From NCBI GenBank assembly GCA_965221775.1, contig CBDCSU010000006.1, positions 1,568,001 through 1,632,000 on the forward strand: a DNA stretch of 64,000 nt, in the 5' to 3' direction. Position numbers and translations under genes: made by a program. Under the pieces are notes generated by a model. The model did not search any database. It saw only the letters and a list, made by a program, of their open reading frames with translations, and had not been told where the DNA came from. This document shows positions 1 to 64,000 of the stretch, piece by piece (within the stretch, counting starts at the first letter, position 1; every line of letters begins with the position of its first letter). Origin of the DNA: Candidatus Latescibacterota bacterium. GTDB taxonomy: Bacteria > Latescibacterota > UBA2968 > UBA8231.

Positions 1-1500
1 TTCGACGCCGGCGCCACCGGGGGCCTGCCGAGCCGCGGCTACTTCGGCGCCGTCTGCGACGGCCGCTACGTCTACTTCGTGCCGGAGCAGCACGGCGAGC
101 CGGGAAACCCCACCCACGGCGTGGTCCTGCGGCTGGACACGCACGGCGATTTCCGGGACCCGGACAGCTACCGGGCGTACGACGCGGGGCGCACCGGCGG
201 GCTGGAGACCCGCGGCTACTACGGGGGCGTCTTCGATGGCCGTCACGTCTACTTCGTGCCCCGGCAGATCGACCTGAGCCGCTACCACAGCCACCTGCTG
301 CGCTTCGACACGGCCGGCGCCTTCGACGACGGGACGAGCTGGTCGGCCTTCGACATGGGCGAGGCCCACTCGCAGCAGAGCGCCGCCTTCGACGGCCGCT
401 TCATCTACTTCTGCCCGGGGTTCTCGGGGGACCCGCACAAGGAGGACGAGCTCTGCGGCCGGGTCCTGCGCTTCGACACGCAAGGGGAGTTCCGCAGCCG
501 CTCCAGCTATGCGAGCGTGGACATCACGGACTTTCTCGGGCCGCGGGCGGCGTGCTTCGACGGCGGCGCCTTCGACGGCCGCTTCGTCTACTTCGTGCCC
601 CTCGAGAACGGCCTCGCCGTCCGCCACGACACGACCGCGGCCTTCGACGATCCGGCCTCATGGGAGGCCTTCGCCGCGCGGCCCCTCGGCTACCGCATGG
701 CGGTGGGGGCCGTCTTCGACGGCACCTTCCTCTACTACTGCGCCTACGGCCACGGCCGCATCGTGCGCTTCGACACCCGCGGCGACTTCGCCGACCCCGA
801 TGCCTGGTCGGCCCACGACGCCGATCCAACCGGCGGCCTGCGCACCACCGGCTTCGACGGCGGGTTCTTCGACGGGCGGTTCGTCTGTTTCCAGCCCTTC
901 TTCCGGCACGTTGGGCCCGGCAAGCGGGACAACCTGTTCCACTCCATCTACCTGCGCTACGACGTGACCCGCCCCTTCGAGGACCCGTCGAGCTGGCAGG
1001 CGCGCGACGCCTCGGCCACCGACGGCCTCCACAGCGTCGGCTACAACGGCGGCGCCTTCGACGGCCGGTTCTTCTACGCCGCCCCCTGGCAGCAGGGGCG
1101 CAAGCCCGGCCGCCCGCAGGAGTTCGTCACCCACGGCATCGTCCTGCGCTGCGACACCCTCGGCGACAGCGGCGCCTTCAGCCTGCGCTGGTGCGACCAG
1201 GGCCACAACGGCGGCCTCAACGCCGGCGCGCCGGGGCCCAGCTTCCTGGTCAACACCGACCGCGGCTGCCGGCGCGCGTGGGCCCCCCGGCCGCTGCCGG
1301 CGGGGGAGCATCTCCTGGTGGGCACGTACGACGGGGAGGCGGTGCGGTTGTTCGCCGACGGCGAGCTGATCGCCGAGAGGCAGGGGCGGGGACGCCTGGT
1401 GCGGACGGACCTGCCGGTGACGGTGGGGCGGATCCAGGACGGCGCGGGGCGGTTCCGGGGGCGGGTGCTGGAGACGGAGGTGAGGGAGCCGGACCGCTGA
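1..1500 (+). CDS. Repeat (probable beta-propeller) protein with C-terminal LamG/ConA-like domain; 5' end lies outside the window
   Basis: Frame is open from base 1. About 7 repeats of G[AG]xFDGRxxYFxP...RxDT.G.F.D..SW; C-terminus HLLVGTYDGEAVRLFADG...VTVGR...FRGRV is LamG-like. Confidence 0.7.
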   Translation, partial: FDAGATGGLPSRGYFGAVCDGRYVYFVPEQHGEPGNPTHGVVLRLDTHGDFRDPDSYRAYDAGRTGGLETRGYYGGVFDGRHVYFVPRQIDLSRYHSHLLRFDTAGAFDDGTSWSAFDMGEAHSQQSAAFDGRFIYFCPGFSGDPHKEDELCGRVLRFDTQGEFRSRSSYASVDITDFLGPRAACFDGGAFDGRFVYFVPLENGLAVRHDTTAAFDDPASWEAFAARPLGYRMAVGAVFDGTFLYYCAYGHGRIVRFDTRGDFADPDAWSAHDADPTGGLRTTGFDGGFFDGRFVCFQPFFRHVGPGKRDNLFHSIYLRYDVTRPFEDPSSWQARDASATDGLHSVGYNGGAFDGRFFYAAPWQQGRKPGRPQEFVTHGIVLRCDTLGDSGAFSLRWCDQGHNGGLNAGAPGPSFLVNTDRGCRRAWAPRPLPAGEHLLVGTYDGEAVRLFADGELIAERQGRGRLVRTDLPVTVGRIQDGAGRFRGRVLETEVREPDR

Positions 1501-1506
1501 AGGGGG

Positions 1507-2292
1507 TTACCTGATGTGGGGCGCCTCCATCACCTCCCGCTCCTCCTCCGTCATGTCGGCCACGTAGTCCGGATAGACCGCCCGGTGGACGCCGGCGCCG
1601 TACGCCAGGCAGCCGGGGCTGAACTTGTAGAGCAGGGCCCGGCGCTCGTGGGCCGCCGTCCACGGCAGGGTGCCGTGGGTCAGGGTCTCGGTGAAGATCA
1701 CCGCGTCTCCCGCCTGGCCGTTGACCTCCACCACGTGCTCCTGGTGGCGCTCCCAGTCCTTCATGCTCCGCGGGCAGGGCAGGTTGGCCTTGTGGCTGCC
1801 GGGGACCACGGCGACGCCGCCGTCGCCCGGACCCTCGTCGGCGAGGAGGTACTCCACCACCGTGAGGCCGGTGTAGATGCGGTCGGCTTTGAAGAAGTAC
1901 GGCTCCGACATGTCGGCGCGCTCGACGCCGCCGCCGTGCAGGGTGCCGCCCTCGCAGCCGCAGTCCATGGCGATCAGGCCGGGGCCGTGGTCGAGGCGGT
2001 AGCCGCGGCCGAGGATGGCCTCCAGGAAGGGCTTGACGACCGGGTGGACGAGGAGCCGCCGGAAGGGCTCGCACCAGGGCCGCTCCCAGCCCAGCATGCC
2101 GCCCAGGTCCTTTCGGTGGGAGGTGCCGGACAGGGCCTTCGAGCCCCCGGCGAGGGAGCCCTCGCGCTCGTTCAGCGCCTCGCCGTGGTGGTCGATGGCC
2201 GCGTTCATCTCCGCCACCTCGCCGGCGTCGAGGACCTGCCGCAGGACGAGGTAGCCGTTCAGGTCGAAGAGGTATCTCTCGTCGTCGTTCAT
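1507..2292 (-). CDS. Phytanoyl-CoA dioxygenase (PhyH) family protein
   Basis: YLFDLNGYLVL, VVPGSHK, AGDAVIFTETLTHG, RRALL motifs; AGGAG RBS. Confidence 0.88.
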   Translation of the reverse strand: MNDDERYLFDLNGYLVLRQVLDAGEVAEMNAAIDHHGEALNEREGSLAGGSKALSGTSHRKDLGGMLGWERPWCEPFRRLLVHPVVKPFLEAILGRGYRLDHGPGLIAMDCGCEGGTLHGGGVERADMSEPYFFKADRIYTGLTVVEYLLADEGPGDGGVAVVPGSHKANLPCPRSMKDWERHQEHVVEVNGQAGDAVIFTETLTHGTLPWTAAHERRALLYKFSPGCLAYGAGVHRAVYPDYVADMTEEEREVMEAPHIR

Positions 2293-2305
2293 GGGGCTCC
2301 TTCTC

Positions 2306-3775
2306 CTATCTCGTGCTCTTGCCGGCCAGCACGAACCAGATGGTCCGCAGCATGATCTTGAAGTCCAGCATGAGGGACGCGTTCTCGATGTAGTAGAGGT
2401 CGTACTCCAGGCGCTCGGCGGCGATGCGCTCCAGGTCGGTCGAGTCCATGTCGAACTCGTGCTTCGACTGGGCCCAGCCGAGGAGCCCCGGCTTGACGTT
2501 GAAGCGGCGCATGTAGAAGGGGATCCCGGCGCGGAACTGCTCCACGAAGTAGGGGCGCTCGGGCCGCGGTCCCACCAGGCTCATGTCGCCGCGCAGGAAG
2601 TTCAGGCACTGGGGGACCTCGTCCAAGTGCAGGCCCCGCAGCAGGCGGCCCATGCGGGTCACGCGCGGGTCGGCCCCCTTGACCCACACCGGCCCGGTGC
2701 CCTCCTCGGCCTCCTCCACCATGGAGCGGAACTTGTACATGGTGAAGACCCGGCCCTTGCGGCCGACCCGCTCCTGGCGGAACAGGACGGGCCCGCGCGA
2801 GTCGAGCTTGATCGCCGCGGCCACCAGGATCCACACGGGGGCCAGCCCGCCGAGGACGAGGACCGCCACGGCCACGTCGAGAAGCCGCTTGACGGCGCTC
2901 TCCCAGGGCGGCATGAGCTGCGGCCGCAGCTCCATGAGGGGCACGCCGTAGATCTGCTGCGTGCGCACGTGGCCGGTGACGATGTCGTAGAGGTCGGGGG
3001 TGATGCCGAAGGCGACGGGCGCGGCCGTGCCGCCGGCGGCGTCGACGATGCGCAGGACCTCCTCGTGGCTGTTGGAGCGCAGGGCGATGAGGATCGCCTT
3101 CACCCCCTGGCCGCCGATGATGCGCCCCAGGTCCTCGACCTCGCCGAGGACGGGCAGCCCGCCCACCTCCGCCACCACCGCCTCGCCGGGGGCGCGCACG
3201 AAACCGATGACCTCGTAGCCCTGGGCGGGCGACGCGTCGAGGGCCTGCAGCAGGCGGTGGCCGCGCTCGTCGGTGCCGACGATCACGGTGTTGCTGCGGC
3301 CGACGCCGGCGGCCAGCAGCCGCATCTGCAGGGTGCGCAGGCTGATCCGCCCGGTCGCCACCAGCCCGATCAGGACGATCCAGTAGGAGGCCAGCAGGGC
3401 ACGGGTGAAGGTGAAGCCGCCGCGCAGGTCGAAGGTGATGATGAAGAGCAGCACCACGCCGAGGGTGACGACGCGGAAGACGCGCACCGCCTCGTCGAAG
3501 CGGGAGGTCGTCGGGCCCAGGCGGTAGAGCCCGTTGAAGACGAACAGCACCAGCCAGCCCAGGCAGATCAGGGGCAGGGCGTCGTAGAGGTAGAACTCGA
3601 GGGCGAAGGAGAAGGGGGCCTCGCCGGCGGCCGCGGGCTGCTGCTCCCTCCAGGCGCGCTCCACCGAGGAGAGGGTGCCGCCGGCGTGCTTCATCCACAG
3701 CAGGGCCGCCGTCCCCAGGTTGACGGCCAGGAAGTCGGAGACGACCAGGAGGAGGGTGACCCAGAGCTGCGACAA
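2306..3775 (-). CDS. Exopolysaccharide polyprenyl glycosylphosphotransferase (WcaJ/WbaP-like sugar transferase)
   Basis: N-terminal TM helices; KRLLD, IKLDSRGPVLFRQERVG, YKFRSM, LDEVPQ, GDMSLVGPRPER, DLYYIEN. Confidence 0.92.
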   Translation of the reverse strand: MSQLWVTLLLVVSDFLAVNLGTAALLWMKHAGGTLSSVERAWREQQPAAAGEAPFSFALEFYLYDALPLICLGWLVLFVFNGLYRLGPTTSRFDEAVRVFRVVTLGVVLLFIITFDLRGGFTFTRALLASYWIVLIGLVATGRISLRTLQMRLLAAGVGRSNTVIVGTDERGHRLLQALDASPAQGYEVIGFVRAPGEAVVAEVGGLPVLGEVEDLGRIIGGQGVKAILIALRSNSHEEVLRIVDAAGGTAAPVAFGITPDLYDIVTGHVRTQQIYGVPLMELRPQLMPPWESAVKRLLDVAVAVLVLGGLAPVWILVAAAIKLDSRGPVLFRQERVGRKGRVFTMYKFRSMVEEAEEGTGPVWVKGADPRVTRMGRLLRGLHLDEVPQCLNFLRGDMSLVGPRPERPYFVEQFRAGIPFYMRRFNVKPGLLGWAQSKHEFDMDSTDLERIAAERLEYDLYYIENASLMLDFKIMLRTIWFVLAGKSTR

Positions 3776-3779
3776 GAGA

Positions 3780-4934
3780 TCAGTCCGCGTCGGGGCGCGT
3801 CACCGGCTTCCACACGGTGTGGCGCTGCCCCCGCAGGGCGCCGAGGAGCCCGAGGAGGGCGCCGATGTTGATGGCGCAGAAGTAGGCCGGCATGTAGAAC
3901 AGGCCCAGGCGTCCGCAGCCGCGCGGGAACAGGCCGCCGAGCAGGCCCAGCCCGTAGAGGACGATCTGGGCCGCCAGCAGCGTCCGGTAGGGCTCGCCCT
4001 CGGCCGCGGTGACGGCGGCGCCGGAACCCAGCAGGACCATGAGCAGGACCGGCACCAGCCAGCGCACCACCTTGTGGGAGAGGATCTGGAAGGCGAGCAG
4101 GGGATGGGCGAAGGGGTTGAGGGCGCCGGCCTCGCGCCACAGGCCGTAGAGCGACCGGGCGACGATCCGCCGGCGGCGCCTGAGCTCCTCGCCGAAGCCG
4201 CGGCCGCTCTCCTCCACGGCCACCGCCTCCGGGACGTAGATGACGCGGTGCCCGCGGCGGCGCAGGCGCAGGGGCAGGATGAAGTCCGAGATGATCCGCG
4301 GGTCCAACTCCTCGAACAGCTCCCGGCGCAGGGCGTAGATCGAGCCGTTGGCGCCGACCAGGGCGCCGAGGAGGCTCTCGCGCCGCTTGAGGAACTGCTC
4401 GTAGCGCCAGTAGTAGCCCTCGCCCTCGCCGGCGCCGGCGCGGTCGGGGTTGGTGTAGCGCAGCTCGCCGCAGACGCAGCCGACATCATCGGTGAGCCGC
4501 GCCACCAGCTGCAGCAGGGCGTCGGGGGCGTACATGCTGTTGGCGTCGGAGAACACGAGGACCTCGCCGGTGGCGGCGCGCACGCCCGCGTTCTGGGCGG
4601 CGGTCTTGCCGGCGTGCTCCTGCCGCAGAAAGACGTACCCCGGCCGGCCCTCGTACGAACGCGCGATCTCGTCGGTGGCGTCCGTCGAGCCGTCGGAGAC
4701 GACCACCACCTGCAGGCGGTCGGCGGGATAGTCGAGGGCGAAGGTGTTGTCGAGCTTGTCGCCCAGGACCGCCTGCTCGTTGTAGGCGGGGACGATGAGG
4801 CTGATCGACGGCGGCTCGGGCGGCCGGGAGCCCCGCTGCCGGCGGCGGCCCAGGGTCAGCAGCCAGAGCAGCAGGGGGTATCCCAGGTAGGTGTAGAGGA
4901 CCAGTCCCGCCGCGGCCCAGAAGGCGAGAATCAA
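3780..4934 (-). CDS. Glycosyltransferase family 2
   Basis: LIVPAYNE, SDGSTDAT, GKTAAQN, FSDAN, GANGSIYA, RRRRI; TTG start. Confidence 0.9.
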   Translation of the reverse strand: MILAFWAAAGLVLYTYLGYPLLLWLLTLGRRRQRGSRPPEPPSISLIVPAYNEQAVLGDKLDNTFALDYPADRLQVVVVSDGSTDATDEIARSYEGRPGYVFLRQEHAGKTAAQNAGVRAATGEVLVFSDANSMYAPDALLQLVARLTDDVGCVCGELRYTNPDRAGAGEGEGYYWRYEQFLKRRESLLGALVGANGSIYALRRELFEELDPRIISDFILPLRLRRRGHRVIYVPEAVAVEESGRGFGEELRRRRRIVARSLYGLWREAGALNPFAHPLLAFQILSHKVVRWLVPVLLMVLLGSGAAVTAAEGEPYRTLLAAQIVLYGLGLLGGLFPRGCGRLGLFYMPAYFCAINIGALLGLLGALRGQRHTVWKPVTRPDAD

Positions 4935-4960
4935 GGTGGGTCGAATTGAGGGAAGTGGTT

Positions 4961-4994
4961 GTAATTTGACACGATTACGTCAGTTCTTGACAAT
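4961..4994 (+). promoter_or_regulatory. Candidate sigma70 promoter with flanking inverted repeat
   Basis: TTGACA (4966-71), 17 bp, GACAAT (4989-94); GTAAT/ATTAC inverted repeat around the -35, in an AT-rich divergent gap. Confidence 0.4.
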
Positions 4995-5044
4995 ACGCCG
5001 CGACCCCCGGAAACGTCAAGCGGCGAGGCGCCGCGGAGGAGGAC

Positions 5045-5770
5045 ATGGCGAAGCGGAAGGTGCTGATCACGGGCGCGGCGGGGCGCATCGGCCGGGTGCT
5101 GCGCGAGGGCCTGAAGGACCGCTACGACCTGCGCCTGCTCTACAACCGGACGGTGCTGCCGGCCCGCGGCGGCGAGGAGGTCTTCGTCTCCGACATCACC
5201 GACCTCGAGAAGATGGAGGAGGTCGTGGACGGCTGCGACGCCGTGATCCACATGGCCGGCAACCCGGAGGTGGGCGCCTCCTTCCTGGACTGCCACCGCC
5301 AGAACAGCCTCGGCACCTACTGCCTCTACGAGGCCTGCGTGCGCCGCGGCTGCGGCCGCGTCGTCTTCGCCAGCACCAACCACGTGACCGGCATGTACGA
5401 GAAGGAGGGCATCCCCACCCACCCGGACATGCCGGTGCGGCCCGACAGCTTCTACGGCGCCAGCAAGGCCCACGGCGAGGCCCTGGGCCGCTACTACGCC
5501 GACCACTTCGGCCTCGCCGTGATCTGCCTGCGCATCGGCTCCTTCCAGCCGGAGGAGGCCGTCACCGGCCGCAAGAGCGACCGCATCCTGTCGACCTGGC
5601 TGAGCCACCGCGACGCGGTGCAGCTCTGCTGGCGGTCGGTCGAGGCCGACGGCGTGAAGTTCGGGATCTACTACGGCATCTCGGGCAACCAGCGCGCCTA
5701 CTGGGACACGGCCAACGCCCGCGCCGAGCTCGGCTACGCGCCCGAGGACGACGCCGAGCGCCTCGCCTGA
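5045..5770 (+). CDS. NAD-dependent epimerase/dehydratase (uronate dehydrogenase-like SDR)
   Basis: ITGAAGRIG, FASTNH, YGASK, CLRIGS, WLSHRD; GGAGG RBS. Confidence 0.88.
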   Translation: MAKRKVLITGAAGRIGRVLREGLKDRYDLRLLYNRTVLPARGGEEVFVSDITDLEKMEEVVDGCDAVIHMAGNPEVGASFLDCHRQNSLGTYCLYEACVRRGCGRVVFASTNHVTGMYEKEGIPTHPDMPVRPDSFYGASKAHGEALGRYYADHFGLAVICLRIGSFQPEEAVTGRKSDRILSTWLSHRDAVQLCWRSVEADGVKFGIYYGISGNQRAYWDTANARAELGYAPEDDAERLA

Positions 5771-5794
5771 GGGAACCAGCCCCCGCCCGGGGGC

Positions 5795-6583
5795 TCAGTC
5801 CGCGGCCCCCCCGGTCTCCTCGAAGATCCGCACGAAGTCAGCGAAACCGATCCGCCGGTCGATGTTCTGACAGTCGACGGCCAGGGGCGAGGTGCCGCGC
5901 TCGGTGAAGCTCCAGCGCACCGGCCACTCCACGTGCCACAGCCGCAGCGTCCGGTAGTGCCCCGCCAGGATGCGGTCGGTCGCCTCGGTGCGCGAGCCGC
6001 TGGGGTAGGCGAAGTGGACGGGCGCCTGCCCGAGGTGACTCTCCATGAGCGCGTGGGAGGCCCGGACCTCCTCGACGACCCCGGCCTCGCCCTCGGCCTC
6101 GATCTTCTCCGCCATCTTGCAGTGGGTGGCCGTGTGCCCGCCGATCTCCCAGCCGGCGGCCAGCAGCCGCCGCAGGTCGGCCCAGGTCATGAAGGGCTTC
6201 TCCACCACGCCCTCGGTCAGGGTGCGCACGGCGGCGCTCCCGCCCCGGGAGGCGGCCTCGACGCCGTCGGTGATGGGGAAGCAGGTGGCCGTCATGCCCA
6301 GCTCCTGAAGCAGCGGAAAGGCGACCTCGAGGGTGTCCAGCCAGCCGTTGTCGAAGTGCAGGGCCGCGCAACGGGCCGGCAGCTCCGCCGCGCCGGCGAG
6401 CCAGTCCGCGATACTCGACGTGGAGACCACGGTCCAGCCCTCGTCGGCCAGGTAGCGCATCTGGCGCCGGAACTCCGCCTCGCCGAGGATGCCGGCGCCG
6501 TCGGCCGCCGGATCCAGCTCCGGCGCGCCTTCGGGATAGACGTGGTGGTAGACCAGGATGGGGACGCGCACGGGAGCGTTCAT
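5795..6583 (-). CDS. Polysaccharide deacetylase family protein
   Basis: VPILVYHHV, LHFDNG, WEIGGHTATH, FAYPSG; start overlaps the upstream stop (ATGA). Confidence 0.85.
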   Translation of the reverse strand: MNAPVRVPILVYHHVYPEGAPELDPAADGAGILGEAEFRRQMRYLADEGWTVVSTSSIADWLAGAAELPARCAALHFDNGWLDTLEVAFPLLQELGMTATCFPITDGVEAASRGGSAAVRTLTEGVVEKPFMTWADLRRLLAAGWEIGGHTATHCKMAEKIEAEGEAGVVEEVRASHALMESHLGQAPVHFAYPSGSRTEATDRILAGHYRTLRLWHVEWPVRWSFTERGTSPLAVDCQNIDRRIGFADFVRIFEETGGAAD

Positions 6584-7323
6584 CGCGGCGGGGGCTCGTA
6601 GCGGCCGGGCGCGGCGACGACCTCGGCCAGCAGGGCGTCGACATAGGAGTCGATGGCGAAGAGGCGGGAGGGCGAGTCGCCCACCAGCCCCCGGGCCGGC
6701 CGGCCGTGGTCGTCCCACCAGGCCCCCAGACGGGGGCGGTCCAGGCGCGGCTGGGGGGCGTGCGGGTCCGTTCGCCGCAGGTGATCCCAGTAGAGGACCT
6801 CCACGAAGTGGATGTAGGTGGAGGTCTCGTAGTCGACGCCGAGCATGAGCAGCTTTCCTCCCCGCCGGTAGGCGCGGTTCATGGGCGAGTGGGTGCCGTA
6901 GGTCCGCCCCCAGGGCAGCCGGTCCCAGGAGGAGGGCGGACCCTCCTGGCTGAGGTGGCCGGCGACGAAATCCTCGGCGCCGGGGCCCCTGGCCGCCACC
7001 GAGTGCGAGTAGTGGTCGGAGCGGTGGGTGTCCCGCATGCGGCGGAAGTACTCGGTGAGCCACCCCACGGTGGAGGGCGTCGTGGCATGGTCCCAGAGCC
7101 GCGCCCGGTCGTCTCCCCGAATCAGGTGGAAGGAGGGCATGAGCAGGAGGCCCTCGGGGCCGACGGCGGCCTGGAGCGCGTCGACGACGGTGCCCGCCCC
7201 GCCGGCCACGGGGCCCAGGCTCTTGAAGGAGGAGTGGACGAAGAGGGTGTCCCCCTGCTGGACGCCCAGGGCTTCGAGGTGATTCTGCAGTTCGGCTTTG
7301 TCGCGGGCGGGCATGGTGTTCAT
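6580..7323 (-). CDS. AAC(3)-family (Antibiotic_NAT) N-acetyltransferase
   Basis: LGVQQGDTLFVHSSFKSLG, GLLLMPSF, RSDHYSHSVAARG, LMLGV...STYIHFVE. Confidence 0.85.
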   Translation of the reverse strand: MNTMPARDKAELQNHLEALGVQQGDTLFVHSSFKSLGPVAGGAGTVVDALQAAVGPEGLLLMPSFHLIRGDDRARLWDHATTPSTVGWLTEYFRRMRDTHRSDHYSHSVAARGPGAEDFVAGHLSQEGPPSSWDRLPWGRTYGTHSPMNRAYRRGGKLLMLGVDYETSTYIHFVEVLYWDHLRRTDPHAPQPRLDRPRLGAWWDDHGRPARGLVGDSPSRLFAIDSYVDALLAEVVAAPGRYEPPPR

Positions 7324-7563
7324 TAGCAGAGGATCGGCTGATCCTCAGGTAACCTAAGTCCTCGCGGTATTGGCCACCGCACCGCCGAGATCAGAAGTGC
7401 TGTCCATATTTTCGCGGGCGGGATTGCACTGCCCAAACAGGACTATCTCGCCATCATTACCTTCTGGATTGTCGGCAACCTCCACGGATGAGGGCGTAAA
7501 GGTGGTCCACCTGAAATCATGCCGAGAGCAGACGCGCCGGAACCAGGCAGAGGCAAAGCAGCC

Positions 7564-10389
7564 ATGACCATCAGCACAGGACCTGAGCGGCCCTACCCTG
7601 GGGCACGGTGGTGGAAGTTCGATTTCCACACCCATACGCCCGCATCTGCGGACTACGGCAAAGGGGAAGACCAGGATTCCCTGCGGCAGATCACACCGGA
7701 AGACTGGCTGCTCGGCTTCATGCGGTCCGAGGTGGACTGCGTGGCGGTTACGGACCACAACTCCGGCGAGTGGATCGACAAGCTGAAAGAGGCGCTGAAG
7801 GGCCTCCAGGACCACCCCGACTATCGTCCGCTGCACCTATTCCCCGGCGTCGAGATCACCGCCAACGCCGGCATTCACCTGCTCGCCCTCTTCGATAGGG
7901 CGAAGGGATCCGCGGATATCAACGGGCTCCTCGGAACGGTCCGATACAAGGGTGTGCGCGGGCAAGGCGACCGGGCCGCCGATGCGTCGGTCATTGAAGT
8001 AGTGAAGGCCATCGCGGAGAACGGAGCCATCGCGATTCTCGCACACGTAGACGGCCCCTCGGGGGCCTGGGGGTTGCCCGGAAGCAGCCTCGGTCCCCTG
8101 CTCGATTGCTCCGACCTGTTTGCCATGGAGGTGGTCGATCCGGCGTCGGACCGGCCCGAACTCTACCGGCAGCGCAAGCTCGCATGGGCCGAGGTTCTCG
8201 GATCGGACTCTCATCACCCGGCTCCTGCGTCGGGAGAGAGGACCCCCGGCTCGCACTCCACTTGGGTGAAGATGTCCCTGCCCACCTTGGAGGGACTGCG
8301 TCTGGCTCTGCTCGACGGACCCGGCTTCTCCATCCGGCGCAGCGACGATCCTGACCCCTTCGATCCGAACAGGCTGCCCACCCACTACATCGAATCCATC
8401 GAAGTCAGCGATGCCCGCTTCATGGGGCGCGGCGAACCCGCCCGGATCGAATTCAGCCCCTGGCTCAACGCCCTGGTCGGCGGACGCGGAACCGGAAAGT
8501 CCACGGTGGTCCATGCTCTCAGGCTCGCGTCGAGGCGCCATACGGACTTGACCCGTCTCGACCCCCATAGTCCGGTGCGGCGGACCTTCGAGCGTTTCGA
8601 CCGCCTGCCTTCGCAACGGAGTGAGGACGGCGGCCTGCGGGCCTCGACCGCGATCACGTGGACCGTGGTCCGGGACGAAGTGCGGCATCGCGTCCATTGG
8701 CGCCAGGAGGCCAAGGGTGTTGTCGTAGAGGAGGAAGCCGGCGGTGCCTGGCAGGAGTCGCCGGTACAGAGCGTAGACAGCCAACGCTTCCCCTTGCGCA
8801 TCTTCAACCAGGGGCAGATCGCCGAACTGGCCGGCGACAACCAGCAGGCGCTGCTCGGCGTGATCGACGATGCCGCAGATACGAATGGGCCGAAGCGGAA
8901 GCTTGCCGAAGCCGTCAACGCCTTCCGGACGCTGCGGGCGCGGGTGCGGGAACTCGAGACACAGTTGCAGGCCCGGGACGGTCTGGAGGTGGAACGGCAG
9001 GACACCCACCGCAAGCTCAGCCGCTTCGAGGAGGCAGGCCATCAGGCCGTTCTTGCGACCTACCAGCGCCGGCGCAGACAGCGCCGGGAGCTCGAGCGGC
9101 AGTTCGAGACGGCCGAGGAGACCGCCGAGCGAATCGAAGCCCGCGCCGAGGAATTGCTGCCCGAGGATCTGCCGGCAGGGACCTTCGACAACTCACCGGA
9201 GGATGCGGCCGCCGCGGCGATCATTGCTGACCTGGCCTCTTCGGTCGAAGCCGCCCGCCAGGACCTGCCCAGGGCGGCCGGGCGCCTGAGTGAGGCGCTG
9301 GCTGCGCAGCGCCGGGCACTCGCAGACAGCACCTGGACGGCCGCGGCCCGGCAGGCCGAGGACGACTACGACGCGCTCGTTCGCGACCTTCAGGCCGAGG
9401 GCGTTGAAGATCCGAGCGAATACGGCCGCCTGACCCAGGATCGCCAGCGGCTCGACGGGGAGCTGGCCGACCTGGACTCCTTGGCGGAAGAGCGTGACCG
9501 GCTGGCCGCGCAGGCTCGCGAGAGCCTGGATCGGGTCCTCGACTGCCGCCGCGACGTGACGGCCGCACGCTCGGCGTTTCTCGCCCAGGCTCTTGCAGGG
9601 AACCGCTTCGTGCGCATCTCGGTACGGCCATATGGCGACGAGGCTCGCGTCCTCGAGCGCTCCATGCGGGAGGTCCTCAACGTGATCGACAACCGCTTCC
9701 AAAGTGACATCCATACGGACGATGGGGGCCGTCCCAGGGGGAGTGTCGTGGACTTGCTTGCGGACCTTCCAGAGTCCGCCGACGAGCACGGTCGGGAGAT
9801 GGAACAGCGCATCGCGCAATGGAAGGAACGTGTCCAGACGGCCAGCGCGGGAGGCAACGGCCGTTTCGGAGGCGCCTTCAGCAACTACCTCGAGCGTGAG
9901 ACCGAACGCTCACCCGCCCTGCTGGACGGCCTGCTCGCCTGGTTCCCGGAAGACGCCCTGAGAGTGGAGTACAGCCCCCAGGGCGACGGCGCCGGCTTCC
10001 GCCCCATCAGCCAGGCTTCGGCGGGGCAGCGCGCGGCCGCCATGCTCGCCTTCCTGCTGGCCCACGGCGACGAACCCCTGGTCCTGGACCAGCCCGAAGA
10101 CGACCTAGACAACCACCTGATCTACGACCTGGTGGTGCGGCAGATGCGGGAGAACAAGCGCCGCCGACAGATCGTCGTGGTCACCCACAATCCCAATGTC
10201 GTCGTCAACGGCGACGCCGAAATGCTGCACGCCCTCGACTTCTGCAACGGCCAGTGCGTGGTCACGCAACGTGGTTCGTTGCAGGAATCGGCCATGCGCG
10301 AGGAAGTCTGCCGCATCATGGAGGGAGGGCGGGAGGCCTTCGAGCGTCGCTACCGCCGCCTCGGACAGGAGCGGGTCGGTGTTCGATAG
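7564..10389 (+). CDS. PHP-domain + SbcC/ABC-type ATPase fusion (TrlF/Ppl-like defence protein)
   Basis: PHP motifs WWKFDFHTHT, VTDHN, PGVEI, AHVD, GSDSH; Walker A GGRGTGKS; coiled coil; SAGQ, LDQPEDDLDN, VVTH. Confidence 0.88.
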   Translation: MTISTGPERPYPGARWWKFDFHTHTPASADYGKGEDQDSLRQITPEDWLLGFMRSEVDCVAVTDHNSGEWIDKLKEALKGLQDHPDYRPLHLFPGVEITANAGIHLLALFDRAKGSADINGLLGTVRYKGVRGQGDRAADASVIEVVKAIAENGAIAILAHVDGPSGAWGLPGSSLGPLLDCSDLFAMEVVDPASDRPELYRQRKLAWAEVLGSDSHHPAPASGERTPGSHSTWVKMSLPTLEGLRLALLDGPGFSIRRSDDPDPFDPNRLPTHYIESIEVSDARFMGRGEPARIEFSPWLNALVGGRGTGKSTVVHALRLASRRHTDLTRLDPHSPVRRTFERFDRLPSQRSEDGGLRASTAITWTVVRDEVRHRVHWRQEAKGVVVEEEAGGAWQESPVQSVDSQRFPLRIFNQGQIAELAGDNQQALLGVIDDAADTNGPKRKLAEAVNAFRTLRARVRELETQLQARDGLEVERQDTHRKLSRFEEAGHQAVLATYQRRRRQRRELERQFETAEETAERIEARAEELLPEDLPAGTFDNSPEDAAAAAIIADLASSVEAARQDLPRAAGRLSEALAAQRRALADSTWTAAARQAEDDYDALVRDLQAEGVEDPSEYGRLTQDRQRLDGELADLDSLAEERDRLAAQARESLDRVLDCRRDVTAARSAFLAQALAGNRFVRISVRPYGDEARVLERSMREVLNVIDNRFQSDIHTDDGGRPRGSVVDLLADLPESADEHGREMEQRIAQWKERVQTASAGGNGRFGGAFSNYLERETERSPALLDGLLAWFPEDALRVEYSPQGDGAGFRPISQASAGQRAAAMLAFLLAHGDEPLVLDQPEDDLDNHLIYDLVVRQMRENKRRRQIVVVTHNPNVVVNGDAEMLHALDFCNGQCVVTQRGSLQESAMREEVCRIMEGGREAFERRYRRLGQERVGVR

Positions 10390-11647
10390 CAAGCGCGAAC
10401 TACTCGACAAGATCCGCCTGGGCGAGGACTCCTATCTGGAGTTGAAGGAGGTGCGCCTGGCAGGCCGACAGGTCAAGGAGCCGCGTCGCGACTCGCTTGC
10501 GGACGAAATCGCTGCTTTTTCCAACAGCCACGGCGGAGTGATCGTCTTGGGCGTCCAGGACAAGCCCCGCGAGGTCCTGGGCATCCCGGCCGAGGGCCTC
10601 GATGCGGCGGAACTGCTCGTGCGCGAGATCTGCCGGGACTCGATCGACCCCTCCGTGGCGCCCATCATCGAGCGCCTTGAGCTGCCGACCGCGACGGGGG
10701 ACGAGGTTCCGGTAATCAAGATCGACGTTGCGCCCAGCCTGTTCGTTCATCGCAGCCCCGGCGGGTACCTGCTCCGGGTCGGGAGCGAGAAGCGGCCCAT
10801 GTCCACCGAGTATCTCGCCCGCCTGCTGGCGCAACGTTCGCGAACCGGCCTGGTGCGTTTCGACGAGGAGGTCGTAGCCGAGGCCTCGCTCGACGACCTG
10901 CAAGATGACCTGGTCGAGCGGTTCAGAACCCCGCGGTCGGCAACAGAGGCTTCCCGGTTCCTGTCAAACCTGCACTTGGCGCGAACCGATGAACGGGGCA
11001 ACACCAAGCCGACCGTTGCGGGCATTCTCCTTGCTGCGACAGACCCTCGGGAGTGGCTGCCCGGTGCCTACATTCAGGCCGTCGCCTACCGCGGCACCGA
11101 AGTCCGCGTGGGATCGGGCGATCCCTACCAGCTCGACGCCGAAGACCTGGCCGGCCCGCTGGATGCGCAGGTGGAGAGCGCCTGCCGCTTCGTCGCCAGG
11201 AACATGAAGACCGCGGCCTTCAAGAACATGGGACGGGTGGACCGACCGCAGTTCGACATGGCCGCCGTCTTCGAAGCGGTGGTCAATGCGGTGGCGCACC
11301 GCGACTACTCCATCCACGGGTCCAAGATCCGCTTGCGGCTCTTCGATGACCGGTTGGAGATCTACTCGCCCGGGTCGATTCCAAATTCGATGAGCGTCGA
11401 CGATCTGGTGCACATTCAGTCGTCCCGCAACGAGACGGTTGCCAGCCTGCTGGCGCGAATCCCGGTACCCGACCACTCCTGGCTGACCACCGACCGCGCA
11501 ACTCTGATGGACCGCCGTGGCGAAGGGGTGCGCATAATCCTCGACAACAGCGAGCGTCTCTCGGGAAAGACACCGACCCACCGGATGATCGGCGACGCCG
11601 AGCTTCTGCTCACCATCTACGCGGCTGCTCCAGAGGTGACTGAGTAG
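10379..11647 (+). CDS. AlbA_2 (Schlafen-like) + HATPase_c_4 domain protein
   Basis: GEDSYLELKE, IAAFSNSHGGVIVLGVQD, FEAVVNAVAHRDYS, RLEIYSPG, SRN, GEGV; GTG start with AGGAG RBS overlaps the upstream gene. Confidence 0.88.
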   Translation: MFDSKRELLDKIRLGEDSYLELKEVRLAGRQVKEPRRDSLADEIAAFSNSHGGVIVLGVQDKPREVLGIPAEGLDAAELLVREICRDSIDPSVAPIIERLELPTATGDEVPVIKIDVAPSLFVHRSPGGYLLRVGSEKRPMSTEYLARLLAQRSRTGLVRFDEEVVAEASLDDLQDDLVERFRTPRSATEASRFLSNLHLARTDERGNTKPTVAGILLAATDPREWLPGAYIQAVAYRGTEVRVGSGDPYQLDAEDLAGPLDAQVESACRFVARNMKTAAFKNMGRVDRPQFDMAAVFEAVVNAVAHRDYSIHGSKIRLRLFDDRLEIYSPGSIPNSMSVDDLVHIQSSRNETVASLLARIPVPDHSWLTTDRATLMDRRGEGVRIILDNSERLSGKTPTHRMIGDAELLLTIYAAAPEVTE

Positions 11648-11651
11648 AACC

Positions 11652-11864
11652 GTGGACAAACACCCTGTCTCATCCACGATGGTCAGGTCGATTGGCTACG
11701 ACACAAAGACGAAAACCCTTGAGGTAGAATTCCTGAGCGGCCGGGTCTACCGATACCATGGGGTGCCCACCCATGTGCATGACCGGATGATGGAGGCGCC
11801 GTCCAAGGGACGATTCCTCAACATGCACATCAGGGACAGCTACCCGTATTCGCGGGTTGGGTGA
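11652..11864 (+). CDS. KTSC domain protein
   Basis: VSSTMVRSIGYD...LEVEF..G.VYRY.GVP...APSKGRFLN..IR. Confidence 0.88.
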   Translation: MDKHPVSSTMVRSIGYDTKTKTLEVEFLSGRVYRYHGVPTHVHDRMMEAPSKGRFLNMHIRDSYPYSRVG

Positions 11865-11902
11865 TCCGACCGCACCCCGACCCCCAAACCGAGGAGATCC
11901 CC

Positions 11903-12799
11903 ATGCCCAGAGCCGAACCCTGGCGTTACGAGAAGCTCACCTGGCCCGAGATCAACGAGGCCGTGGCCGCGGGCAAGCCGGTGATCGCGCCCATCGGCTC
12001 CACCGAGCAGCACGGCCCGCACCTGCCCCTCGATGTGGACGTGGTCTGCCCCACGGGGGTGGCCCACGCCGCCGCCCGTCTCATGCCCGACCGGGTGCTG
12101 GTCATGCCGCCCATCGTCCACGGGTACACGGCCCACGTGATGGACTTCCCCGGCACCGTCAACATCCACTGGGAGCACTTCATCAAGTTCGTCGTCGACG
12201 TGGGGCGCAGCCTCGCCTATCACGGCTTCAAGAAGATCCTCCTCCTCAACGGCCACGGCTCGAACGCCCCCAACCTCGACTTGGCGGCGCGGCGGGTGAA
12301 CCTCGAGACCGACGCCGAGTGCAGCTTCCTGAGCTGGTGGAGCCTGTTAGGGGTGGACCCGGAGTTCATGAAGGGCTGGCGGGAGAGCAAGTTCCCGGGC
12401 GGCTGCTCCCACGCCTGCGAGCTGGAGACCTCCGTCTACCTCCACCTCGACCCGGACAACGTGCGCGAGGACCGCATCGCCGACGGCGAGATCGCCTTCC
12501 ACCGCTACGAGTCCGACTTCCACTGGACCGACCTGCTGGGCTCCTGCCCGGCGCAGGTCACCTCGTGGACGGCGAGCTACTCGGACAGCGGCGTCCTCGG
12601 GCAAGCCAGCCTGGCCAGCCGCGAGAAGGGGCGTCTCGCCGTGGAGGAAGCGGCCCGGCAGCTGGCCCGCTGGGTGGAGGAGTTCGGCTCCCGGCCCAAG
12701 CCGCCGAGGGGCGACCACCACGGGGAGCGGCCGTCGATGCCGATGCCGTGGGGGCAGCACGGACCGCCGGAGACGTCGGGAGACGTGCACGGGGGCTGA
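11903..12799 (+). CDS. Creatininase family protein
   Basis: LTWPEI, PIGSTEQHGPHLPLDVD, LLNGHGSN, HACELETS; GAGGAG RBS. Confidence 0.9.
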   Translation: MPRAEPWRYEKLTWPEINEAVAAGKPVIAPIGSTEQHGPHLPLDVDVVCPTGVAHAAARLMPDRVLVMPPIVHGYTAHVMDFPGTVNIHWEHFIKFVVDVGRSLAYHGFKKILLLNGHGSNAPNLDLAARRVNLETDAECSFLSWWSLLGVDPEFMKGWRESKFPGGCSHACELETSVYLHLDPDNVREDRIADGEIAFHRYESDFHWTDLLGSCPAQVTSWTASYSDSGVLGQASLASREKGRLAVEEAARQLARWVEEFGSRPKPPRGDHHGERPSMPMPWGQHGPPETSGDVHGG

Positions 12800-12806
12800 C
12801 GGCGGC

Positions 12807-13922
12807 GTGAAGACCGTCGCCCACTGCGTCACCCCTTACCTGCCGCTCACGGCGCGGTGGATCCACGCCCAGATCGCCCACCTGAAGCGCTACCGGCCGG
12901 TGGTGCTCACCCAGGAGACGCAGCACCTCGACAGCTTCCCCGTGGCCGCCGTCCACGACGCCGGCGCCTGGTCCGCGCCGCGCCGGTGGACCAACCGGCT
13001 GGTGCGCAAGACGACGGGGCAGTACCCCTTCTACGGCGGCCTGCTCAAGCGGGAAGGGGCCTCCCTGATCCACGCCCACTTCGGCTACCAGGGGCACTTC
13101 TGCCAGCGCGCCCGCAGGGCCGCGGGCCTGCCCATGGTGGTCAGCTTCTACGGCGAGGACGGCACCCGCTACCTGCGCTACCCGCGCTGGCTGCGGCGCT
13201 ACCGCCGGCTCTTCGAGGAGGCGGTAGCGGTCCTGGTGGAGGGCGGGGCCATGGGTGGGCGCCTGGTGGAGGCGGGGTGTCCGCCCGAGAAGGTGCGCGT
13301 CCAGCGCCTCGGGGTGGAGGCGGCGGAGATCCCCTTCCGGCCGCGTGAGCCGGCGGAGGCGGTGCGCTTCCTGATCTGCGCCTCCTTCCGCGAGAAGAAG
13401 GGCATCCCCCAGGCGCTGATGGCCGTGGGCCGGGCGCGGGAGCAGCGCCCCTTCCCCTGCGAGGTGGTGCTGATCGGGGACGGTCCCGAGAGGGCGCGGA
13501 TCCTGGAGGCGGTGGAACGCTCCGGCCTGGGGGAGCGGGTGCGGCTCCTGGGCGCCCTGCCCTACGAGCGGGTCCTCAAGGAGATGGAGCGCTGCCACGT
13601 GCTGCTGCAAGCCAGCCTCACCGCCGCCGACGGGGACGGCGAGGGCGGGGCCCCGGTGGTGCTCCTCGACGCCCAGGCCTCCGGTCTGCCGGTGGTGGCC
13701 ACCCGCCACGCCGACATCCCCGAGTACGTCCTCGACGGCCGCAGCGGACTGCTGGCGCCGGAGGGCGACGTGGAGGCCCTGGCCGAGTGCATCGGCGCCA
13801 TGGTGAGGGACCCGGCCCGCTGGCCGGAGATGGGGCGGGAGGGGCGCCGCCACGTGGAGGGCAGCTACAACGCTCCGGTGCAGTGCGCGGCCCTGGAAGA
13901 GCTGTACGACGAGTTCGTCTGA
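12807..13922 (+). CDS. Glycosyltransferase family 4 (WcaL-like)
   Basis: IHAHFG, FREKKG, DGDGEGGAPVVLLDAQASGLPVVATRHADIPE. Confidence 0.88.
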   Translation: MKTVAHCVTPYLPLTARWIHAQIAHLKRYRPVVLTQETQHLDSFPVAAVHDAGAWSAPRRWTNRLVRKTTGQYPFYGGLLKREGASLIHAHFGYQGHFCQRARRAAGLPMVVSFYGEDGTRYLRYPRWLRRYRRLFEEAVAVLVEGGAMGGRLVEAGCPPEKVRVQRLGVEAAEIPFRPREPAEAVRFLICASFREKKGIPQALMAVGRAREQRPFPCEVVLIGDGPERARILEAVERSGLGERVRLLGALPYERVLKEMERCHVLLQASLTAADGDGEGGAPVVLLDAQASGLPVVATRHADIPEYVLDGRSGLLAPEGDVEALAECIGAMVRDPARWPEMGREGRRHVEGSYNAPVQCAALEELYDEFV

Positions 13923-13983
13923 CTCGGGGTCCGCGGCCAGCGCGCGCGAGCCCCACGCGCTGCTGCATACCGCGAGAGCTCGC

Positions 13984-14643
13984 TCAGAGCAGCTGCTTCC
14001 GCCGCTTGTCCGCGATCACCCGCTCCACGAAGCCGGGGCCGCAACAGGCCTCGAAGCCACCCCCTGGAAAGCGCATCGCCCAGCGGTAGAGCTCCTCCAG
14101 GCGGCGGGCGTCGCCGTCGAGGACGGGCGCCTCGGCCCGTACCGCGTCGAGCTGCTCGATGACGGCGGCGGCGATCCTGGCGTAGAAGCGGCCCTCGGCG
14201 CCGCCGGGCCCCTCCGCTCCCTGCCTCGCCTGCTGGTACCACGCCATGGCGTTGAAGCTCACCACCCGAATCCGCGGGTAGAAGGAGCACATCAGGTTCC
14301 AGTCGTCGCCGTCCTTCTCCTGATCGCCGGAGGAGCGGAAGTCGGAGCGCAGGACCACCGACGGGATGTCCAGCATCTTGGCGAGCATGAACTCCACCAC
14401 CGTGCCGGAGTCCAGGTCGGGCCCGTCGAAGTTGAACAGGCCGAGGTCGCAGGCCATGACCTGCTTGAGGTCCTGGTTGCGGATGTCCACGGCGCGCTCC
14501 GTGGACTGCTCCAGGTCCTGGGGCACGACGCAGGCGTAGCGGCCCCCGGAGTGCTCCTCGATCGCCCCGGCGAGCAGGGCGTTACCGGTGAGGTGCTTGT
14601 GGTCGAAGAGGTCGCCGGCGAAGTAGAGGGTGAGGGGGGCCAC
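13984..14643 (-). CDS. Nucleoside 2-deoxyribosyltransferase family protein
   Basis: LYFAGDLF, VPQD, FDGPDLDSGTVVEF, SDFR, WNLM. Confidence 0.8.
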   Translation of the reverse strand: MAPLTLYFAGDLFDHKHLTGNALLAGAIEEHSGGRYACVVPQDLEQSTERAVDIRNQDLKQVMACDLGLFNFDGPDLDSGTVVEFMLAKMLDIPSVVLRSDFRSSGDQEKDGDDWNLMCSFYPRIRVVSFNAMAWYQQARQGAEGPGGAEGRFYARIAAAVIEQLDAVRAEAPVLDGDARRLEELYRWAMRFPGGGFEACCGPGFVERVIADKRRKQLL

Positions 14644-14654
14644 GCCGTCTCTCG

Positions 14655-15410
14655 TCAGGGGATCCAGCGGATGGAGGCGCGCAGGCCGTGGGTGGCCAGG
14701 TCCGCGCCGGTCTCGGCCAGGTCGAGCTCAATCGGCTCGTGGCTCCCGTCCCGCCAGACGATCCGCCCCTTGCCGGGGCCGGTCTCCACGGCGCCGGACT
14801 CCGTGTAGCGCCAGGCGAGATCGAGGACGAAGCACGGGCCCAGGCCCGCCGACACGCCCGCCGTCACCATCCATACGGAGCCCAGCCGCCGGGCCCCGGG
14901 GACGATGGTATCCGTCGTGCGGAAGCGCAGGCGGGTGTCGCCGATGGCGACGCGGGACAGGCCGGCGCCGCCGCCGAGGAAAGGGCCGGCGCCGCCGGGC
15001 CACTGCAGGTAGGCGGCGACCAGCCCCGACAGGGAGGACAACTCGGCCGAGGCCGCCTGGATGCCGCGGGTCTGCACGAAGTTGGACCGCCCCCGGAAGG
15101 AGAGTCCGGGTCGGTACTGGGCCAGGGCCTCGAAACGCAGGACCGATGCCAGCCCCCGGCCGACGCCGATCTCGATCCCGGGGGTGGAGCCGAAGTCGCC
15201 CGCGGCCCCCAGGGGGGCGCCGTCGATGCCCTCGCCGCAGCCGTAGAGGGCGGCTGGATTCTGGCTGGTGCAGTCCACGTCGAGGAAGCTCGTCTCCTCC
15301 GACAGGTCGAAGGCGATCCCGCCGCGGTAGTAGAAGTCCGCGGCTCCGGGGGAGGCGCCCGCGACGATGACCGCAATGATCGCGGCGACAGCTGCCGGGC
15401 CGAGCCGCAT
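14655..15410 (-). CDS. Outer-membrane beta-barrel (opacity-like) protein
   Basis: Signal peptide, amphipathic strands, PFLGGGAGLS, LDLAWRY, HGLRASIRW C-terminus. Confidence 0.7.
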   Translation of the reverse strand: MRLGPAAVAAIIAVIVAGASPGAADFYYRGGIAFDLSEETSFLDVDCTSQNPAALYGCGEGIDGAPLGAAGDFGSTPGIEIGVGRGLASVLRFEALAQYRPGLSFRGRSNFVQTRGIQAASAELSSLSGLVAAYLQWPGGAGPFLGGGAGLSRVAIGDTRLRFRTTDTIVPGARRLGSVWMVTAGVSAGLGPCFVLDLAWRYTESGAVETGPGKGRIVWRDGSHEPIELDLAETGADLATHGLRASIRWIP

Positions 15411-16612
15411 CAGACCGCCCACTTCTCCATCTTCGCTTCGTCCAGCTCGACGCCGAGGCCGGGACCGGGCGGGGGCTCGAGGGCGCCGTCGCGGTACTCG
15501 AAGGGGGTGGCGCAGATGTCGTCCACGAGCAGGCCCGGGGCGACGAGGTCGGAGGGCACGGTGACGTTGGCGCAGGCGACGGCGAGATGGACGAAGGCGG
15601 CGGTGCCCGGACCCAGCTCGACGGTGCTGCCCAGGAGAACGGGGATGCCGCCGCTGCCGGCGGTGTGGATGAGGCGCTGGCCGCGGGTCACGCCGCCGCC
15701 CTGGGAGGGGATGACGTTGATCACGTCCACGGCCCGGTGGCGGACGACCGAGGCGGTGAAGGCGTCGTCGAGGTCGGCCACGTGCTCGATGATGTCGATG
15801 GGGGACTGCTCACGGACCCTGGCGAGGACGGCCGTGGCCCTGTCGGGGTCACGGTTGATGCGCTCCGGATGGTCGTTGACCACGGGCCGGCTCACGGCGT
15901 CGACGGGGGTCTCGCAGGCGTGGACGCCGGCGGCGGCCAGCTCGCGCAGGCGCGCCACGGCCTCTTCCTCGGTCCAGGCGCCGCTGGCGTCGCCGCGCAG
16001 GTAGGTGTCAGGGCCCGCCACCTCGCGGAACCGGCGCACCCGCTCCAGGTCGCGGCCGGGATCGCCGCCGACCTTCATCTTGAAGGCGCGGATCCCCTCC
16101 TCCAGCTTGCCGCGCACCTCGTCGGCGAGCGCATCCAGCTCCGCCTCCGCCGGCATGTCGTTGCGCATGTACGCCACCCAGCAGACCTCCACCCGGTCAT
16201 GGACTCGGCCGCCCAACAGCTCGTGGAGGGGCGCCCCCAGCCGCTTGCCCACCAGGTCGAGGAGGGCGATCTCGACGCCGAAGAGGGTGAGGCCGCGCAG
16301 CTCGGGGTGGCAGTCCGGGGGCAGGGCCGCGCCCACGGCGGCGAAGGCCTCCCGCCAACGCCCGAGGTCCCGCCCCACGAGTTGGGCGGCGAGCAGCTCC
16401 CGCAGCTGGTCCGCCGGCAGCGGGTCCATGCGGTCGGCCATGTCCGAGACCTCCCCGAGGCCGACCGGTCCGTCATCGGTGAACAGCTCCAGGACCTGGT
16501 AGCGCGAGCGCCGGTGATCGGTGTCGGGCTGCAGCTGGTCCGGGTCGGCAGCGTAGGTCCCGTAGATCCGCGGGATCGACACCTCGCGCACGCGCACGTC
16601 CGTGATCTTCAA
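15410..16612 (-). CDS. Mandelate racemase/muconate lactonizing enzyme family protein
   Basis: KITDVRV, VGLGE, EIALLDLVGK, FKMKVG, RGDASG, ETP, GPGLGVELDE; TTG start after GGAGAGGAG. Confidence 0.85.
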   Translation of the reverse strand: MKITDVRVREVSIPRIYGTYAADPDQLQPDTDHRRSRYQVLELFTDDGPVGLGEVSDMADRMDPLPADQLRELLAAQLVGRDLGRWREAFAAVGAALPPDCHPELRGLTLFGVEIALLDLVGKRLGAPLHELLGGRVHDRVEVCWVAYMRNDMPAEAELDALADEVRGKLEEGIRAFKMKVGGDPGRDLERVRRFREVAGPDTYLRGDASGAWTEEEAVARLRELAAAGVHACETPVDAVSRPVVNDHPERINRDPDRATAVLARVREQSPIDIIEHVADLDDAFTASVVRHRAVDVINVIPSQGGGVTRGQRLIHTAGSGGIPVLLGSTVELGPGTAAFVHLAVACANVTVPSDLVAPGLLVDDICATPFEYRDGALEPPPGPGLGVELDEAKMEKWAV

Positions 16613-16703
16613 ACGGCGCTCCTCTCCTTGGGGCTCCATGCACCCGAAGGCAAACAACGCTAGATTGGGCCCGAGGCGACAGGCAAGATCCACGACGGAG
16701 GGA

Positions 16704-17705
16704 ATGATGATCGACATAGGTTTCATCGGCGCCGGCGGCATGGGGCGGCACCAGGCCGCCAGTTTCGCACAGGTCCGGGGCTGCCGGGTGGCGGCGGTGG
16801 CCGACCCCGTGAGGCCCGCGGCCGAGGCCCTGGCCGCCGACCACGAGGGAGCATCCGTCCACGAGGACCACCGCGAACTGCTCGCCGGCGGGATCGGCGC
16901 GGTGGTGGTGGCGGTGCCCACGGGCCTCCACGCCGCCGTGGCCATCGACTGCCTCAAGGCCGGCGTGCCGGTCCTGGTGGAGAAGCCGATGGCCCGCACC
17001 GTGGCCCAGTGCCGGGCCATGAACCGGGTCAGCGACAGCACGGGGACCCTGCTCATGGTCGCCCACTGCCGGCGCTACGACTCCCACTGGGGGACCTGGG
17101 GGCGGGCGGTGCAGTCCGGCCGCCTCGGCTTCCCGGTGCTGTGGCGGGACTGCTCGGCGGGCATGGGACCGGGCCGCTGGTTCATGGACGAGGAGCTGGG
17201 CGGCGGCCCCCTCATCGACGGGGCGGTGCACAACTACGACTTCGCCAACATGATCTTCGGCGACCCCGAGAGCGTGGTGGCGAGCACCCTCAAAGTGAAC
17301 CCCGCGGTCACCGCCATCGACACCGGCTCGGCGGTGGTGCGCTACCCCGGCGGCAACCAGCTGCTGCTCTCCTGGTCCTGGGGCACCCGCGGAAAGGGCA
17401 TGCACGACGTCATCGGCCCCAAGGGCGGCCTCGAGTTCGGCCCGGGGCCGCAGGGTCCGCCCGAGGGAGACCAGGGCAAGCACAGCTGGTTCTGCATCAC
17501 CCGGACCAACGGCAAGCAGACCCAGCTGCGGGCGCCGGCCGACTTCAACCAGATGTACAAGCGCCAGGCGCGGCACTTCCTCGACTGCATCCGCGGGCGG
17601 GCCGAGTGCCGCACCCCCGGGACCGAGGCGATCAAGGCGGTGGCCGTGGCCGAGGCGATCCTCAAGGCGGGTCCCGCAGGCGGCCGGCGGACTGTCCGCT
17701 GGTGA
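16704..17705 (+). CDS. Gfo/Idh/MocA family oxidoreductase
   Basis: IGFIGAGGMG, VLVEKPMA, GGGPLIDGAVHNYD. Confidence 0.9.
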   Translation: MMIDIGFIGAGGMGRHQAASFAQVRGCRVAAVADPVRPAAEALAADHEGASVHEDHRELLAGGIGAVVVAVPTGLHAAVAIDCLKAGVPVLVEKPMARTVAQCRAMNRVSDSTGTLLMVAHCRRYDSHWGTWGRAVQSGRLGFPVLWRDCSAGMGPGRWFMDEELGGGPLIDGAVHNYDFANMIFGDPESVVASTLKVNPAVTAIDTGSAVVRYPGGNQLLLSWSWGTRGKGMHDVIGPKGGLEFGPGPQGPPEGDQGKHSWFCITRTNGKQTQLRAPADFNQMYKRQARHFLDCIRGRAECRTPGTEAIKAVAVAEAILKAGPAGGRRTVRW

Positions 17706-17718
17706 GGAGGGGCAGGCC

Positions 17719-18513
17719 ATGAAGGCGGATCTCGAGACCCAGCAGTACCTCTTCGACCTGCAGGGCTACCTGGTGTTGGAGGACGTTCTCGACGCCGGGG
17801 AGCTGGCCGCGCTGAACGAGCTGATCGACGCGCGGGACCTGCCCGACAAGGAGGGCATCCAGCGCTTCGGCGACGCCTGCGGCTCCTCGCCCGAGGGGCC
17901 CGGGTTCCTGCAGTGGGGGCAGCCGTTCTGCGACCTCCTCGACCACGAGCGCATCCTGCCCGTCCTGCGCTTCCGGCTGGGGGACTGCTTCCGCCTGGAC
18001 CGCATCTACGGCATCCGCACTCGGGAGGGCTCCCCCCGCGGCTACCTGCACTCCGACTACGGCGCCTCGGCCATCGGCGCGCCCTCGGTGCCCGGCGAGC
18101 GCTACCACTGGCCCGAGAACGTCCTGCACACCGGGTTCGTGGTCGTCTCCTGGAACCTCACCGACGCCGGCCCCGGCCACGGCGGGTTCTGCTGCGTCCC
18201 CGGCTCCCACAAGTCCGTCTTCCGCATCCCGGAGCACATCGAGGAGGCCCACGAGGACTCCGATCAGGTCATCCTGCCGCCGGCGCCGGCGGGCTCCGTG
18301 ACCCTCTTCACCGAGGCGATCACCCACGGCACCGCGGCCTGGAGGGCCCCCCACGACCGGCGCTGCCTGCTCTTCAAGTACTGCGTCTCCCAGATCGCCT
18401 GGTCGGCCAACCGCATGCAGCCCCCCGAGGGGATCGAGCTGACGCCGCGCCAGCAGATCCTCTTCCGCGACGCCGCCGACCCGCACCGCTACTTCCCCTC
18501 CCTCTTCGAGTAA
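17719..18513 (+). CDS. PhyH family dioxygenase
   Basis: YLFDLQGYLVL, LHSD, CVPGSHK, AGSVTLFTEAITHG. Confidence 0.88.
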   Translation: MKADLETQQYLFDLQGYLVLEDVLDAGELAALNELIDARDLPDKEGIQRFGDACGSSPEGPGFLQWGQPFCDLLDHERILPVLRFRLGDCFRLDRIYGIRTREGSPRGYLHSDYGASAIGAPSVPGERYHWPENVLHTGFVVVSWNLTDAGPGHGGFCCVPGSHKSVFRIPEHIEEAHEDSDQVILPPAPAGSVTLFTEAITHGTAAWRAPHDRRCLLFKYCVSQIAWSANRMQPPEGIELTPRQQILFRDAADPHRYFPSLFE

Positions 18514-18518
18514 CCCTC

Positions 18519-19088
18519 GTGGCCGCGGCCGAGATCCGCATCGAGACGGAGCGGCTGGTCCTGCGCCGGATGCGGGACGACGACCTCGCCGACTACCTCG
18601 ACTGCGAGTCCCAGCCCGGCCACACCCTCTACCTGAGCCGCGAGCCGTACACGGAGGAGGAGGCGAGGAAGTTCATCGCCACCTCCCGCGATCTGCCCCT
18701 CGAGGCCGAGGGGACCTACCTGCACCTGGCGATCGAGCACAAGACGACGGGCCGGGTGATCGGCACCAGCTGCATCAAGGTGACCAGCCGGGCGCACCGC
18801 CAGGGGGACATGGGGTGGTTCCTCCACGCCGGCTGCCGGGGCCAGGGGCTGGCCACCGAGGCCAGCCGGGCGATGCTGGAGTTCGCCTTCACCACCCTCG
18901 ACCTGCACCGGATCACCGCCCACTGCGACGGTGAGAACGAGCGCTCCCTCCTCATGGCCGAGCGCCTGGGCATGCAGCGGGAGGCCTTCTTCCGCGAGAC
19001 CGTCTTCTTCGGCGGGGAGTGGCACAGTCAGCACGGCCTGTCCATCCTGCGCAGGGAGTGGGAGACCGGGCAGGGCCGCGGGGGATGA
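18519..19088 (+). CDS. GNAT (RimJ/RimL-like) acetyltransferase
   Basis: IETERLVLR, RGQGLATEA, LHRITA, NERS...ERLGMQRE; start codon uncertain. Confidence 0.85.
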   Translation: MAAAEIRIETERLVLRRMRDDDLADYLDCESQPGHTLYLSREPYTEEEARKFIATSRDLPLEAEGTYLHLAIEHKTTGRVIGTSCIKVTSRAHRQGDMGWFLHAGCRGQGLATEASRAMLEFAFTTLDLHRITAHCDGENERSLLMAERLGMQREAFFRETVFFGGEWHSQHGLSILRREWETGQGRGG

Positions 19089-19097
19089 TCGAACCGA

Positions 19098-19449
19098 GGG
19101 GGTCTGGCAAGGGACGGTGCCGGCGGCTCCGGCCGCGCCTCGGCGGCGCGTACGCCGGGCCTGGGGGGTGGGACTATCGACTTGGGGTGGTTCGTGGGGC
19201 TGGCGAGCCCCTCGCTGCGCTCGGGTCTCTGGGCCTCCTGGATGCGTGGTGGTTGTTGACCCCGGCCCGGCGTAATGCGCCGCTCGGCTCGGCCTGCGCC
19301 TCCGTCACCGCCCATAGGGGGGACCACCCACCACACACTGTTCTGGGCCGGGTGGCGCCTGGGGGTGGTTCGGGGCCGGGGGTGGCTCCGGCGCCACTCG
19401 ATCTGGTGGTACGCCGGTTTGCTGGGCCAGGGTTGGCGGGGATCCCGAA
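19098..19449 (+). repeat. Dispersed hairpin repeat copy A (modules 1+2)
   Basis: Conserved blocks CGGCGGCTCCGGCCGCGCCTCGGCGGCGCGTACGCCGGG, CTATCG, GGGGCTGGCGAGCCCCTCGCTGCGCTCGGGTCTCTGGG, GTTGACCCCGGCCCGGCGTAATGCGCCGCTCGGCTCGGCCTGCGCC, CCGGCGCCACTCGAT. Confidence 0.95.
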
Positions 19450-19492
19450 CTACTCCAGGACTCCCTCCCCCTGAGGCGCGGGGGATTCGACG

Positions 19493-21364
19493 TCAGGAGC
19501 TCGCACCGCCGGACTGCACCTGGCTCACGTCGCGCACCGCACCCTGGGCGGCGCTGGTCGTCAGGGCCGCGTAGGCCTGCAGAGCCGCCGAGACCCGCCG
19601 CCGCCGCTTGAGGGGCTGCCAGGCGGCCTCACCCAGTCCTTCCATCCGCTGCCGCCGCTCCTCCAGCTCCTCGTCGGAGACCAGCGCGTCGATGCGGCGG
19701 TTCGGGGTGTCGATGCGGATGACGTCGCCCTCCTCCAGCAGTCCGATGGCGCCGCCCTCGGCCGCCTCGGGCGAGACGTGGCCGATGGAGAGGCCGCTGG
19801 TGCCGCCGGAGAACCGGCCGTCGGTGAGCAGGGCGCAGCGGGCGCCGAGCTGCTTGGCCTTGATGTAGGAGGTCGGGTAGAGCATCTCCTGCATGCCGGG
19901 TCCGCCCTTGGGCCCCTCGTAGCGGATGACGACCACGTCGCCGGCCTGGATGCGGTCGCCGAGGATCGCCTCGCAGGCGGCCTCCTGGGACTCGAAGATG
20001 CGGGCCGGCCCCTCGAAGGTCAGGATCGACTCGTCGACGCCGGCGGTCTTGAGGATGCAGCCGTCCCCGGAGAGGTTGCCGAAGAGGACGGCGAGGCCGC
20101 CGTCCCGCGAGTAGGCGTGCTCGGCCGAGCGGATGCAGCCGTCGCGGTCGTCGAGGTCCGGCGCCTCGTGGTAGTTGGCCTGGGAGAAGGCCTCCTTGGT
20201 GCGCACCCCGCCCGGGGCGGCCAGGGCCCGCTGGCTCGCGGCCTCGGAGGGGCTGCCGCCGCGCAGATCCTCGGCGGCGATCAGGTCGCCCATGGTGCCG
20301 CCGGCGACGGTGCGCGCCCGGGCGTGGACGAGGCCGGCCCGCTGCAGCTCCCCCATGATGGTGGGGATGCCGCCGGCGCGGGCCACGTCCTCCACGTGGA
20401 ACTCCTGCGACGCCGGCGCCACCTTGCAGATGCAGGGCACCTGGCGCGACAGACGGTCGATGTCGGCCATGGTGAAGTCGACGCCGGCCTCGCGGGCCAT
20501 GGCCAGCAGGTGCAGGACAGTGTTGGTGGACCCGCCCATGGCGATGTCGAGGCTCATGGCGTTCTCGAAGGCCTCGAAGGTGGCGATCGAGCGCGGCAGC
20601 ACCGAGCTGTCCTTGCCGCGGTAGTAGGCCTGGGCCATCTCGACGATGCGCTCGCCGGCCCGCTCGAAGAGGGACCAGCGCAGCGCGTGGGTGGCCAGGA
20701 CGGTGCCGTTGCCGGGCAGGGCCAGGCCGATCGCCTCGTTGAGGCAGTTCATCGAGTTGGCGGTGAACATGCCGGAGCAGGATCCGCAGGTGGGGCAGGC
20801 GGCGGCCTCCATCTTCTCCAGCTCCTCGTCGGAGACGCGGTCGTCGCCGGCGGCGACCATGGAGTCGACGAGGTCGAGCTTGGCCGGCCCGGTGGAGAGC
20901 TGCTCGCGGCCGGCCTCCATGGGTCCCCCGGAGACGAAGATCGTCGGCAGGTTGAGGCGCAGGGCGGCCAGCAGCATGCCGGGGGTGATCTTGTCGCAGT
21001 TGGAGATGCAGACGAGGGCGTCGGCCTTGTGGGCGTTGACCATGTACTCCACGGAGTCGGCGATCAGCTCGCGGCTGGGCAGGGAGTAGAGCATGCCGTC
21101 GTGGCCCATGGCGATGCCGTCGTCCACGGCGATGGTGTTGAACTCGACGCCGTAGCCGCCGGCCGCGTCGATGACCTGCTTGACGCGCTGGCCGATGGGG
21201 TGGAGGTGGACGTGGCCGGGGACGAACTGGGTGAAGCTGTTGGCGATGGCGACGACGGGTTTGAGGAAGTCCTCGGTCTTCATGCCGGTGGCGCGCCAGA
21301 GAGCGCGGGCGCCGGCCATGCGGCGGCCCTGGGTGGTGATGGAGGAGCGGTAGTCGGAGGGCAT
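19493..21364 (-). CDS. ilvD: Dihydroxy-acid dehydratase
   Basis: [70 protein letters not shown]. Confidence 0.97.
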
Positions 21365-21395
21365 TCTGGGGGTCCGGTTTGGGGGTGTGGATGGG

Positions 21396-21775
21396 GTTGG
21401 ATTGGATTGAAGATAGGGGTGGGTGGGGGGTTCTGGGAGGGGGCGGTGCCGGCGGCTCCGGCCGCGCCTCGGCGGCGCGCCGGGGCCTGGGGGGGTGGGG
21501 CTATCGACTTGGGGTGGTTCGGGGGGCTGGCGAGCCCCTCGCTGGGCTCGGGTCTCTGGGTCCTCTTGGATGCGTGGTGGTTGTTGACCCCGGCCCGGCG
21601 AAGTGCGCCGCTCGGCTCGGCCTGCGCCGCCGTCACCGCCTCACGGGGGGGACCTCACCCACACACTGTTTCTGGGCCGGGTGGCGCCTGGGGGTGGTTC
21701 TGAGCCGGGGGTGACTCCGGCGCCACTCGATCTGGTGGGGCGCTGGCCTGGTGGGGTGCTGTTGGTGGGGGATCC
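21396..21775 (+). repeat. Dispersed hairpin repeat copy B (modules 1+2, extended left leader)
   Basis: Same conserved blocks as copy A; leader GTTGGATTGGATT..AAGATA shared with copy E. Confidence 0.95.
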
Positions 21776-21982
21776 TTAGATGTCGACGATCTCTTCAGAC
21801 ACCGGAGGCGGTATGGGATCACCATGCGCAGCAAGGCTCTCCAGGTACAAGGTTATCGCCTCGCGGATGCCGCTCAGCGCCTCCTGACGTGTGGCACCCT
21901 GGCTGATGCAACCGGGGAGTGAGGGGACTTGGGCGACGAAGACCCCATCTTCATCGTGCTCGATCAAGACACGGTATCTCAT
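21776..21982 (-). CDS. hicB: HicB family antitoxin (orphan)
   Basis: MRYRVLIEHDEDGVFVAQVPSLPGCISQGATRQEALSGIREAITLYLE; no adjacent hicA. Confidence 0.88.
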   Translation of the reverse strand: MRYRVLIEHDEDGVFVAQVPSLPGCISQGATRQEALSGIREAITLYLESLAAHGDPIPPPVSEEIVDI

Positions 21983-22045
21983 CGGTGAGCTCCGGAAAGT
22001 GCGATGAAAGGCAGACGACAACTCGGGGCTGCTTCACGGCCAATC

Positions 22046-22190
22046 GGTGTGGGGAGGGTGTCTGCCCGGGGCAGTTCCGAGCGGCTCGGACTCGCCTCGG
22101 CGCCGCGTATGGGGGCCTAGGTGGTGGAGCTATCGGCGCCGGTGGTTCGAGGGGTCGGCGAGCCCCCCACTGCGCTCGGGTCTCTCGGCC
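22046..22190 (+). repeat. Degenerate 5' part of the dispersed repeat (copy C)
   Basis: gcggctcggactcgcctcggcgccgcgta..gtggtggagctatcg..ggtggttcg..ggcgagcccc..ctgcgctcgggtctct. Confidence 0.85.
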
Positions 22191-22419
22191 CGGTGCACCT
22201 ACAGACAGATATCACTTCAACACCCACCTGACCCAACCCTCATCGACAAGCGGCTCGAAGGGAGGTGCCACCGGTGTCCGGTCTCCCCAGAACCCGCTTC
22301 AATGTCAACCTGATCCGATGCTCCATCGGAAGGGGCCTTCCAATCCAGGCAGGACTTCACCCCGGGCGACCACGCTCAAGACCACTCATCGATGCGCCCC
22401 TCCACCCAACGGAGCCCCA

Positions 22420-23286
22420 CTACCTCTTGGCCATCTCAATCAACTTCCTGCGCAGTGACCCCAATCTTGCCAGACTGCAATGCCTGGCTAGCCTGAGCCT
22501 CAACGACTTCCTACTCACACTTCCACCTCCCGCGCGACCAATCTCAATCCCAACTGCCCTCAGCAGGAAGTCCTTCCCGGATACAGTGTCCATCGAATCC
22601 CCCACACTGGCCATGTGGCTCTCCACTTCCTGCTTCGCGCGCAAATAAGCACTCTCTTCCGTACTCGCCAGTACCTCCCTTCGAACCTCTGACTTCACCG
22701 CCTTCGCTTTGGTGGGATCGATCTCCGGAGCGCTACCCTTCTTGTGAGTCAAGACGCTTCCCAAACCCCTCGATACCGTCTTGACACTCGGACACAGGCG
22801 AAACGCAACTGCAAATTCCAGGAAGAGCGGAACGAGGTTATCCTCGAGACGCTTCCTAAATGCACTCCAGTCCAGCCTCTCTCTCGCTTCCTCCGGTGTC
22901 AACTCTCCACTATTCTCCACCATTACTTCTATTGTCGCTTTCTCACAGAACAAGTAGTTCTCTATACAATAGCATGCGTGGATGTAGAGATGTGGGTACG
23001 ATGGCACAGGCAAGCCCGCCACCCCATGCAGGTCTCCATCGACCACAAACAATGCAGGCCGGGAGTCAGTGTACTGTTGGGCTCTCTCCAAGACCTGCTG
23101 CCGGCCCCCCAAAGGGAATACCTTCTCTATCCTGAGACTGTCGCCCATCAACCGCTTCAACAGTTCACTGTAGAATACTTCACTCCCGACATCTTCCACA
23201 TAGACATCTATGTCCTGAAGCGACCGATAGAAAATCGCCTTGCTTGGGAGGGCTCTCTCGGGAAACCGTGGTAACTGAGGTTTCAT
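22420..23286 (-). CDS. DUF4435 TOPRIM-like nuclease (PARIS AriB-like)
   Basis: VYVED, FVVDGD, YCIENYL, VSGKDFL; translationally coupled to the upstream ATPase. Confidence 0.82.
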   Translation of the reverse strand: MKPQLPRFPERALPSKAIFYRSLQDIDVYVEDVGSEVFYSELLKRLMGDSLRIEKVFPLGGRQQVLERAQQYTDSRPALFVVDGDLHGVAGLPVPSYPHLYIHACYCIENYLFCEKATIEVMVENSGELTPEEARERLDWSAFRKRLEDNLVPLFLEFAVAFRLCPSVKTVSRGLGSVLTHKKGSAPEIDPTKAKAVKSEVRREVLASTEESAYLRAKQEVESHMASVGDSMDTVSGKDFLLRAVGIEIGRAGGGSVSRKSLRLRLARHCSLARLGSLRRKLIEMAKR

Positions 23287-24650
23287 TCTTGCTCCGCTTC
23301 AACACCCGTAACCGGAACACAGAATTCATCTCTGCCGCCAACGATCGCCGGAGCATGAGTAGCAAGTATGAGCTGTAGGCGGGGATTTGCTTTCTGAATT
23401 GCTCCCACAAACATGTCTTGCCAGTCCAAATGGAGGGATAGTTCTGGTTCGTCGACAACAAACACCCCATCGCCAGGCAATCTTCTGTCTAGCGCCAAAT
23501 GGGCAAGCATAATGAAGATTTGCCTCTCCCCCGATGACAGTGCAAGTAGAGATGCCTTCTCGCCATTGGGCATTCGTATGCTGACATCACCTTCACGCCC
23601 TACTTCTACGTCTTTCCCAGTCTGGGCAAAGAACTCGTTCACAAGCTTCACAAAGTCAGTCAAGGGCTTGTAGGTTGTCTCAGTCTGTTCCTGGTATTTG
23701 GTAGTTATATCGAACAGCCGATTGATGCGATCCATCTGCGATTGATTGACAAACCACGCAGTTAGTGCCTCGGATGCTTCTTTATCTAGCTCTTCACCCG
23801 TCCGCGCTCTCTTGGATACATCCCGGATCTTATTTATGATGCCTTCAATCGCACTGAAGAAACCTATCGACCGCTGCTCAAATTCCTCAGAAGCCACGTC
23901 CAATCCCAGGAGAGCTGCAGAAATCGCGTCCCGCTTCCTTCGGAAGTCTGCGAATTCAGCTTCCGAAGGTGGATCGAACGAAAACCCCCGCGTCGATTGT
24001 TCGACATAGGGAAAGGATTCCAAGAGCAGTTCCTTCCGGTACTTGTCATTTACACGCTCTTGTGCACCATGGAGCCGGGATACGTAGGTCTGGATTATCT
24101 CCGCCACCTCGGCTAGCCCTGGATCATATGTCTCCCCCTCGATATCCATACGCTCGCGGCGAAAACGCGATGCGAGTTCCCGTGAGGAGTGCCGTCTAAG
24201 TCTCTGTCTCCTGCGCTCCGGTGAAATGAACCGACGCTCTATGCCCAGAAACATAGGGCTTGAGATATCCCGAATTGTCAGGAAGACTTCGCTACGCGCT
24301 TCCTCCCGCCCGATAGCTTGTGGCTCCTGCTCGGACTCCATCTCTTCAATAGCAACATCGAGGATGCCATCAACCGCCGAGCACTCGAGTGTCACTCTTT
24401 CTTCTGACTTCGTTGCGCGAATACTGATTTCCCCGTGCTGACGACTTACTCCAGTTACTGTCGCGGACTCAAAGCCAATGGAGTATAGCGTTTCAAGAGA
24501 TGGCTGAAGCAGTCCCATTATCAATCGAAGAGCCGTTGTCTTCCCTGATCCGTTAAGCCCGTACAGAAAGGTCAATTCCGGATGGAACTCTATGTCCATG
24601 TCTAGGTGTGAAAAAACCCTTGTGGCGTGGAATGCTCTCAGGTGCTTCAT
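23283..24650 (-). CDS. ABC/AAA_15-AAA_21-type ATPase (PARIS AriA-like)
   Basis: GLNGSGKT, LSSGERQ, VVDEPELSLH, LATHAP; visibly lower GC than the flanks. Confidence 0.85.
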   Translation of the reverse strand: MKHLRAFHATRVFSHLDMDIEFHPELTFLYGLNGSGKTTALRLIMGLLQPSLETLYSIGFESATVTGVSRQHGEISIRATKSEERVTLECSAVDGILDVAIEEMESEQEPQAIGREEARSEVFLTIRDISSPMFLGIERRFISPERRRQRLRRHSSRELASRFRRERMDIEGETYDPGLAEVAEIIQTYVSRLHGAQERVNDKYRKELLLESFPYVEQSTRGFSFDPPSEAEFADFRRKRDAISAALLGLDVASEEFEQRSIGFFSAIEGIINKIRDVSKRARTGEELDKEASEALTAWFVNQSQMDRINRLFDITTKYQEQTETTYKPLTDFVKLVNEFFAQTGKDVEVGREGDVSIRMPNGEKASLLALSSGERQIFIMLAHLALDRRLPGDGVFVVDEPELSLHLDWQDMFVGAIQKANPRLQLILATHAPAIVGGRDEFCVPVTGVEAEQE

Positions 24651-24934
24651 CGCTTTGACCTCCTAGTGTAGCTCGCCCTGTCTTGCCGTGACCCGGCGCC
24701 TTCTGCTGGACACAGGCGGGATATCCCCTGGGGGGGAAGGCGCAGGATTGCCAATAGTAGGGTGTTTCGGGCCGGAGGCAACTCATCGGGGACAATCGCC
24801 CGAGTCAGAATCGGCCAAGGCGCGGCGGGCCTGCAGATGATCGATCCCCTGGGCCACCAGACCGTACTGACCCCCTTCGTGAGTTCCGCCCTGTGGATTT
24901 GTGTTGGACCATTGCCAGCCATACAATCCGCCCC

Positions 24935-25800
24935 ATGCTCACGGGCATCGCCTACATCGAGATGCGGACGCGCTTGTGGGAGGAGTGCCGGGAGGTCTAC
25001 GGCAAGCACCTCGGCCTCACCGAGCTTCAGAACACCACCGCCGTGCAGAACGAGAAGGGCGAGTGGGTGGATGCCGCCGCCGAGAGCGGAGACCGCGAAG
25101 CCGTCCTCCGGGTGGGCGACTCCTTCCTGGTTCTGCGCGAGGACGAGACGGCCCCCGTGCTGCTGTCCCCGGAGGGCGAGAGGACGGGGCAGGCTTACGG
25201 CTCGGTCGGACACTGGTCCTTCTACGTCGAGGGCAACCACCATGCCTTCTCCCACCTCGAGCGCTTCTTCGCGTCCAACAGGTTCCGCGCCACGAAGGAC
25301 GGGCCGATCGTGCAGCTGATGGACCATGCCTACATGCAGAGGAGCCTGCTGGAGTTCGTCGATCCGAACGGCTACCCCATCCAGATCTCCGAGATCGTGG
25401 ACCCGAGGCTGCACAACCAGGAGAGGCGGCGGGAGAAGCAGCGGATCGCCAACCTTTCCGCCGGGAGCCTCCTCAAGGGTTTCGATCACATGGCCATGGA
25501 GTGCCCTGACATCGCCCGGGGGAAGGAGATCTATGGGGACATGCTGGGGCTGTCCGTCATCGACCACTCCGACAGCGGCACGCACGAGGGGTACGTCTTC
25601 GCCGCCGGCATGTGCGACATCGAGCTGCGGGGGAGGAAAGAGGGCGGGAACGCCGATGGTCTCGGCCGCGGTGTCGTGGGCTCCTTCGGGCTCTGGACGG
25701 ACGACGTGGACGCCCTGGCCAGGGAGATCGCCCACGATACGCCGCCTGAGGAGCGCGACCTCGCCCTGGGCGTGCCTATCCGGTCCACCCTCGTCGCAGG
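24935..25800 (+). pseudogene. Two-domain VOC/glyoxalase family protein, apparently 3'-truncated or lacking its own stop
   Basis: FVDPNGYPIQISE, GFDHMAMEC..YGDMLGL. The frame runs on to 27052 over the next gene as Arg/Pro-rich shadow sequence. Candidate leaderless promoter TTGTGT-17-TACAAT. Confidence 0.55.
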
Positions 25801-25832
25801 AGACGGCTCCCGGAGGTCGCCCGGAGACCGTC

Positions 25833-27023
25833 ATGAAGATCGTCGACCTGAGGTGCGCCGTCATCGGCCGGCATCCCATCGTCCGCATCCTCACGGACGA
25901 GGGGATCGTCGGGACAGGGCAGGTGGAGTCCTCCAAGCCCTACCTGAAACCGCACGTCCTCTTCTATCGCGACCTCGTTCTGGGCATGGACCCGACCGAT
26001 GTCGAGCGGGTCATGCTCGGCATCCGGCGGCTCGGGGGTTTCAAGCCGTGGGGCAGTGCCGTCAGCGCCATCGAGATGGCGCTCTGGGACATCGCCGGCA
26101 AGGCCGCGGGGGTTCCGGTGTACAAGCTGCTGGGCGGCAAGATCCGCGACCGGGTGCGGGTCTACCTGACCGGCTCCCCGGTTCCGGTAAAGACCTCCCG
26201 GCCCGAGGAGTACGCCGCCGCCGTCCGCGCCGCGCGGGAGCTTCCGCAGGGGTTCACCATTCTCAAGATGGGCGTCTCCTTCCACAGCGGCATGCCCGCG
26301 CACGTCCCCGGCTTCTTCTACGGGGAGAGCTCGGGCGGCCGCTGGCACGCCAACCGGGGGCCGCTGACGGAGCGGGGGCTGAAGCACGTGATCGCCTGCG
26401 CCGAGGCGATGAAGGAGGAGCTGGGAGACGAGGTCGGTCTCGCCCTCGACTGTGGTCCGGGGATGACGGTGCCCGACTCGATACGGCTGGCCCGGGCCGT
26501 GGAGCCGCTCAACCTGATGTGGCTCGAGGACATGATCACCGGCGACTACGTCCCCTATGTGCTCGCCGACCTCTACCGGGAGGTGACGCGCAGCACCTCG
26601 ACGCCGATCCACACGGGGGAGCAGATCTACCTGCGGCAGCATTTCAAGGAGCTCTTCGAGAAGCAGGCGGTGAACGTCGTAGGCCCCGACCCGGCCGACG
26701 TGGGCGGGATCGCGGAGACGAAGTGGATCGCAGAGTACGCCGACCTCCACGGCATCCTGATGGCCCCCCACGGAGTGATCGACGGGCTCTTCGGACTGGC
26801 GGCCCACGTCCATCTCGCCGCCGCCCTGCCGCAGAACTACCTCGCCTTCGAGATGCCGGGCCGGTACGAGGAGTCCTGGCTCGACATGGTCTCCGGGCTG
26901 CCCGACCCGATCGTCGCCGACGGACACATCGAAGTGTGGGACTCCCCGGGACTGGGGGTGGAGTTCGTCGTCGAGGAGGCGAAGCGGCACCTGTCCGAAG
27001 AGGATGCCGGTTTCTTCGACTGA
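25833..27023 (+). CDS. Mandelate racemase/muconate lactonizing enzyme family protein
   Basis: MKIVDLRCAVIG, IEMALWDIAGK, LLGGKIRDRVRVY, ALDCG, WLED, TGEQ, PGLGVEF. Confidence 0.9.
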   Translation: MKIVDLRCAVIGRHPIVRILTDEGIVGTGQVESSKPYLKPHVLFYRDLVLGMDPTDVERVMLGIRRLGGFKPWGSAVSAIEMALWDIAGKAAGVPVYKLLGGKIRDRVRVYLTGSPVPVKTSRPEEYAAAVRAARELPQGFTILKMGVSFHSGMPAHVPGFFYGESSGGRWHANRGPLTERGLKHVIACAEAMKEELGDEVGLALDCGPGMTVPDSIRLARAVEPLNLMWLEDMITGDYVPYVLADLYREVTRSTSTPIHTGEQIYLRQHFKELFEKQAVNVVGPDPADVGGIAETKWIAEYADLHGILMAPHGVIDGLFGLAAHVHLAAALPQNYLAFEMPGRYEESWLDMVSGLPDPIVADGHIEVWDSPGLGVEFVVEEAKRHLSEEDAGFFD

Positions 27024-27048
27024 CAGCCCTGCGAAACGGAGATCGACC

Positions 27049-29970
27049 ATGAAGACGAAACTGGTGGCGATGGCGTTGTTGTGGGCCATGGCAGGTCCTG
27101 GGAACACCCCTGGGCAGGCCAACGACCCGTCAGTCGATCCGTCGAAGAAGATCATCCTCATGGGAGGGGGCCATCGACGTCCGGACACGCTGCTGCGGGA
27201 TCTGGAACGGATGGAGAAGCTGGGGGCCTTCGACGGTATCGCGGTCTATCCCCCGTACGCCCTACGCGGCGACCGCAAGGAGGTCATCGGCCGGCTCTTT
27301 CGGACGGAGCGGCACGACATCGAGGACTTCGGCCAGGCCATTGCCGACCTGCAGGCCGTGCGCGCCAAGGCGACGCGGTTCAAGCACAACTTCCTGCTGG
27401 CCTACCTGACCACCGGCGTCGCCGCCATCGATCCGCCCGACTGGTTCGACCCGGAGTTCGACGCCGTCGTGCACAACTGGAAGGTCGCCGCCGACTTCTG
27501 CAAACGCAGTGGTCTGATGGGGATCATGTTCGACGACGAGGTCTACTACGGCGCCGATCTGTGGACGTACCGGGGCATCGGGCTCAAGTACCACGATACG
27601 AAGAGCGCCAAGGAATACGCGGACCAGGCCTTCCTGCGCGGGGCCCAGATCATGCGCGCCGTGAACGAGGTCTTCCCCGACATCAAGATCCTCTCCCTCC
27701 ACGGTCCCGGCGAGGGGCATGGCGATCGACTGGGCGACCCCGACGCCACGTATGGACTGATGCGGGCCTTCTTCGATGGCCTGCTCTCGGAGTCCACGGG
27801 CCGGGCGCAAATCATCGACGGTTACGAGAGGGCCTACGGATTTCGCTCGGCGTCGGACTACGCCGGGGCGCGCCGCCTCATGAAAGAGGAGATGCGCGAC
27901 ATCAGCCGCGTACCGGCGCAGTTCGAGAGGCATTTCAGGGTCGCCTTCCCCTTCTACATCGGGGGCTACAGGCAGTACGGCTTTGACGGCGACTACGAGA
28001 ACCTCGACGGCCTGCTGAGGGGAGAGGCGGAAGGCTACTACTACACGCCCGAGGAGTTCGAGTATTCCCTCTACCAGGCGCTCCGGCACACCGACGAGTA
28101 CGTCTGGGTGTACACGGACGGCAAGTGCAAGTGGTGGGACCGGGAGGAAGACAGCATATACATCGCACAGGCCTACAGGGATGCCCTCGAGAGGGTCCGC
28201 GGGAGGGTCCCCCCGCTGCCGAAGGGCCGCAGGCTGGCCGCCTATGCCACGCCCCGGGAGGCCGGACCCGCCGCCGTTGTCGAGAGCGGTCCGATCAGTG
28301 AGTCGAAGAAGATCATCATGTTCGGCAGCGGGCGCCGGCATCCTCGTGGATTGCGGCAGGACGTGGGATGGATGGAAGAGATGGCCGCCTTCGACGGCGT
28401 GACCCTCTACCCGGTGCTGTACCGCGAAGACGGCACCAAGTCCGAGGCCGTGGGACGGCTCTTCCGCACGGAGCGGCTCCGAATCGAGGACCTGGCCATC
28501 GGTATCGCCGACATGCAGGCGGCTCAAGCCGGGGCGCGGCGGTTCAAGGACAACTTCCTCCTCACCTACCTCACCACGGGCCGGAGGAGCCTCGTGCCAC
28601 CCGACTGGTTCGACCCGGAGTTCGACGCGGTTGTCCACAACTGGAGAGTCGCCGCCGACTTTGTCAAACGGACGGACCTGGCCGGCATCCTGTTCTCCGA
28701 CTCGGCCTGGTACGGCACGAACCTGTGGACTTACACGGGTCTGAAGTACGAAGAGACAAGATCTGCCCGCGAGTACGCCGACCAGGCCTTCAAGCGCGGC
28801 GCCCAGATCATGCGCGCCATCAACGAGGTGCATCCCGGCCTTCACATCGCCTTCATCAACGGCCCCGCCGAGTCCCGCGGAGCCACGGACGACGGCGCCC
28901 ATTTCGCGCTGCTTCGGGCCTTCGTCGACGGCCTGCTCTCCGAGTGCAAGGGCAAGGCACGCATCACCGGCCTGATGGGCCTCGACTACCGCTCGCCCGT
29001 CTCCTTCGCCGCCGCCCGCCGCTTCGCCAGGCAGACTCTCCGCAGTCTCAGCCGCGTTCCGGGAGAGCAGTTCGACAAGCATTTCCGGGTGGCCTTTGCC
29101 CTGAGCCTCGGCCCCCAGATGCCCTTCGACTTCTCCTCGGAGAACACCGGCCGCAACTACTACACCCCGCAGGAGTTCGAGTATGCCCTTCACCAGGCCC
29201 TGCGGCACACCGACGAGTACGTGTGGGTCTACAACGATCGCTGTGACTGGTGGGACAAGGGAGCCCACGGGACGTTCATCCCCCGAGGCTATCGGGACGC
29301 CCTGCTCGCCGCCCGCCAGCTGCATCCCGATCCGCCGGCCTTGCGAAACCCCGACCCCCACATCGCCTTTGAGGCGGTAAGGGCAAGGACCGACCTCCGA
29401 CGCACCGACATCGCTTCCCTGCCGGATGGCGCGACGCCGACGCCGCACCCACTCGCCTTCGTGCCCCATGACGACGAGGCCACTTTCGGGGACCTGTGGT
29501 CGGATCACGAGCCGCTGATGGAGCTGTCCAGCCGATGGCGGTTCCGGGCCGACGACCGCAACCTCGGGCTGGAGAAGGGATGGTCCGCACCCGGGTTCGA
29601 CGACAGCGGCTGGTTCCTGATCGACTCGGGCCTGCCGTGGGACGAGCACGGTTACCGCGCCTACGACGGCTACGGCTGGTACCGCCAGAGACTGCGCGCG
29701 CCGGCCCTGCCCGCGGGCAGGAAGATCTACCTGGCCTTCGGCGCCGTCGCGCACGGGGCGGAGGTCTACGTCAACGGCCGCCTGGCGGGGCAGCACAACA
29801 TGGATGGCTGGGCGCACGCGGTCGGGGATCCGTGGAAGAAGCGATTCCTCATCGACGTCACGGGGCTTCTGGTGGAGGGGCGGGACAGCACGATCGCGGT
29901 TCGTGTCGTCGACTATGGGCCTTGGGGCGGGGGGATCTGGAAGCCTGTGAAGTTGATCGCCGAGAAGTGA
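27049..29970 (+). CDS. Secreted protein with two tandem homologous glycoside-hydrolase-like domains and a C-terminal GH2-type sugar-binding domain
   Basis: Signal-like N-terminus; duplicated SKKII..FDG...NFLLxYLTTG..PPDWFDPEFDAVVHNW...YYTPxEFEY..ALRHTDEYVWVY; C-terminal WRF.D..G...W, YDGYGWYR, LAFGAV..VYVNG, GGIWKPV. Confidence 0.7.
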   Translation: MKTKLVAMALLWAMAGPGNTPGQANDPSVDPSKKIILMGGGHRRPDTLLRDLERMEKLGAFDGIAVYPPYALRGDRKEVIGRLFRTERHDIEDFGQAIADLQAVRAKATRFKHNFLLAYLTTGVAAIDPPDWFDPEFDAVVHNWKVAADFCKRSGLMGIMFDDEVYYGADLWTYRGIGLKYHDTKSAKEYADQAFLRGAQIMRAVNEVFPDIKILSLHGPGEGHGDRLGDPDATYGLMRAFFDGLLSESTGRAQIIDGYERAYGFRSASDYAGARRLMKEEMRDISRVPAQFERHFRVAFPFYIGGYRQYGFDGDYENLDGLLRGEAEGYYYTPEEFEYSLYQALRHTDEYVWVYTDGKCKWWDREEDSIYIAQAYRDALERVRGRVPPLPKGRRLAAYATPREAGPAAVVESGPISESKKIIMFGSGRRHPRGLRQDVGWMEEMAAFDGVTLYPVLYREDGTKSEAVGRLFRTERLRIEDLAIGIADMQAAQAGARRFKDNFLLTYLTTGRRSLVPPDWFDPEFDAVVHNWRVAADFVKRTDLAGILFSDSAWYGTNLWTYTGLKYEETRSAREYADQAFKRGAQIMRAINEVHPGLHIAFINGPAESRGATDDGAHFALLRAFVDGLLSECKGKARITGLMGLDYRSPVSFAAARRFARQTLRSLSRVPGEQFDKHFRVAFALSLGPQMPFDFSSENTGRNYYTPQEFEYALHQALRHTDEYVWVYNDRCDWWDKGAHGTFIPRGYRDALLAARQLHPDPPALRNPDPHIAFEAVRARTDLRRTDIASLPDGATPTPHPLAFVPHDDEATFGDLWSDHEPLMELSSRWRFRADDRNLGLEKGWSAPGFDDSGWFLIDSGLPWDEHGYRAYDGYGWYRQRLRAPALPAGRKIYLAFGAVAHGAEVYVNGRLAGQHNMDGWAHAVGDPWKKRFLIDVTGLLVEGRDSTIAVRVVDYGPWGGGIWKPVKLIAEK

Positions 29971-30333
29971 GGGGGGCGGGGTGGGGTTCTGGCGGGGGCG
30001 GTGCCGGCGGCTCCGGCCGGGCCTCGGCGGCGCGTACGCCGGGCCTGGGTGGTGGAGCTATCGACTTGGGGGGGTTCGTGGGGATGGCGAGCCCCTCGCT
30101 GGGCTCGGGTCTCTGGGCCTCCTGGATGCGGGTGGTTGTTGACCCCGGCCCGGCGTAATGCGCCGCTCGGCTCGGCCTGCGCCGCCGTCACCGCCCATGG
30201 GGGGACCACCCATCCACACACTCTTCTGGGCCGTGTGGCGCCTGGGGGTGGTTCCGGGCCGGGGGTGGCTCCGGCGCCACTCGACTCGGTGGGGCGCCGG
30301 CCTGGTGGGGTGCTGTTGGTGGGGAAGCCCGGA
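29971..30333 (+). repeat. Dispersed hairpin repeat copy D (modules 1+2)
   Basis: Same conserved blocks; fills the whole gap between convergent genes. Confidence 0.95.
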
Positions 30334-30669
30334 CTACTCGATGATCCACTCTCCTGAGGCGCGGATGGCGTCGTACATGGCGTCGGGAGCTAGATCAGCC
30401 CCCGTGGGCCAGGTGACGGCGCCGAGGTCTACGCGGACCTGGCGGAACAGACTCTCATCCGTTAGCGGCTCGAAGGCGGTGCCGCGGACGGCGGGGCTCA
30501 TGAGGAATCTCCTCATGTCCACCTGACCGGATGTGTCGTCCGCGAAGCGGACCTGCAATCGCAGTCCGGGAAGCGCCTTGACATCCTGGACCCGCCATGG
30601 CGTGGCGGGCCTGGGAGGCGGGACTACTCCAGCGGTGGGATCGGTTGCGGCGACTTCAGTTGACGGCAT
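30334..30669 (-). CDS. DUF2442 domain protein (antitoxin-like, orphan)
   Basis: WRVQDVKALPGLRLQVRFADDTSGQVD, FEPL.D...F..V.VDLGAVTWPTGADLAPDAMY. Confidence 0.82.
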   Translation of the reverse strand: MPSTEVAATDPTAGVVPPPRPATPWRVQDVKALPGLRLQVRFADDTSGQVDMRRFLMSPAVRGTAFEPLTDESLFRQVRVDLGAVTWPTGADLAPDAMYDAIRASGEWIIE

Positions 30670-30695
30670 AGATCCCAGTTGGCGCTGACCTGCGC

Positions 30696-31577
30696 TCAGA
30701 CCGCATCGACCACCTCGGCCAGCCCGGCATATCCGTTGCTCGGCTTGGGCCGGCGGGAGTGGTGGGAGGGCAGGAGCAGGGCCGCCTGCTGCGGAGGGGT
30801 GAGCTCGTCCCAGTAGGAGGGACGGCTCCCGCGGAGTCCGCCCCCGCCCCAGGCCATGTGGCCTGTGTTGTACTTGTAGAGGATGGCGCGGCGCTGATGG
30901 TCGGCGTTCCACGGGAGGGTGCCGTGGGTGCAAGCCTCGCTGAAGATGACGGCGTCGCCGGCCCTGGCGTTGATCTCGGTCACGTATTCCTGGTACTGCT
31001 CCCACCGGAGCATCTTCGCCGGGCAGGCGAGGTTGGCCTTGTGGCTGCCGGCGATGACGCTGATGCCGCCGTCGCCGGGGCCTTCGTCGGCGAGGAGGTA
31101 CTCGATGACGCAGAGGCCGGTGAAGATCCGGCCCTCGCGGTAGAAGTAGGGGGCGTTGTCGAAGTTGCCGTGCAGCATCCCCCCGGAGCATCCCTTGTCC
31201 ATGGCGATCAGGCCGGGGCCGTGGTCGAGGCGCCAGCCTTCGCTGAGGATGGTGTTGAGATGGGGCGTGGTCTTCGGATGGGCCAGCATCTCCCGGAAGG
31301 GCTCGCACCAGGGGTGGGGGAGCTCCATCAGGTTCTCGCTGTTGCCGAGGCGGGTTGAGCTGTTCTCGCCCCTCAGGGCCACCGACTCGCCGAAGTACTC
31401 CGGGCTCGGGGTGAGCTCCATGGAGTCGATGGCCTCGTTGGCCAGCTTCAGGTGCTCGTCGCTGAGCACGTCCCGCACGATCACGAACCCCAGCAGGTCG
31501 AAGAGGTACTTCTCGTCGTGGGACATCTGCTCCGTCTCCGGGCTGAGGGAGCGCGATGTGTTGGCGAGTTCGGTCAT
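30696..31577 (-). CDS. PhyH family dioxygenase (close paralog of 1507-2292)
   Basis: EKYLFDLLGF, RLDHGPGLIAMD, GSHKAN, AGDAVIFSEACTHGTLPW. Confidence 0.88.
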   Translation of the reverse strand: MTELANTSRSLSPETEQMSHDEKYLFDLLGFVIVRDVLSDEHLKLANEAIDSMELTPSPEYFGESVALRGENSSTRLGNSENLMELPHPWCEPFREMLAHPKTTPHLNTILSEGWRLDHGPGLIAMDKGCSGGMLHGNFDNAPYFYREGRIFTGLCVIEYLLADEGPGDGGISVIAGSHKANLACPAKMLRWEQYQEYVTEINARAGDAVIFSEACTHGTLPWNADHQRRAILYKYNTGHMAWGGGGLRGSRPSYWDELTPPQQAALLLPSHHSRRPKPSNGYAGLAEVVDAV

Positions 31578-31590
31578 GGTTGTTTCTCCC

Positions 31591-31960
31591 GTTGGATTGG
31601 ATTGGGTTCAAGATAAGGGTGGGAGGGGGGGTCTGGCAGGGGGCGGTGACGTCGGCTCCGGCCGCGCCTCGGCGGCGCGTACGCCGGGCCTGGTTGGTGG
31701 GGCTATCGCCTGGGGTGGATTCGTGGGGCTGGCGAGCCCCTCGCTGCGCTCGGGTCTCTGGGCCTCCTGGATGCGGTGCTTGTTGTCGCGGCCCTGCGTA
31801 ATGCGCCGCTCGGCCCGGCCTGCGCCGCCGTCACCGCTCTGAGTGGAACCTCACCCACAGACTCTTTTCTGGCGGGTGGCGCTTGGCAGGGGTTCTGAGC
31901 GGGGGGTGACTCCGGCGCCCCTTGGTACGGTGGCGCCGGGCTGCTGGGCTGGCGTTTGCC
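31591..31960 (+). repeat. Dispersed hairpin repeat copy E (modules 1+2, extended left leader)
   Basis: Same conserved blocks; arms GCGGTGACG/CGTCACCGC. Confidence 0.92.
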
Positions 31961-31963
31961 GGG

Positions 31964-32176
31964 CTATGCCAGCATCAGACGTTCGCCCTTGGGTTCCGGA
32001 ATTGGGTCGCCGAACTCCCTTGCGGTATCGATCCAAAGACCTATGGCTTCATTGACATGCCTGAGAGCAGCTTCTTGCGTGTCGCCGTGGGCCATGCATC
32101 CGGATAGCTCCGGCACTTCAGCCACGAAAGCGCTGTCGGCGTCGCTCCAGTAGAGAATGATCTCGTATTTGTACAT
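31964..32176 (-). CDS. hicB: HicB family antitoxin
   Basis: MYKYEIILYWSDADSAFVAEVPELSGCMAHGDTQEAAL...WIDTAREFGDPIPEPKG. Confidence 0.92.
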   Translation of the reverse strand: MYKYEIILYWSDADSAFVAEVPELSGCMAHGDTQEAALRHVNEAIGLWIDTAREFGDPIPEPKGERLMLA

Positions 32177-32430
32177 CAGTCCGGTTCCTCCAGTGTGTAT
32201 CTCAGTATCACTCGGCGGACCTGTCGCACCTGATAGGGTTTCGCGTGGCTGCCATCACGTTGCAGATTCAGCCTTTCAGCGATTCCTTCCATCCGGAATA
32301 TGTGATGGCTTCCTCGCACCCGCTCGGAGAACCCCAGCCTACGGAGGAGTGAGCGCAAGTCGTCGAAACGGATATTCGCATCCGAGCGACCGTCGACAAT
32401 CTGCTGTCGAAGTTGCCTAGGCCGATTCAG
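32176..32430 (-). CDS. hicA: HicA family mRNA interferase toxin; start uncertain (CTG at the expected position)
   Basis: SDANIRFDDLRSLLRRLGFSERVRGSHHIF, NLQRDGSHAKPYQVRQVR; TGATG overlap with hicB. Confidence 0.82.
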   Translation of the reverse strand: MNRPRQLRQQIVDGRSDANIRFDDLRSLLRRLGFSERVRGSHHIFRMEGIAERLNLQRDGSHAKPYQVRQVRRVILRYTLEEPD

Positions 32431-32677
32431 GAAGAAACCCCGATCAACGCGTCCTGCCGCACAACATCCGCGGCCTGTGGAATGGATTGGCGGGCATCCC
32501 CACCCCCGACTTGCAGAGTAGAACGGCCAAGGATCTTTCGCAACCCTCTTCTCTATGGGACACGCCGGAAGGCGCTGCGACCGCCAGGAGGGAGGTCGGT
32601 TCCCGCCTTGAAGAGCATGGCCCCTGTGCTCGGCCGGCGTGGTCATCTCGCCTGGAGCTGGTCCGGGGGGCCGACGA

Positions 32678-32740
32678 GTTGACCCCGCGCCCCGGAGGCT
32701 CGGCCTGCGCCACCGGCACCGCCCTTGGGGGAAGCACCCA
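32678..32740 (+). repeat. 3' fragment of repeat module 1 (copy F)
   Basis: gttgacccc...ggctcggcctgcgccaccggcaccgcccttggggg. Confidence 0.75.
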
Positions 32741-32760
32741 GGTTGTCGTAGCCTGACGCC

Positions 32761-35145
32761 ATGAAGGAACACCGACATCCGCACCCGCACAGGGATCCGC
32801 GGCAGCCCAGGGCGGACGCCAGGCCGGGGACGAATCCCCCTGTCTTCGCCTGGCTTCCCGTGGATTCGGCGTCGGGGTATCGGCTGCAGGTGGCCCGGGA
32901 CCCGGGCTTCGAGAACCTCTGCCTGGACCAGCGGGATCTGCAGGATCCCCTGTTTCTGCCCGAGACCGCCTTCGCGCCGGGGAGGTACTTCTGGCGATGG
33001 TCCGCGGGGGATGGCGCGATGTCGGAGGTCTTCGCCTTTGAGATCGCACCGGAGGCGGTGGTCGTGGAGGTGCCGCCGGCAGGGGAGTGGCTGAAGCGGT
33101 TCCCGGCCGGGCATCCGCGGATCTACGTCCGGCCGGAGGAGGTGCCGGCTCTCCGTGGGGCGTCCCTCGGCGACCGCGCTTCAGCTTGGAGAGGGCTGCG
33201 GGAGCAGGCCGAGGCGGTCCTCGCGGAGCCGCATGAGATCGAGGAGCCTCCCTTTCTCCCGGACCGCCGGGAGAGCTATCGGGCGTTCTTCGAGGTCTGG
33301 TCGCCGGTGATGTGGAACTCCCGGCGCTTCGTCAAGGGCGCGGAGACCCTGGCGCTGGCCTACCTCGTGGGCGGGGAGGATCGATTCGCCCGCGCCGCCT
33401 GCCAGCGCATGGCATCCATCTCCCGTTGGGATCCGGAGGGGTCCAGCCACCTCGCCCACAATGACGAAGCCCACATGTCGGTGATCTGGCACGGCTCGAT
33501 CGCGTGCGACTGGGTGTGGGACCGGTTCACCGACGAGGAACGCGAGGCGGTTCTCGCGCAGTTCCGGCGGCGCGGGCAGATCACCTTCGATCACATGCAC
33601 AACCGGGGATCGTACGGGGTCACCCGCTTCGACTCGCACGCCGGCCGCGAGATCGTCTTCCTGGCCCTCATCGCCCTGGTCTTCCACGACCACATTCCCG
33701 AAGCGGAGACATGGCTGGAGTGGCTGCGGCCGGTGCTGTGCGGCATCTGGCCGATCTGGGCCGGCGACGACGGCGCCTGGGCGGAAGGGCCCTCCTATGG
33801 ACTGGCCTACGTGACGATCATGACCATGTTCGCCACGGCGCTGAAACGGGGCGCCGGTGTGGACCTCTACAGGAAACCGTTCTGGAAGAACCACGCCCGG
33901 TGGCGCCGGTACTGCCTGCCACCCTACGCGGAGTGGATGGGATTCGGCGACCACACGGAGCGCTGGGCCAACTCGTGGCGGTCGAATGCCGACCTGGTGG
34001 ATTTGATCGGACGAGAGACGGAGACTGCTGAGTTCGCGCCGTACGTGGAGGCTCTTCGCGCCGAGGCGGAGCACCTGCACACGCCGCCGAAGCGGCAGAC
34101 CTCGGGCGTCCTGTCGCAGCTGTTTCTGGCCCCCGCCGCGAAGACGCAGGTGGGTGAGATCCCGCCGCGGCTCCGGGCGCGGATCCCTCTGACGCACACG
34201 CCGGAAGGGACCGCGCATGGCATGCTCCAAGTCTTCCCGTACGCGGGGTGGGCCGCGGTCCGCACCGACCTGGACGATCCGGCACGGGATGTAGCGATGA
34301 TCTTTCGCTCCTCTCCACTCGGCGCCATCAGCCATTCCCACGCCAACAACAACGACTTCATCCTGCACGCCGGGGGCAAGGTGCTGGCCATGCCCAGCGG
34401 CTACTACGACGGGTACGGCTCGGACCACCACAGCCACTGGGTGTGGCACACCAGGTCCCACAACTGCGCAACCCTCTCCGACGCCTCGCAGATCATGCGA
34501 TCTCACGATTCCACGGGGAAGATCGACAACGCCTTCGAGGACGAACGGCTCCTCTACTTTCGGGGCAACGCCGACGCCAGCTACAGCGACCGAGCGCAGC
34601 GATGCCGGCGGCACGTCTTCTTCCTGAAGACGCAGAGCTGCTTCGTGATGATCGACGAGTTTGCCGCGGCTCCCGGCATCGACTCGGCGTTGCAGTGGAA
34701 CATCCACTCCTGGAACCGCTTTGCCGTCGACGAGGAGGCAAGGACCTTCCTGTTGGAGCGCGACGCCAGTTCCCTCGAAGGGCACTTCATGTATCACAAC
34801 AACGCCTTCTTCTCCCTGAGCGAGGGATGGGACCCCCCGCCGATGCGGGCCGGCAAGGATGACTCGCAGTGGCACCCGCAGTATCACCTGCGGTTCACGC
34901 CCTCCGGTCTGGTGAGCCGGCGCAACCTGGGGGTGGTGTTGTGTCCGGGCCACGGGTCGCTGCATCGAGCCGAAGTGCGGACCGAGCGGTCGGGGGACAC
35001 GGAGGTAGCGCACATCGGGGATGATCTTGTGCTTGTGGGCGGTCGAGGCGGGGTGGCGTACGGCAACCATCGCTCGGACGGACTGGCGCTGCTGGTCGTG
35101 CAAGGCCGGGGGTATGAGCTTGGGGATACGGGCGTGGTTTCATGA
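32761..35145 (+). CDS. DUF4962 / heparinase II/III-like polysaccharide lyase
   Basis: NPPVFAW, GHPRIY, DGAWAEGPSY, GFGD, SHSHANNNDFIL, HTRSHN. Confidence 0.82.
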   Translation: MKEHRHPHPHRDPRQPRADARPGTNPPVFAWLPVDSASGYRLQVARDPGFENLCLDQRDLQDPLFLPETAFAPGRYFWRWSAGDGAMSEVFAFEIAPEAVVVEVPPAGEWLKRFPAGHPRIYVRPEEVPALRGASLGDRASAWRGLREQAEAVLAEPHEIEEPPFLPDRRESYRAFFEVWSPVMWNSRRFVKGAETLALAYLVGGEDRFARAACQRMASISRWDPEGSSHLAHNDEAHMSVIWHGSIACDWVWDRFTDEEREAVLAQFRRRGQITFDHMHNRGSYGVTRFDSHAGREIVFLALIALVFHDHIPEAETWLEWLRPVLCGIWPIWAGDDGAWAEGPSYGLAYVTIMTMFATALKRGAGVDLYRKPFWKNHARWRRYCLPPYAEWMGFGDHTERWANSWRSNADLVDLIGRETETAEFAPYVEALRAEAEHLHTPPKRQTSGVLSQLFLAPAAKTQVGEIPPRLRARIPLTHTPEGTAHGMLQVFPYAGWAAVRTDLDDPARDVAMIFRSSPLGAISHSHANNNDFILHAGGKVLAMPSGYYDGYGSDHHSHWVWHTRSHNCATLSDASQIMRSHDSTGKIDNAFEDERLLYFRGNADASYSDRAQRCRRHVFFLKTQSCFVMIDEFAAAPGIDSALQWNIHSWNRFAVDEEARTFLLERDASSLEGHFMYHNNAFFSLSEGWDPPPMRAGKDDSQWHPQYHLRFTPSGLVSRRNLGVVLCPGHGSLHRAEVRTERSGDTEVAHIGDDLVLVGGRGGVAYGNHRSDGLALLVVQGRGYELGDTGVVS

Positions 35146-35807
35146 GCGGCGACGACCACGGATGGGGCGATGAAGTCAAGCCGCGTTCAGGCCACAGCGG
35201 CCGCACCGGTATCGACAAAATCCTGAAAGAGGCCCGCCGCGGAGATCTGGGGTCCGTGAAGCGGCATCTTGGCCAGGACCCGTCCTTGCTGCTGGCCAAG
35301 AGCGGGGGACACAACCGGACGTTCCTCTGGGAAGCGACACGCGGCAATCGGGTCGAGGTCGTGCGGTTCCTGTTGCGGGCGGGAGCCGATCCCAATGTGC
35401 CGGGGCGGACAAGGGCGGAGATCCCCGTGCTCCTGAAGCCCTACTGTATCGCGCGACGCTATCGCCGCCCGCACCTCGCGGGGATGTTGGAAAGGGCCGG
35501 TTCCGTGATGGACATCTACTCGGCCTGCTATCTGGGTGACACGGACCGCGTGCGGCACTGCATCAAAGCCGAGCCCGGCCTGTTGACCAGGGAACAGGAA
35601 GACGACTCGGTCTGGCGTGTGACGCCCCTGCACTATGCCGTGGCCGGAGGCCACGAGCAGCTCACGCGGTGGCTGATCGGGGAAGGCGCAGGGGTGAAGC
35701 CCTATACCCGGCTGTTGTTCGGCGCGGCCGAGCGGACGAAACACGCGGAGCTGATTCCCGTGCTGGTAGAGGGGGGTGCGGACCTGGATCTGGTCAGGCT
35801 GAGGTGA
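35142..35807 (+). CDS. Ankyrin repeat protein
   Basis: RTFLWEA..GN..VVRFLLRAGADPN, TPLHYAVAGGH..WLIGEGA. Confidence 0.82.
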   Translation: MSGDDHGWGDEVKPRSGHSGRTGIDKILKEARRGDLGSVKRHLGQDPSLLLAKSGGHNRTFLWEATRGNRVEVVRFLLRAGADPNVPGRTRAEIPVLLKPYCIARRYRRPHLAGMLERAGSVMDIYSACYLGDTDRVRHCIKAEPGLLTREQEDDSVWRVTPLHYAVAGGHEQLTRWLIGEGAGVKPYTRLLFGAAERTKHAELIPVLVEGGADLDLVRLR

Positions 35808-35864
35808 GGTCCGATCCGGCGACCTGGCAGGCGCTGGCCAGGCCGGGGCGGCGGCCTGGTTTCC

Positions 35865-36158
35865 TCAGGCTACCTGCGGCTCGTAGCGCCTGACCTGGAT
35901 GTTCTCTTCGGTCCGGCGGGCCTGCACCAGATCGTAGGCGATCTGTCGCCGCAGCCAGAACTCCGCGTTGGACCAGCCCGCCTTTTCCAGTCGAATGGCC
36001 ATCTCCGGCGAAATGGCCGCATGGCCGTTCAGGACGCGGGAGAGGGTGTGACGGGCCACGCCCAACACCTTCGCCGCTTCGGTGACGTTCAGGCCGAGGG
36101 GGTCCAGACAGTCTTGCCGGATGCTGCGGCCCGGATGGGGTTGATTCTTCATTGCCAT
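35865..36158 (-). CDS. higA: HigA family addiction-module antitoxin
   Basis: [70 protein letters not shown]. Confidence 0.92.
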
Positions 36159-36160
36159 GG

Positions 36161-36190
36161 GTCGATCAGGTCCACGTCGTACGCGTCACT
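36161..36190 (-). pseudogene. Relic 3' end of a higB toxin gene
   Basis: Translates [10 protein letters not shown] directly upstream of higA, resembling the typical HigB C-terminus (..DAYDVDLxDYH). Confidence 0.55.
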
Positions 36191-36220
36191 GCGCGGCGCA
36201 GGTAGTGGCGTCGACCGTGG

Positions 36221-37332
36221 TCACAGGAACCGTCCCACCGAGAAAGGGGAGAGGTCGAACCCGGTTCTTCGCCGAGGGCGGCGTCGGCGACGATGTGGCC
36301 GCTGTACGGACCGAGCTGCAGTCCGCTGGCCCCGTGACCGGTGTTGAGGTAGAGGCCATGCCAGCCCGGGACCGCCCCCATGACCGGCATGCCGTCGGCC
36401 GACAGGGGTCGCAGGCCGACGCGGGTCTCGCGGATGGAGGCGCCGGCGAGGCCGGGGGCGACGCGCAGGGCTTCCGACAGGACCTCCACGATCCCGGCGG
36501 CGGTCACTCTCGGCTCGAAGCCGGAGCCGGTCTCGCGGGTGGCGCCGACGGCTACGCGGCTGTCCGTCCAGGGGACCATGTAGTGATCGCGGAAGGCGCT
36601 GACGATCGGCCACGTGGAGGTGTCGGTCCCGCCGAGGTCGAGGTGGATGATCTGGCCGCGCTGGGGGGCCACCGGAATGTCGAGGCCGAGCTGGTCCGAG
36701 AAGCGCCGGGACCAGGCGCCGCCGGCGATGACCACGGTCCCCGCGGATATCCGATCGCCGCCGCTGAGGACGCCGGCGATCCTCCTTCCTTCCAGTATGA
36801 GGCTGTCGGCCGCTGCCGTCCGGCGTTCGAGCCCGCGGCGCTCCGCGCCCTCGAGCAGGGCGCGGGCCAGGAGACGGCCGTCGATGCGGGCGGCGTCCGG
36901 GTTGTGCAGGGCCCGGGCGGATTCGGCGAGGGGCGGGAACATCTCCCGCGCTTCCGCGGCCTCGACGCGGCGCACGGCTGACCCCCGCCCGGGTCGCGAG
37001 AGGATCCGCTGAGAGGCGGCCTCGAAGGGCGCGAACTCGTCGTCGGAGACCGCCGCCAGCAGCAGCCCGCAGTGGGCGAAGCCGGTCTCCGCGCCTTCCG
37101 CCTCGAGCGCGGGGACCAGCGTCGAGAGGTGCTGGTACGCGGCCCGGCTGAAGCGGTACCAGACGTCGGAGTCGCCGCGGTAGGTCGCCGGGGAGACGAT
37201 GCCGGCCCCGGCCGCGGTGGCGCGCCCCTCGTCGCCGCGGTCGAGGAGGAGCACCCGGGCCTCGGCACGGATCAGGTGATAGGCGGTGGCGGCGCCGAGG
37301 ACGCCGCCCCCGATGACAATGACGTCGTTCAT
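36221..37332 (-). CDS. FAD-dependent oxidoreductase (DAO/glycine oxidase family), 1-nt frameshift near the 3' end
   Basis: VIVIGGGVLG, ATAAGAG, RGQI, GLRP..ADGMPVMG, TGHGASGL; the family-like tail FDLSPFSVGRF is in another frame ending at 36221. Confidence 0.85.
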
Positions 37333-37502
37333 GGCAGTCGGAGGGACATGGAAGATAGGTGTGGGAGGACCGGCCGGCCCGCCGGTGCTGGCGGCTCGGC
37401 CATGCCAAACGTGCTCAGTCACGTCGCTCATTGCGGCTTGAGGCGGTCTGCGCCCAAGGATAGCTTGTCTCCATGCCATCCATGAGAACGGAGACGGCAG
37501 AG

Positions 37503-37862
37503 ATGAAGAGCACGATTTGGCTCAGCTACGATCTGGGAGTCAACGGCGACTACGAGGGGCTGTATTCCTGGCTCGATACTCACGGTGCCAAGGAGTGTGG
37601 CTCCAGCGTGGCCTTTATGAAGTACGCACACGAGGGCGACTTGGCGGCGGCCTTGATAGACGACATGCAGGCCGCGGTCTCCCTGGACAGGCGCTCCCGG
37701 GTATACCTCATCCACAATCGCAAGGGGCGGTACCTGTTCGGGCGCCGAAAGAGCGCTCCTTGGGAGGGATTCGGCGACAACGGCGACGACGAAGAAGACG
37801 TCGATGACACCACATGCGAGGCCGACCGCTCAGCCTTGTCGATGCCGTGCTCCGCGCAGTGA
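37503..37862 (+). CDS. Small hypothetical protein with Cas2/VapD-like N-terminal motif
   Basis: MKSTIWLSYDLGVNGDYEGLYSWLD..AKECG.SVA; acidic tail then probable read-through; fold assignment is inference. Confidence 0.6.
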   Translation: MKSTIWLSYDLGVNGDYEGLYSWLDTHGAKECGSSVAFMKYAHEGDLAAALIDDMQAAVSLDRRSRVYLIHNRKGRYLFGRRKSAPWEGFGDNGDDEEDVDDTTCEADRSALSMPCSAQ

Positions 37863-37957
37863 TCGACGACACAAATGTTGCACTCGATGCACTTCTCACC
37901 TTCAATCGCGCCGATTTCGCGGATGTCTGCCGACAGAATTCGGTTACAGTGCTCTGA
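37814..37957 (+). pseudogene. C-terminal fragment of a PIN-domain protein
   Basis: RPLSLVDAVLRAVIDD...LLTFNRADFADVC*; matches the PIN C-terminal SLxD...TFNxxDF pattern, N-terminal half absent. Confidence 0.55.
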
Positions 37958-38044
37958 GGATCTCCCCGTCCTCGGCTTCGTCTGCAGTCTGCAATAGCCT
38001 CGCCCACAGGGCTCCGGCTGATGCCAGCACGACAGGGCCGGGCT

Positions 38045-39139
38045 TCACTCCTCCTTCAGGTGGCGGCAGTCCAGCCGCGCCACCTGCAGCGGCCTCTTGC
38101 CGGACCTCGTCCTCGGCCTCCTGTCCGCCCCCAGTACGATGAGCACCTCGGCCGCCTCGAGCCTGCCTTCGTACGCGGCCCTGTGGAGCGGCGTGCGCCC
38201 CTTTTTGTCCTGCGCGTCGAGATCGGCGCCGTGCGCGGCCAGCAGCCAGACCGCCTCGACTCTCCCCCTCTCGGCCGCCAGGTGCAACGGGGTTCGGTCG
38301 GTAGTGGTCTTGGCATCGACCTCGGCGCCGTGCCGCAGCAGCCACTTCAGGCAAGGGATCGAACCGGAGCGCGATGCCCAGTGAAGGGGGGTCATCCCCA
38401 TCTCTCCCCTCTGCATGACGACCGAGGAGTCCTCCCGGGCCAGCTCGAGCACGCGCTCGAGGTCGTTCATGCCGCAAGCCGAGAAGATGTCGAAGTGCGC
38501 CCCGTGCCCGAGCAGGGCGAGGACCGCATCGGCCACGTCGGGGTTCCAGCCCCCGGTGCCGAAACGCGCCGCAGCTTCCTGCAGCGGGGTGTTGCCGCCC
38601 TCCCCGTTGCCCGAGAACGGCGCCTCTGGGTCGGCCCCGTACGCGAGGGCGAACTCCGTGAACTCCACCGGCCGGCCGACGGCCCAGAACAGCAGCGAGG
38701 TGTTCGCCGGCCACCCGACGTGAGACGTGCTGATGACGGAGGCATCGCTGACGCCGGCCTCGAACACGGTGCGCAGGGTCTCGAAGTTCCCGTGGTAGAA
38801 GGCCTTGGTCACCGGCTCGTGCTGGTGCTTCCTGTAGAGTCCGGTGGCGCAGTCGTAGAATTCCCGGATGCCGCGATCGAGCAGGAAGCGGACGGCGTCG
38901 AGGGTCCCGAAGTAGGAGGCGGCCATGGCGAGGGCGACCGAACCGACCGACTCGAGCAGGGCCGGGTGCTCCCGCAGCAGGGCCTTTATCCGCGGGACGT
39001 CGCAACTGGCATGGCACAAGTCAGTGGCGCCGTGCGCCGCCGCGGTCAGGAACTGCTTCTCGAGGGGGGTGAACTTCCTGCCCTCCCTCATCTCGAAGGC
39101 CCTGGACATCTTCTGCATCAGGTAGTCGGTGTCGTTCAC
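38045..39139 (-). CDS. Ankyrin repeat protein
   Basis: GNTPLQEAA, GMTPLHWAS, RTPLHLAA..GAD, GRTPLHRAA. Confidence 0.88.
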   Translation of the reverse strand: MNDTDYLMQKMSRAFEMREGRKFTPLEKQFLTAAAHGATDLCHASCDVPRIKALLREHPALLESVGSVALAMAASYFGTLDAVRFLLDRGIREFYDCATGLYRKHQHEPVTKAFYHGNFETLRTVFEAGVSDASVISTSHVGWPANTSLLFWAVGRPVEFTEFALAYGADPEAPFSGNGEGGNTPLQEAAARFGTGGWNPDVADAVLALLGHGAHFDIFSACGMNDLERVLELAREDSSVVMQRGEMGMTPLHWASRSGSIPCLKWLLRHGAEVDAKTTTDRTPLHLAAERGRVEAVWLLAAHGADLDAQDKKGRTPLHRAAYEGRLEAAEVLIVLGADRRPRTRSGKRPLQVARLDCRHLKEE

Positions 39140-39150
39140 TGGTTCCCCTT

Positions 39151-39245
39151 TGGCCGTGTGGCGCCGGGCGGGGGTTCTGTGCCGGGCGGTGTCGCCGGCG
39201 CCACTCGATCCGGTGGCGCGCCTGGACTGATGGGCGCTGTTGGGG
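39151..39245 (+). repeat. Stand-alone module 2 of the dispersed repeat (copy G)
   Basis: tggccgtGTGGCGCCGG..ggggttctg.gccggg..CCGGCGCCACtcgatc.ggtgg. Confidence 0.85.
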
Positions 39246-39394
39246 GCATGTTCGACTGCTGGAAACCCGCTCCTTACTCTTCGGTTGAGACCGGGGTAGC
39301 GGTGCTTACGTTACGCACCGATGAAGAGCATGGACATGGATAGGGAGAGATCGCTGATGTGTCTTGCAGCCGTGATTCACAGGGCGGAGGCCCC

Positions 39395-40768
39395 ATGGAG
39401 CTGACGCTCTACGACTCCTACTCGCGAAGCGAACGCGTCTTCGAGCCCCTCGGGTCGCCCGTCGGACTGTATGCCTGCGGGCCGACAGTCTACGACTACG
39501 CCCACATCGGCAACCTGAGGACCTACGTCTTCGAGGACGTGCTGCGGCGGGTGCTGGAGCACAACGGCTACGAGGTTCACCATGTAGTGAACATCACCGA
39601 CGTGGGTCACCTGACGTCGGACGCGGACACGGGCGAGGACAAGATGGAGCGGGGAGCGCGGCGCACCGGCAAGAGCGCCTGGTGGGTGGCGGACTTCTAC
39701 ACCCGGGCCTTCGAGGAAGACCTGCGCCGGCTCAACGTCCTCGAGCCGACGGTGTGGTGCAAGGCCACGGCCTACATCGACGAGCAGATCGACGTCATCC
39801 GCTCGCTGGAGGAGCGCGGCTTCATCTACAAGACCTCCGACGGGATCTACTTCGACACCTCCCGGCAGCCGGACTACGGCCGGCTGGCGCGGTTGGATGC
39901 GAAGGGGCTGCAGGCCGGCGCCCGCGTCGAGCTGGGCGAGAAGCGTCTGGCCACGGACTTCGCCTTGTGGAAGCTGAGCCCGGCCGACAGCAGGCGGCAG
40001 ATGGAGTGGGACAGCCCCTGGGGGCGGGGGTTCCCGGGGTGGCACACGGAGTGCGTGGCCATGTCGCAGTCCCATCTGGGCCCGCAGTTCGACATCCACT
40101 GCGGCGGCGAAGACCATCTCGCCATTCACCATGTGAACGAGATCGCCCAGGCCGAGGCCTGCTACGGGACCCGGCTCGCCCGGTTCTGGATGCACGGCCG
40201 GTTCCTGGTCCTCGACGACGAGCGCATGTCCAAGTCGAGCGGGTCCTTCCTGACTCTCGACAGCCTGGTCGAGGCGGGATACGACCCGCTGGCCTACCGG
40301 ATGTTCCTGCTCGGGGCGCACTACCGGCGGCCCCTCAGCTTCAACTGGGAAGCCCTTGACGCGGCGACGGCGGCCCTGGAACGGCTGCGCCGCACCGCCC
40401 ACGCCTGGGGTCCCGCCGGCGAGCCGGACCCGGCCTCCCTCGAGGCGTTCACGCGCTGCCTCAACAGCGACCTCAACATGCCCCGGGCCCTGGCCGTGGT
40501 CTGGGACCTGGTGCGGTCGGAGCTTCCCGACCAGGTGAAGAAGGGGACGCTGCTGGCCTTCGACAGCGTCCTCGGCCTCGGTCTGGCCGACTGGGAACCG
40601 CCCCAGGAGGAGATTCCGCCCGAGGTCGAGGAGATGGTGCGGCGGCGGACCGAGGCCCGGGGGCAGCGGGACTTCGAGACTGCAGACGCCCTCAGGGCGC
40701 AGATCCTCGAGGCCGGGTTCGACGTGGACGACCTGCCGGACGGCCCGAGGGTGAAGAGGCGCTCCTAG
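39395..40768 (+). CDS. cysS: Cysteine--tRNA ligase
   Basis: YACGPTVYDYAHIGN, NITDVGH, DFALWK, PGWHTEC, DIHCGG.D, RMSKS. Confidence 0.96.
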   Translation: MELTLYDSYSRSERVFEPLGSPVGLYACGPTVYDYAHIGNLRTYVFEDVLRRVLEHNGYEVHHVVNITDVGHLTSDADTGEDKMERGARRTGKSAWWVADFYTRAFEEDLRRLNVLEPTVWCKATAYIDEQIDVIRSLEERGFIYKTSDGIYFDTSRQPDYGRLARLDAKGLQAGARVELGEKRLATDFALWKLSPADSRRQMEWDSPWGRGFPGWHTECVAMSQSHLGPQFDIHCGGEDHLAIHHVNEIAQAEACYGTRLARFWMHGRFLVLDDERMSKSSGSFLTLDSLVEAGYDPLAYRMFLLGAHYRRPLSFNWEALDAATAALERLRRTAHAWGPAGEPDPASLEAFTRCLNSDLNMPRALAVVWDLVRSELPDQVKKGTLLAFDSVLGLGLADWEPPQEEIPPEVEEMVRRRTEARGQRDFETADALRAQILEAGFDVDDLPDGPRVKRRS

Positions 40769-40975
40769 GCAGGGGCGGCGCCGGCGGCTCCGGCCGCGCC
40801 TCGACGGCGCGTACGCCGGGCCTGATTGGTGGGGCTATCGACGGGGGTGGTTCGTGGGGTTGGCGAGCCCCTCGCTGCGCTCGGGTCTCTGGGTCCTCTT
40901 GGATGCGGGTGGTTGTTGACCCGGCCGGCGTAATGCGCCGCTCGGCTCGGCCTGCGCCGCCGTCGCCGCCCTGGG
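40769..40975 (+). repeat. Dispersed hairpin repeat copy H (module 1 only)
   Basis: Starts right after the cysS stop; arms GGGCGGCG/CGCCGCCC. Confidence 0.95.
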
Positions 40976-41044
40976 CTCCCCGTGCCGGATGAACTTTTCC
41001 CCGCTGACGTCCGCCTTGCAGTGTGGAAGGGTGGACGACGCATC

Positions 41045-42445
41045 ATGACTGGCCCAGGCGACCATGTGTTGGCAGAGCAGGTTCGGCAGGGCTGCGAGGA
41101 CGCCTTCGTACGGCTGGTCCGGCGCTACGAACGGACGCTGGCGCGGCTGATCCGCGACCGGGTCGGTGGCGGCGACCAGGTTGAGGATGTCCTGCAGGAA
41201 ACCCTGGTGCACCTCTGGAGCGGCTTGCGCCGGGACACGCCGCGCGATGTGCGGCCCTGGCTGCTGCAGGTGGCCCGCAACCGCTGCCGCGACTACTTCC
41301 GTTCCACCCAGCGTCGCGAGCTGTTCGTCGAGACGGAGGTCTTGGCGCCCATGGTCAACCGCCTCGGCGTGGCCCAGGCCCGGCAGCGGGAAGCCGCCGC
41401 GGCCGTGGTCGAGGCCATGGAGGAGGTCCCCTACCGTGAGCGGGCTGCCCTGCGAGCCTTCTATCTGGACGGTCTGAGCATTGCCGAAATCGCCGCCCGC
41501 CACCGCTGCCCCGACGGCACGGTCAAGCGCCGACTGTCCCACGGGCGCGACCACGTCCGCAGGGTGCTGGGCGTCACCGCCAAGATGAGGAGCAAGACCA
41601 TGGGCGCTGGACAACAACGGCCCTTTCCCCGGTTCCGGCCCGAAATACGCATTGCCTCGAGCCAGGAGGACCCCTTCCGCATTGACTTGAAGGAGATGGC
41701 CTGGTGGTTCATCGTGCCCGAGGTGGGCGACCGCGTTCGCCACGGCTCATACGGGCCTTCCAGAGACGGCGAGGCGCCTTGGAGGCTGTCCCAGACCGTC
41801 TCCCTTGCGGCCAGCCGCCCCGCGGTCATCCACGGCCGTCCCTGCGTTGAGGTGGAGGTGGAGGAGCACCATCTCGCGGCGATGGCGGGGGACCACACGC
41901 CCACCGAAAAAAAGGACCGCATCGTGAAGGTCTGGGGCCGCCTTGCCGATGACTCGGTGGAGTGGATGGCGGTGGAGTCGTTGGGCGCGGACGGCACTCG
42001 GGAACTGATGACCTTTCTCGACGAGGGGTTCCACGACGACTGGGACCCTTCGCCGCGCCTGATCGAGGATCGCGGCTGCCTTCGCCCCCAGGCCGACGGC
42101 TCCCTCACCGTTCAGGCCGCCATCCCCCAGATAACCGGAGCCGGGGTGTTCGAGGTGCGCATCGGCGAGCGGTGCTTCACCTGCATGCGCGTCTTCGACC
42201 TGGAGAAAGAGACCAGCGAACGCGACGTCCTGGTCGAAGCTTATGTCACACGCACCGGACGCACGGTGCTGTTCCGACGCTACAACGGCAACCGATGGGG
42301 CAAGAGAGACGCCCCTCCGCACGGTTGGGGCGAGGAGATGACCTGGGAAGAGGACCTTCCCCACAACCACCGCATGGTCATCGGCGGAATGACCTTCGTG
42401 CACTACTACGACAGCCTGACGGACACGGCCTGCGTTACGGAGTGA
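41045..42445 (+). CDS. ECF sigma-70 factor with long C-terminal extension
   Basis: AF..LVRRY, EDVLQET, WLLQVARNRCRDYFR, GLSIAEIA....GTVKRRL; roughly 280 extra residues. Confidence 0.85.
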   Translation: MTGPGDHVLAEQVRQGCEDAFVRLVRRYERTLARLIRDRVGGGDQVEDVLQETLVHLWSGLRRDTPRDVRPWLLQVARNRCRDYFRSTQRRELFVETEVLAPMVNRLGVAQARQREAAAAVVEAMEEVPYRERAALRAFYLDGLSIAEIAARHRCPDGTVKRRLSHGRDHVRRVLGVTAKMRSKTMGAGQQRPFPRFRPEIRIASSQEDPFRIDLKEMAWWFIVPEVGDRVRHGSYGPSRDGEAPWRLSQTVSLAASRPAVIHGRPCVEVEVEEHHLAAMAGDHTPTEKKDRIVKVWGRLADDSVEWMAVESLGADGTRELMTFLDEGFHDDWDPSPRLIEDRGCLRPQADGSLTVQAAIPQITGAGVFEVRIGERCFTCMRVFDLEKETSERDVLVEAYVTRTGRTVLFRRYNGNRWGKRDAPPHGWGEEMTWEEDLPHNHRMVIGGMTFVHYYDSLTDTACVTE

Positions 42446-42489
42446 CGGCCGCGGCCGATCCTTGAATCACCCATAGCGCATGGGTCGAC

Positions 42490-42519
42490 GGGCCTGGCGA
42501 GCCCCTCACTTCACTCGGG
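42490..42519 (+). repeat. Short core fragment of the dispersed repeat (copy I)
   Basis: gggcctggcgagcccctcacttcactcggg versus consensus ggggctggcgagcccctcgcttcgctcggg; overlaps the cupin stop codon. Confidence 0.65.
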
Positions 42520-42849
42520 ACGCCACGCCGGGTGGGTGACATGCAGCAGAAAGGCCCGTTCCGGCACGGTGATGATCGTCTGCGTCCCCTTCTCGATGAA
42601 GCCCAGGTCCCCCGCCTCGTATCGCACCGGATCCTGGCCCTCGACCTGGACCTCCAGGTGCCCCTCCAGCATGTAGAAGACCTCGTCGTAGTCGAAGTTC
42701 CACGTCAGCCGGCTGGGCTCGACATACTCGGTGAAACCGGCCGACAGCCTGTCGCCGGCGCTTCTGATGGGATCGGAAACCCGCACGGTGGCGCCGGGCG
42801 CATCATAGGCGGCCAGGCCCCTCTGATCCTTCTGCACTCTCCAGATCAC
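42511..42849 (-). CDS. EutQ-like cupin protein
   Basis: LSAGF, WNFDYDEVFYMLEG.L, AGDLGFIEKG, VTHPAW. Confidence 0.82.
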   Translation of the reverse strand: MIWRVQKDQRGLAAYDAPGATVRVSDPIRSAGDRLSAGFTEYVEPSRLTWNFDYDEVFYMLEGHLEVQVEGQDPVRYEAGDLGFIEKGTQTIITVPERAFLLHVTHPAWRPE

Positions 42850-42862
42850 GACGCAACTCCTT

Positions 42863-43741
42863 TCAGATGTATCCCGCCGAGGTGAGAATGTCGATCTCGT
42901 CGCTCAGCCGTTCGAGGACGTGATCGGGGTAGATGGACATGCGCTGGAAGGGAAGGTTGTCCCGCCCGATGGCCGGCATGTAGTTGAAGAACACCGAGCG
43001 CCGGATCGAATCGTTGGTGACGGGAAAGGCGTTGTGGGTCATCCCCTCCGAGAAGATGACGACGTCCCCGGGCCCGGCCAGCACCGGCACCGCCATCGGG
43101 TTCCTGCTCGCGTCGGTCATGTCGAAGGGACAGGGGAAGTTCGCCTTGTGGCTCCCCGGGATCGCGGCGAAGGGGCCGTTCTCCACGCGGGTCATGTCGG
43201 AGAGGATCACCACGCTCTTGGTGCTCTTGCAGGCGAACCGCCCCTGCGTGTGGTCGTAGTCGTAGTAGATGTCGCGGTCCAGCGGAAAGCCGCCGTTGTG
43301 GAGCCCGCCCCCGGCAACAGGTCCCACCTTCTCGATAAAGTAGGTCGCCGAGATGTAGACCGGGCCGCCGGCGAGCTCGCGGTGGATCGACTTCATCACC
43401 GGATCGCGCACGATGCGGTCGAACCTCCCGGTGCCGCACAGGGCGTGGTCGACCCGCCCGATGCCGCCGGTCCCGGGGTTGGGGCGCCGGTCGGGGCGGT
43501 GATCCCCCTTCCAGAAGGGGTGTTCCGGGTCGGACATCGCCGCGGCCAGAAAATAGCTGGCGACCCCGAGCCGGGTGTAGGTCTCGTAGTCGACGGGGAT
43601 CGCCTGAAGCTCGTCGATGCCGGCGTGGAACTCCGCCACCGCCGCCTCGTCGTAGTGGCCCTTCAGAACGATGTACCCCCGCAGGTCGAACTCGTACTTC
43701 TGCTCCGGGGTCAGGGCGAGGGCGGAATCAGTGGAGGTCAT
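42863..43741 (-). CDS. PhyH family dioxygenase
   Basis: LTPEQKYEFDLRGY, LHNG, IPGSHKAN, PGDVVIFSEGMTH, RRSVF; AGGAG RBS. Confidence 0.87.
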   Translation of the reverse strand: MTSTDSALALTPEQKYEFDLRGYIVLKGHYDEAAVAEFHAGIDELQAIPVDYETYTRLGVASYFLAAAMSDPEHPFWKGDHRPDRRPNPGTGGIGRVDHALCGTGRFDRIVRDPVMKSIHRELAGGPVYISATYFIEKVGPVAGGGLHNGGFPLDRDIYYDYDHTQGRFACKSTKSVVILSDMTRVENGPFAAIPGSHKANFPCPFDMTDASRNPMAVPVLAGPGDVVIFSEGMTHNAFPVTNDSIRRSVFFNYMPAIGRDNLPFQRMSIYPDHVLERLSDEIDILTSAGYI

Positions 43742-43772
43742 GTTTCGGGTGCTCCTTTCTCGGCTCCTCGAG

Positions 43773-43901
43773 TCACTCATGCCGCAGCGCGTCGACGGGG
43801 CTCGACCACGCCGCCCGCAGGGTCTGCGAGCAGGTCGTGAGCACCGCCAGGACGAGGACGGCGGCGGTGGCGGCGGTGAAGACCCCCGGCCCGGGCGCGG
43901 C
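43773..43901 (-). pseudogene. 3' remnant of a MacB/FtsX-type ABC transporter permease
   Basis: GPGVFTAATAAVLVLAVLTTCSQTLRAAWSSPVDALRHE*; no start, cut off at the phd promoter. Confidence 0.7.
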
Positions 43902-43903
43902 AA

Positions 43904-43932
43904 TTGACCTGGTTACTTGACCAAGTTAGTCT
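43904..43932 (+). promoter_or_regulatory. Candidate sigma70 promoter/operator of the phd-vapC pair
   Basis: TTGACC, 17 bp, TAGTCT; imperfect palindrome TGGTTA-CT-TGACCA in the spacer. Confidence 0.5.
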
Positions 43933-43978
43933 ATCGCCAGACTGGAAACACCCCATTCCGGTGGAAGGTGAGCGGACC

Positions 43979-44212
43979 ATGAAAACCATGGGCATCTCGG
44001 AGTTCAAGGCGAAGTGCATAGAAGAGTTGAAGACCGTTCACGCTACGGGGGAATCCCTGGTCGTCACCTTGCGGAAGCGTCCCATCGCGACGGTCGATCC
44101 CTACCGGGAGACTCCACGCAAGCGGGAGCTGGGGACCCTGCGCGGGCGCATGACCATTCACGGCGACATCGTGGACTGTGATTTCGCGGACCACTGGGAG
44201 TGGGAAGGTTGA
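43979..44212 (+). CDS. Phd/YefM family antitoxin
   Basis: MKTMGISEFKAKC...V..TGE.LVVT.R.RPIA.V.P, GTLRG...I.GDIV. Confidence 0.88.
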   Translation: MKTMGISEFKAKCIEELKTVHATGESLVVTLRKRPIATVDPYRETPRKRELGTLRGRMTIHGDIVDCDFADHWEWEG

Positions 44213-44610
44213 ACTTCCTGATCGATACCCACGTGTGGATCTGGACCCAGGAGTCTCCGGAAACCCTGGGTCCCCATGCGCGCAGGGCCCTCGCCGCGGA
44301 AGAGAACCGCCTCTTCGTATCCCCGGTGTCGTCACTGGAGCTGGCGCAGCTCGCACGGGCAGGGCGCCTGACCCTGGCGGGCCGGCTGCAGACGTGGGTC
44401 TCGGAGTCGATGCAGGCGTTGCTTGCGGAGACGATCTCCCTCGACCACGAGACAGCGGTTGCGGCGTACGACCTGCCCGGAGAGTTCCATCGGGACCCCG
44501 CCGACCGCATCCTGGTCGCCACGGCGAGAGTCCACGACCTCACCGTGGTGACCGCGGACAGCCGCATCCTCACCTATCCTCATGTGATGGCGCTCGACGC
44601 GCGCGACTGA
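44209..44610 (+). CDS. vapC: VapC (PIN domain) toxin
   Basis: FLIDTHVWIW, VSPVSSLE, FHRDPADRILVATA, VTADSRI. Confidence 0.9.
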   Translation: MNFLIDTHVWIWTQESPETLGPHARRALAAEENRLFVSPVSSLELAQLARAGRLTLAGRLQTWVSESMQALLAETISLDHETAVAAYDLPGEFHRDPADRILVATARVHDLTVVTADSRILTYPHVMALDARD

Positions 44611-44654
44611 TTCCTCGAGCCGCTGGCGCGCCGATCTCTGGGTGACAACCGCCC

Positions 44655-44683
44655 TTGACGTGGGTGATTATCACCCATATCGT
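44655..44683 (+). promoter_or_regulatory. Candidate leaderless sigma70 promoter with palindromic operator filling the spacer
   Basis: TTGACG, TGGGTGAT-T-ATCACCCA (17 bp), TATCGT, 6 bp, ATG at 44690. Confidence 0.6.
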
Positions 44684-44689
44684 GGGTCC

Positions 44690-45919
44690 ATGGACACGGA
44701 TCACCTGCTGCCCCGTTTTGCCTCCGAGAGCCTGGAGCAGGCGCTGAGAGTCATGCCCGTGGCTGTTCTCACCGGCGCCCGACAGACCGGCAAGAGCACC
44801 CTCGCCCGCATGGATCCCATCGGGGCGGACAGATCCTACTTCACCCTGGACGACTTCGGCGTCCTCGAGCAGGCTCAACGCGAGCCCGACGCCCTTGCCG
44901 CACGGGCCGTGCGGATCACGCTCGACGAGGTGCAGCGGGTGCCGCACGTGCTGCTCGCCATCAAACGCCTCGTCGACGCGGACCGGGTCGCCGGCCGCTT
45001 CCTCCTGACCGGGTCGGCGAACCTGCTGCTGATGAGGGAGGTGGGCGAGACCCTGGCCGGCCGGGCCAGCTACCTGACGCTCTGGCCCATGACCCGCCGC
45101 GAGCAGGGCGGGTCGGCCCGGCCAGGGATGTGGACGGAGCTCCTGGATGCGGCTCCCGGCGCATGGCGGGATCTCCTGCTCGAGGAACCGGCGGAACCGG
45201 AGCCGTGGGCGGCCCTGGCCCGGCGCGGAGGCTACCCCGTGCCCGCCCTTGAGCTGACGGACGATGACGACCGGCGGCTGTGGTTCGAAGGCTACGCGGC
45301 CACCTACCTGGAGCGGGACATCCCGCGTCTGTCCGCCATCGAGGGCATCACCGACCTGCGCAGGTTGATGGCGGCCTCCTGCCTGCGCATCGGCGGGCTC
45401 TTGAACCAGGCGGACCTGGCCCGGGACGTGAGCCTGGCCCCGTCCACGGTGCAGCGGTATCTCGACTTGCTGGAGGTCTCGTTCCAACTGGTGCGGCTGC
45501 CCGCCTACTCCGTGAACAGGACGAAGCGGCTGGTCAAGTCACCCAAACTCTACTGGAGCGACACCGGCCTGGCCCTGCACCTGGCGGGCGACGCCCAGCC
45601 CCGCGGCGCCCACCTGGAGAACCTGGTGGTCTGCGACCTGCTCGCCTGGGCGGGGGCCCGCTTCGACAGGCCGGAGATCCTCTTCTGGCGGACCACCAAG
45701 GGAGCCGAGGTCGACTTCGTCATCGAGACCGGCCGGCGCCTGCTGCCGGTGGAGGTGAAAGCCGCGGCCACCGTCCACCCCGGGGACGTGCGGCATGTTC
45801 ACACCTTCCTGGAGGAGTACTCCGACATGGCGCAGTGCGGGATCCTTCTCTACGACGGCGACGAGACATTCTGGCTCACCGACCGCGTGCTGGCCGCCCC
45901 GTGGTGGCGGGTGCTCTGA
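44690..45919 (+). CDS. AAA_14 ATPase + DUF4143 (PD-(D/E)XK-like) protein
   Basis: GARQTGKST, LDEVQRVP, FLLTGSA, LAGR, GGYP, KSPKLY..DTG, EVDFV, PVEVK. Confidence 0.9.
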   Translation: MDTDHLLPRFASESLEQALRVMPVAVLTGARQTGKSTLARMDPIGADRSYFTLDDFGVLEQAQREPDALAARAVRITLDEVQRVPHVLLAIKRLVDADRVAGRFLLTGSANLLLMREVGETLAGRASYLTLWPMTRREQGGSARPGMWTELLDAAPGAWRDLLLEEPAEPEPWAALARRGGYPVPALELTDDDDRRLWFEGYAATYLERDIPRLSAIEGITDLRRLMAASCLRIGGLLNQADLARDVSLAPSTVQRYLDLLEVSFQLVRLPAYSVNRTKRLVKSPKLYWSDTGLALHLAGDAQPRGAHLENLVVCDLLAWAGARFDRPEILFWRTTKGAEVDFVIETGRRLLPVEVKAAATVHPGDVRHVHTFLEEYSDMAQCGILLYDGDETFWLTDRVLAAPWWRVL

Positions 45920-45931
45920 CGACCGCTGCCC

Positions 45932-47851
45932 ATGAAGAGTCGATCCGATCTCGAGTTCTGGAGCCGACGCTCCAGCGCCGGCTCCATCGCCGCCAACCTG
46001 CGCTGGGCCTGGAGCCACATCCGGGCCCATGGGAGGGGGGCGGCCGTCGGTCTGGTCGGCGTCCACCTCCTGCTGGGCCTGCAGCCGGCCCTGCTCATCC
46101 ACGTCACACAGAACCTCGTCGACACCGTGGTCGCCGCCGCCGGGGACGGCCCCCAGGACTTCGGCGACGCCCTCCCCTGGCTGATCGCCTTCGGCCTGAT
46201 CCTGCTGCTCACCAACGAGGTCCTGTGGAACGTGCGGGACACCCTCAATCTGCGGCTGGAGCAGAACCTCTCCGCCGTCATGGGCCGCCTCGTCCTGGCC
46301 AAATCCTCGCGGCTGCCCCTGCTGTTCTTCGAGGCCAGCGGGACCTACGATCTCCTCCAGCGGGCCCGGGACCCGGGGCGCAAGATCGACCGGCTGTTCT
46401 TCTCGGTCCTGCACTTCTCCCAGGCGGCGATCACGGCGGTCTCGGTGGCCGCCATGTTCGCCCCGGTCTCGCCGTGGATCTCCCTGGCCCTGCTGGGGGT
46501 GCTGGTGCCCCAGGTCCGCCTCGAGGTCGGGCAGAGCCGCAAGTTCATGGCCTTCACCTACGGCGCCACCCCGGAGGAGCGCCGGGCCGGGTACGTGGAC
46601 CGCATCCTCACGGGGCGGGCGGAGCAGAAGGAGATGCGCCTCTTCGGCCTGCACGCGCCGCTCACCGAGCGCTGGCGGGGGATGCGCGGGGTGCTGCGCA
46701 GGCGAATCCTGGACCAGCGCCAGCGCTTGGTCGTGGGCGGGCTCCCGCTCGCGGGGCTGCGCGTCGCCGTGGGGGTCGGTGTCGCCGGCGCCCTGGCGTA
46801 CCTGCTCGGCGACCGGGTCCTGACTCCGGGACGCTTCGTCGCCCTCTTCCAGGGGGTCGACGACATGCTGGAGGCCGGCAGCAGTCTCGGGTTCAGCTCC
46901 TGGGACCTGCAGGTCCAGTCGGGCGAGGTCGGTTACGTTCGGGAGTTCCTCGACCTGCCGGAGCAGGGCGGCGCGGGAACCGCGATGGCGGGAGTCGCGC
47001 GGACCGGGGACTCGCCCTTCCCCAGACCGCTGCGCCAGGGGATCCGGGTCGACGACGTCCACTTCACCTACCCGGCGGCAGGGTCCGTCGGGGCGGAACC
47101 CGGCAGGGCTCCCGCCGTGCTTAGGGGTGTCGGCTTCCACCTGGCGCCGGGGGAGCGCGTCGCCCTCGTCGGCGAGAACGGATCCGGCAAGTCGACCCTG
47201 GCCAAAATCCTTCTCGGCCTCTATCCGCCCACGGCCGGACGCGTTCTCGCCGACGGCCTCGACTACGCCGGGATCGACCCCGACAGCCTGGCCGGCGCCG
47301 TGAGCGCCGCCTTCCAGGACTTCTACCGGTTCGAGCTGACCCTCGGGCAGTCGATCGGGATCGCGGCGCTGGCCGCGGTACCGGGCGAGGCCACCGACCT
47401 GTGGCCCTCCTGGCTGCACCCGGACCCGGCGGTGGTCGCCGACGCCGCACGCCGCTCCGGGGCCGAAGATCTGGCCCGGCGGCTGCCCGGCGGGTACGAC
47501 ACCCCCGTCGGCCACACCCTCGACGGCGGCCAGGGCCTCTCCGGCGGCGAGTGGCAGCGCCTCGCCATCGCCCGCGCCTTCACCCGCGATCCCGAGCTGC
47601 TCATCCTCGACGAGCCGGCCGCGGCCCTCGACCCCGTGGCCGAGGCCGAGCTCTACCGGCAGTTCGCAGAGCTCCTCGAGGGGCGCACGGCCCTGCTCAT
47701 CAGCCACCGCCTCGGCTCGGCGCGGATGGCCGACCGCATCCTCGTGCTGCAGGATGGCCGCATCGTCGAGCAGGGCCGGCACGACGAGTTGGTGGAGGCG
47801 CGGGGAGTGTACGCCGCCATGTGGGAGGAACAGGCGTCGTGGTACCGGTAG
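45932..47851 (+). CDS. ABC exporter, fused permease/ATPase
   Basis: TM domain; GENGSGKST, FQD, LSGGEWQR, LDEP, ISHRL. Confidence 0.92.
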   Translation: MKSRSDLEFWSRRSSAGSIAANLRWAWSHIRAHGRGAAVGLVGVHLLLGLQPALLIHVTQNLVDTVVAAAGDGPQDFGDALPWLIAFGLILLLTNEVLWNVRDTLNLRLEQNLSAVMGRLVLAKSSRLPLLFFEASGTYDLLQRARDPGRKIDRLFFSVLHFSQAAITAVSVAAMFAPVSPWISLALLGVLVPQVRLEVGQSRKFMAFTYGATPEERRAGYVDRILTGRAEQKEMRLFGLHAPLTERWRGMRGVLRRRILDQRQRLVVGGLPLAGLRVAVGVGVAGALAYLLGDRVLTPGRFVALFQGVDDMLEAGSSLGFSSWDLQVQSGEVGYVREFLDLPEQGGAGTAMAGVARTGDSPFPRPLRQGIRVDDVHFTYPAAGSVGAEPGRAPAVLRGVGFHLAPGERVALVGENGSGKSTLAKILLGLYPPTAGRVLADGLDYAGIDPDSLAGAVSAAFQDFYRFELTLGQSIGIAALAAVPGEATDLWPSWLHPDPAVVADAARRSGAEDLARRLPGGYDTPVGHTLDGGQGLSGGEWQRLAIARAFTRDPELLILDEPAAALDPVAEAELYRQFAELLEGRTALLISHRLGSARMADRILVLQDGRIVEQGRHDELVEARGVYAAMWEEQASWYR

Positions 47852-49665
47852 GGCCCGACCCGATCCTGCAGCGCCCGCCGGCGCCGCGGACCCTGCTCCG
47901 CTTCCTGGTATGGATGGTCCGCACCGATCCCCGCCGGGCGATCGCCTCGCTGGCGCTGCAGTTCGCCGCCGGACTGCTGCCGGCCGCCACGGTCTGGATC
48001 GTCCGGGAGATCTTCGACCGCGGCCTCGACGTGTACGAGGGCCGGCTGGCCGTCGATGCCATGCTCCCGTGGCTGGCCCTGTGGGGCGCGCTGAGCCTGG
48101 CCGGGCACGGGATCTGGACGTGGTCGCGGACGATCCTGCTCGAGCGCCTGAAGCAGGCGATGGAGGACCGGCTCCTCGAGCAGCTCCAGGCCAAGTCCCG
48201 GTCCCTCCGCCTGGAGGTCTTCGAGCGGGCCGACTTCCACGACCTCCTGCGCCGCGCCCAGGAGGCCGCCACGCCCGGCTTCTTCCTCAACCTCCTCTTC
48301 GAGAGCTACACCATCCTCACGGGAACGGTGACCGCGGTCTCGGTGGCCGTCGTCGTCGGCCTCTGGGACCCGCTCCTGCTCCTCGCCATCGTCCTCGTCT
48401 CGCTGCCGTCGCCCATCGCCGGCGCGATCCAGAGCCGGTCCAGGTTCTACCTGCAACGCGAGCAAACCCAGTCACAACGCCTGCGCGGCTACCTGGAGAG
48501 CACCCTCACGGGGAGGGACGCTGCCAAGGAGGTGCGCGTCTTCGGCCTCGGTCCGGTCCTGATCGGATGGTGGGAATACCTCTACTGGAGGGTGGCGGAC
48601 CGGATCTACCGCCAGAGCCGGAGGCACTACGCCGTCGCCGGTACCCTGTCGGCCTTCAGCCTCCTGGGGCTGGCCGCCGGCGTCGGCTGGGCGGCGTGGA
48701 CGGTGCTGGACGGCGGTCTGTCGGCCGGGCAGTTCGCCGCCATGATCGTCGCCCTGCGCCAGGTGCGGCACGGCGTGGACGAGATCGTGGGCCGCATGGG
48801 CTTCCTCTCCCACTACCTGCTCAACATCGCCGACCTCTTCATCTACCTGGACCTGGGTCCGGAGGAGCCGCGGGGAGGCAGGAACATCGGCGCCCTCGCC
48901 GGGAGACCGATCGCCGCCCGCGGCCTCTGCTTCCGCTATCCCCAGGCGGAACGCCCCGCCCTCGAGGAGGTCGCCTTCACCATCCGCCCCGGGGAGCGGG
49001 TCGCACTCGTGGGTGCCAACGGCTCCGGCAAGACCACCCTCGTCAAGATCCTGCTGGGGCTGTTCCGGCCGACCGCGGGCGAGCTGCGCTACGGCGATCT
49101 CGAGGCGGAGGAGGTGGACCGCGACCGGCTGCGGGACCAGTCGGCGGCGGTCTTCCAGGACTACACCCGCTTCGCCTTCAGCCTCGGCGAGAACATCGGT
49201 TTCGGGCGGACCGAGAGGATGGGGGAGCGAAGCGAGATCGAGCACGCCGCGCGCCAGGGCGGGGCCGACACCGTCGCCAGCGGGCTCCCGGAGGAGTACG
49301 ACACCCTGCTCACCCGGGAGTTCGAAGGCGGCACCGAGCTGTCCGGCGGCGAGTGGCAGCGGGTGGCCATCTCCCGGGGGTTCATGCGGCGGGCCGACTT
49401 CGTCGTCCTCGACGAGCCGACCGCCTCCCTGGACCCGCAGGCCGAGGCCGACGTCTTCCGCCGATTTCTGTCCATGGCGGGAGGACGCACCACCATCGTG
49501 GTCTCCCACCGCCTGGGCTCGGCGCGCCTTTGCGACCGGATCCTGGTGCTGAAGGAGGGCCGGCTGGTGGAGAACGGCACCCACGACGAGCTGGTCGCCG
49601 GGGACGGGGAGTACGCCCGCATGTGGGGTCTGCAGGCGGGGTGGTATGACCGGGAGGTGCTGTAG
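47839..49665 (+). CDS. ABC exporter, fused permease/ATPase (probable heterodimer partner)
   Basis: TM domain; GANGSGKTT, LSGGEWQR, LDEPTASLD, VSHRL; start approximate. Confidence 0.9.
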   Translation: MVPVGPDPILQRPPAPRTLLRFLVWMVRTDPRRAIASLALQFAAGLLPAATVWIVREIFDRGLDVYEGRLAVDAMLPWLALWGALSLAGHGIWTWSRTILLERLKQAMEDRLLEQLQAKSRSLRLEVFERADFHDLLRRAQEAATPGFFLNLLFESYTILTGTVTAVSVAVVVGLWDPLLLLAIVLVSLPSPIAGAIQSRSRFYLQREQTQSQRLRGYLESTLTGRDAAKEVRVFGLGPVLIGWWEYLYWRVADRIYRQSRRHYAVAGTLSAFSLLGLAAGVGWAAWTVLDGGLSAGQFAAMIVALRQVRHGVDEIVGRMGFLSHYLLNIADLFIYLDLGPEEPRGGRNIGALAGRPIAARGLCFRYPQAERPALEEVAFTIRPGERVALVGANGSGKTTLVKILLGLFRPTAGELRYGDLEAEEVDRDRLRDQSAAVFQDYTRFAFSLGENIGFGRTERMGERSEIEHAARQGGADTVASGLPEEYDTLLTREFEGGTELSGGEWQRVAISRGFMRRADFVVLDEPTASLDPQAEADVFRRFLSMAGGRTTIVVSHRLGSARLCDRILVLKEGRLVENGTHDELVAGDGEYARMWGLQAGWYDREVL

Positions 49666-49669
49666 AGGT

Positions 49670-50473
49670 CTACTGCTTCTTGCCCCGCGCGTTGGCGAGA
49701 ACCCAGACATCCCGGAAGAACTGCTGGCGAGCGGCGGACAGGCCGCCGATCACCTGTGGATTCATGCAGGGCTTGGGCTCGTGGTAGCGGACGGTCACGT
49801 GGTTGTACGCGATGAGAATGGCTCGGCGGGGGTGATCCGGGATGGTCCAGGGAGCAGCGGAGTGCCGCACCCCTTCCGAGAAAACGACGAGGCTGCCCGC
49901 CGGACAGCCGTAGGTCTCCCAGATCCCGGAGTCCGGATCATCCGCCTCCTCCGGCCACGCTCCGTCCTTGTGTGAAGCCAGATTCGCCTTGTGCGAGCCG
50001 GGCACGAGGCAGGTGCCGCCCCGACCCTTCTCGACCTCGTTCAGCTCCCAGACGATGCGCGTCATGCCGCTGTAGATGCGGCCGTCCTGATAGCGGTAGG
50101 ACAGGGAGGGATCGAGGTTCGCGCCGCCCGCGTGGGGCCGCCACGGGTCCTTGCCGCCGGCGGAGCGGCTGGAGACGAAGACGCTCTCCAGGCGGATGTG
50201 CTCGCGCTTGGGGGCGAGCACCGTCTGCAGGAGCCCCATGACCCTTGGATGATCGATGAGGAACTCCGCGGGCCCCGCGATCAGCGCGCGGTGATGCTCG
50301 GGCAGGCTCTCGGGATCCCGCAGCAGGATCTCCGTGTGCTGGCGCACCGTGCGGGTCTCCTCGTCGGTGAGCACTCCGGGGATGACCAGGAAACCCTTGA
50401 GGTCGAAGAGGAACTTCTCGTACTCCGTCATGGGCTGAACCGCGCCATCCGGCGCTGCACTTTGCGTGGGCAT
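49670..50473 (-). CDS. PhyH family dioxygenase
   Basis: EKFLFDLKGFLVIP, PHAG, LVPGSHKAN, AGSLVVFSEGVRH, RRAIL. Confidence 0.87.
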   Translation of the reverse strand: MPTQSAAPDGAVQPMTEYEKFLFDLKGFLVIPGVLTDEETRTVRQHTEILLRDPESLPEHHRALIAGPAEFLIDHPRVMGLLQTVLAPKREHIRLESVFVSSRSAGGKDPWRPHAGGANLDPSLSYRYQDGRIYSGMTRIVWELNEVEKGRGGTCLVPGSHKANLASHKDGAWPEEADDPDSGIWETYGCPAGSLVVFSEGVRHSAAPWTIPDHPRRAILIAYNHVTVRYHEPKPCMNPQVIGGLSAARQQFFRDVWVLANARGKKQ

Positions 50474-50543
50474 CGTTCAGACCTCTGGACTGGGAAGCGG
50501 CGACCGTCCCCCAATGAACCATGTCAGAACATGTGCTGCCAAC

Positions 50544-51584
50544 TCATGGCCCCACGGCGTACCGCCGCACCGCATCCTCGTCCAGCTCGACCCCCAGCCC
50601 CGGCTTGTCCGGGACCACCGCATGGCCGTCCCGGACCAGCGGTTCAGCGAGCAGGCTGTGCTCGTGGACGAAGTTGCCGCAGAGGTCGCTGGCCAGGGTG
50701 CAGTTGGGAGCGGCGGCGGAGGCGTGGAGGCGGAAGGCGTCGAAGATCCCCAGGTCGACGTTGGAGGCCTGCCATACGGGGATGCCCGCGGCCTCGGCGA
50801 TCCGCGCCATGTCGAGGAAGGCCCAGTCCGATGGGGCGACGTTGATCCCGTCCACGGCGTCGCGGGACACCATCTCGATCACCTGACGGGGGTTCTGCAG
50901 GTGGGGGGCGATGAGGATCGATGTCGCTTCCTTGAGGCGCCGGTAGTCGTCCACGTCGTCCTTGGGGATCGGATCTTCGAAGACGACGTCATACGCCTCG
51001 ATCTCGCGGGCCAGGGCCAGGGCCTGCTCGACGGTATGGAACCGGTGGCCGGGATCGAGGACGATGCGCAGCGTTGGCGCGGCCTCGTGTATGGCGTGCA
51101 CCCGGTCCGCCACGTCTCCATGGTCCAGGGAGCACTTCACCTTGATGCCGCGGAAGCCCTGTTCCGACGCCCGTCTGGCGGCGGCGGCTGACGCTTCCGG
51201 TCCCATGCGCGCGATCCAGTAGTCGACCAGAACGCGGTCCTGGGCCTTGCCGCCGAAGATGCGGTAGAGGGGCCAGCCGATCGCCTTGCCGATCAGATCC
51301 AGCAGGGCGATGTCGAATCCGCCACCCCCCAGGCTGCGGGGCTCGAAGTCGAGGGGGTTCTTCCCGATCAGGTCCGGGGCGGGATGCTCGTGGTCGCCGT
51401 AGTAGGGCCCGCTCATGCCGAGGCCGGTGATTCCCTCGTCGGTGTGGATGTGGAGCACATCCTGGTTCCTCTCGCCGAGGGCGGCGGGATAGGACTCGGT
51501 GAACTCCTCGTACCGGGGTGGGGGCAGGATGCCGGGCCGAAAGGGGACGCGGACTGCGGTGCGTTCCAGGTGCGTGATCCTCAT
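50544..51584 (-). CDS. Mandelate racemase/muconate lactonizing enzyme family protein
   Basis: TDEGITGLG, DIALLDLIGK, GIKVK, FEDP, VPDKPGLGVELDE. Confidence 0.88.
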   Translation of the reverse strand: MRITHLERTAVRVPFRPGILPPPRYEEFTESYPAALGERNQDVLHIHTDEGITGLGMSGPYYGDHEHPAPDLIGKNPLDFEPRSLGGGGFDIALLDLIGKAIGWPLYRIFGGKAQDRVLVDYWIARMGPEASAAAARRASEQGFRGIKVKCSLDHGDVADRVHAIHEAAPTLRIVLDPGHRFHTVEQALALAREIEAYDVVFEDPIPKDDVDDYRRLKEATSILIAPHLQNPRQVIEMVSRDAVDGINVAPSDWAFLDMARIAEAAGIPVWQASNVDLGIFDAFRLHASAAAPNCTLASDLCGNFVHEHSLLAEPLVRDGHAVVPDKPGLGVELDEDAVRRYAVGP

Positions 51585-51597
51585 GGGTCTCCTCGTG

Positions 51598-51920
51598 GGG
51601 TCTCCTCGTGCTGGCGGTGCCCGGCGGCTCCGGCCTCGCCTCGGCGGCGCGTACGCCGGGCTTTAGTGGTGGATCTATCGCCTTGGGTGATCCTCAGGGC
51701 TGGCGAGCCCCTCGCTTCGCTCGGGTCTCTGGGCCTTCTGGATGAGTTTGGTTGTTGACCCCGGCCCGGCGTAAGGGCGCCGCTCGGCTCGGCCTGCGCC
51801 GCCGGGCACCGCCCAGGGTTCGGATTGCTGCCCACCCCTCGCTTCTCTTGTGGGTGTGGCGCCGGGTGGGATTCTGTGCCGGTGGTGGATCCGGCGCCAC
51901 TCGATGCGGTGCCCGCAGGC
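51598..51920 (+). repeat. Dispersed hairpin repeat copy J (modules 1+2)
   Basis: Arms GGCGGTGCCCGGCGGC (51613-28) / GCCGCCGGGCACCGCC (51798-813). Confidence 0.95.
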
Positions 51921-51964
51921 CAGCGGTTGCCGCTGTCACCGCTGAGCCGCACGAAGGCAGGCCG

Positions 51965-52537
51965 CTACCGCTCTCCGCGCTGCATCCGCTCAAACTCTGC
52001 CCGTGAGATCTCGAAGTCCAGCACCCTCCCACCATCCACTTCCCTGGCGATGGTCAGACCGAGGGAACGCCACAGGGCCACGGAACGCGCATTGTCGGAA
52101 GACACATCCATCGCGCAAAGCCGGTCGATTCCCAAGTCTTCGAAGGCGTACGCCATGAGGCGCTGCGCCGCCTCCTTTCCGTATCCCCTTCCCCACAGGG
52201 ACTTGTCCCAGATTCCGATGGGCAGGCGCATCACCTTCTCACCCGGCACCTTCCCCCGATCCTGGTTCATCCACTGAAGACAGACTTCGCCGATGGTGCG
52301 GCCGCTCGCCTTCTCGACGATGGCGAAGAGGAATCCCTGCTCCGCCATGGCCTTTCCCGCGCGTCTGAGATAGCCGGCCGTGACGGGTTCCTCCGGAGGC
52401 TCCCCTTCCATCGCATTCAGGAAGTCGGGATCTCGATAGTACGGAACGGCCAGATCGAAGTCCCCATCCTCGAATGGCCGGAGTCTCAGGCGCGCTGTTT
52501 CCAGGTGGAGGTTGTGACGGGCGAAGTTGTCCATCAT
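51965..52537 (-). CDS. GNAT (RimJ/RimL-like) acetyltransferase
   Basis: LETARLRLRPF, FAIVEK..G..IG, WGRGYGKEA, NARS..L...LG. Confidence 0.85.
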   Translation of the reverse strand: MMDNFARHNLHLETARLRLRPFEDGDFDLAVPYYRDPDFLNAMEGEPPEEPVTAGYLRRAGKAMAEQGFLFAIVEKASGRTIGEVCLQWMNQDRGKVPGEKVMRLPIGIWDKSLWGRGYGKEAAQRLMAYAFEDLGIDRLCAMDVSSDNARSVALWRSLGLTIAREVDGGRVLDFEISRAEFERMQRGER

Positions 52538-52546
52538 CTCGAGGGT

Positions 52547-52840
52547 GGGTCTCCTCCTGGTGGGCGGTGACTGCGGCTCCGGCCTCGCCTCGGCGGCGCG
52601 TACGCCGGGCTGCGTTGGTGGATCTATCGCCTTGGGTGATCCTCAGGGCTGGCGAGCCCCTCGCTGCGCTCGGGTCTCTGGGCCTTCTGGATGAGGCTGG
52701 TTGTTGACCCCGGGCCGGCGTAATGCGCCGCTCGGCTCGGCCTGCGCCGCCGTCACCGCCCAGGGGTTGGATCGCTGGCCACATGCGCCGGTGGTGACTC
52801 CGGCGCCACTCGATGTGGTGGTGCGCTGCCCTGGTGGGGC
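52547..52840 (+). repeat. Dispersed hairpin repeat copy K (module 1 + shortened module 2)
   Basis: Arms TGGGCGGTGAC (52561-71) / GTCACCGCCCA (52752-62); centre almost identical to copy J. Confidence 0.95.
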
Positions 52841-52955
52841 CGCGTCGTCACAGAAGCCGTACAATAGCGCAAGCCAGCTGCGGCTGGTCCCGATGAATTG
52901 CCGACGATTCGCCGGTTCCCGGTCCCCTTCGTCGAAAATGTACCCATTGCGAATA

Positions 52956-55217
52956 ATGAAGATGATCTTGTTCCCTTTGGCCCTCCTGCTCGGCACCCTG
53001 TCCATCCCGCCGGGCAGCCAGGCTCAAGACCATGCCCGCTGGGGGTTGCCGGAGGGTGCCGCCCTCCGTCTGGGCAAGGGGCGCACCGGTGAAGGCGACC
53101 GGGCCGTGGCTTACTCCCCCGATGGCACCCGGCTGGCGGTGGCCGGCAACCTCGGCGTCTGGCTCTACGATGTCCACACGGGTGCCGAGGTCGCCCTGCT
53201 CACAGGCCATGCTGCTCCCGTAAACTCCGTGGCCTTTGCGCCGGATGGACAAACCCTCGCCAGTGCGAGTGCCGACCATACGGTGAGGTTGTGGGACATC
53301 GAGACGGCACGGTCAGAGGTCACCCTCGAAGGCCATCTGAAGGATGTCCTCTGCGTCGCGTTCTCCCCGGACGGACAAACCCTGGCTACCGGCAGCAGGG
53401 ACCAGACAGTGCGGTTGTGGCAGGCGGCCACCGGAGAGCCGAAGGCTACCCTCCACGGAGAAGCGTCCTCGGTCAATGCTCTGGCCTTCTCCCTCGATGG
53501 TCAAACCCTCGCCAGTGGCTACCGAAACGGCACCGCTCGGTTGTGGGACGGATTTACCGGAGAACCCGGGGCCGCCCTCGAAAGAGGCCGAGCGGGGCGC
53601 ATCAATACGGTAGCCTTCGCGCCCGATGGTCAGACCCTGGCCACTGGCAGGCAGCAAACGATCGACTTGTGGGACGTCAACAGCGGACAGCCGCGAGCCA
53701 CCCTGCACGACATGGGCGTGCATACATCCTGGGTCAACTCCGTAGCCTTCTCACCTGATGGCAGGACCCTCGCCAGCGTGGGCTCGAACCACGTGATCGC
53801 GTTGTGGGAGATCGACTCCGTGCAACGAAAGGCCAAGTTCAAGGAGCGAGGCGCCGACTTCACTTCCGTGGCCTTCTCGCCCGATGGAACTACACTCGCC
53901 AGTGCCGGGAGGGACAACAGAATACGGCTGTGGGACGTCCGCACCGGACTGGAGGAGATCACTATCCTGGACCATGGGCATGGGGACAGGGTCAGTTCCG
54001 TTGCCTTCGCCCCCGATGGCACCACCCTCGCCAGCAGTAGCTGGGACGGGACGCTGCGACTGTGGGACCTCGGCACGGGACAGGCAGAAGCCACCCTGAA
54101 GACCCCTTGGGGGCCTGTCAGTTCTGTTGCTTTCTCGCCCGATGGCGAAACCCTCGCAAGTGGCCATTGGGTTTACTTCGTTATGCTGCTGGACATCGCC
54201 GCATTCCGGAAGGCCACCTTGGAAACCTCGACCATCTCCTGGAGAACGTCGTTGACGAGGATCCTCAAAGGCCATCGGAATGATGTGCTCTGCGTGGCGT
54301 ACGCCCAGGATGGAGAGACCCTGGCCAGCGGCGATGAGAACGGGATCGTGCGGTTGTGGGACGTGTCCAGCGAGCAGGAACGGGCTACCCTGCAGGAACA
54401 TGGTGAACGTGTCCTGTCCGTGGCCTTCTCGCCCACTGGAGAGGTGCTCGCCAGCGCCAGCGGAGACGAGACGGCGCGGGTCTGGGATGCGGACAGTGGA
54501 CAACTGAAGTCCACTCTGCGGCACACGGGCTGGGTCACTTCCGTTGCTTTTTCGCCGGACGAGAGAACCCTCGCCAGCGGGGGCTGGGATCAGAAGGTCA
54601 GGCTGTGGGAGCTGAGCAGTGGCCAGCAAGTGGGCACCCTCGAGGTCGATGGCTCCTGGATCAATGCGGTAGCCTTCTCGCCTCGCGGAAACGTCCTTGC
54701 CAGCGCCGGTTCGGACCAGACCGTCAGGCTGTGGGAAGTGAGCACCGGGCAGCCAAGGGCCGTCTTCAAAGGCCATGTGGAATCGGTCCTTTCGGTGACG
54801 TTCTCGCCGGACGGGAACCTCCTTGCCAGTGCCAGCACGGACGGCACGATTCTGCTGTGGGATACGTCCCCATCCGCCGCTCCGCCCGCGCCGACGGCGA
54901 TTCGGGTTGCCACGCCGCTGCCGGCGCGGACGGCGCTGCTGGCCAACTTCCCCAATCCCTTCAATCCGGACACCTGGATTCCGTTTCAGCTCCACGCGCC
55001 GGCTCACGTACGGCTGAACATCTACGATGTGCGGGGAGCCTTGGTGCGCAGAATCGACCTGGGTCATCGTGCGGCGGGCCAGTACCTGACCCGTGCCGGC
55101 GCCGCCCACTGGGATAGCCGCAACCATCGCGGTGAACGGGTGTCCAGCGGCGTCTATCTGTACTCCCTGCAGGCAGGGCCGGCCACCCACGTACGCAAGA
55201 TGGTCCTCACCAGGTAG
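52956..55217 (+). CDS. Secreted WD40-repeat protein with FlgD-Ig/T9SS-sorting-like C-terminal domain
   Basis: Signal peptide; WGLPEGA..RLGKG; about 14 GH..V.SVAFSPDG.TLAS...D..VRLWD repeats; LLANFPNPFNPDTWIPFQL...VSSGVYLY.L..RKM. Confidence 0.92.
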   Translation: MKMILFPLALLLGTLSIPPGSQAQDHARWGLPEGAALRLGKGRTGEGDRAVAYSPDGTRLAVAGNLGVWLYDVHTGAEVALLTGHAAPVNSVAFAPDGQTLASASADHTVRLWDIETARSEVTLEGHLKDVLCVAFSPDGQTLATGSRDQTVRLWQAATGEPKATLHGEASSVNALAFSLDGQTLASGYRNGTARLWDGFTGEPGAALERGRAGRINTVAFAPDGQTLATGRQQTIDLWDVNSGQPRATLHDMGVHTSWVNSVAFSPDGRTLASVGSNHVIALWEIDSVQRKAKFKERGADFTSVAFSPDGTTLASAGRDNRIRLWDVRTGLEEITILDHGHGDRVSSVAFAPDGTTLASSSWDGTLRLWDLGTGQAEATLKTPWGPVSSVAFSPDGETLASGHWVYFVMLLDIAAFRKATLETSTISWRTSLTRILKGHRNDVLCVAYAQDGETLASGDENGIVRLWDVSSEQERATLQEHGERVLSVAFSPTGEVLASASGDETARVWDADSGQLKSTLRHTGWVTSVAFSPDERTLASGGWDQKVRLWELSSGQQVGTLEVDGSWINAVAFSPRGNVLASAGSDQTVRLWEVSTGQPRAVFKGHVESVLSVTFSPDGNLLASASTDGTILLWDTSPSAAPPAPTAIRVATPLPARTALLANFPNPFNPDTWIPFQLHAPAHVRLNIYDVRGALVRRIDLGHRAAGQYLTRAGAAHWDSRNHRGERVSSGVYLYSLQAGPATHVRKMVLTR

Positions 55218-55232
55218 AGGCTGGCAGCGCGA

Positions 55233-56195
55233 TCAGAGGAACCGGTCGAACCAGTCGACCACCTGTTCGAAGGCGTCCACCGTGAAGATGTGACCGCCCG
55301 GGGGCCGGTGCACCAGGAAGCGGTCTTCGGCTTCGGCGTAGGCCGGGGTTACGGTGCGGATGAGGTCGTCCACGGCGGCGCTCGGCATGTCGACGTCGTC
55401 GAGAGGGGCGACGGCCATGAAGGGGCGGGGGGCGATGCAGCCGGCGACGATGTCGCCGTGATCGAAGTAGCGCAGCAGGTGTGGCACGAAGACCAGGGAG
55501 CTGTGGCGCCAGATGTTGCCCTCGTGGATCAGGCGGGCCAGGCTGCCGAGGACCCCGCAGACGGCGGCGCTGGCGCGGATGGTGGGATCGCACGCCATCG
55601 CCGTCCAGGTGGCCATGCCGCCCAGGGACATGCCGGTCAGGCCGATGCGCGCGCCGTCGACCCCGGGGAAGGCGGCCAGGGCGCGCGCCGCAAGCAGGGC
55701 TTCCTCCGCGACGATGCCGGCGTGAGGGCGGCCGTACGCCTCCAGCAGCTTCGCCTCCTCCTCCCATGCTTCCTCGGTGGCGCGGCGGACCACGGACCCC
55801 TTGAGGGAGATCGAGATCGTCGCGTATCCGCGGTTGGCCAGCTCACGGCCCCACCCCCGCAGCTGTCCGCTCTCCGGGTCGATCTCGAGTCGGCCGGCGA
55901 GGACGTTCGCCGTCGTTCCGCCGGTGCCGTGCATGCAGACCACGCCGGGGACCCGGTCGCCGGATGGATCGAGGGGCACGAGAGCGGTGCCGGTCAGCGT
56001 CTCGCCGAGGGAGTTCGCATAGGAGAGACGCAGCTCCCGGTGGACTCCGTCCTCGGCCACGGTTTTCGCGGCGGCATCCACCTCCCCGGGAATGCGGTCC
56101 ATTCCGAGAAGCTCCAGAAACCGGGCGCGTACCTGGCCGGACGGCGTGTCCCGCGGAAAGGCGGGGCGAATGCCGCGGGGCAGGGGGTTGGTCAT
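55233..56195 (-). CDS. Alpha/beta hydrolase (dienelactone hydrolase-like)
   Basis: PGVVCMHG, VD..RIGLTGMSLGG, IAPRP, GGH.F. Confidence 0.85.
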   Translation of the reverse strand: MTNPLPRGIRPAFPRDTPSGQVRARFLELLGMDRIPGEVDAAAKTVAEDGVHRELRLSYANSLGETLTGTALVPLDPSGDRVPGVVCMHGTGGTTANVLAGRLEIDPESGQLRGWGRELANRGYATISISLKGSVVRRATEEAWEEEAKLLEAYGRPHAGIVAEEALLAARALAAFPGVDGARIGLTGMSLGGMATWTAMACDPTIRASAAVCGVLGSLARLIHEGNIWRHSSLVFVPHLLRYFDHGDIVAGCIAPRPFMAVAPLDDVDMPSAAVDDLIRTVTPAYAEAEDRFLVHRPPGGHIFTVDAFEQVVDWFDRFL

Positions 56196-57811
56196 CGTTT
56201 CCCTCTCCGGTAGGTGATGTCGATCTCGAGGCCGATGAGTGATACGTGGCGCTCAGAGGCGCGGGCGTCCGAGAGCAGACGGACCTCGATCTCGTTCTCA
56301 CCCTGTCGCAGCGGCGGGGCGGTGACGGCGTACGAGGCGCTCGATCCCTCCATGTGCTGCTCCACCGGCTCGGCGGGGTAGCTCAGCCAGAACAGGGACG
56401 CCGCGGTCAGCTCCTTCCAGCCGTCGTAGGAGACCTCCGCCCCGCTCCAGTCCAGCTCCCTCCCGTTGAGGCGGACGCGGAGGGAGTCGCTCTCCTCCAG
56501 GGCGTCGAACCGCAGGGTCAGCCGGCAGGGGCCCAACTCGCCGGCCTCGCGCGCCTCTTCCAGATCGTCGGCGATCGCCAATCGCAGGACCGGTCCCTCG
56601 CCGGGGTAGTTTGGCTGTGGGCGCACCGGCAGTTGCGTCTGCGACTGGGCCAGGGCGAAGGCGCTGCTGTGGCCGGAGGAGCCGTACGCGGAGCCGGTGG
56701 TTTCCAGCTCGTAGCGCTTGTCGAGGCGGCGGAGCTTCTCCCGGTCGGTCAGCTCGGAGGCGATGCGGCGGTTCCACTCGCGCGAGCGCGTAAAGAAGTT
56801 GTAGAGGTAGACACCGTGGGCGCCGTCCTCGAGCCAGCGGAGAGCCAGGGCGCGCAGCTTGCGGTCGTCGCTGTCCCGGGTCGCCTCGATGCATCCGTAC
56901 ACCAGCGCGCCGGTTCCCGAGGCCGCCGCGACGAACTCGTCCACCCGCGTCTCGAAGGAGATGAAGCCGCCCCCGACGACGACGATGTCCACCAGGCCCT
57001 CCTCCAGCCAGCGGACGACGTCGAGGCCGACGCGGTTGCAGTCGGCGATCCCCGGAGGCACGCGGACCCCGAGCAGCAGGCGGCGCCCGCGGTCGGCGGA
57101 GACGGTCTGCATGCGGGCGCGTACCTCGCGCACGAGGCCGGTCATGTAGTGGCGGTTGGCGTAGCCCTCCTCGACGCGGAAGAAGGCCGGGTGGCGCATG
57201 AAGTCGAGCTCGACGCCGTCGACGTCGAAGCGCTCGAAGCACTCGCAGATGATGCCGGTGACGAAGGCGCGGTTGCCGGGGTGGGCGTAGTCGAGGCCGG
57301 TGCCGATGCCGTGCTCGATGGTGCCCTCGGCGAAGCGCTCGCCGGGGCGGGCGATGAGGCGGTCCGGGTGGCGGCGGCGGTAGTTGCCGTACGCCGGGTG
57401 GCGGGGGTCGATAACGTAGTGGCTGTTCATGCGGACCCGCGGAAAGAAGGGGATGCCCCGTTCCCGGCAGAGGCGCAGGAGGGCGGTCAGGGGGCCGCCG
57501 CACTCCTCGATGAGAGAGCGGACGTTGGCGGCGACCTTCGGGTAGGTGTCGTCATCGCCGGCGGAGTGAACGAAGGAGTAGAGGTCGTCGAGGCCTTCGA
57601 GGGTGGGCTGCTCCTGTCCGAAGATCTCGCCGATTTGGGTCTCGAAGTGGTAGACCTCGTGATCGCCGGTCGACCACCAGAGGGCGCCGCCGGTGCCGGC
57701 GTACCCGGCGACGACTTTGTCGCGCAGGTCGGACTCGGTGACGGGGGGGTCGGAGTTGAGGATCCAGGCGTCGTCGGTGAAGATGATTCTTGGGAAGTCG
57801 GGTTTGGCCAT
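56192..57811 (-). CDS. Putative glycoside-hydrolase-like TIM-barrel protein (GHL10-like)
   Basis: RIIFTDD, RVRMN, LDYAHP, FDVDGVELDFMRHP, GLDV..W..EGLVD, GVYLYNFF. Confidence 0.7.
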   Translation of the reverse strand: MAKPDFPRIIFTDDAWILNSDPPVTESDLRDKVVAGYAGTGGALWWSTGDHEVYHFETQIGEIFGQEQPTLEGLDDLYSFVHSAGDDDTYPKVAANVRSLIEECGGPLTALLRLCRERGIPFFPRVRMNSHYVIDPRHPAYGNYRRRHPDRLIARPGERFAEGTIEHGIGTGLDYAHPGNRAFVTGIICECFERFDVDGVELDFMRHPAFFRVEEGYANRHYMTGLVREVRARMQTVSADRGRRLLLGVRVPPGIADCNRVGLDVVRWLEEGLVDIVVVGGGFISFETRVDEFVAAASGTGALVYGCIEATRDSDDRKLRALALRWLEDGAHGVYLYNFFTRSREWNRRIASELTDREKLRRLDKRYELETTGSAYGSSGHSSAFALAQSQTQLPVRPQPNYPGEGPVLRLAIADDLEEAREAGELGPCRLTLRFDALEESDSLRVRLNGRELDWSGAEVSYDGWKELTAASLFWLSYPAEPVEQHMEGSSASYAVTAPPLRQGENEIEVRLLSDARASERHVSLIGLEIDITYRRGKR

Positions 57812-57825
57812 GGGTCTGCCTTCTT

Positions 57826-58050
57826 GGGGGTCTCGCCTCGGGCGGGCGTCGCCGGCGGCTCCGGCCGCGCCTCGGCGGCGGCGTACGCCGGAGTGGTTGG
57901 GGGGACTATCGCTGAAGGGGATCCTTGGGGCTGGCGAGCCCCTCGCTGCGCTCGGGTCTCTGGGCCCTCTGAAATGAAGGAGGTGATGACCCCCCGGCGT
58001 AATGCGCCGCGACGGCGCGGCCTGCGCCGCCGGCGACGCCCTTGGAGGGG
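57826..58050 (+). repeat. Dispersed hairpin repeat copy L (module 1)
   Basis: Arms GGGCGTCGCCGGCGGC (57844-59) / GCCGCCGGCGACGCCC (58026-41). Confidence 0.93.
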
Positions 58051-58140
58051 AGGGTTTGTGGTCGGCGGCGTGGCCAAGTGCAGAGGAGGACTCGCGACGG
58101 GAATGTGGTGAAAGATGGACATGGGACTTTGGTGCCGGGA

Positions 58141-58652
58141 TCATGCATCGGGTCTGGTGAGGAGAGCGGGGAGTGTGTCTGGCAGGGATCGGAGGTCGTG
58201 GATGGTCCGGTAGAGCTGCCCGACTCTCGATTCGTTTGATGATTTGTTCAGCCAGATGCTGCGGATTCCCGCGCGGGTGGCTCCGAGGATGTCGTTCTCG
58301 AAGTCGTCGCCGACCATGACGATGCGGTCTCTGTCCATGGGAAGGTCCGTGACGATGTGGTCGAAGAAAGCGGGGGCCGGCTTCTTGTGGCCGATCGTCT
58401 GGAAGCAGAACACCCGGTCCAGCAGGTGGGCGATGCCGCCGCGGTCGAGGGCTCTCCAGACGGAGGGCTCGTCCGAGGCGACGGCGTTGGTGGCGAGGGC
58501 CAGGGTCCAGTGTGGATGTAGTTGAAGCAGGATGTCCTCGACGCCGGGAAGGGTCTCCACCCGGGGCCAGTCGGCCATGGGCCCTCGGCGTCGGGGAAGT
58601 CCCGCATCAGGGTGTTGCCCCAGTCGAAGAGGATGCAGCGGCTCTCTCTCAT
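58141..58652 (-). CDS. HAD-superfamily hydrolase, split by a 1-nt frameshift near 58580
   Basis: ILFDWGNTL in one frame; LATNA, KPAP, MVGDDFENDI.GA in another; ATGA overlap with the MFS stop. Confidence 0.78.
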
Positions 58653-59881
58653 GGGGCGGCTTCCTCTCTCCGGCTCACGAATCCGCGCAGGAAGAGGGCC
58701 GTCGCCGCGATCCCCAGGCCCCCCAGGGCGGCCATGATGCCCACGGAGCCCTGGGCGCCCCAGGTCTCGGCCAGGGCGCCGCTCTGCAGGCGGCCGAAGG
58801 GGCCGACGCCGATGGCCACGACCAGGGTGCCCATGGCGCGGCTGCGCATCTCGTCGGAGGACCTCACCAGGATGATGCTGCTCTGCATGATGCTGAAGCC
58901 GGCCTGCCCGAGGCCGGAGCAGAACAGCATCACGAGGGCCAGGCCGAGGCCGCCGCTGAAGGCGAAGGCGGCGATGCCCAGGCACGACAGCAGCGAGCCG
59001 CCGACGAAGACCCACTCGTTGCTCAGGTTCCTGCGGCCGAGCTGGACGGCGATCAGACCGACGATCGTCCCGGCGCCGCTGGCCGCGCCCAGCCACCCCA
59101 TCGCTTCCGGGCCGAGGCCGTACACGTCGCGGGCGAAGACGGGCAGCAGGTTCATGTAGGGGAAGGTCCAGATGTTCATCAGGACGGTGACGAGGAAGAC
59201 GCCGAAGATCGGGGCCGAGGCCCGCAGGCTCGTCCATCCCTGCCGGCCCGCCCACCCCGACGACCATGTGGCCCCGGCGGGGGCCCTGGAGTCGGTCTTC
59301 ATGCCGGCCAGGAGGATCAGGCCCAGGAAGCCCAGCGCGACCAGCACCAGCAGGGCGCCCAGGCTGCCGTAGGCGGCGGTCACGTAACCCGCCGCCAGGG
59401 GGCCGCCCACGCGCGTGATCCCCTGGATGACGTTCTCCAGCACCATGGCGTCGACGGTGCGGGCCTTGCCGACGAGATCGGGCACCATGCTGCGGCGGGT
59501 GGGCCAGTCCAGGGCCCAGACGGCCCCGAGCACCAGCGACACCGCCGACAGGTGCCAGATCTCGAGCTCTTCGCGGTAGAGGAGGAGCGCCAGCAGCCCC
59601 ATCCCGAGCACGTTGATCAACTGCAAGGTCGAGACGATGTAGCGGCGCCTGAAGCGGTCGGTGATCACGGCGCCGAAGAGACCGACGATCAGCAGCGGAA
59701 TGGCGCGGTAGAAGGCGATGACCTGGACCCACCACGGGGAGTTGGTCACCTCCAGGGCCAGCCACCCCAGGGCCAGCATCTCCATCCACATGGACTGCCA
59801 CCAAAGGCCGTTGGCCAGCCACAGGCGCACGAAGTCGCCGCTGGCCAGGGGTTCGAGGACGCTGCCTCTGGCAAGTCTCAT
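58649..59881 (-). CDS. MFS transporter
   Basis: About 12 TM segments; GAVITDRFRRR, WPTRRSMVPDLV, EMRSRAMG. Confidence 0.88.
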   Translation of the reverse strand: MRLARGSVLEPLASGDFVRLWLANGLWWQSMWMEMLALGWLALEVTNSPWWVQVIAFYRAIPLLIVGLFGAVITDRFRRRYIVSTLQLINVLGMGLLALLLYREELEIWHLSAVSLVLGAVWALDWPTRRSMVPDLVGKARTVDAMVLENVIQGITRVGGPLAAGYVTAAYGSLGALLVLVALGFLGLILLAGMKTDSRAPAGATWSSGWAGRQGWTSLRASAPIFGVFLVTVLMNIWTFPYMNLLPVFARDVYGLGPEAMGWLGAASGAGTIVGLIAVQLGRRNLSNEWVFVGGSLLSCLGIAAFAFSGGLGLALVMLFCSGLGQAGFSIMQSSIILVRSSDEMRSRAMGTLVVAIGVGPFGRLQSGALAETWGAQGSVGIMAALGGLGIAATALFLRGFVSRREEAAP

Positions 59882-59918
59882 GGGGCGGCCTAAATTACGC
59901 GCCAGCCGGCCCAGAGCC

Positions 59919-61370
59919 ATGAACCGCCCCAACATCCTCTTCATCCTCTCCGACCAGCACAGCAAGCACCACCTCGGCTGCTACGGCGACCCGGTGGTGC
60001 GCACCCCGCACCTGGACCGCCTGGCCGGGGAGGGGATGCGCTTCACCAATGCGTACACCGCCTCGCCTTTGTGCGTGCCGGCGCGCATGGCCTTCATGAC
60101 CGGGCGGCGGCCCAGCGCCAACGAGGCCTGGCTCAACGAGCACATCCTCAGCTCGGCCCTGCCCACCTGGGCTCACGCCCTGGGCGCCGCCGGATACGAG
60201 ACCGCCCTCATCGGCCGCATGCACTTCGTCGGCCCCGACCAGCGCCACGGCTTCGAGCGCCGGCCCATCGGCGAGTATGCCATGTATCCCGGAGCGGCCC
60301 GGCAGGGCGCGCCCATGTTCAAGACGATCCCCGCCAGCACCTCGGGCCAGACCCGCGAGTCCGTCGAGATCGCCGGCCACGGCCGCACCACGTACCAGTC
60401 CTTCGACGACCGCGTCGCCGACGCGGCCTGCGCCTACCTGGAGGAACAGGCGCAAGGGCGGGGCCGGCCCTTTGCCGCGGTGGCCGGCTTCCTGCTGCCC
60501 CACTGCCCGTTCTTCGCGCCCAGGGACCTCTACGACTACTACTACGACCGCGTCGACGTGCCGCAGCCCGACCCGGCCGGGGAGCCGGCGGCGGTGACCA
60601 ACTTCAAGAAGCACCGCGGCATCGCCGAGCCCCTGCCCGAAGAGCGCATCCGCGTGGCGCGGGCGGCCTACTTCGGCCTGTGCGAGTACTTCGACCGCAA
60701 GGTCGGCCAGCTCCTCGACACTCTCGACCAGACCGGTCTGAGCGACAACACCCTGGTGGTCTACGCCAGCGACCACGGCGAGATGGCCGGCGAGCACGGC
60801 TGCTGGTGGAAGAGCAACTACTACGAGGGCTCGGTGGGCGTCCCCCTCATCGCCCGCCTGCCCGGGGTGGTGCCCGCCGGCGTGGAGAGCGCGGCGATCT
60901 GCAATCTGCTGGACTGGGCCCCTACCGCCGTGGAAGTGGCCGGCGGCACACCCATGCCCGCCCTCGACGGCCATTCCCTGTGGAGCGAGATGCGGGGCCT
61001 GCCGGACGAGTCCCGGCCCGATGTCACATTCAGCGAGCTGGGGCCGACTCGGGGGGATCCTCCTTCACGGATGATCCGGCGCGGACCGTGGAAGCTGTAT
61101 GCGTATCACGGGGACACGCCTCCGGCGTTGTTCAATCTGGAGGATGACCCGGGGGAGTGGAACGACCTGGCCGGAGATGACGCTTGCCGCGCCGTGCGGC
61201 AGGAGTTGCTGGAGCAGCTCTACGAGGGCTGGGACCCGGAGCGGGTGGCGCGGCGCAGCGCCGAGCTGATGCGGGACTCGGAGGTTCTGGTGGCATGGGG
61301 GGAGGCGGTGCAGCCGGTGCATGAGGATACGCTGGCGGTGGAGGATGTAGAGGATGTGGTGCGCTGTTGA
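59919..61370 (+). CDS. Sulfatase (choline-sulfatase-like)
   Basis: RPNILFILSDQH, TPHLDRLA, SPLCVPAR (CxPxR), GRMH, PH.P, SDHGEM, LFNL..DPGE. Confidence 0.92.
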   Translation: MNRPNILFILSDQHSKHHLGCYGDPVVRTPHLDRLAGEGMRFTNAYTASPLCVPARMAFMTGRRPSANEAWLNEHILSSALPTWAHALGAAGYETALIGRMHFVGPDQRHGFERRPIGEYAMYPGAARQGAPMFKTIPASTSGQTRESVEIAGHGRTTYQSFDDRVADAACAYLEEQAQGRGRPFAAVAGFLLPHCPFFAPRDLYDYYYDRVDVPQPDPAGEPAAVTNFKKHRGIAEPLPEERIRVARAAYFGLCEYFDRKVGQLLDTLDQTGLSDNTLVVYASDHGEMAGEHGCWWKSNYYEGSVGVPLIARLPGVVPAGVESAAICNLLDWAPTAVEVAGGTPMPALDGHSLWSEMRGLPDESRPDVTFSELGPTRGDPPSRMIRRGPWKLYAYHGDTPPALFNLEDDPGEWNDLAGDDACRAVRQELLEQLYEGWDPERVARRSAELMRDSEVLVAWGEAVQPVHEDTLAVEDVEDVVRC

Positions 61371-61730
61371 GGGGTGGTGGGTGGTTCCGCTTGGCCGGGC
61401 GGTGCCGGCGGCTCCGGCCGCGCCTTTGGCGGCGCGTACGCCGGGCCTGGTTGGTTGGGGCTATCGACTGGGGGTGGGTTCGTGGGGCTGGCGAGCCCCT
61501 CGCTTCGCTCGGGTCTCTGGGCCCTCTTGGATGCGTGCAGGTGGTGACCCCGCCCGGCGTAGTGCGCCGCCCAGGCGCGGCCTGCGCCGCCGGCACCGCC
61601 CTGCGTGGGTGAGATCCGGCACACTCTTTCTTGTGAACCGGGGTGGCGCCTGACGGGGTCCTGGGCCGATGGTGGGTCCGGCGCCACTCGATCTGGTGGG
61701 GCGCCAGCTTGGTGGCCTGTTGTTGACGGG
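61371..61730 (+). repeat. Dispersed hairpin repeat copy M (modules 1+2)
   Basis: Arms GGGCGGTGCCGGCGGC (61397-412) / GCCGCCGGCACCGCCC (61586-601). Confidence 0.95.
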
Positions 61731-61747
61731 GTAATCATCACGAAGGC

Positions 61748-63826
61748 ATGGAAATGGGAGCACCTCGCCGCCTGAGCCGCATCATCGAGCACTGGACCCT
61801 GCCTCGGGCGTCCCAGGTGCTCGATCATGTGCGTCGGGCGCGGATCGAGCTGGTGCAGGTGGGGAACTTCGGGGCCGACTTCTATTCGCTGGCCGGCGAC
61901 GAGAGTGTCCCGGCGTCGTGGTCGGGCATGCCTCTCGGCAGCGTGAAGGCCAGTCTCGATCTGGCGGCGGAGGTCATTCCCCGGATCCAGGAAGCCGGGG
62001 CCCTGGTGACGGGGCAGTTGTCGACGACGATGCACTTCGGCAACCACGAGGAGGGCATTGGTCTCTTCGGCCCGAACTGGTCTCGCATGTGGACCGAGGA
62101 TCTGCTGGGCCCGCCGCCGTGCGCTTCCGCCGAAGAGGTGACGCAGCGCGATGCCGACGGCTCCCTGCGGTGGCGCACCATCCCGGGGCGCCCCTACCGC
62201 ACCTATCGCGGCTGCATGAGCAACCCCGGCTGGCTGGCGGTCCTCAAGGCGATGGTGCGCAAGGGGATCGCCCTCGGGCTCGACGGCTTCAACGCCACCC
62301 ACCACTACGAGTCCCTGTGCCACTGCCGGCACTGCTGCGACTATGGGCGCCGCTACCTTGGCGCTCGGCTGACCGAAGAGGAGGTTCAGGCGATTTTCGG
62401 ATGCGCCGACCTCGAGGAGGTGCCCGACGTGTTCACCGCGCGGCCGGATGGCCCGCCGGAGCTGGCCGCCCGGCTGGAGCTCCTCCTCGCCCAGGGCTCG
62501 GCCCTCAAGCGCAAGGAGTCCTTCGACGAGGTCTTCATCGAGTTCGGGCGGTCTCTCAAACCCGACCTGCTGCTGGCGCAGTGGTACCACAAGTACGACT
62601 TCCGGCCCCACGACGAGCGGTCGCTCCTGCCGCGGGAAATGTGGGCCCGGGGCGAGGACTATCTGTGGTACAGCCAGGGGCCGTCCAAGGCGGTCTGCTC
62701 CCTCTCCCAGGGCTACCTGGCGGACATGGGGCTGCCGTCCCGGTTCCTGTACGCCGCCGGCGGCGGCCGGCCCTTCGTCATCAACAAGTACGACTACCGG
62801 CGCTGGCGTATCTGGGCCGCCGAGGCGATGGCCCATCACGGCACGGCGCTCGCCTTTCACGCCGGACCTCCGCGCCTGGATCAGGAGGAGAGCGGCAACG
62901 TCGCGCCGGAGGACTACTACGGGCCCGTCATCCGCTGCCAGCGCTTCATGTTCCAACACGAGGAACTGCTGCACCCGGCGGACCCGTGGTCGCAGGTCGC
63001 CCTCGTCTACCCGGGAAGGGCGGAGATGCAGGCGGAGATGGACTGCCTCGACGCCCTCAAGCGGCTCGGGCAACACCTGGAGGACGGCCACTGGCTCTTC
63101 GACATCCTCCTCGACGAGCAGCTGCTCGAGCGCGCCGGCGACTACGAGGCCCTCGTGCTGCCGGAGGTTCAATGGCTGAGCGCCGCGGAGGGCGAGCGGC
63201 TGGAGGAGTTCGTCCGCGGAGGAGGCCGCCTGGTCTTCACTGGCAACTGCGGACGCCTGGATGTGGACGGGTCGCCCCGCGAGGAGCCGCTGCTTCAGGC
63301 CCTGAGAGCCCCTCCGGCCGCCGGAGCGATCGGCGGCCTCACGGACGGTGCCATGCACATTCCCGATGGACCCTGGGCTCCCGAGGTGCTGCCGATCAAG
63401 GGGCTCCCGCAGGAGATGCCGGTCTTTCCCCGGCTCGAGGACGACCCCTTCGGCCAGCGGTTCCTCGCGGAGCTGGAGGATCTCCTCGGCCGTCCGCGGC
63501 TGGTCACCGACGCACCCTGGTTCGTGCGGGTCCGCGCCTGGCGCCCGCGGGAGGTGGACGCCGTGGTCATCCACTGGATCAACTACCGGCAGGACGAGGA
63601 CGCCGCCATCGAGGTGCCGATGCCGGTGGGGCCGATCGAGGCCGAGTGCGAGGTGCCCGAGGGCTGGCGGGTGAAGCGGGTCGAGTGGCGCTACCCGGAG
63701 ATGCGGGAGCCGGAGGCGCTCGCGCACCGGGAGAGCGAATCCCGCGTCCGCTTCACGATTTCGCGCCTCATCGTCCACGGCATGTGCGTTCTGCATCTGG
63801 GGCCGAGCGGCTCGGGGAGCCGGTGA
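61748..63826 (+). CDS. Hypothetical GH42-like protein with beta-galactosidase trimerisation-like domain
   Basis: C.SNPGW, CHCRHC, VALVYP, Y..LVLPEV..LS......L.EFVRGGG.LV.TG, VIHWINY. Confidence 0.65.
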   Translation: MEMGAPRRLSRIIEHWTLPRASQVLDHVRRARIELVQVGNFGADFYSLAGDESVPASWSGMPLGSVKASLDLAAEVIPRIQEAGALVTGQLSTTMHFGNHEEGIGLFGPNWSRMWTEDLLGPPPCASAEEVTQRDADGSLRWRTIPGRPYRTYRGCMSNPGWLAVLKAMVRKGIALGLDGFNATHHYESLCHCRHCCDYGRRYLGARLTEEEVQAIFGCADLEEVPDVFTARPDGPPELAARLELLLAQGSALKRKESFDEVFIEFGRSLKPDLLLAQWYHKYDFRPHDERSLLPREMWARGEDYLWYSQGPSKAVCSLSQGYLADMGLPSRFLYAAGGGRPFVINKYDYRRWRIWAAEAMAHHGTALAFHAGPPRLDQEESGNVAPEDYYGPVIRCQRFMFQHEELLHPADPWSQVALVYPGRAEMQAEMDCLDALKRLGQHLEDGHWLFDILLDEQLLERAGDYEALVLPEVQWLSAAEGERLEEFVRGGGRLVFTGNCGRLDVDGSPREEPLLQALRAPPAAGAIGGLTDGAMHIPDGPWAPEVLPIKGLPQEMPVFPRLEDDPFGQRFLAELEDLLGRPRLVTDAPWFVRVRAWRPREVDAVVIHWINYRQDEDAAIEVPMPVGPIEAECEVPEGWRVKRVEWRYPEMREPEALAHRESESRVRFTISRLIVHGMCVLHLGPSGSGSR

Positions 63827-63833
63827 GGTGAAC

Positions 63834-64000
63834 GTGAGTCAGCCCGAGCGAACCTTCAAGACAGGGCCCAGCCCGGATCAGCTGCGGGCCATGGACCGCG
63901 ATCTGCGGTTCCACCCCAGCACCACGCGGGAACCCGCCGCCCTCACCCGCCCCCAGATCGAGTCCTTCAACCGGGACGGCTACATCAAGGGCCTGCGCAT
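63834..64000 (+). CDS. PhyH family dioxygenase, N-terminal part; runs off the window
   Basis: Open frame reading DRDLRFHP...LTRPQIESFNRDGYIKGLR after a GAGG RBS. Confidence 0.65.
   Translation, partial: MSQPERTFKTGPSPDQLRAMDRDLRFHPSTTREPAALTRPQIESFNRDGYIKGLR

Follow-up and report, generated by a model that had tools for sequence, protein, structure and literature searches.

The window, the whole 64-kb stretch of DNA analysed here, carries nine full copies of a non-coding hairpin repeat, a solitary second module and three fragments, all on the + strand. Full copies and the longest fragment were located with a profile HMM built from the nine full copies, for which it returned E-values of 1e-34 to 1e-57, and with a covariance model, on which the nine score 168-219 bits. 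Module 1 of copy 1 lies at 19100..19326 (218.9 bits), its module 2 then reaching to about 19450, and module 1 of copy 2 (21429..21654, module 2 at 21679-21779) is directly preceded by the kind of extra upstream stretch that some copies share (about 21380-21428). A fragment made up of left arm, linker and core occupies 22075..22225 and stops right behind the core, where low-GC foreign DNA starts. Copy 3 (29984..30209, module 2 at 30233-30333) and copy 4 (31629..31852, module 2 at 31874-31965) are followed by a fragment holding the right arm only (32673..32732, repeat family D18) and by a module 2 standing alone (39157..39257, repeat families D10 and D12). Copy 5 (40761..40984), located between cysS and an ECF sigma gene, is without module 2, and a core fragment (42491..42539, repeat family D7) marks the junction of the sigma gene with an EutQ/PhyH block. 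The remaining copies are copy 6 (51601..51827, module 2 at 51853-51911), copy 7 (52550..52774, partial module 2 at 52787-52862), copy 8 (57832..58054, without module 2) and copy 9 (61385..61614, module 2 at 61640-61740). The original prediction had listed these same 13 copies and fragments, and all of them exist, the nine full copies being recovered by both models where it had placed them. Their non-coding, intergenic placement, which it had also claimed, is borne out by comparing ORF with element coordinates, and the first 19 kb, said to be free of the repeat, hold no HMM or covariance model match; the observation of the repeat family as a whole is confirmed.

Module 1 is an imperfect hairpin of about 205 nt whose arms, each about 50 nt long, enclose a conserved core (about 43 nt) as well as two linkers that are variable. 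Module 2 (about 130 nt), usually present after module 1, looks like a partial second copy of the module 1 left arm and first linker. The arm sequences first quoted for the family agree with the consensus of 27 aligned copies and do pair. In the RNAalifold structure 97.0% of the cells are standard pairs, compared with 38-52% when the partners are slid by 1-3 columns, and folding as single-stranded DNA has a z-score of -5.5 for the + strand and of -8.4 for the - strand. The outer stem comprises 33 pairs with invariant internal mismatches and one bulged base; among 48 copies double compensatory changes occur at about 16 of these 33 pairs, and a diverged copy present in another genus has preserved the stem, its changes being fully compensated. 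Outer-stem mismatches are without strand bias (21 G.T versus 16 A.C) and so give no support for a structure formed in RNA only. The predicted inner hairpins are rich in G.U pairs on the + strand only (302 G.U versus 10 A.C cells), and these pairs carry no covariation because they are almost invariant. Paralogs share 0.89-0.96 identity over arms and core and 0.71 over the linkers, the value for 4-fold sites between species being 0.82; the alignments indicate that the hairpin is under selection, with arms and core conserved beyond neutral sites. All through the copies the + strand is rich in G and T (G 42%, C 31%, T 19%, A 8%). A G-quadruplex was dropped as a general feature, the strict four-run motif overlapping just three of the nine window copies. 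A protein-coding module 1 was rejected as well: the + strand does have an open frame, yet it is shifted from copy to copy by indels of a single base, and the invariance of the core at all codon positions of this frame also counts against coding.

The copies are not dispersed: in the 5.36-Mb genome (G000) every one of the 14 forward matches falls on the + strand within C6:1587100-1664103, a single 77-kb stretch that extends 32 kb past the window and places four of the matches beyond its end, and no full or arm-only match was found elsewhere in the genome. Start-to-start spacings in this array are 2.3, 0.6, 7.9, 1.6, 9.1, 10.8, 0.9, 5.3, 3.6, 24.8, 3.0, 6.4 and 0.3 kb. The array occupies a conserved region about 142-220 kb from dnaA; the minimum of the cumulative GC skew lies at about 1.37 Mb, versus dnaA at 1.806 Mb. 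All four sequencing runs examined consist of assembled contigs, and the short-read contigs of the likely source run end at the repeats. The same co-oriented array is found in the syntenic region of sister genomes of an uncultured Gemmatimonadaceae genus. In G006 and G007, both complete, the strong matches all fall on the same strand within one stretch of 60-65 kb, and the copies of G002 share a strand within each contig. Copy number is 11-14 in one clade of the genus, and G001, G003, G008 and G009 have 1-3 weak matches each. A scan of species-representative genomes for the core motif delivered 24 stretches, 21 from this genus and three from one AT-rich Bacteroidales MAG, and metagenome contigs delivered two, one of them from this genus; no recombinase was seen beside the hits outside the genus in the DNA examined. 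The core motif had no match in a viral contig collection, and a plasmid collection searched with the element gave one short chance match and nothing else. The units are known solely from one co-oriented array, and solely from this one genus of uncultured, sponge-associated Gemmatimonadaceae.

The distance between the left edge of module 1 and the end or start of the adjacent gene is 3-79 nt; in six of 13 copies it is the stop of a plus-strand gene that lies there and in another six the start of a minus-strand gene. Copies of the latter kind sit directly upstream of these starts and must therefore be transcribed or carry a promoter; no consensus for a sigma-70-type promoter or an intrinsic terminator was found in copies 1-4. 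All four arrangements of flanking genes occur, and co-orientation of the repeats holds regardless of the direction of the neighbours. Contigs of one RNA run cover the neighbouring genes at about 90-95% likeness and leave the copies without usable cover; these are assembled contigs without start, end or strand and are uninformative on transcription or circular forms.

Sites filled in one genome and empty in another were compared for two copies. The site of copy 1 is empty in G007, and its nearest relative is copy 3, 10.9 kb away (95% over module 1); the site of copy 7 is likewise empty in G007, with the nearest relative 0.95 kb away (91%). New copies thus appear nearby and in the same orientation. 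In both comparisons the old spacer was replaced and extra flanking sequence was brought along, with no clean insertion. The empty site of G007 between convergent GNAT and dehydratase genes carries a small hairpin instead, so what the repeat replaced was a terminator-like spacer. The absence of a clear target-site duplication, as originally claimed, was borne out, the longest k-mer common to both flanks averaging 5.0 versus 4.5 after shuffling. Three-way comparisons around moved modules show the copies to be mosaics of one another; a fixed crossover point was rejected, since the mosaics have no common switch point, and the fragments break at differing positions.

Most copies occupy orthologous positions in three species, which points to slow turnover. 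Modules adjoining the repeats have been gained, lost and reordered between genomes, never inverted. The order of the sigma block and the EutQ/PhyH block is swapped between G000 and G006/G007, that of a 501-aa block and an AP-endonuclease block is swapped in G006, and the DAO gene is found in differing compartments. Synteny breaks concentrate at the repeats. When ends of collinear blocks were counted as near if at most 150 nt from a repeat, a zone that takes up 10% of the span, 16 of 44 ends were near a repeat between G000 and G007 (binomial test, p = 2.6e-6; 20 of 44 if a repeat in either genome counts) and 14 of 40 between G000 and G006 (p = 1.8e-5; 18 of 40), figures to be read with the caveats that breaks fall in intergenic DNA anyway and that block ends are not independent events. 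Ends away from any repeat form the majority, with 24 of 44 (G007) and 22 of 40 (G006).

Foreign cargo lies between two copies where sister genomes carry one copy or none, and it is lineage-specific. The PARIS-like defence pair of G000 (22420..24650, - strand; AriB 22420-23286, AriA 23283-24650) belongs to a block of 54.5% GC that abuts the fragment at 22075..22225, which ends at the core. A Gabija system in G007 is enclosed by a pair of copies with 77% likeness over 460 nt, and a sigma/FecR/TonB-receptor/DUF4249 block in G000 by a pair with 80% likeness; the nearest relatives of this block (84%), in G007 and G002, occupy another locus without repeats.

The original prediction had offered a non-autonomous mobile element, a structured ncRNA or a recombination-site family. 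That interpretation as a whole is partly supported: the recombination-site family fits best, and a mobile element in the MITE or REP sense is unsupported. As it had noted, no transposase, integrase or reverse transcriptase lies beside the family. Its statement that no named family matches also stands, searches for Rfam, integron, Y1, TnpB and IS110 families all failing to support one: at gathering thresholds Rfam had no match over the 64-kb window, a locus with two copies gave no more than two matches at chance level (E>6), and the genome (96.8% complete) contained no gene for Y1_Tnp, TnpB or IS110. Seven Phage_integrase hits are present, the nearest more than 450 kb from the array. The complete, repeat-rich G006 has three and repeat-poor members of the genus have more, and identification of a recombinase through co-occurrence was given up, as these counts do not rise and fall with the number of repeats. 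A non-autonomous transposable element (MITE or palindrome-associated) with its transposase lost or elsewhere would fit the arms, which are inverted repeats around a short non-coding centre, and the raised copy number in one clade, features in which the repeats resemble MITEs. It is nevertheless largely refuted and very improbable: there is neither dispersal nor a copy in opposite orientation, no parent element or target-site duplication was found, new copies replace the spacer and bring their flanks along, and the viral and plasmid collections hold nothing similar. Members of the REP/BIME, ERIC and REPIN families are scattered along the chromosome in either orientation, with a RAYT (Y1) gene accompanying REPINs. 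The repeats described here are likewise non-coding, hairpin-forming, intergenic and probably co-transcribed with their neighbours, but differ from REPs and REPINs in their confinement to one strand of one stretch and in the zero Y1_Tnp matches. The attC sites of integrons have the end motifs RYYYAAC on the left and GTTRRRY on the right. GTTRRRY is found near the right end in one of the 27 full copies and RYYYAAC near the left end in none, and the best match to the integron integrase model TIGR02249 reached 62.9 bits against a cut-off of 265. That the array is a true integron remnant, an attC cluster without integrase (CALIN), is highly doubtful, even though its repeats too are co-oriented imperfect hairpins with conserved bulged or unpaired bases that separate unrelated genes, are more alike within the array than between lineages, enclose cargo where relatives have a single site and, as in CALIN, have no integrase nearby. 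They differ in the length of module 1, in the additional second module and in the position of the 43-nt core in the loop; the modules (0.3-25 kb) are multi-gene and on both strands, junctions are imprecise, and the array is largely syntenic between species. IntegronFinder groups sites less than 4 kb apart on one strand, and the largest cassettes are given as about 2 kb (Cury et al. 2016, PMC4889954); the repeats do share one strand, but six of the 13 spacings exceed 4 kb, with maxima of 10.8 kb inside the window and 24.8 kb past its end. Gemmatimonadota are listed among the integron-bearing phyla in a review (PMC8618304), which is in favour of a remnant.

A cis-acting structural or regulatory element of a region of catabolic and eukaryote-like-protein genes, with the rearrangements as by-products of many similar direct repeats, is somewhat unlikely. 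It could be a 3' UTR, 5' UTR or intercistronic hairpin (a terminator, insulator or stabiliser in the manner of ERIC/BIME) or a protein-binding DNA site. The closeness of the left edges to plus-strand stops and minus-strand starts, which would put the copies within transcripts, agrees with it, as do the terminator-like spacer replaced at the G007 site, the conservation of arms and core, the G/T-rich + strand and the diverged single copies of other genomes, which again adjoin PhyH, GNAT, heparinase, glycosidase and ankyrin-sigma genes. Strict co-orientation whatever the direction of the neighbours argues against it, and so do the outer stem without G.U over A.C bias and the lack of promoter or terminator consensus in the copies examined; it leaves the confinement to one region unexplained, similar genes being present genome-wide (119 PhyH hits), as well as the cargo flanked by two copies. 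A family of trans-acting sibling sRNAs transcribed from the + strand would draw on the conserved structure with its highly conserved apical core, on the single strand used by all copies and on the inner hairpins rich in + strand G.U pairs. The near invariance of these pairs, the missing promoter and terminator consensus and Rfam match, the copies abutting coding ends within a few bases, the frequent fragments and half-copies and the lack of usable cover in the RNA contigs, themselves uninformative on transcription, make it quite improbable.

We tentatively favour, at somewhat less than an even chance, the reading that the repeats are recombination junctions of an operon-scale array of modules, acting like integron attC/CALIN sites without being members of that family. 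The family resembles a new gene-shuffling site, not a jumping element. Two co-oriented repeats would exchange, resulting in Campbell-type insertion or excision of a piece consisting of a repeat plus cargo, and gene conversion and copy-paste would act alongside. Such exchange could be the work of host recombination, homologous or linked to replication, or of an unlinked recombinase recognising the conserved arms and core; host recombination is as likely a driver as a dedicated enzyme, because the junctions are imprecise and no recombinase is linked. Such exchanges would have the effect of an integron cassette array at operon scale without an integrase. Against the junction reading stand the slow turnover, the many block ends away from any repeat and the copies upstream of minus-strand starts; moreover, arms and core may be conserved in sequence for another function, such as binding of a protein or a role in a transcript. 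Precedents for its parts are known: dif-like sites of 28 bp flank Xer-dependent gene modules on Acinetobacter plasmids, and a cholera phage uses a folded single-strand attachment site, a hairpin of about 150 nt, as recombination site. The array is similar in that its modules have repeated sites at their borders on which an unlinked tyrosine recombinase of the host could act, and differs from Xer modules in that its repeats are far longer than 28 bp and no dif-like site was identified in them. It is unlikely, yet conceivable, that the array is an undescribed platform for gene capture with the repeats as its attachment sites, where an unlinked host recombinase would act on the folded units (about 200 nt, with their conserved core). 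Such a platform would be integron-like on the scale of operons while having none of the parts of an integron. Sponge-symbiotic Gemmatimonadaceae would then use one chromosomal locus to insert whole operons, excise them and change their order, with PARIS, Gabija, the TonB-receptor signalling unit and glycan-degradation modules as cargo.

To our knowledge, only integrons are well understood among the bacterial platforms on which genes are stacked at folded hairpins; a dedicated integrase, short attC sites and cassettes of one gene each define them. The hairpin described here is much longer and conserved in sequence, it marks the joints between modules the size of operons at one locus, and no dedicated enzyme was found. 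Should the repeats be transcript or protein-binding elements instead, they would still represent a cis element under selection that is unusually long, specific to one lineage, restricted to a single region and without a described relative. If the repeats do bring about the exchanges, structured repeats together with host recombination can give rise to modular shuffling of genes, and the array would provide a handle on variation of defence and host-glycan gene sets in uncultured sponge symbionts.

All copies reported in the original prediction, namely nine with a full module 1 (a long imperfect hairpin), one with only module 2 (which resembles a partial second unit and usually lies 3' of module 1) and three fragments, were recovered in place when the sequence was analysed for repeats and scanned with a profile HMM and with a covariance model, and by the same methods the first 19 kb of the window contain no copy. 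HMM E-values for the copies in the window range from 1e-34 to 1e-57, and the arms as first quoted match the consensus built from three genomes (27 aligned copies). In the whole genome (G000; 5.36 Mb in six contigs, 70% GC), of which the window spans C6:1568001-1632000, the HMM gave 14 matches, all on the forward strand of contig C6 from 1587111 to 1664129, and the covariance model, applied as originally suggested, returned the same 14 forward matches. Four copies of this array lie outside the window, up to 32 kb past its end, and neither model found a copy in the genome outside the array. The first inspection could not match the element to a named family; the Rfam comparison likewise gave 0 matches at gathering thresholds, with noise (E>6) only on a two-copy locus, and a literature search, mainly without full text, found no description of such an element.

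Repeat matches occur in 11 of 132 genomes of the class. Strong matches, 2 to 15 per genome, are found in six genomes of the genus (G000, G002 and G004-G007), and one to three weak, diverged matches each in G001, G003, G008 and G009 of the same genus and in G044 of another genus. G006 and G007, both complete, likewise carry a single co-oriented array of 60-65 kb; it occupies the region syntenic with the window, where the encoded proteins are 80-97% identical. The array starts 142-143 kb from dnaA, on the strand of dnaA, in G000, G006 and G007 alike. On contig C6 the cumulative GC skew minimum lies at about 1.37 Mb versus dnaA at 1.806 Mb. The sequencing runs containing this stretch are mostly sponge metagenomes; nothing similar to the element was found in viral contigs and plasmids. 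An AT-rich MAG labelled Bacteroidales (loci L034, L045 and L048) carries a different, GC-rich intergenic repeat in which 26 consecutive bases are shared with the core of the element, an identity unlikely to arise by chance at that base composition; no link to the element was found, and Rfam gave nothing.

Module 1 measures about 205 nt in the order left arm, linker, core, linker, right arm. According to RNAalifold the arms form 33 base pairs, interrupted by internal mismatches that are invariant and by a bulged base, and 97.0% of cells are paired in this structure versus 38-52% with the partners slid. The outer stem of 48 forward copies, diverged ones included, comprises 1401 Watson-Crick cells, 21 G.T, 16 A.C and 36 others, with double compensatory changes in about 16 of the 33 pairs, and in the G044 copy the stem is preserved through blocks of fully compensated changes. 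Since G.T is not in excess over A.C, the stem is equally good on either strand; folding as DNA gave z = -5.5 for the forward and -8.4 for the reverse strand. Module 2 contains an invariant inverted repeat of 8-9 bp with a loop of about 30 nt, and towards its 3' end it is similar to module 1 from the left arm through the first linker; past the end of the window, one tandem pair has a second unit that extends to a right arm. In locus L022 of G007, immediately beyond the right end of the copy whose ortholog in the window is 57832-58054, the right-arm end plus about 50 nt is repeated in tandem at least three times, a 288-nt expansion specific to G007 that suggests slippage at the right end of the element.

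Across nine orthologous genes, G000 and G007 agree at 0.819 of fourfold sites (n=2637). Orthologous copies share identities of 0.905 and 0.917 in the two arms, 0.927 in the core and 0.76 in the linkers; the corresponding values for paralogs within G000 are 0.889 and 0.898, 0.955 and 0.71-0.72, with 0.37-0.38 in the flanks. Conservation of arms and core thus extends to the sequence and is not confined to structure, while the linkers drift. This sequence-level constraint, seen even in single diverged copies, says that something also reads the element; candidates are a recombinase, some other DNA-binding protein and RNA of neighbouring transcripts.

The copies are strictly co-oriented however the genes on either side run, and all four gene arrangements are present; most copies occupy orthologous positions. 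Copies starting at 19111 and 52561 are absent from G007. Comparison of these filled and empty sites did not bear out the mobile element that was among the options first envisaged, as the old spacer of 65-120 nt was replaced in both. Copy 19111, whose identity to copy 29996 is 95%, brings about 60 nt of the right flank of the latter, and a dehydratase gene takes its stop codon and the few codons before it from copy 19111. Mosaics also occur: one copy combines the arms of its ortholog with a centre of another type, and the neighbouring copies 51619 and 52561 have common linkers that are missing from their orthologs.

A repeat is found within 150 nt of a collinear block end in 16 of 44 cases (G000-G007) and 14 of 40 (G000-G006), or 20 of 44 and 18 of 40 when a repeat in either genome is counted; this is far above expectation, with only 10% of the span so close to a repeat, though block ends are not mutually independent and breaks prefer intergenic DNA anyway. 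More than half of the block ends lie away from repeats. Reordering without inversion affects a sigma factor gene versus EutQ/PhyH, a 501-aa gene versus an AP-endonuclease block, and a DAO gene; at the old place of the sigma gene in G007 a remnant like its 3' end persists, which makes this event a duplication followed by deletion and not a clean swap. The slot right of copy 2 (21429-21654) holds low-GC defence cargo that differs between genomes. In G000 it is a PARIS-like pair (AriB 22420-23286, AriA 23283-24650) that adjoins a fragment stopping at the core end; the low-GC insertion (22420-25936, 54.5%) also contains an ORF of 429 aa that matches nothing in Pfam or PADLOC. In G007 it is a Gabija pair (GajA/GajB, L024:5998-9649, 58.7% GC), flanked by two copies with a likeness of only 77% over 460 nt; of all family members, the right-hand copy is the most diverged. 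Two copies in G000, where G007 has one, enclose a sigma/FecR/TonB-receptor/DUF4249 block. For its receptor genes the nearest relatives (84%) belong to another locus of G007 and G002, which corresponds by synteny to G000 C5:686-701 kb and is free of repeats. At this non-array locus in G007 the TonB-dependent receptor gene, intact in G002, is broken by an insertion of 1.35 kb (L072:9013-10365) that carries ORFs of 275 and 114 aa, both on the minus strand.

Several neighbouring genes deserve mention. G000 has 119 matches to PhyH (phytanoyl-CoA dioxygenase), about one per 45 kb, with 11 in the roughly 100 kb around the array; none was found in 14 control genomes. An ECF-type sigma factor (40982-42445) has a C-terminal extension of about 290 aa without family match, and in G000, G006 and G007 its gene comes after a repeat copy; G044 encodes a sigma-ankyrin fusion (L065:12056-14341) 2 kb from a diverged copy. 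An 838-aa WD40 protein (52701-55217) has at least 11 repeats, which also show in the DNA with a period of 126 nt (families D5, D8, D11), and its gene adjoins ankyrin and HEAT-repeat genes, which are typical of sponge symbionts. A gene running off the window start (1-1500) contains DNA repeats spaced 171-339 nt (families D15-D17). Two paralogous AAA_14/DUF4143 ATPases are present (44642-45919 and L002:3883-5142); one, encoded after a PIN-domain gene, matches the PADLOC candidate family PDC-S01 with 367 bits, and the other adjoins a repeat copy.

Co-orientation, confinement to one locus and cargo bracketed by two copies point to an orientation-preserving process between copies and not to transposition. 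Exchange between co-oriented repeats would give exactly such products, by Campbell-type insertion or excision of a one-repeat piece together with gene conversion and local copy-paste. We therefore tentatively read the repeats as junction sites of an array of operon-scale gene modules. The recombination-site option of the original prediction is strengthened to that extent, while its mobile-element option loses ground to co-orientation, the single locus and the absence of target-site duplications from the flanks of the copies. REP/REPIN and MITE families differ from the element in distribution, orientation and insertion signature, and a defunct MITE is very unlikely. In working, the element comes closest to attC sites as they occur in sedentary integrons or in a CALIN (an attC cluster without integrase), but a true integron remnant is the least credible reading, as integrase, end motifs, site size, spacing and cassette size all fail: the attC end motifs occur at one end in 1 of 27 copies and at the other in none, and no integron integrase scored above cut-off in G000.

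That genome, 96.8% complete, also gave no match to Y1 transposase, TnpB zinc-ribbon or IS110 DEDD domains, and its seven Phage_integrase hits all lie more than 450 kb from the array; the repeat-rich complete G006 has three, fewer than repeat-poor members of the genus. The tyrosine recombinases common to the genus comprise an Xer-like pair and a protein of 436 aa. ORFs between the copies match no recombinase or transposase family in Pfam, in agreement with the first inspection. Imprecise joints and the lack of a linked recombinase argue against a precise integron-like enzyme at every event. A cis-acting transcript or DNA element, which the sequence conservation of arms and core would also suit, we consider possible but doubtful; a family of sRNAs is improbable. 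For junction sites, the simplest agent is host homologous or replication-linked recombination, to which the near-invariant 32-nt core would offer the longest available stretch of identity; within this reading we allot about two thirds of the weight to general recombination and roughly one third to a dedicated or Xer-type enzyme. We file the element as a hairpin-bounded module array.

Follow-up and report, generated by a model that had tools for sequence, protein, structure and literature searches.

The window, by which we mean the whole 64,000-nucleotide stretch of DNA analysed here, contains ten copies (nine full, one truncated) of a repeat module of about 210 nt that folds as one long imperfect hairpin, and five further copies lie elsewhere in the same genome (G000). 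The arms of this hairpin covary. Relatives of the hairpin directly precede a rolling-circle transposase gene, and the window copies are therefore most likely remnants of a mobile element that have no transposase. On balance, we lean towards the view that the hairpin folds as a single strand and forms the left end or leader of an IS91-type element, represented in this genome by solo derivatives.

Architecture and distribution of the hairpin family

Four helices, P1-P4 (43 pairs), close the hairpin around an asymmetric and conserved internal loop (TAATG facing GTA) and a central domain, which includes a small hairpin, GAGCC..GG(T)CTC. Conservation is strongest in the inner loop and the centre; the stem ends are GGGC/GCCC, and CUUCGG-type loops are found in five copies. 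The repeat unit also has a second, leader-like module of overlapping palindromes, with further occurrences at 52762-52820 and 61640-61698, which matches the tnpA leader of G005 only weakly (the rows could be aligned together, and a separate local alignment scored low). No Rfam 15 family matched the whole window at the gathering score, and searches around copies J, K and M up to E 10 returned only chance-level matches.

Copies of the hairpin and of the second module within the window
Feature	Coordinates	Strand	Details
Copy M core hairpin (P1-P4 and central domain)	61391..61607	+	177.9 bits; arms 61397-61412 / 61589-61604, 16/16 pairs
Copy L core hairpin	57838..58047	+	arms 57844-57859 / 58026-58041, 16/16 pairs; left end adjoins ATG (57811) of GHL10-like gene on minus strand
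Copy K core hairpin	52556..52767	+	15/16 pairs; adjoins ATG (52537) of minus-strand GNAT gene
Copy J core hairpin, extra C:G pair in outer stem	51607..51820	+	arms 51613-51628 / 51798-51813; GNAT stop on one side, enolase-superfamily ATG on the other, both genes on minus strand
Second module of unit	51853..51911	+	overlapping palindromes GTGGCGCC..GGCGCCAC..GTGGGGCGCC; family D9
Copy H core hairpin	40767..40977	+	15/16 pairs; occupies gap from CysRS stop (40768) to sigma-factor gene start (40982)
Full copy	31635..31845	+	64 nt from ATG of PhyH gene, minus strand
Full copy	29990..30202	+	26 nt past stop of plus-strand gene
Truncated copy	22063..22191	+	ends just 3' of central hairpin; lower-G+C segment (55-62%) begins where the copy breaks off
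Full copy	21435..21647	+	about 75 nt from dihydroxy-acid dehydratase ATG, minus strand
Full copy, gained in this lineage	19106..19319	+	comparison with G007 and G006

Fourteen of the 15 copies in G000 are located in one 77-kb locus and the other lies between sufB and sufC. All 14 point the same way, as do the copies in the clusters of G006 and G007. Among the 31 genera of the class that were searched, the element is confined to two genera of sponge-associated bacteria, where it was present in all nine genomes of the first and both genomes of the second; no match was obtained in any of the order's remaining 65 genomes or in the three remaining families of the class. Copy number ranges from 1 to 15 per genome, with gains as well as losses between sister species, and one copy has been kept between sufB and sufC in five genomes.

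Within the variable 77-kb locus, copies border gene blocks that differ among sister species. Copy 19106 is a recent gain: its site in G007 holds, instead of the element, about 60 nt with a small hairpin, and no copy was detected at the site in G006. This copy differs from copy 29990 by 4.5%, which is less than copy 29990 differs from its own orthologues (6.5-8%), and on these divergences copy 29990 is the probable source. Copy K, the sister of copy J in the tree, has no counterpart at the orthologous site of G007 or G006, G006 also lacks the GNAT gene, and the order of blocks at copy H differs from that in G006 and G007. Neither of two comparisons of filled and empty sites revealed a target duplication or a clean junction; both were replacements, of about 60 nt in the case of copy 19106.

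Covariation and strand preference

A sequence-only reading of this DNA had quoted arm sequences for copies J, K, L, M and H, all of which are present at the places given. Across the nine full window copies, 13-16 of the 16 pairs in the outer stem are Watson-Crick (copy J being scored in its own register). Copy L differs from copy M in two adjacent pairs, each altered on both sides, which confirms the compensated double change described for it; the same change is common to the orthologues in G002 and G007. The compensated indel proposed for copy J likewise holds: its left arm has an additional C, its right arm an additional G, and the two arms are exact reverse complements; both extra bases are missing from the positional orthologues in G007 and G006. 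The broader claim, that pairing rather than primary sequence is maintained, extends to divergent members, whose outer helices differ in sequence but are still paired. The proposed small stem CGGCG..CGCCG, by contrast, is not supported: none of its ten pairs covaries and every change disrupts pairing. It is present as sequence, and the same bases covary within the long-range helix P4 (3 of 9 pairs).

The sequence-only reading had also proposed a covariation check on a larger alignment, and for 39 copies from six sister genomes (alignment A1) the pairing exceeds chance expectation. Specifically, 92.5% of cells in A1 are paired, a figure that falls to 45% or less once the partner column is shifted by 1-3; both sides have changed in 9 of the 43 pairs (32 cells); and the covariation score is 0.067 versus 0.037 in shuffles, none of 500 of which scored as high. 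Many of these doubly changed cells are inherited and hence are not independent events. Divergent relatives for wider alignments were collected with a covariance model. In the alignment of divergent members (A4), both sides have changed in 33 of 43 pairs (168 cells), with a covariation score of 0.435 versus 0.135 in shuffles (0 of 500 reaching it) and at most 0.096 in slid controls. From narrow to divergent alignments, doubly changed pairs numbered 9, 29 and 33 of 43, and 0 of 500 shuffles reached the score each time.

Not every column pair is complementary. At pair 15/217 a C.T mismatch is the commonest state (17 of 39 copies), and at pair 32/200 C.T occurs in 14 of 39, behind C-G in 17. Mismatched intermediates are kept in orthologues of two species (C.A at 13/219; T.C at 12/220 in G006), and these shared states are easier to reconcile with stepwise compensation than with template-switch correction in one step. 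Divergence between orthologues is 0.02-0.10 in the stems and about 0.07 in central columns 97-140, compared with about 0.17 at third codon positions of neighbouring genes and 0.10-0.34 in the variable part of the centre of the element.

One strand is preferred. Counted over 20 divergent copies there are 54 G.T pairs but 17 A.C pairs, and the fold of the model strand is more stable than that of its complement in all 20, which is consistent with selection on a folded single strand. The subfamily found in the window shows no such bias (45 G.T/T.G, 26 of them from one column pair, versus 29 A.C/C.A). The sequence-only reading had offered selection on a folded strand or template-switch correction as the cause of the maintained pairing; the strand bias fits the former, and the mismatched intermediates fit the latter less well. 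The favoured strand is the transposase-sense strand. By both G.T bias and fold energies it is not the bottom strand, which is reported to be the active IS91 intermediate (PMC13181058).

Association with IS91-family transposase genes

In relatives, the hairpin lies 108-127 nt upstream of an IS91-family transposase gene, in the same orientation, at 4 of the 11 N-termini examined. These hairpin-adjacent genes, with Zn_Tnp_IS91 and Y2_Tnp domains, are G091:C29, G014:C81, G091:C95 (weak, 26.8 bits) and G005:C442; the transposase-adjacent hairpin loci are L166, L167, L195 (weak) and L008. One further hairpin is followed, 61 nt downstream, by a C-terminal transposase fragment (fragment in L191). The transposase-linked hairpins represent three subfamilies. 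At the other 7 of the 11 N-termini no hairpin was found upstream, and the similarity among the flanks of these genes ends some 40 nt ahead of the ATG. Every transposase ATG examined is preceded, at a distance of 10-45 nt, by another, small palindrome around CTTGCAG. Because flank similarity is lost about 40 nt before the ATG, this palindrome may be the true left end; the big hairpin may then be outside the minimal insertion sequence, and the two are equally good terIS candidates.

No match to PF04986 was found in G000 (96.8% complete), nor did tblastn with four transposase pieces find one there at E 1e-3; a transposase of this IS91 type was found in none of G000, G002 and G007. A search for an oriIS-like right end was negative, in that the right parts of the units are dissimilar to the DNA 3' of two transposase genes; as these genes are apparently 3'-frameshifted, this negative result carries little weight.

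Several features resemble the terIS of IS91-family elements (IS91, IS801, IS1294, ISCR), beginning with the position of the hairpin on the upstream side of a Zn_Tnp_IS91 / Y2_Tnp gene. As described in PMC13181058, the IS91-family left end has a single imperfect palindrome, subterminal and adjacent to a CTCG or GTTC cleavage site, target duplication is not produced, and one-ended transposition can shuffle neighbouring genes. In the present family, neighbouring genes are shuffled, and the imperfect palindrome may have a comparable cleavage site in a GTTC-like tetranucleotide (GT[TC]C or GTCT is found 10-13 nt ahead of P1 in 22 of 39 copies); target duplication was not seen at the two filled and empty sites compared, both of them replacements. 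Unlike terIS, however, the palindrome is longer than the left end of about 89 bp that suffices for IS91 and has a branched, conserved centre, most transposase copies are without the hairpin, no oriIS partner was found and the window's genome has no such transposase.

A second comparison is with IS200, the left end of which reportedly (Beuzon and co-workers, 1999) has a transcription-blocking palindrome and a stem in the transposase leader that sequesters the ribosome-binding site. There, as is proposed here, a stable hairpin marks the left end of an element with an HUH transposase and precedes the transposase gene in the same sense, and a similar leader role would account for a sense strand that folds as RNA. 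In contrast, IS200 hairpins are much smaller, and its transposase is of the Y1 family, which is missing from G000.

Taken together, these observations lead us to infer that the hairpin belongs to a mobile unit and has a role there. We propose that the module belongs to the IS91-family insertion-sequence lineage (rolling-circle, HUH Y2 transposase) and that, in transposase-bearing relatives, the hairpin occupies the left (terIS) side of the element. Because the module would have to fold as a single strand, a mutation in one arm would be answered by a matching change in the other. Folding may take place as DNA in rolling-circle transposition, as transposase leader RNA, or both, and the 15 copies of G000 would be solo derivatives that comprise the hairpin and leader-like module without the transposase.

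Alternative explanations and significance

The hairpin might instead represent an independent family of structured non-coding RNAs that serves the host, either as sRNAs or as cis-acting leaders, and beside which IS91-type elements merely tend to land. Consistent with this, the internal loop and apical motifs are conserved while the closing helices covary freely, the G.U bias is one-stranded, CUUCGG-type loops occur, and in copies without a transposase change is slower in the stems than at third codon positions. The conserved sufB/sufC copy is also in keeping with such an RNA, as is one locus of G001, G003 and G009 where small hairpins and an intrinsic terminator come after the element on the same strand. 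Yet at no fewer than seven distinct loci, sufBC included, the flanking genes run antisense to the favoured strand, and the window copies yielded no site resembling a promoter or a terminator. The presence in only two genera and the varying copy number between sister species also argue against a host RNA, and the hairpin units, which make up about 0.1% of the genome, nevertheless lie beside 4 of 11 transposase genes. We consider this explanation rather unlikely.

About equally doubtful is a different role within an IS91-type system, in which the big hairpin would be a second, distal termination signal of the transposase and the 77-kb locus an ISCR-like gene-capture array. Rolling-circle copying that overran the usual left end would be halted by the hairpin, and repeats of this would have built the locus; solo hairpins would bound accessory blocks (PhyH dioxygenases, enolase-superfamily enzymes, sulfatases and defence genes) swapped between species.

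Copying at the DNA level, by intrastrand template switching (quasi-palindrome correction) or gene conversion, could keep the window copies paired without selection. Copy J gained one base per arm within a single lineage, a G-C to C-G change at pair 27/204 occurs solely in copy 35829 of G006, the nearest relative varies between blocks of one copy, and copy 40767 diverges by 7.1% from a paralogue but by 14-17% from its positional orthologues; the mismatches within the window subfamily, moreover, show no strand bias. Such copying has not, however, erased the internal loops or the conserved mismatches at 15/217 and 32/200, half-compensated states are common to orthologues of two species, and a strand-symmetric process does not predict the G.T bias between subfamilies. 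As a general account it is improbable, although template switching or inter-copy conversion may explain single cases such as the paired indel of copy J.

Two further possibilities are very improbable. Integron attC sites, which are about 60-140 nt in length, are likewise single-strand hairpins kept by structure rather than sequence in co-oriented arrays among diverse genes, and an integron-like cassette array recombined at attC-like hairpins would be in line with the 0.95-kb GNAT unit between two copies in G000, missing in G006, and with the shifts of block order at copies. The hairpins here are about twice that length (~210 nt), however, and end in GGGC/GCCC rather than the R'/R'' core sites RYYYAAC/GTTRRRY; the supposed cassettes are much larger, with spacing of up to 25 kb that includes housekeeping genes such as CysRS, and no integrase accompanies them, a tyrosine recombinase being absent in or near the locus (Pfam, 61 locus proteins) and the nearest of seven PF00589 genes lying more than 400 kb away. 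A classical MITE, whose arms are the terminal inverted repeats that a DDE transposase binds, would suit a non-coding, intergenic unit of 200-430 nt with long inverted arms, but transposase-read terminal repeats should be conserved, whereas these arms differ among subfamilies and covary, conservation is located in the inner loop and centre, and target duplication was not seen.

Non-coding intergenic imperfect palindromes are also known as ERIC / IRU of enterobacteria and REPIN-type repeats, which are co-transcribed in either orientation, are kept across species and show paired stem changes. The copies described here differ in being co-oriented and chiefly in one locus, not genome-wide, and we know of no sequence relation to those repeats. 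A RAYT (Y1) gene was not found in G000 (no match to PF01797; the control search was positive in 6 of 14 named genomes).

IS91 and ISCR elements mobilise neighbouring genes, and their end requirements beyond short palindromes are poorly known. The family identified herein provides a natural series with clear covariation, from full elements to truncated ones and solo hairpins, and thus an alignment already suited to the question of which strand, and which structure, is read by a Y2 transposase or its leader RNA. What had been judged from four copies to be a local repeat is part of a wider family, found only by structure-aware search. The case also shows the partitioning and reshuffling of one variable locus in an uncultured sponge symbiont; if the hairpin were indeed a distal terminator, this locus would be a natural ISCR-like gene-capture array in that symbiont.

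Fold and covariation of the hairpin element

Each copy of the roughly 210-nt element is predicted to fold into a single long imperfect hairpin. The fold energy of copy M was -163 kcal/mol on the plus strand versus -141 kcal/mol on the minus strand, with z-scores against shuffles of -6.8 and -7.2, respectively. Four copies named in the sequence-only reading were located in the window with the arm sequences given there, and the proposed pairing of the outer stem held there, with 13-16 of the 16 P1 pairs being Watson-Crick in the window copies. A structure of four closing helices (P1, 16 pairs; P2, 10; P3, 8; P4, 9) was written on an alignment of 39 full-length copies, drawn from six genomes within one genus. 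Paired cells made up 92.5% of this alignment, versus 36-45% when the partner column was slid by 1-3 positions. Both-side changes occurred at 9 of the 43 pairs (32 cells), and the covariation score of 0.067, compared with 0.037 in shuffles, was reached by none of 500 shuffles. The hot pairs, named by their alignment columns, were 13/219 (T-A in 22 of the 39 copies, C-G in 9, C.A in 7), 15/217 (C.T 17, C-G 11, A-T 6, G-C 2, T-A 1) and 56/176 (C-G 31, G-C 5).

Many of these double changes are inherited and not independent. The double change described for copy L is common to the orthologues in the sister genomes G002 and G007; the orthologue in a third sister, G006, shows a half-way state, T.C at pair 12/220. 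Changes within orthologues after speciation were seen at pair 13/219 of the copy after CysRS (C-G in G000, the genome holding the window, and C.A in G006 and G007), at pair 55/177 (G-C in G007, G.G in G002) and at pair 27/204 (C-G in one G006 copy, G-C everywhere else). The small stem CGGCG..CGCCG, which had been described as kept around a variable loop, fared differently: none of its 10 pairs covaries, and every change disrupts it. Its bases are parts of P3 and P4, and the supposed loop, TAATG, lies opposite GTA in an internal loop that is conserved. Mismatches inside the window subfamily show no strand bias (45 G.T/T.G, 26 of them from one column pair, versus 29 A.C/C.A).

A first covariance model, trained on the 39 copies, recovered full-length, far more divergent members in genus genomes that BLAST called empty, and these were added in a second model. 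With the latter, the family was present in 9/9 genomes of the genus and 2/2 of a second genus, whereas the order's remaining 65 genomes (16 genera) gave no match. A search of 132 genomes of the class, under stricter filters and with few candidates scored per genome, gave no match in the other three families. Rfam gave no match for the hairpin at gathering score and nothing above chance level with E relaxed to 10, and a full-text literature search, too narrow to show that the element is unpublished, found no description of it.

The divergent members retain the motifs GGCGC-GTA-CGCCGG, YTGKCGAGCC..GGTCTCTGGG and CCGGCG-TAAT-GCGCC. Their outer helices differ in sequence yet covary, which upholds the earlier claim that pairing rather than primary sequence is kept. 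Both-side changes affected 29 of the 43 pairs (68 cells) in one alignment with divergent relatives (A3, 24 rows; score 0.237 versus 0.084 shuffled) and 33 of 43 (168 cells) in another (A4, 21 rows including one reverse-strand match; 0.435 versus 0.135), with 0/500 shuffles reaching either score; both alignments were fitted to the covariance model and so lean towards structure, and the slid and shuffled controls come from the same alignments. Slid controls of A4 scored at most 0.096. Across 20 divergent copies, G.T pairs numbered 54 versus 17 A.C pairs; the model strand folds more stably in all 20, and all are G+T-rich (0.53-0.65). The central hairpin is variable in length and carries a CUUCGG-type tip in five copies. 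In four relatives (G001, G003, G005 and G009), divergent hairpins are followed by one to three units of a second short repeat, TTCGGC-N3-GCCGAA then TCTTGC; at one locus a bidirectional intrinsic terminator, which also serves a convergent gene, comes after it.

Locations of hairpin copies and other features in the window, its contig (C6) and related genomes
Feature	Location	Strand	Remark
Cluster of 14 hairpin copies	C6:1587112-1664132 (77 kb)	+	profile search
Truncated copy	window 22063-22191	+	profile search
Copy outside the cluster	C6:197041-197245 (locus L187)		between sufB and sufC, antisense to both
77-kb locus	window 17719-64000 and L001-L002
HicB-like antitoxin gene	window 21776-22021
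Lower-G+C segment	window ~22000-26000		55-62% G+C
DUF4435 (288 aa) and AAA_15/AAA_21 ATPase (455 aa) genes	window 22420-24650	-
Terminator-like match	window 30850-30865	+
Ankyrin-repeat genes	window 35142-35807 and 38045-39139
PIN-domain gene and two DUF4143/AAA_14 ATPase genes	window 44200-45919; L002:3883-5142
WD40-repeat protein (775 aa)	window 52890-55217	+	at least 11 repeats
TTCGGC-N3-GCCGAA repeat	L152, L158, L159, L160, L192, L157
Hairpin upstream of transposase gene	G091:C29	same as gene	flanks and Pfam
Hairpin upstream of transposase gene	G014:C81	same as gene	flanks and Pfam
Hairpin upstream of transposase gene	G091:C95		weak hairpin match, 26.8 bits; left flank is that of G014:C81
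Hairpin upstream of transposase gene	G005:C442		contig stops 24 codons into gene
C-terminal transposase fragment	G091:C50		61 nt after another hairpin
CTTGCAG palindrome	L166, L167, L008, L202, L203, L207, L208, L210, L197, L198

Genomic setting and recent history of the copies

A profile search of the whole G000 genome (5.36 Mb, 6 contigs, 70% G+C) found 14 copies, all in a single cluster, of which the window holds 10/14; one partial tandem copy lies within the cluster outside the window. Exactly one further copy of G000, that between sufB and sufC, lies outside the cluster. It is kept at the same place in five genomes of the genus (G000, G002, G003, G006 and G007). Copies occupy intergenic gaps of all kinds. 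Their left end adjoins a plus-strand gene at its stop or a minus-strand gene at its ATG and ribosome-binding site, by our reading in six cases each. The genes beside them are mutually unrelated (enolase-superfamily enzymes, GNAT, GHL10, a sulfatase, PhyH dioxygenases, CysRS, a sigma factor and a WD40 protein). Outside the genus, CysRS is matched best by Anaerolineae MAGs (62-66% identity); next, at 57-64%, come other phyla, among them Latescibacterota and many Betaproteobacteria.

In the surrounding 77-kb locus, PhyH-family dioxygenase genes number at least nine and enolase-superfamily (MR_MLE) genes at least four. Sulfatase, heparinase-like and glycoside-hydrolase-like genes are also present, and the locus looks like a paralogue-rich accessory region for degrading sulfated or acidic sugars. 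One of its two DUF4143/AAA_14 ATPase genes directly adjoins a hairpin copy. The DUF4435/ATPase gene pair, with the domain combination of PARIS-type anti-phage defence, lies in a lower-G+C segment that begins exactly at the break of the truncated copy. Repeat families D1, D2 and D5, with a period of 126 nt, are the WD40 repeats of the 775-aa protein, separate from the hairpin element. With the ankyrin-repeat genes and a HEAT-repeat gene outside the window, they form the eukaryote-like repeat content typical of a symbiont; the window's stretch is present in sponge and marine metagenome runs from nine studies.

Synteny and co-orientation of the cluster are kept in both near-complete sister genomes, G007 (65 kb) and G006 (60 kb); in more distant genus members, a DNA search for empty sites found that synteny around the locus is lost. 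Between orthologues, the stems diverge by 0.02-0.10 and central columns 97-140 by about 0.07. By comparison, divergence is 0.07-0.25 (about 0.17) at third codon positions in the genes alongside and 0.10-0.34 in the variable stretches of the element's centre; the stems and core centre are therefore constrained, or homogenised. The copy at 19106, which differs from that at 29990 by 4.5%, is absent in G007, where about 60 nt with a small hairpin occupy the site. Copy K is absent in both G007 and G006, and the GNAT gene is also absent in G006; block order around the CysRS copy in G000 is unlike that in G006 and G007. The unit copied is about 430 nt long; besides the hairpin it includes a spacer, then a second module in which palindromes overlap, and lastly a third stretch. 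Blocks of one copy differ in their nearest relatives, which suggests exchange between copies.

Scans for sigma-70 promoters and intrinsic terminators around four copies returned a single terminator-like match, a count below shuffle expectation. The central TGGCGAG..TCGCT was considered as a sigma-54 promoter and dropped, because its GG is not kept in divergent copies. Public-run contigs over window positions 49000-64000 (one RNA run, three DNA runs) are short and broken at repeats, carry no strand, ends or usable joints, and so speak neither for nor against expression. In G000, G006 and G007 the cluster and dnaA are about 142 kb apart, and GC skew is noisy; at both the cluster and the suf copy, the strand that folds would serve as leading-strand template, which, being only two independent placements, we do not count as evidence.

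Association with IS91-type transposases

Downstream of several divergent hairpins, on the same strand and after 108-127 nt, starts a protein with the Pfam domains Zn_Tnp_IS91 and Y2_Tnp. Three subfamilies are represented among the linked hairpins, which makes the linkage an old one. The G005 hairpin-to-ATG leader aligns weakly with the second module of the window copies: their rows fell together in one alignment, and a local alignment of the two scored low. The units' right ends likewise align weakly with the transposase leader and 5' end; no similarity was found between the units and DNA downstream of transposase genes. Of 11 transposase N-termini examined, 7 have no hairpin upstream. One of these (G001:C114) has a 125-nt leader in common with G005, though not the hairpin, and in the others the flanks cease to be related about 40 nt upstream of the ATG. 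A small covarying palindrome centred on CTTGCAG lies 10-45 nt ahead of the ATG in all IS91-type transposase genes examined. Its stem varies in sequence between copies while complementarity is kept; it is a candidate for the true left end (terIS) or for a stem masking the ribosome-binding site. No IS91-type transposase was found in G000, G002 or G007, and the three in G006 are all far from the hairpin cluster.

According to PMC13181058, the IS91-family left end (terIS) has a single imperfect palindrome in subterminal position, next to a cleavage site of sequence CTCG or GTTC. It also reports that target duplications are not made, that termination fails in 1-14% of events, with flanking DNA carried along, and that the active intermediate is a bottom-strand circle (PMC13181058). 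GT[TC]C or GTCT stands 10-13 nt before P1 in 22/39 copies, compared with 11.4/39 in shuffles of the 26-nt flank, which counted the motif anywhere in the flank.

Interpretation of the element

On balance we lean towards the hairpin being a single-strand-folding module of an IS91-type lineage, of which the window copies would be solo derivatives. This would fit the covariation, the bias towards one strand, the confinement to two genera and the recent copying, as well as the lack of observed target duplications, the co-orientation and the block rearrangements. It fits poorly with the hairpin-less transposase copies, the right end that was not found, the lack of a transposase in G000 and the continued constraint on solo copies. 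The main rival, that the element is an independent host RNA beside which transposons tend to sit, we consider unlikely. Integron-type sites, classical MITEs and REPINs were rejected, each on a defining feature that does not match. A further poor fit to the IS91-type module is that the favoured strand is the transposase-sense strand, which would suit a role as leader RNA better than one as displaced DNA strand. The left-end hairpins of IS200 act in the leader RNA, and they may offer a parallel for the predicted sense-strand folding here.
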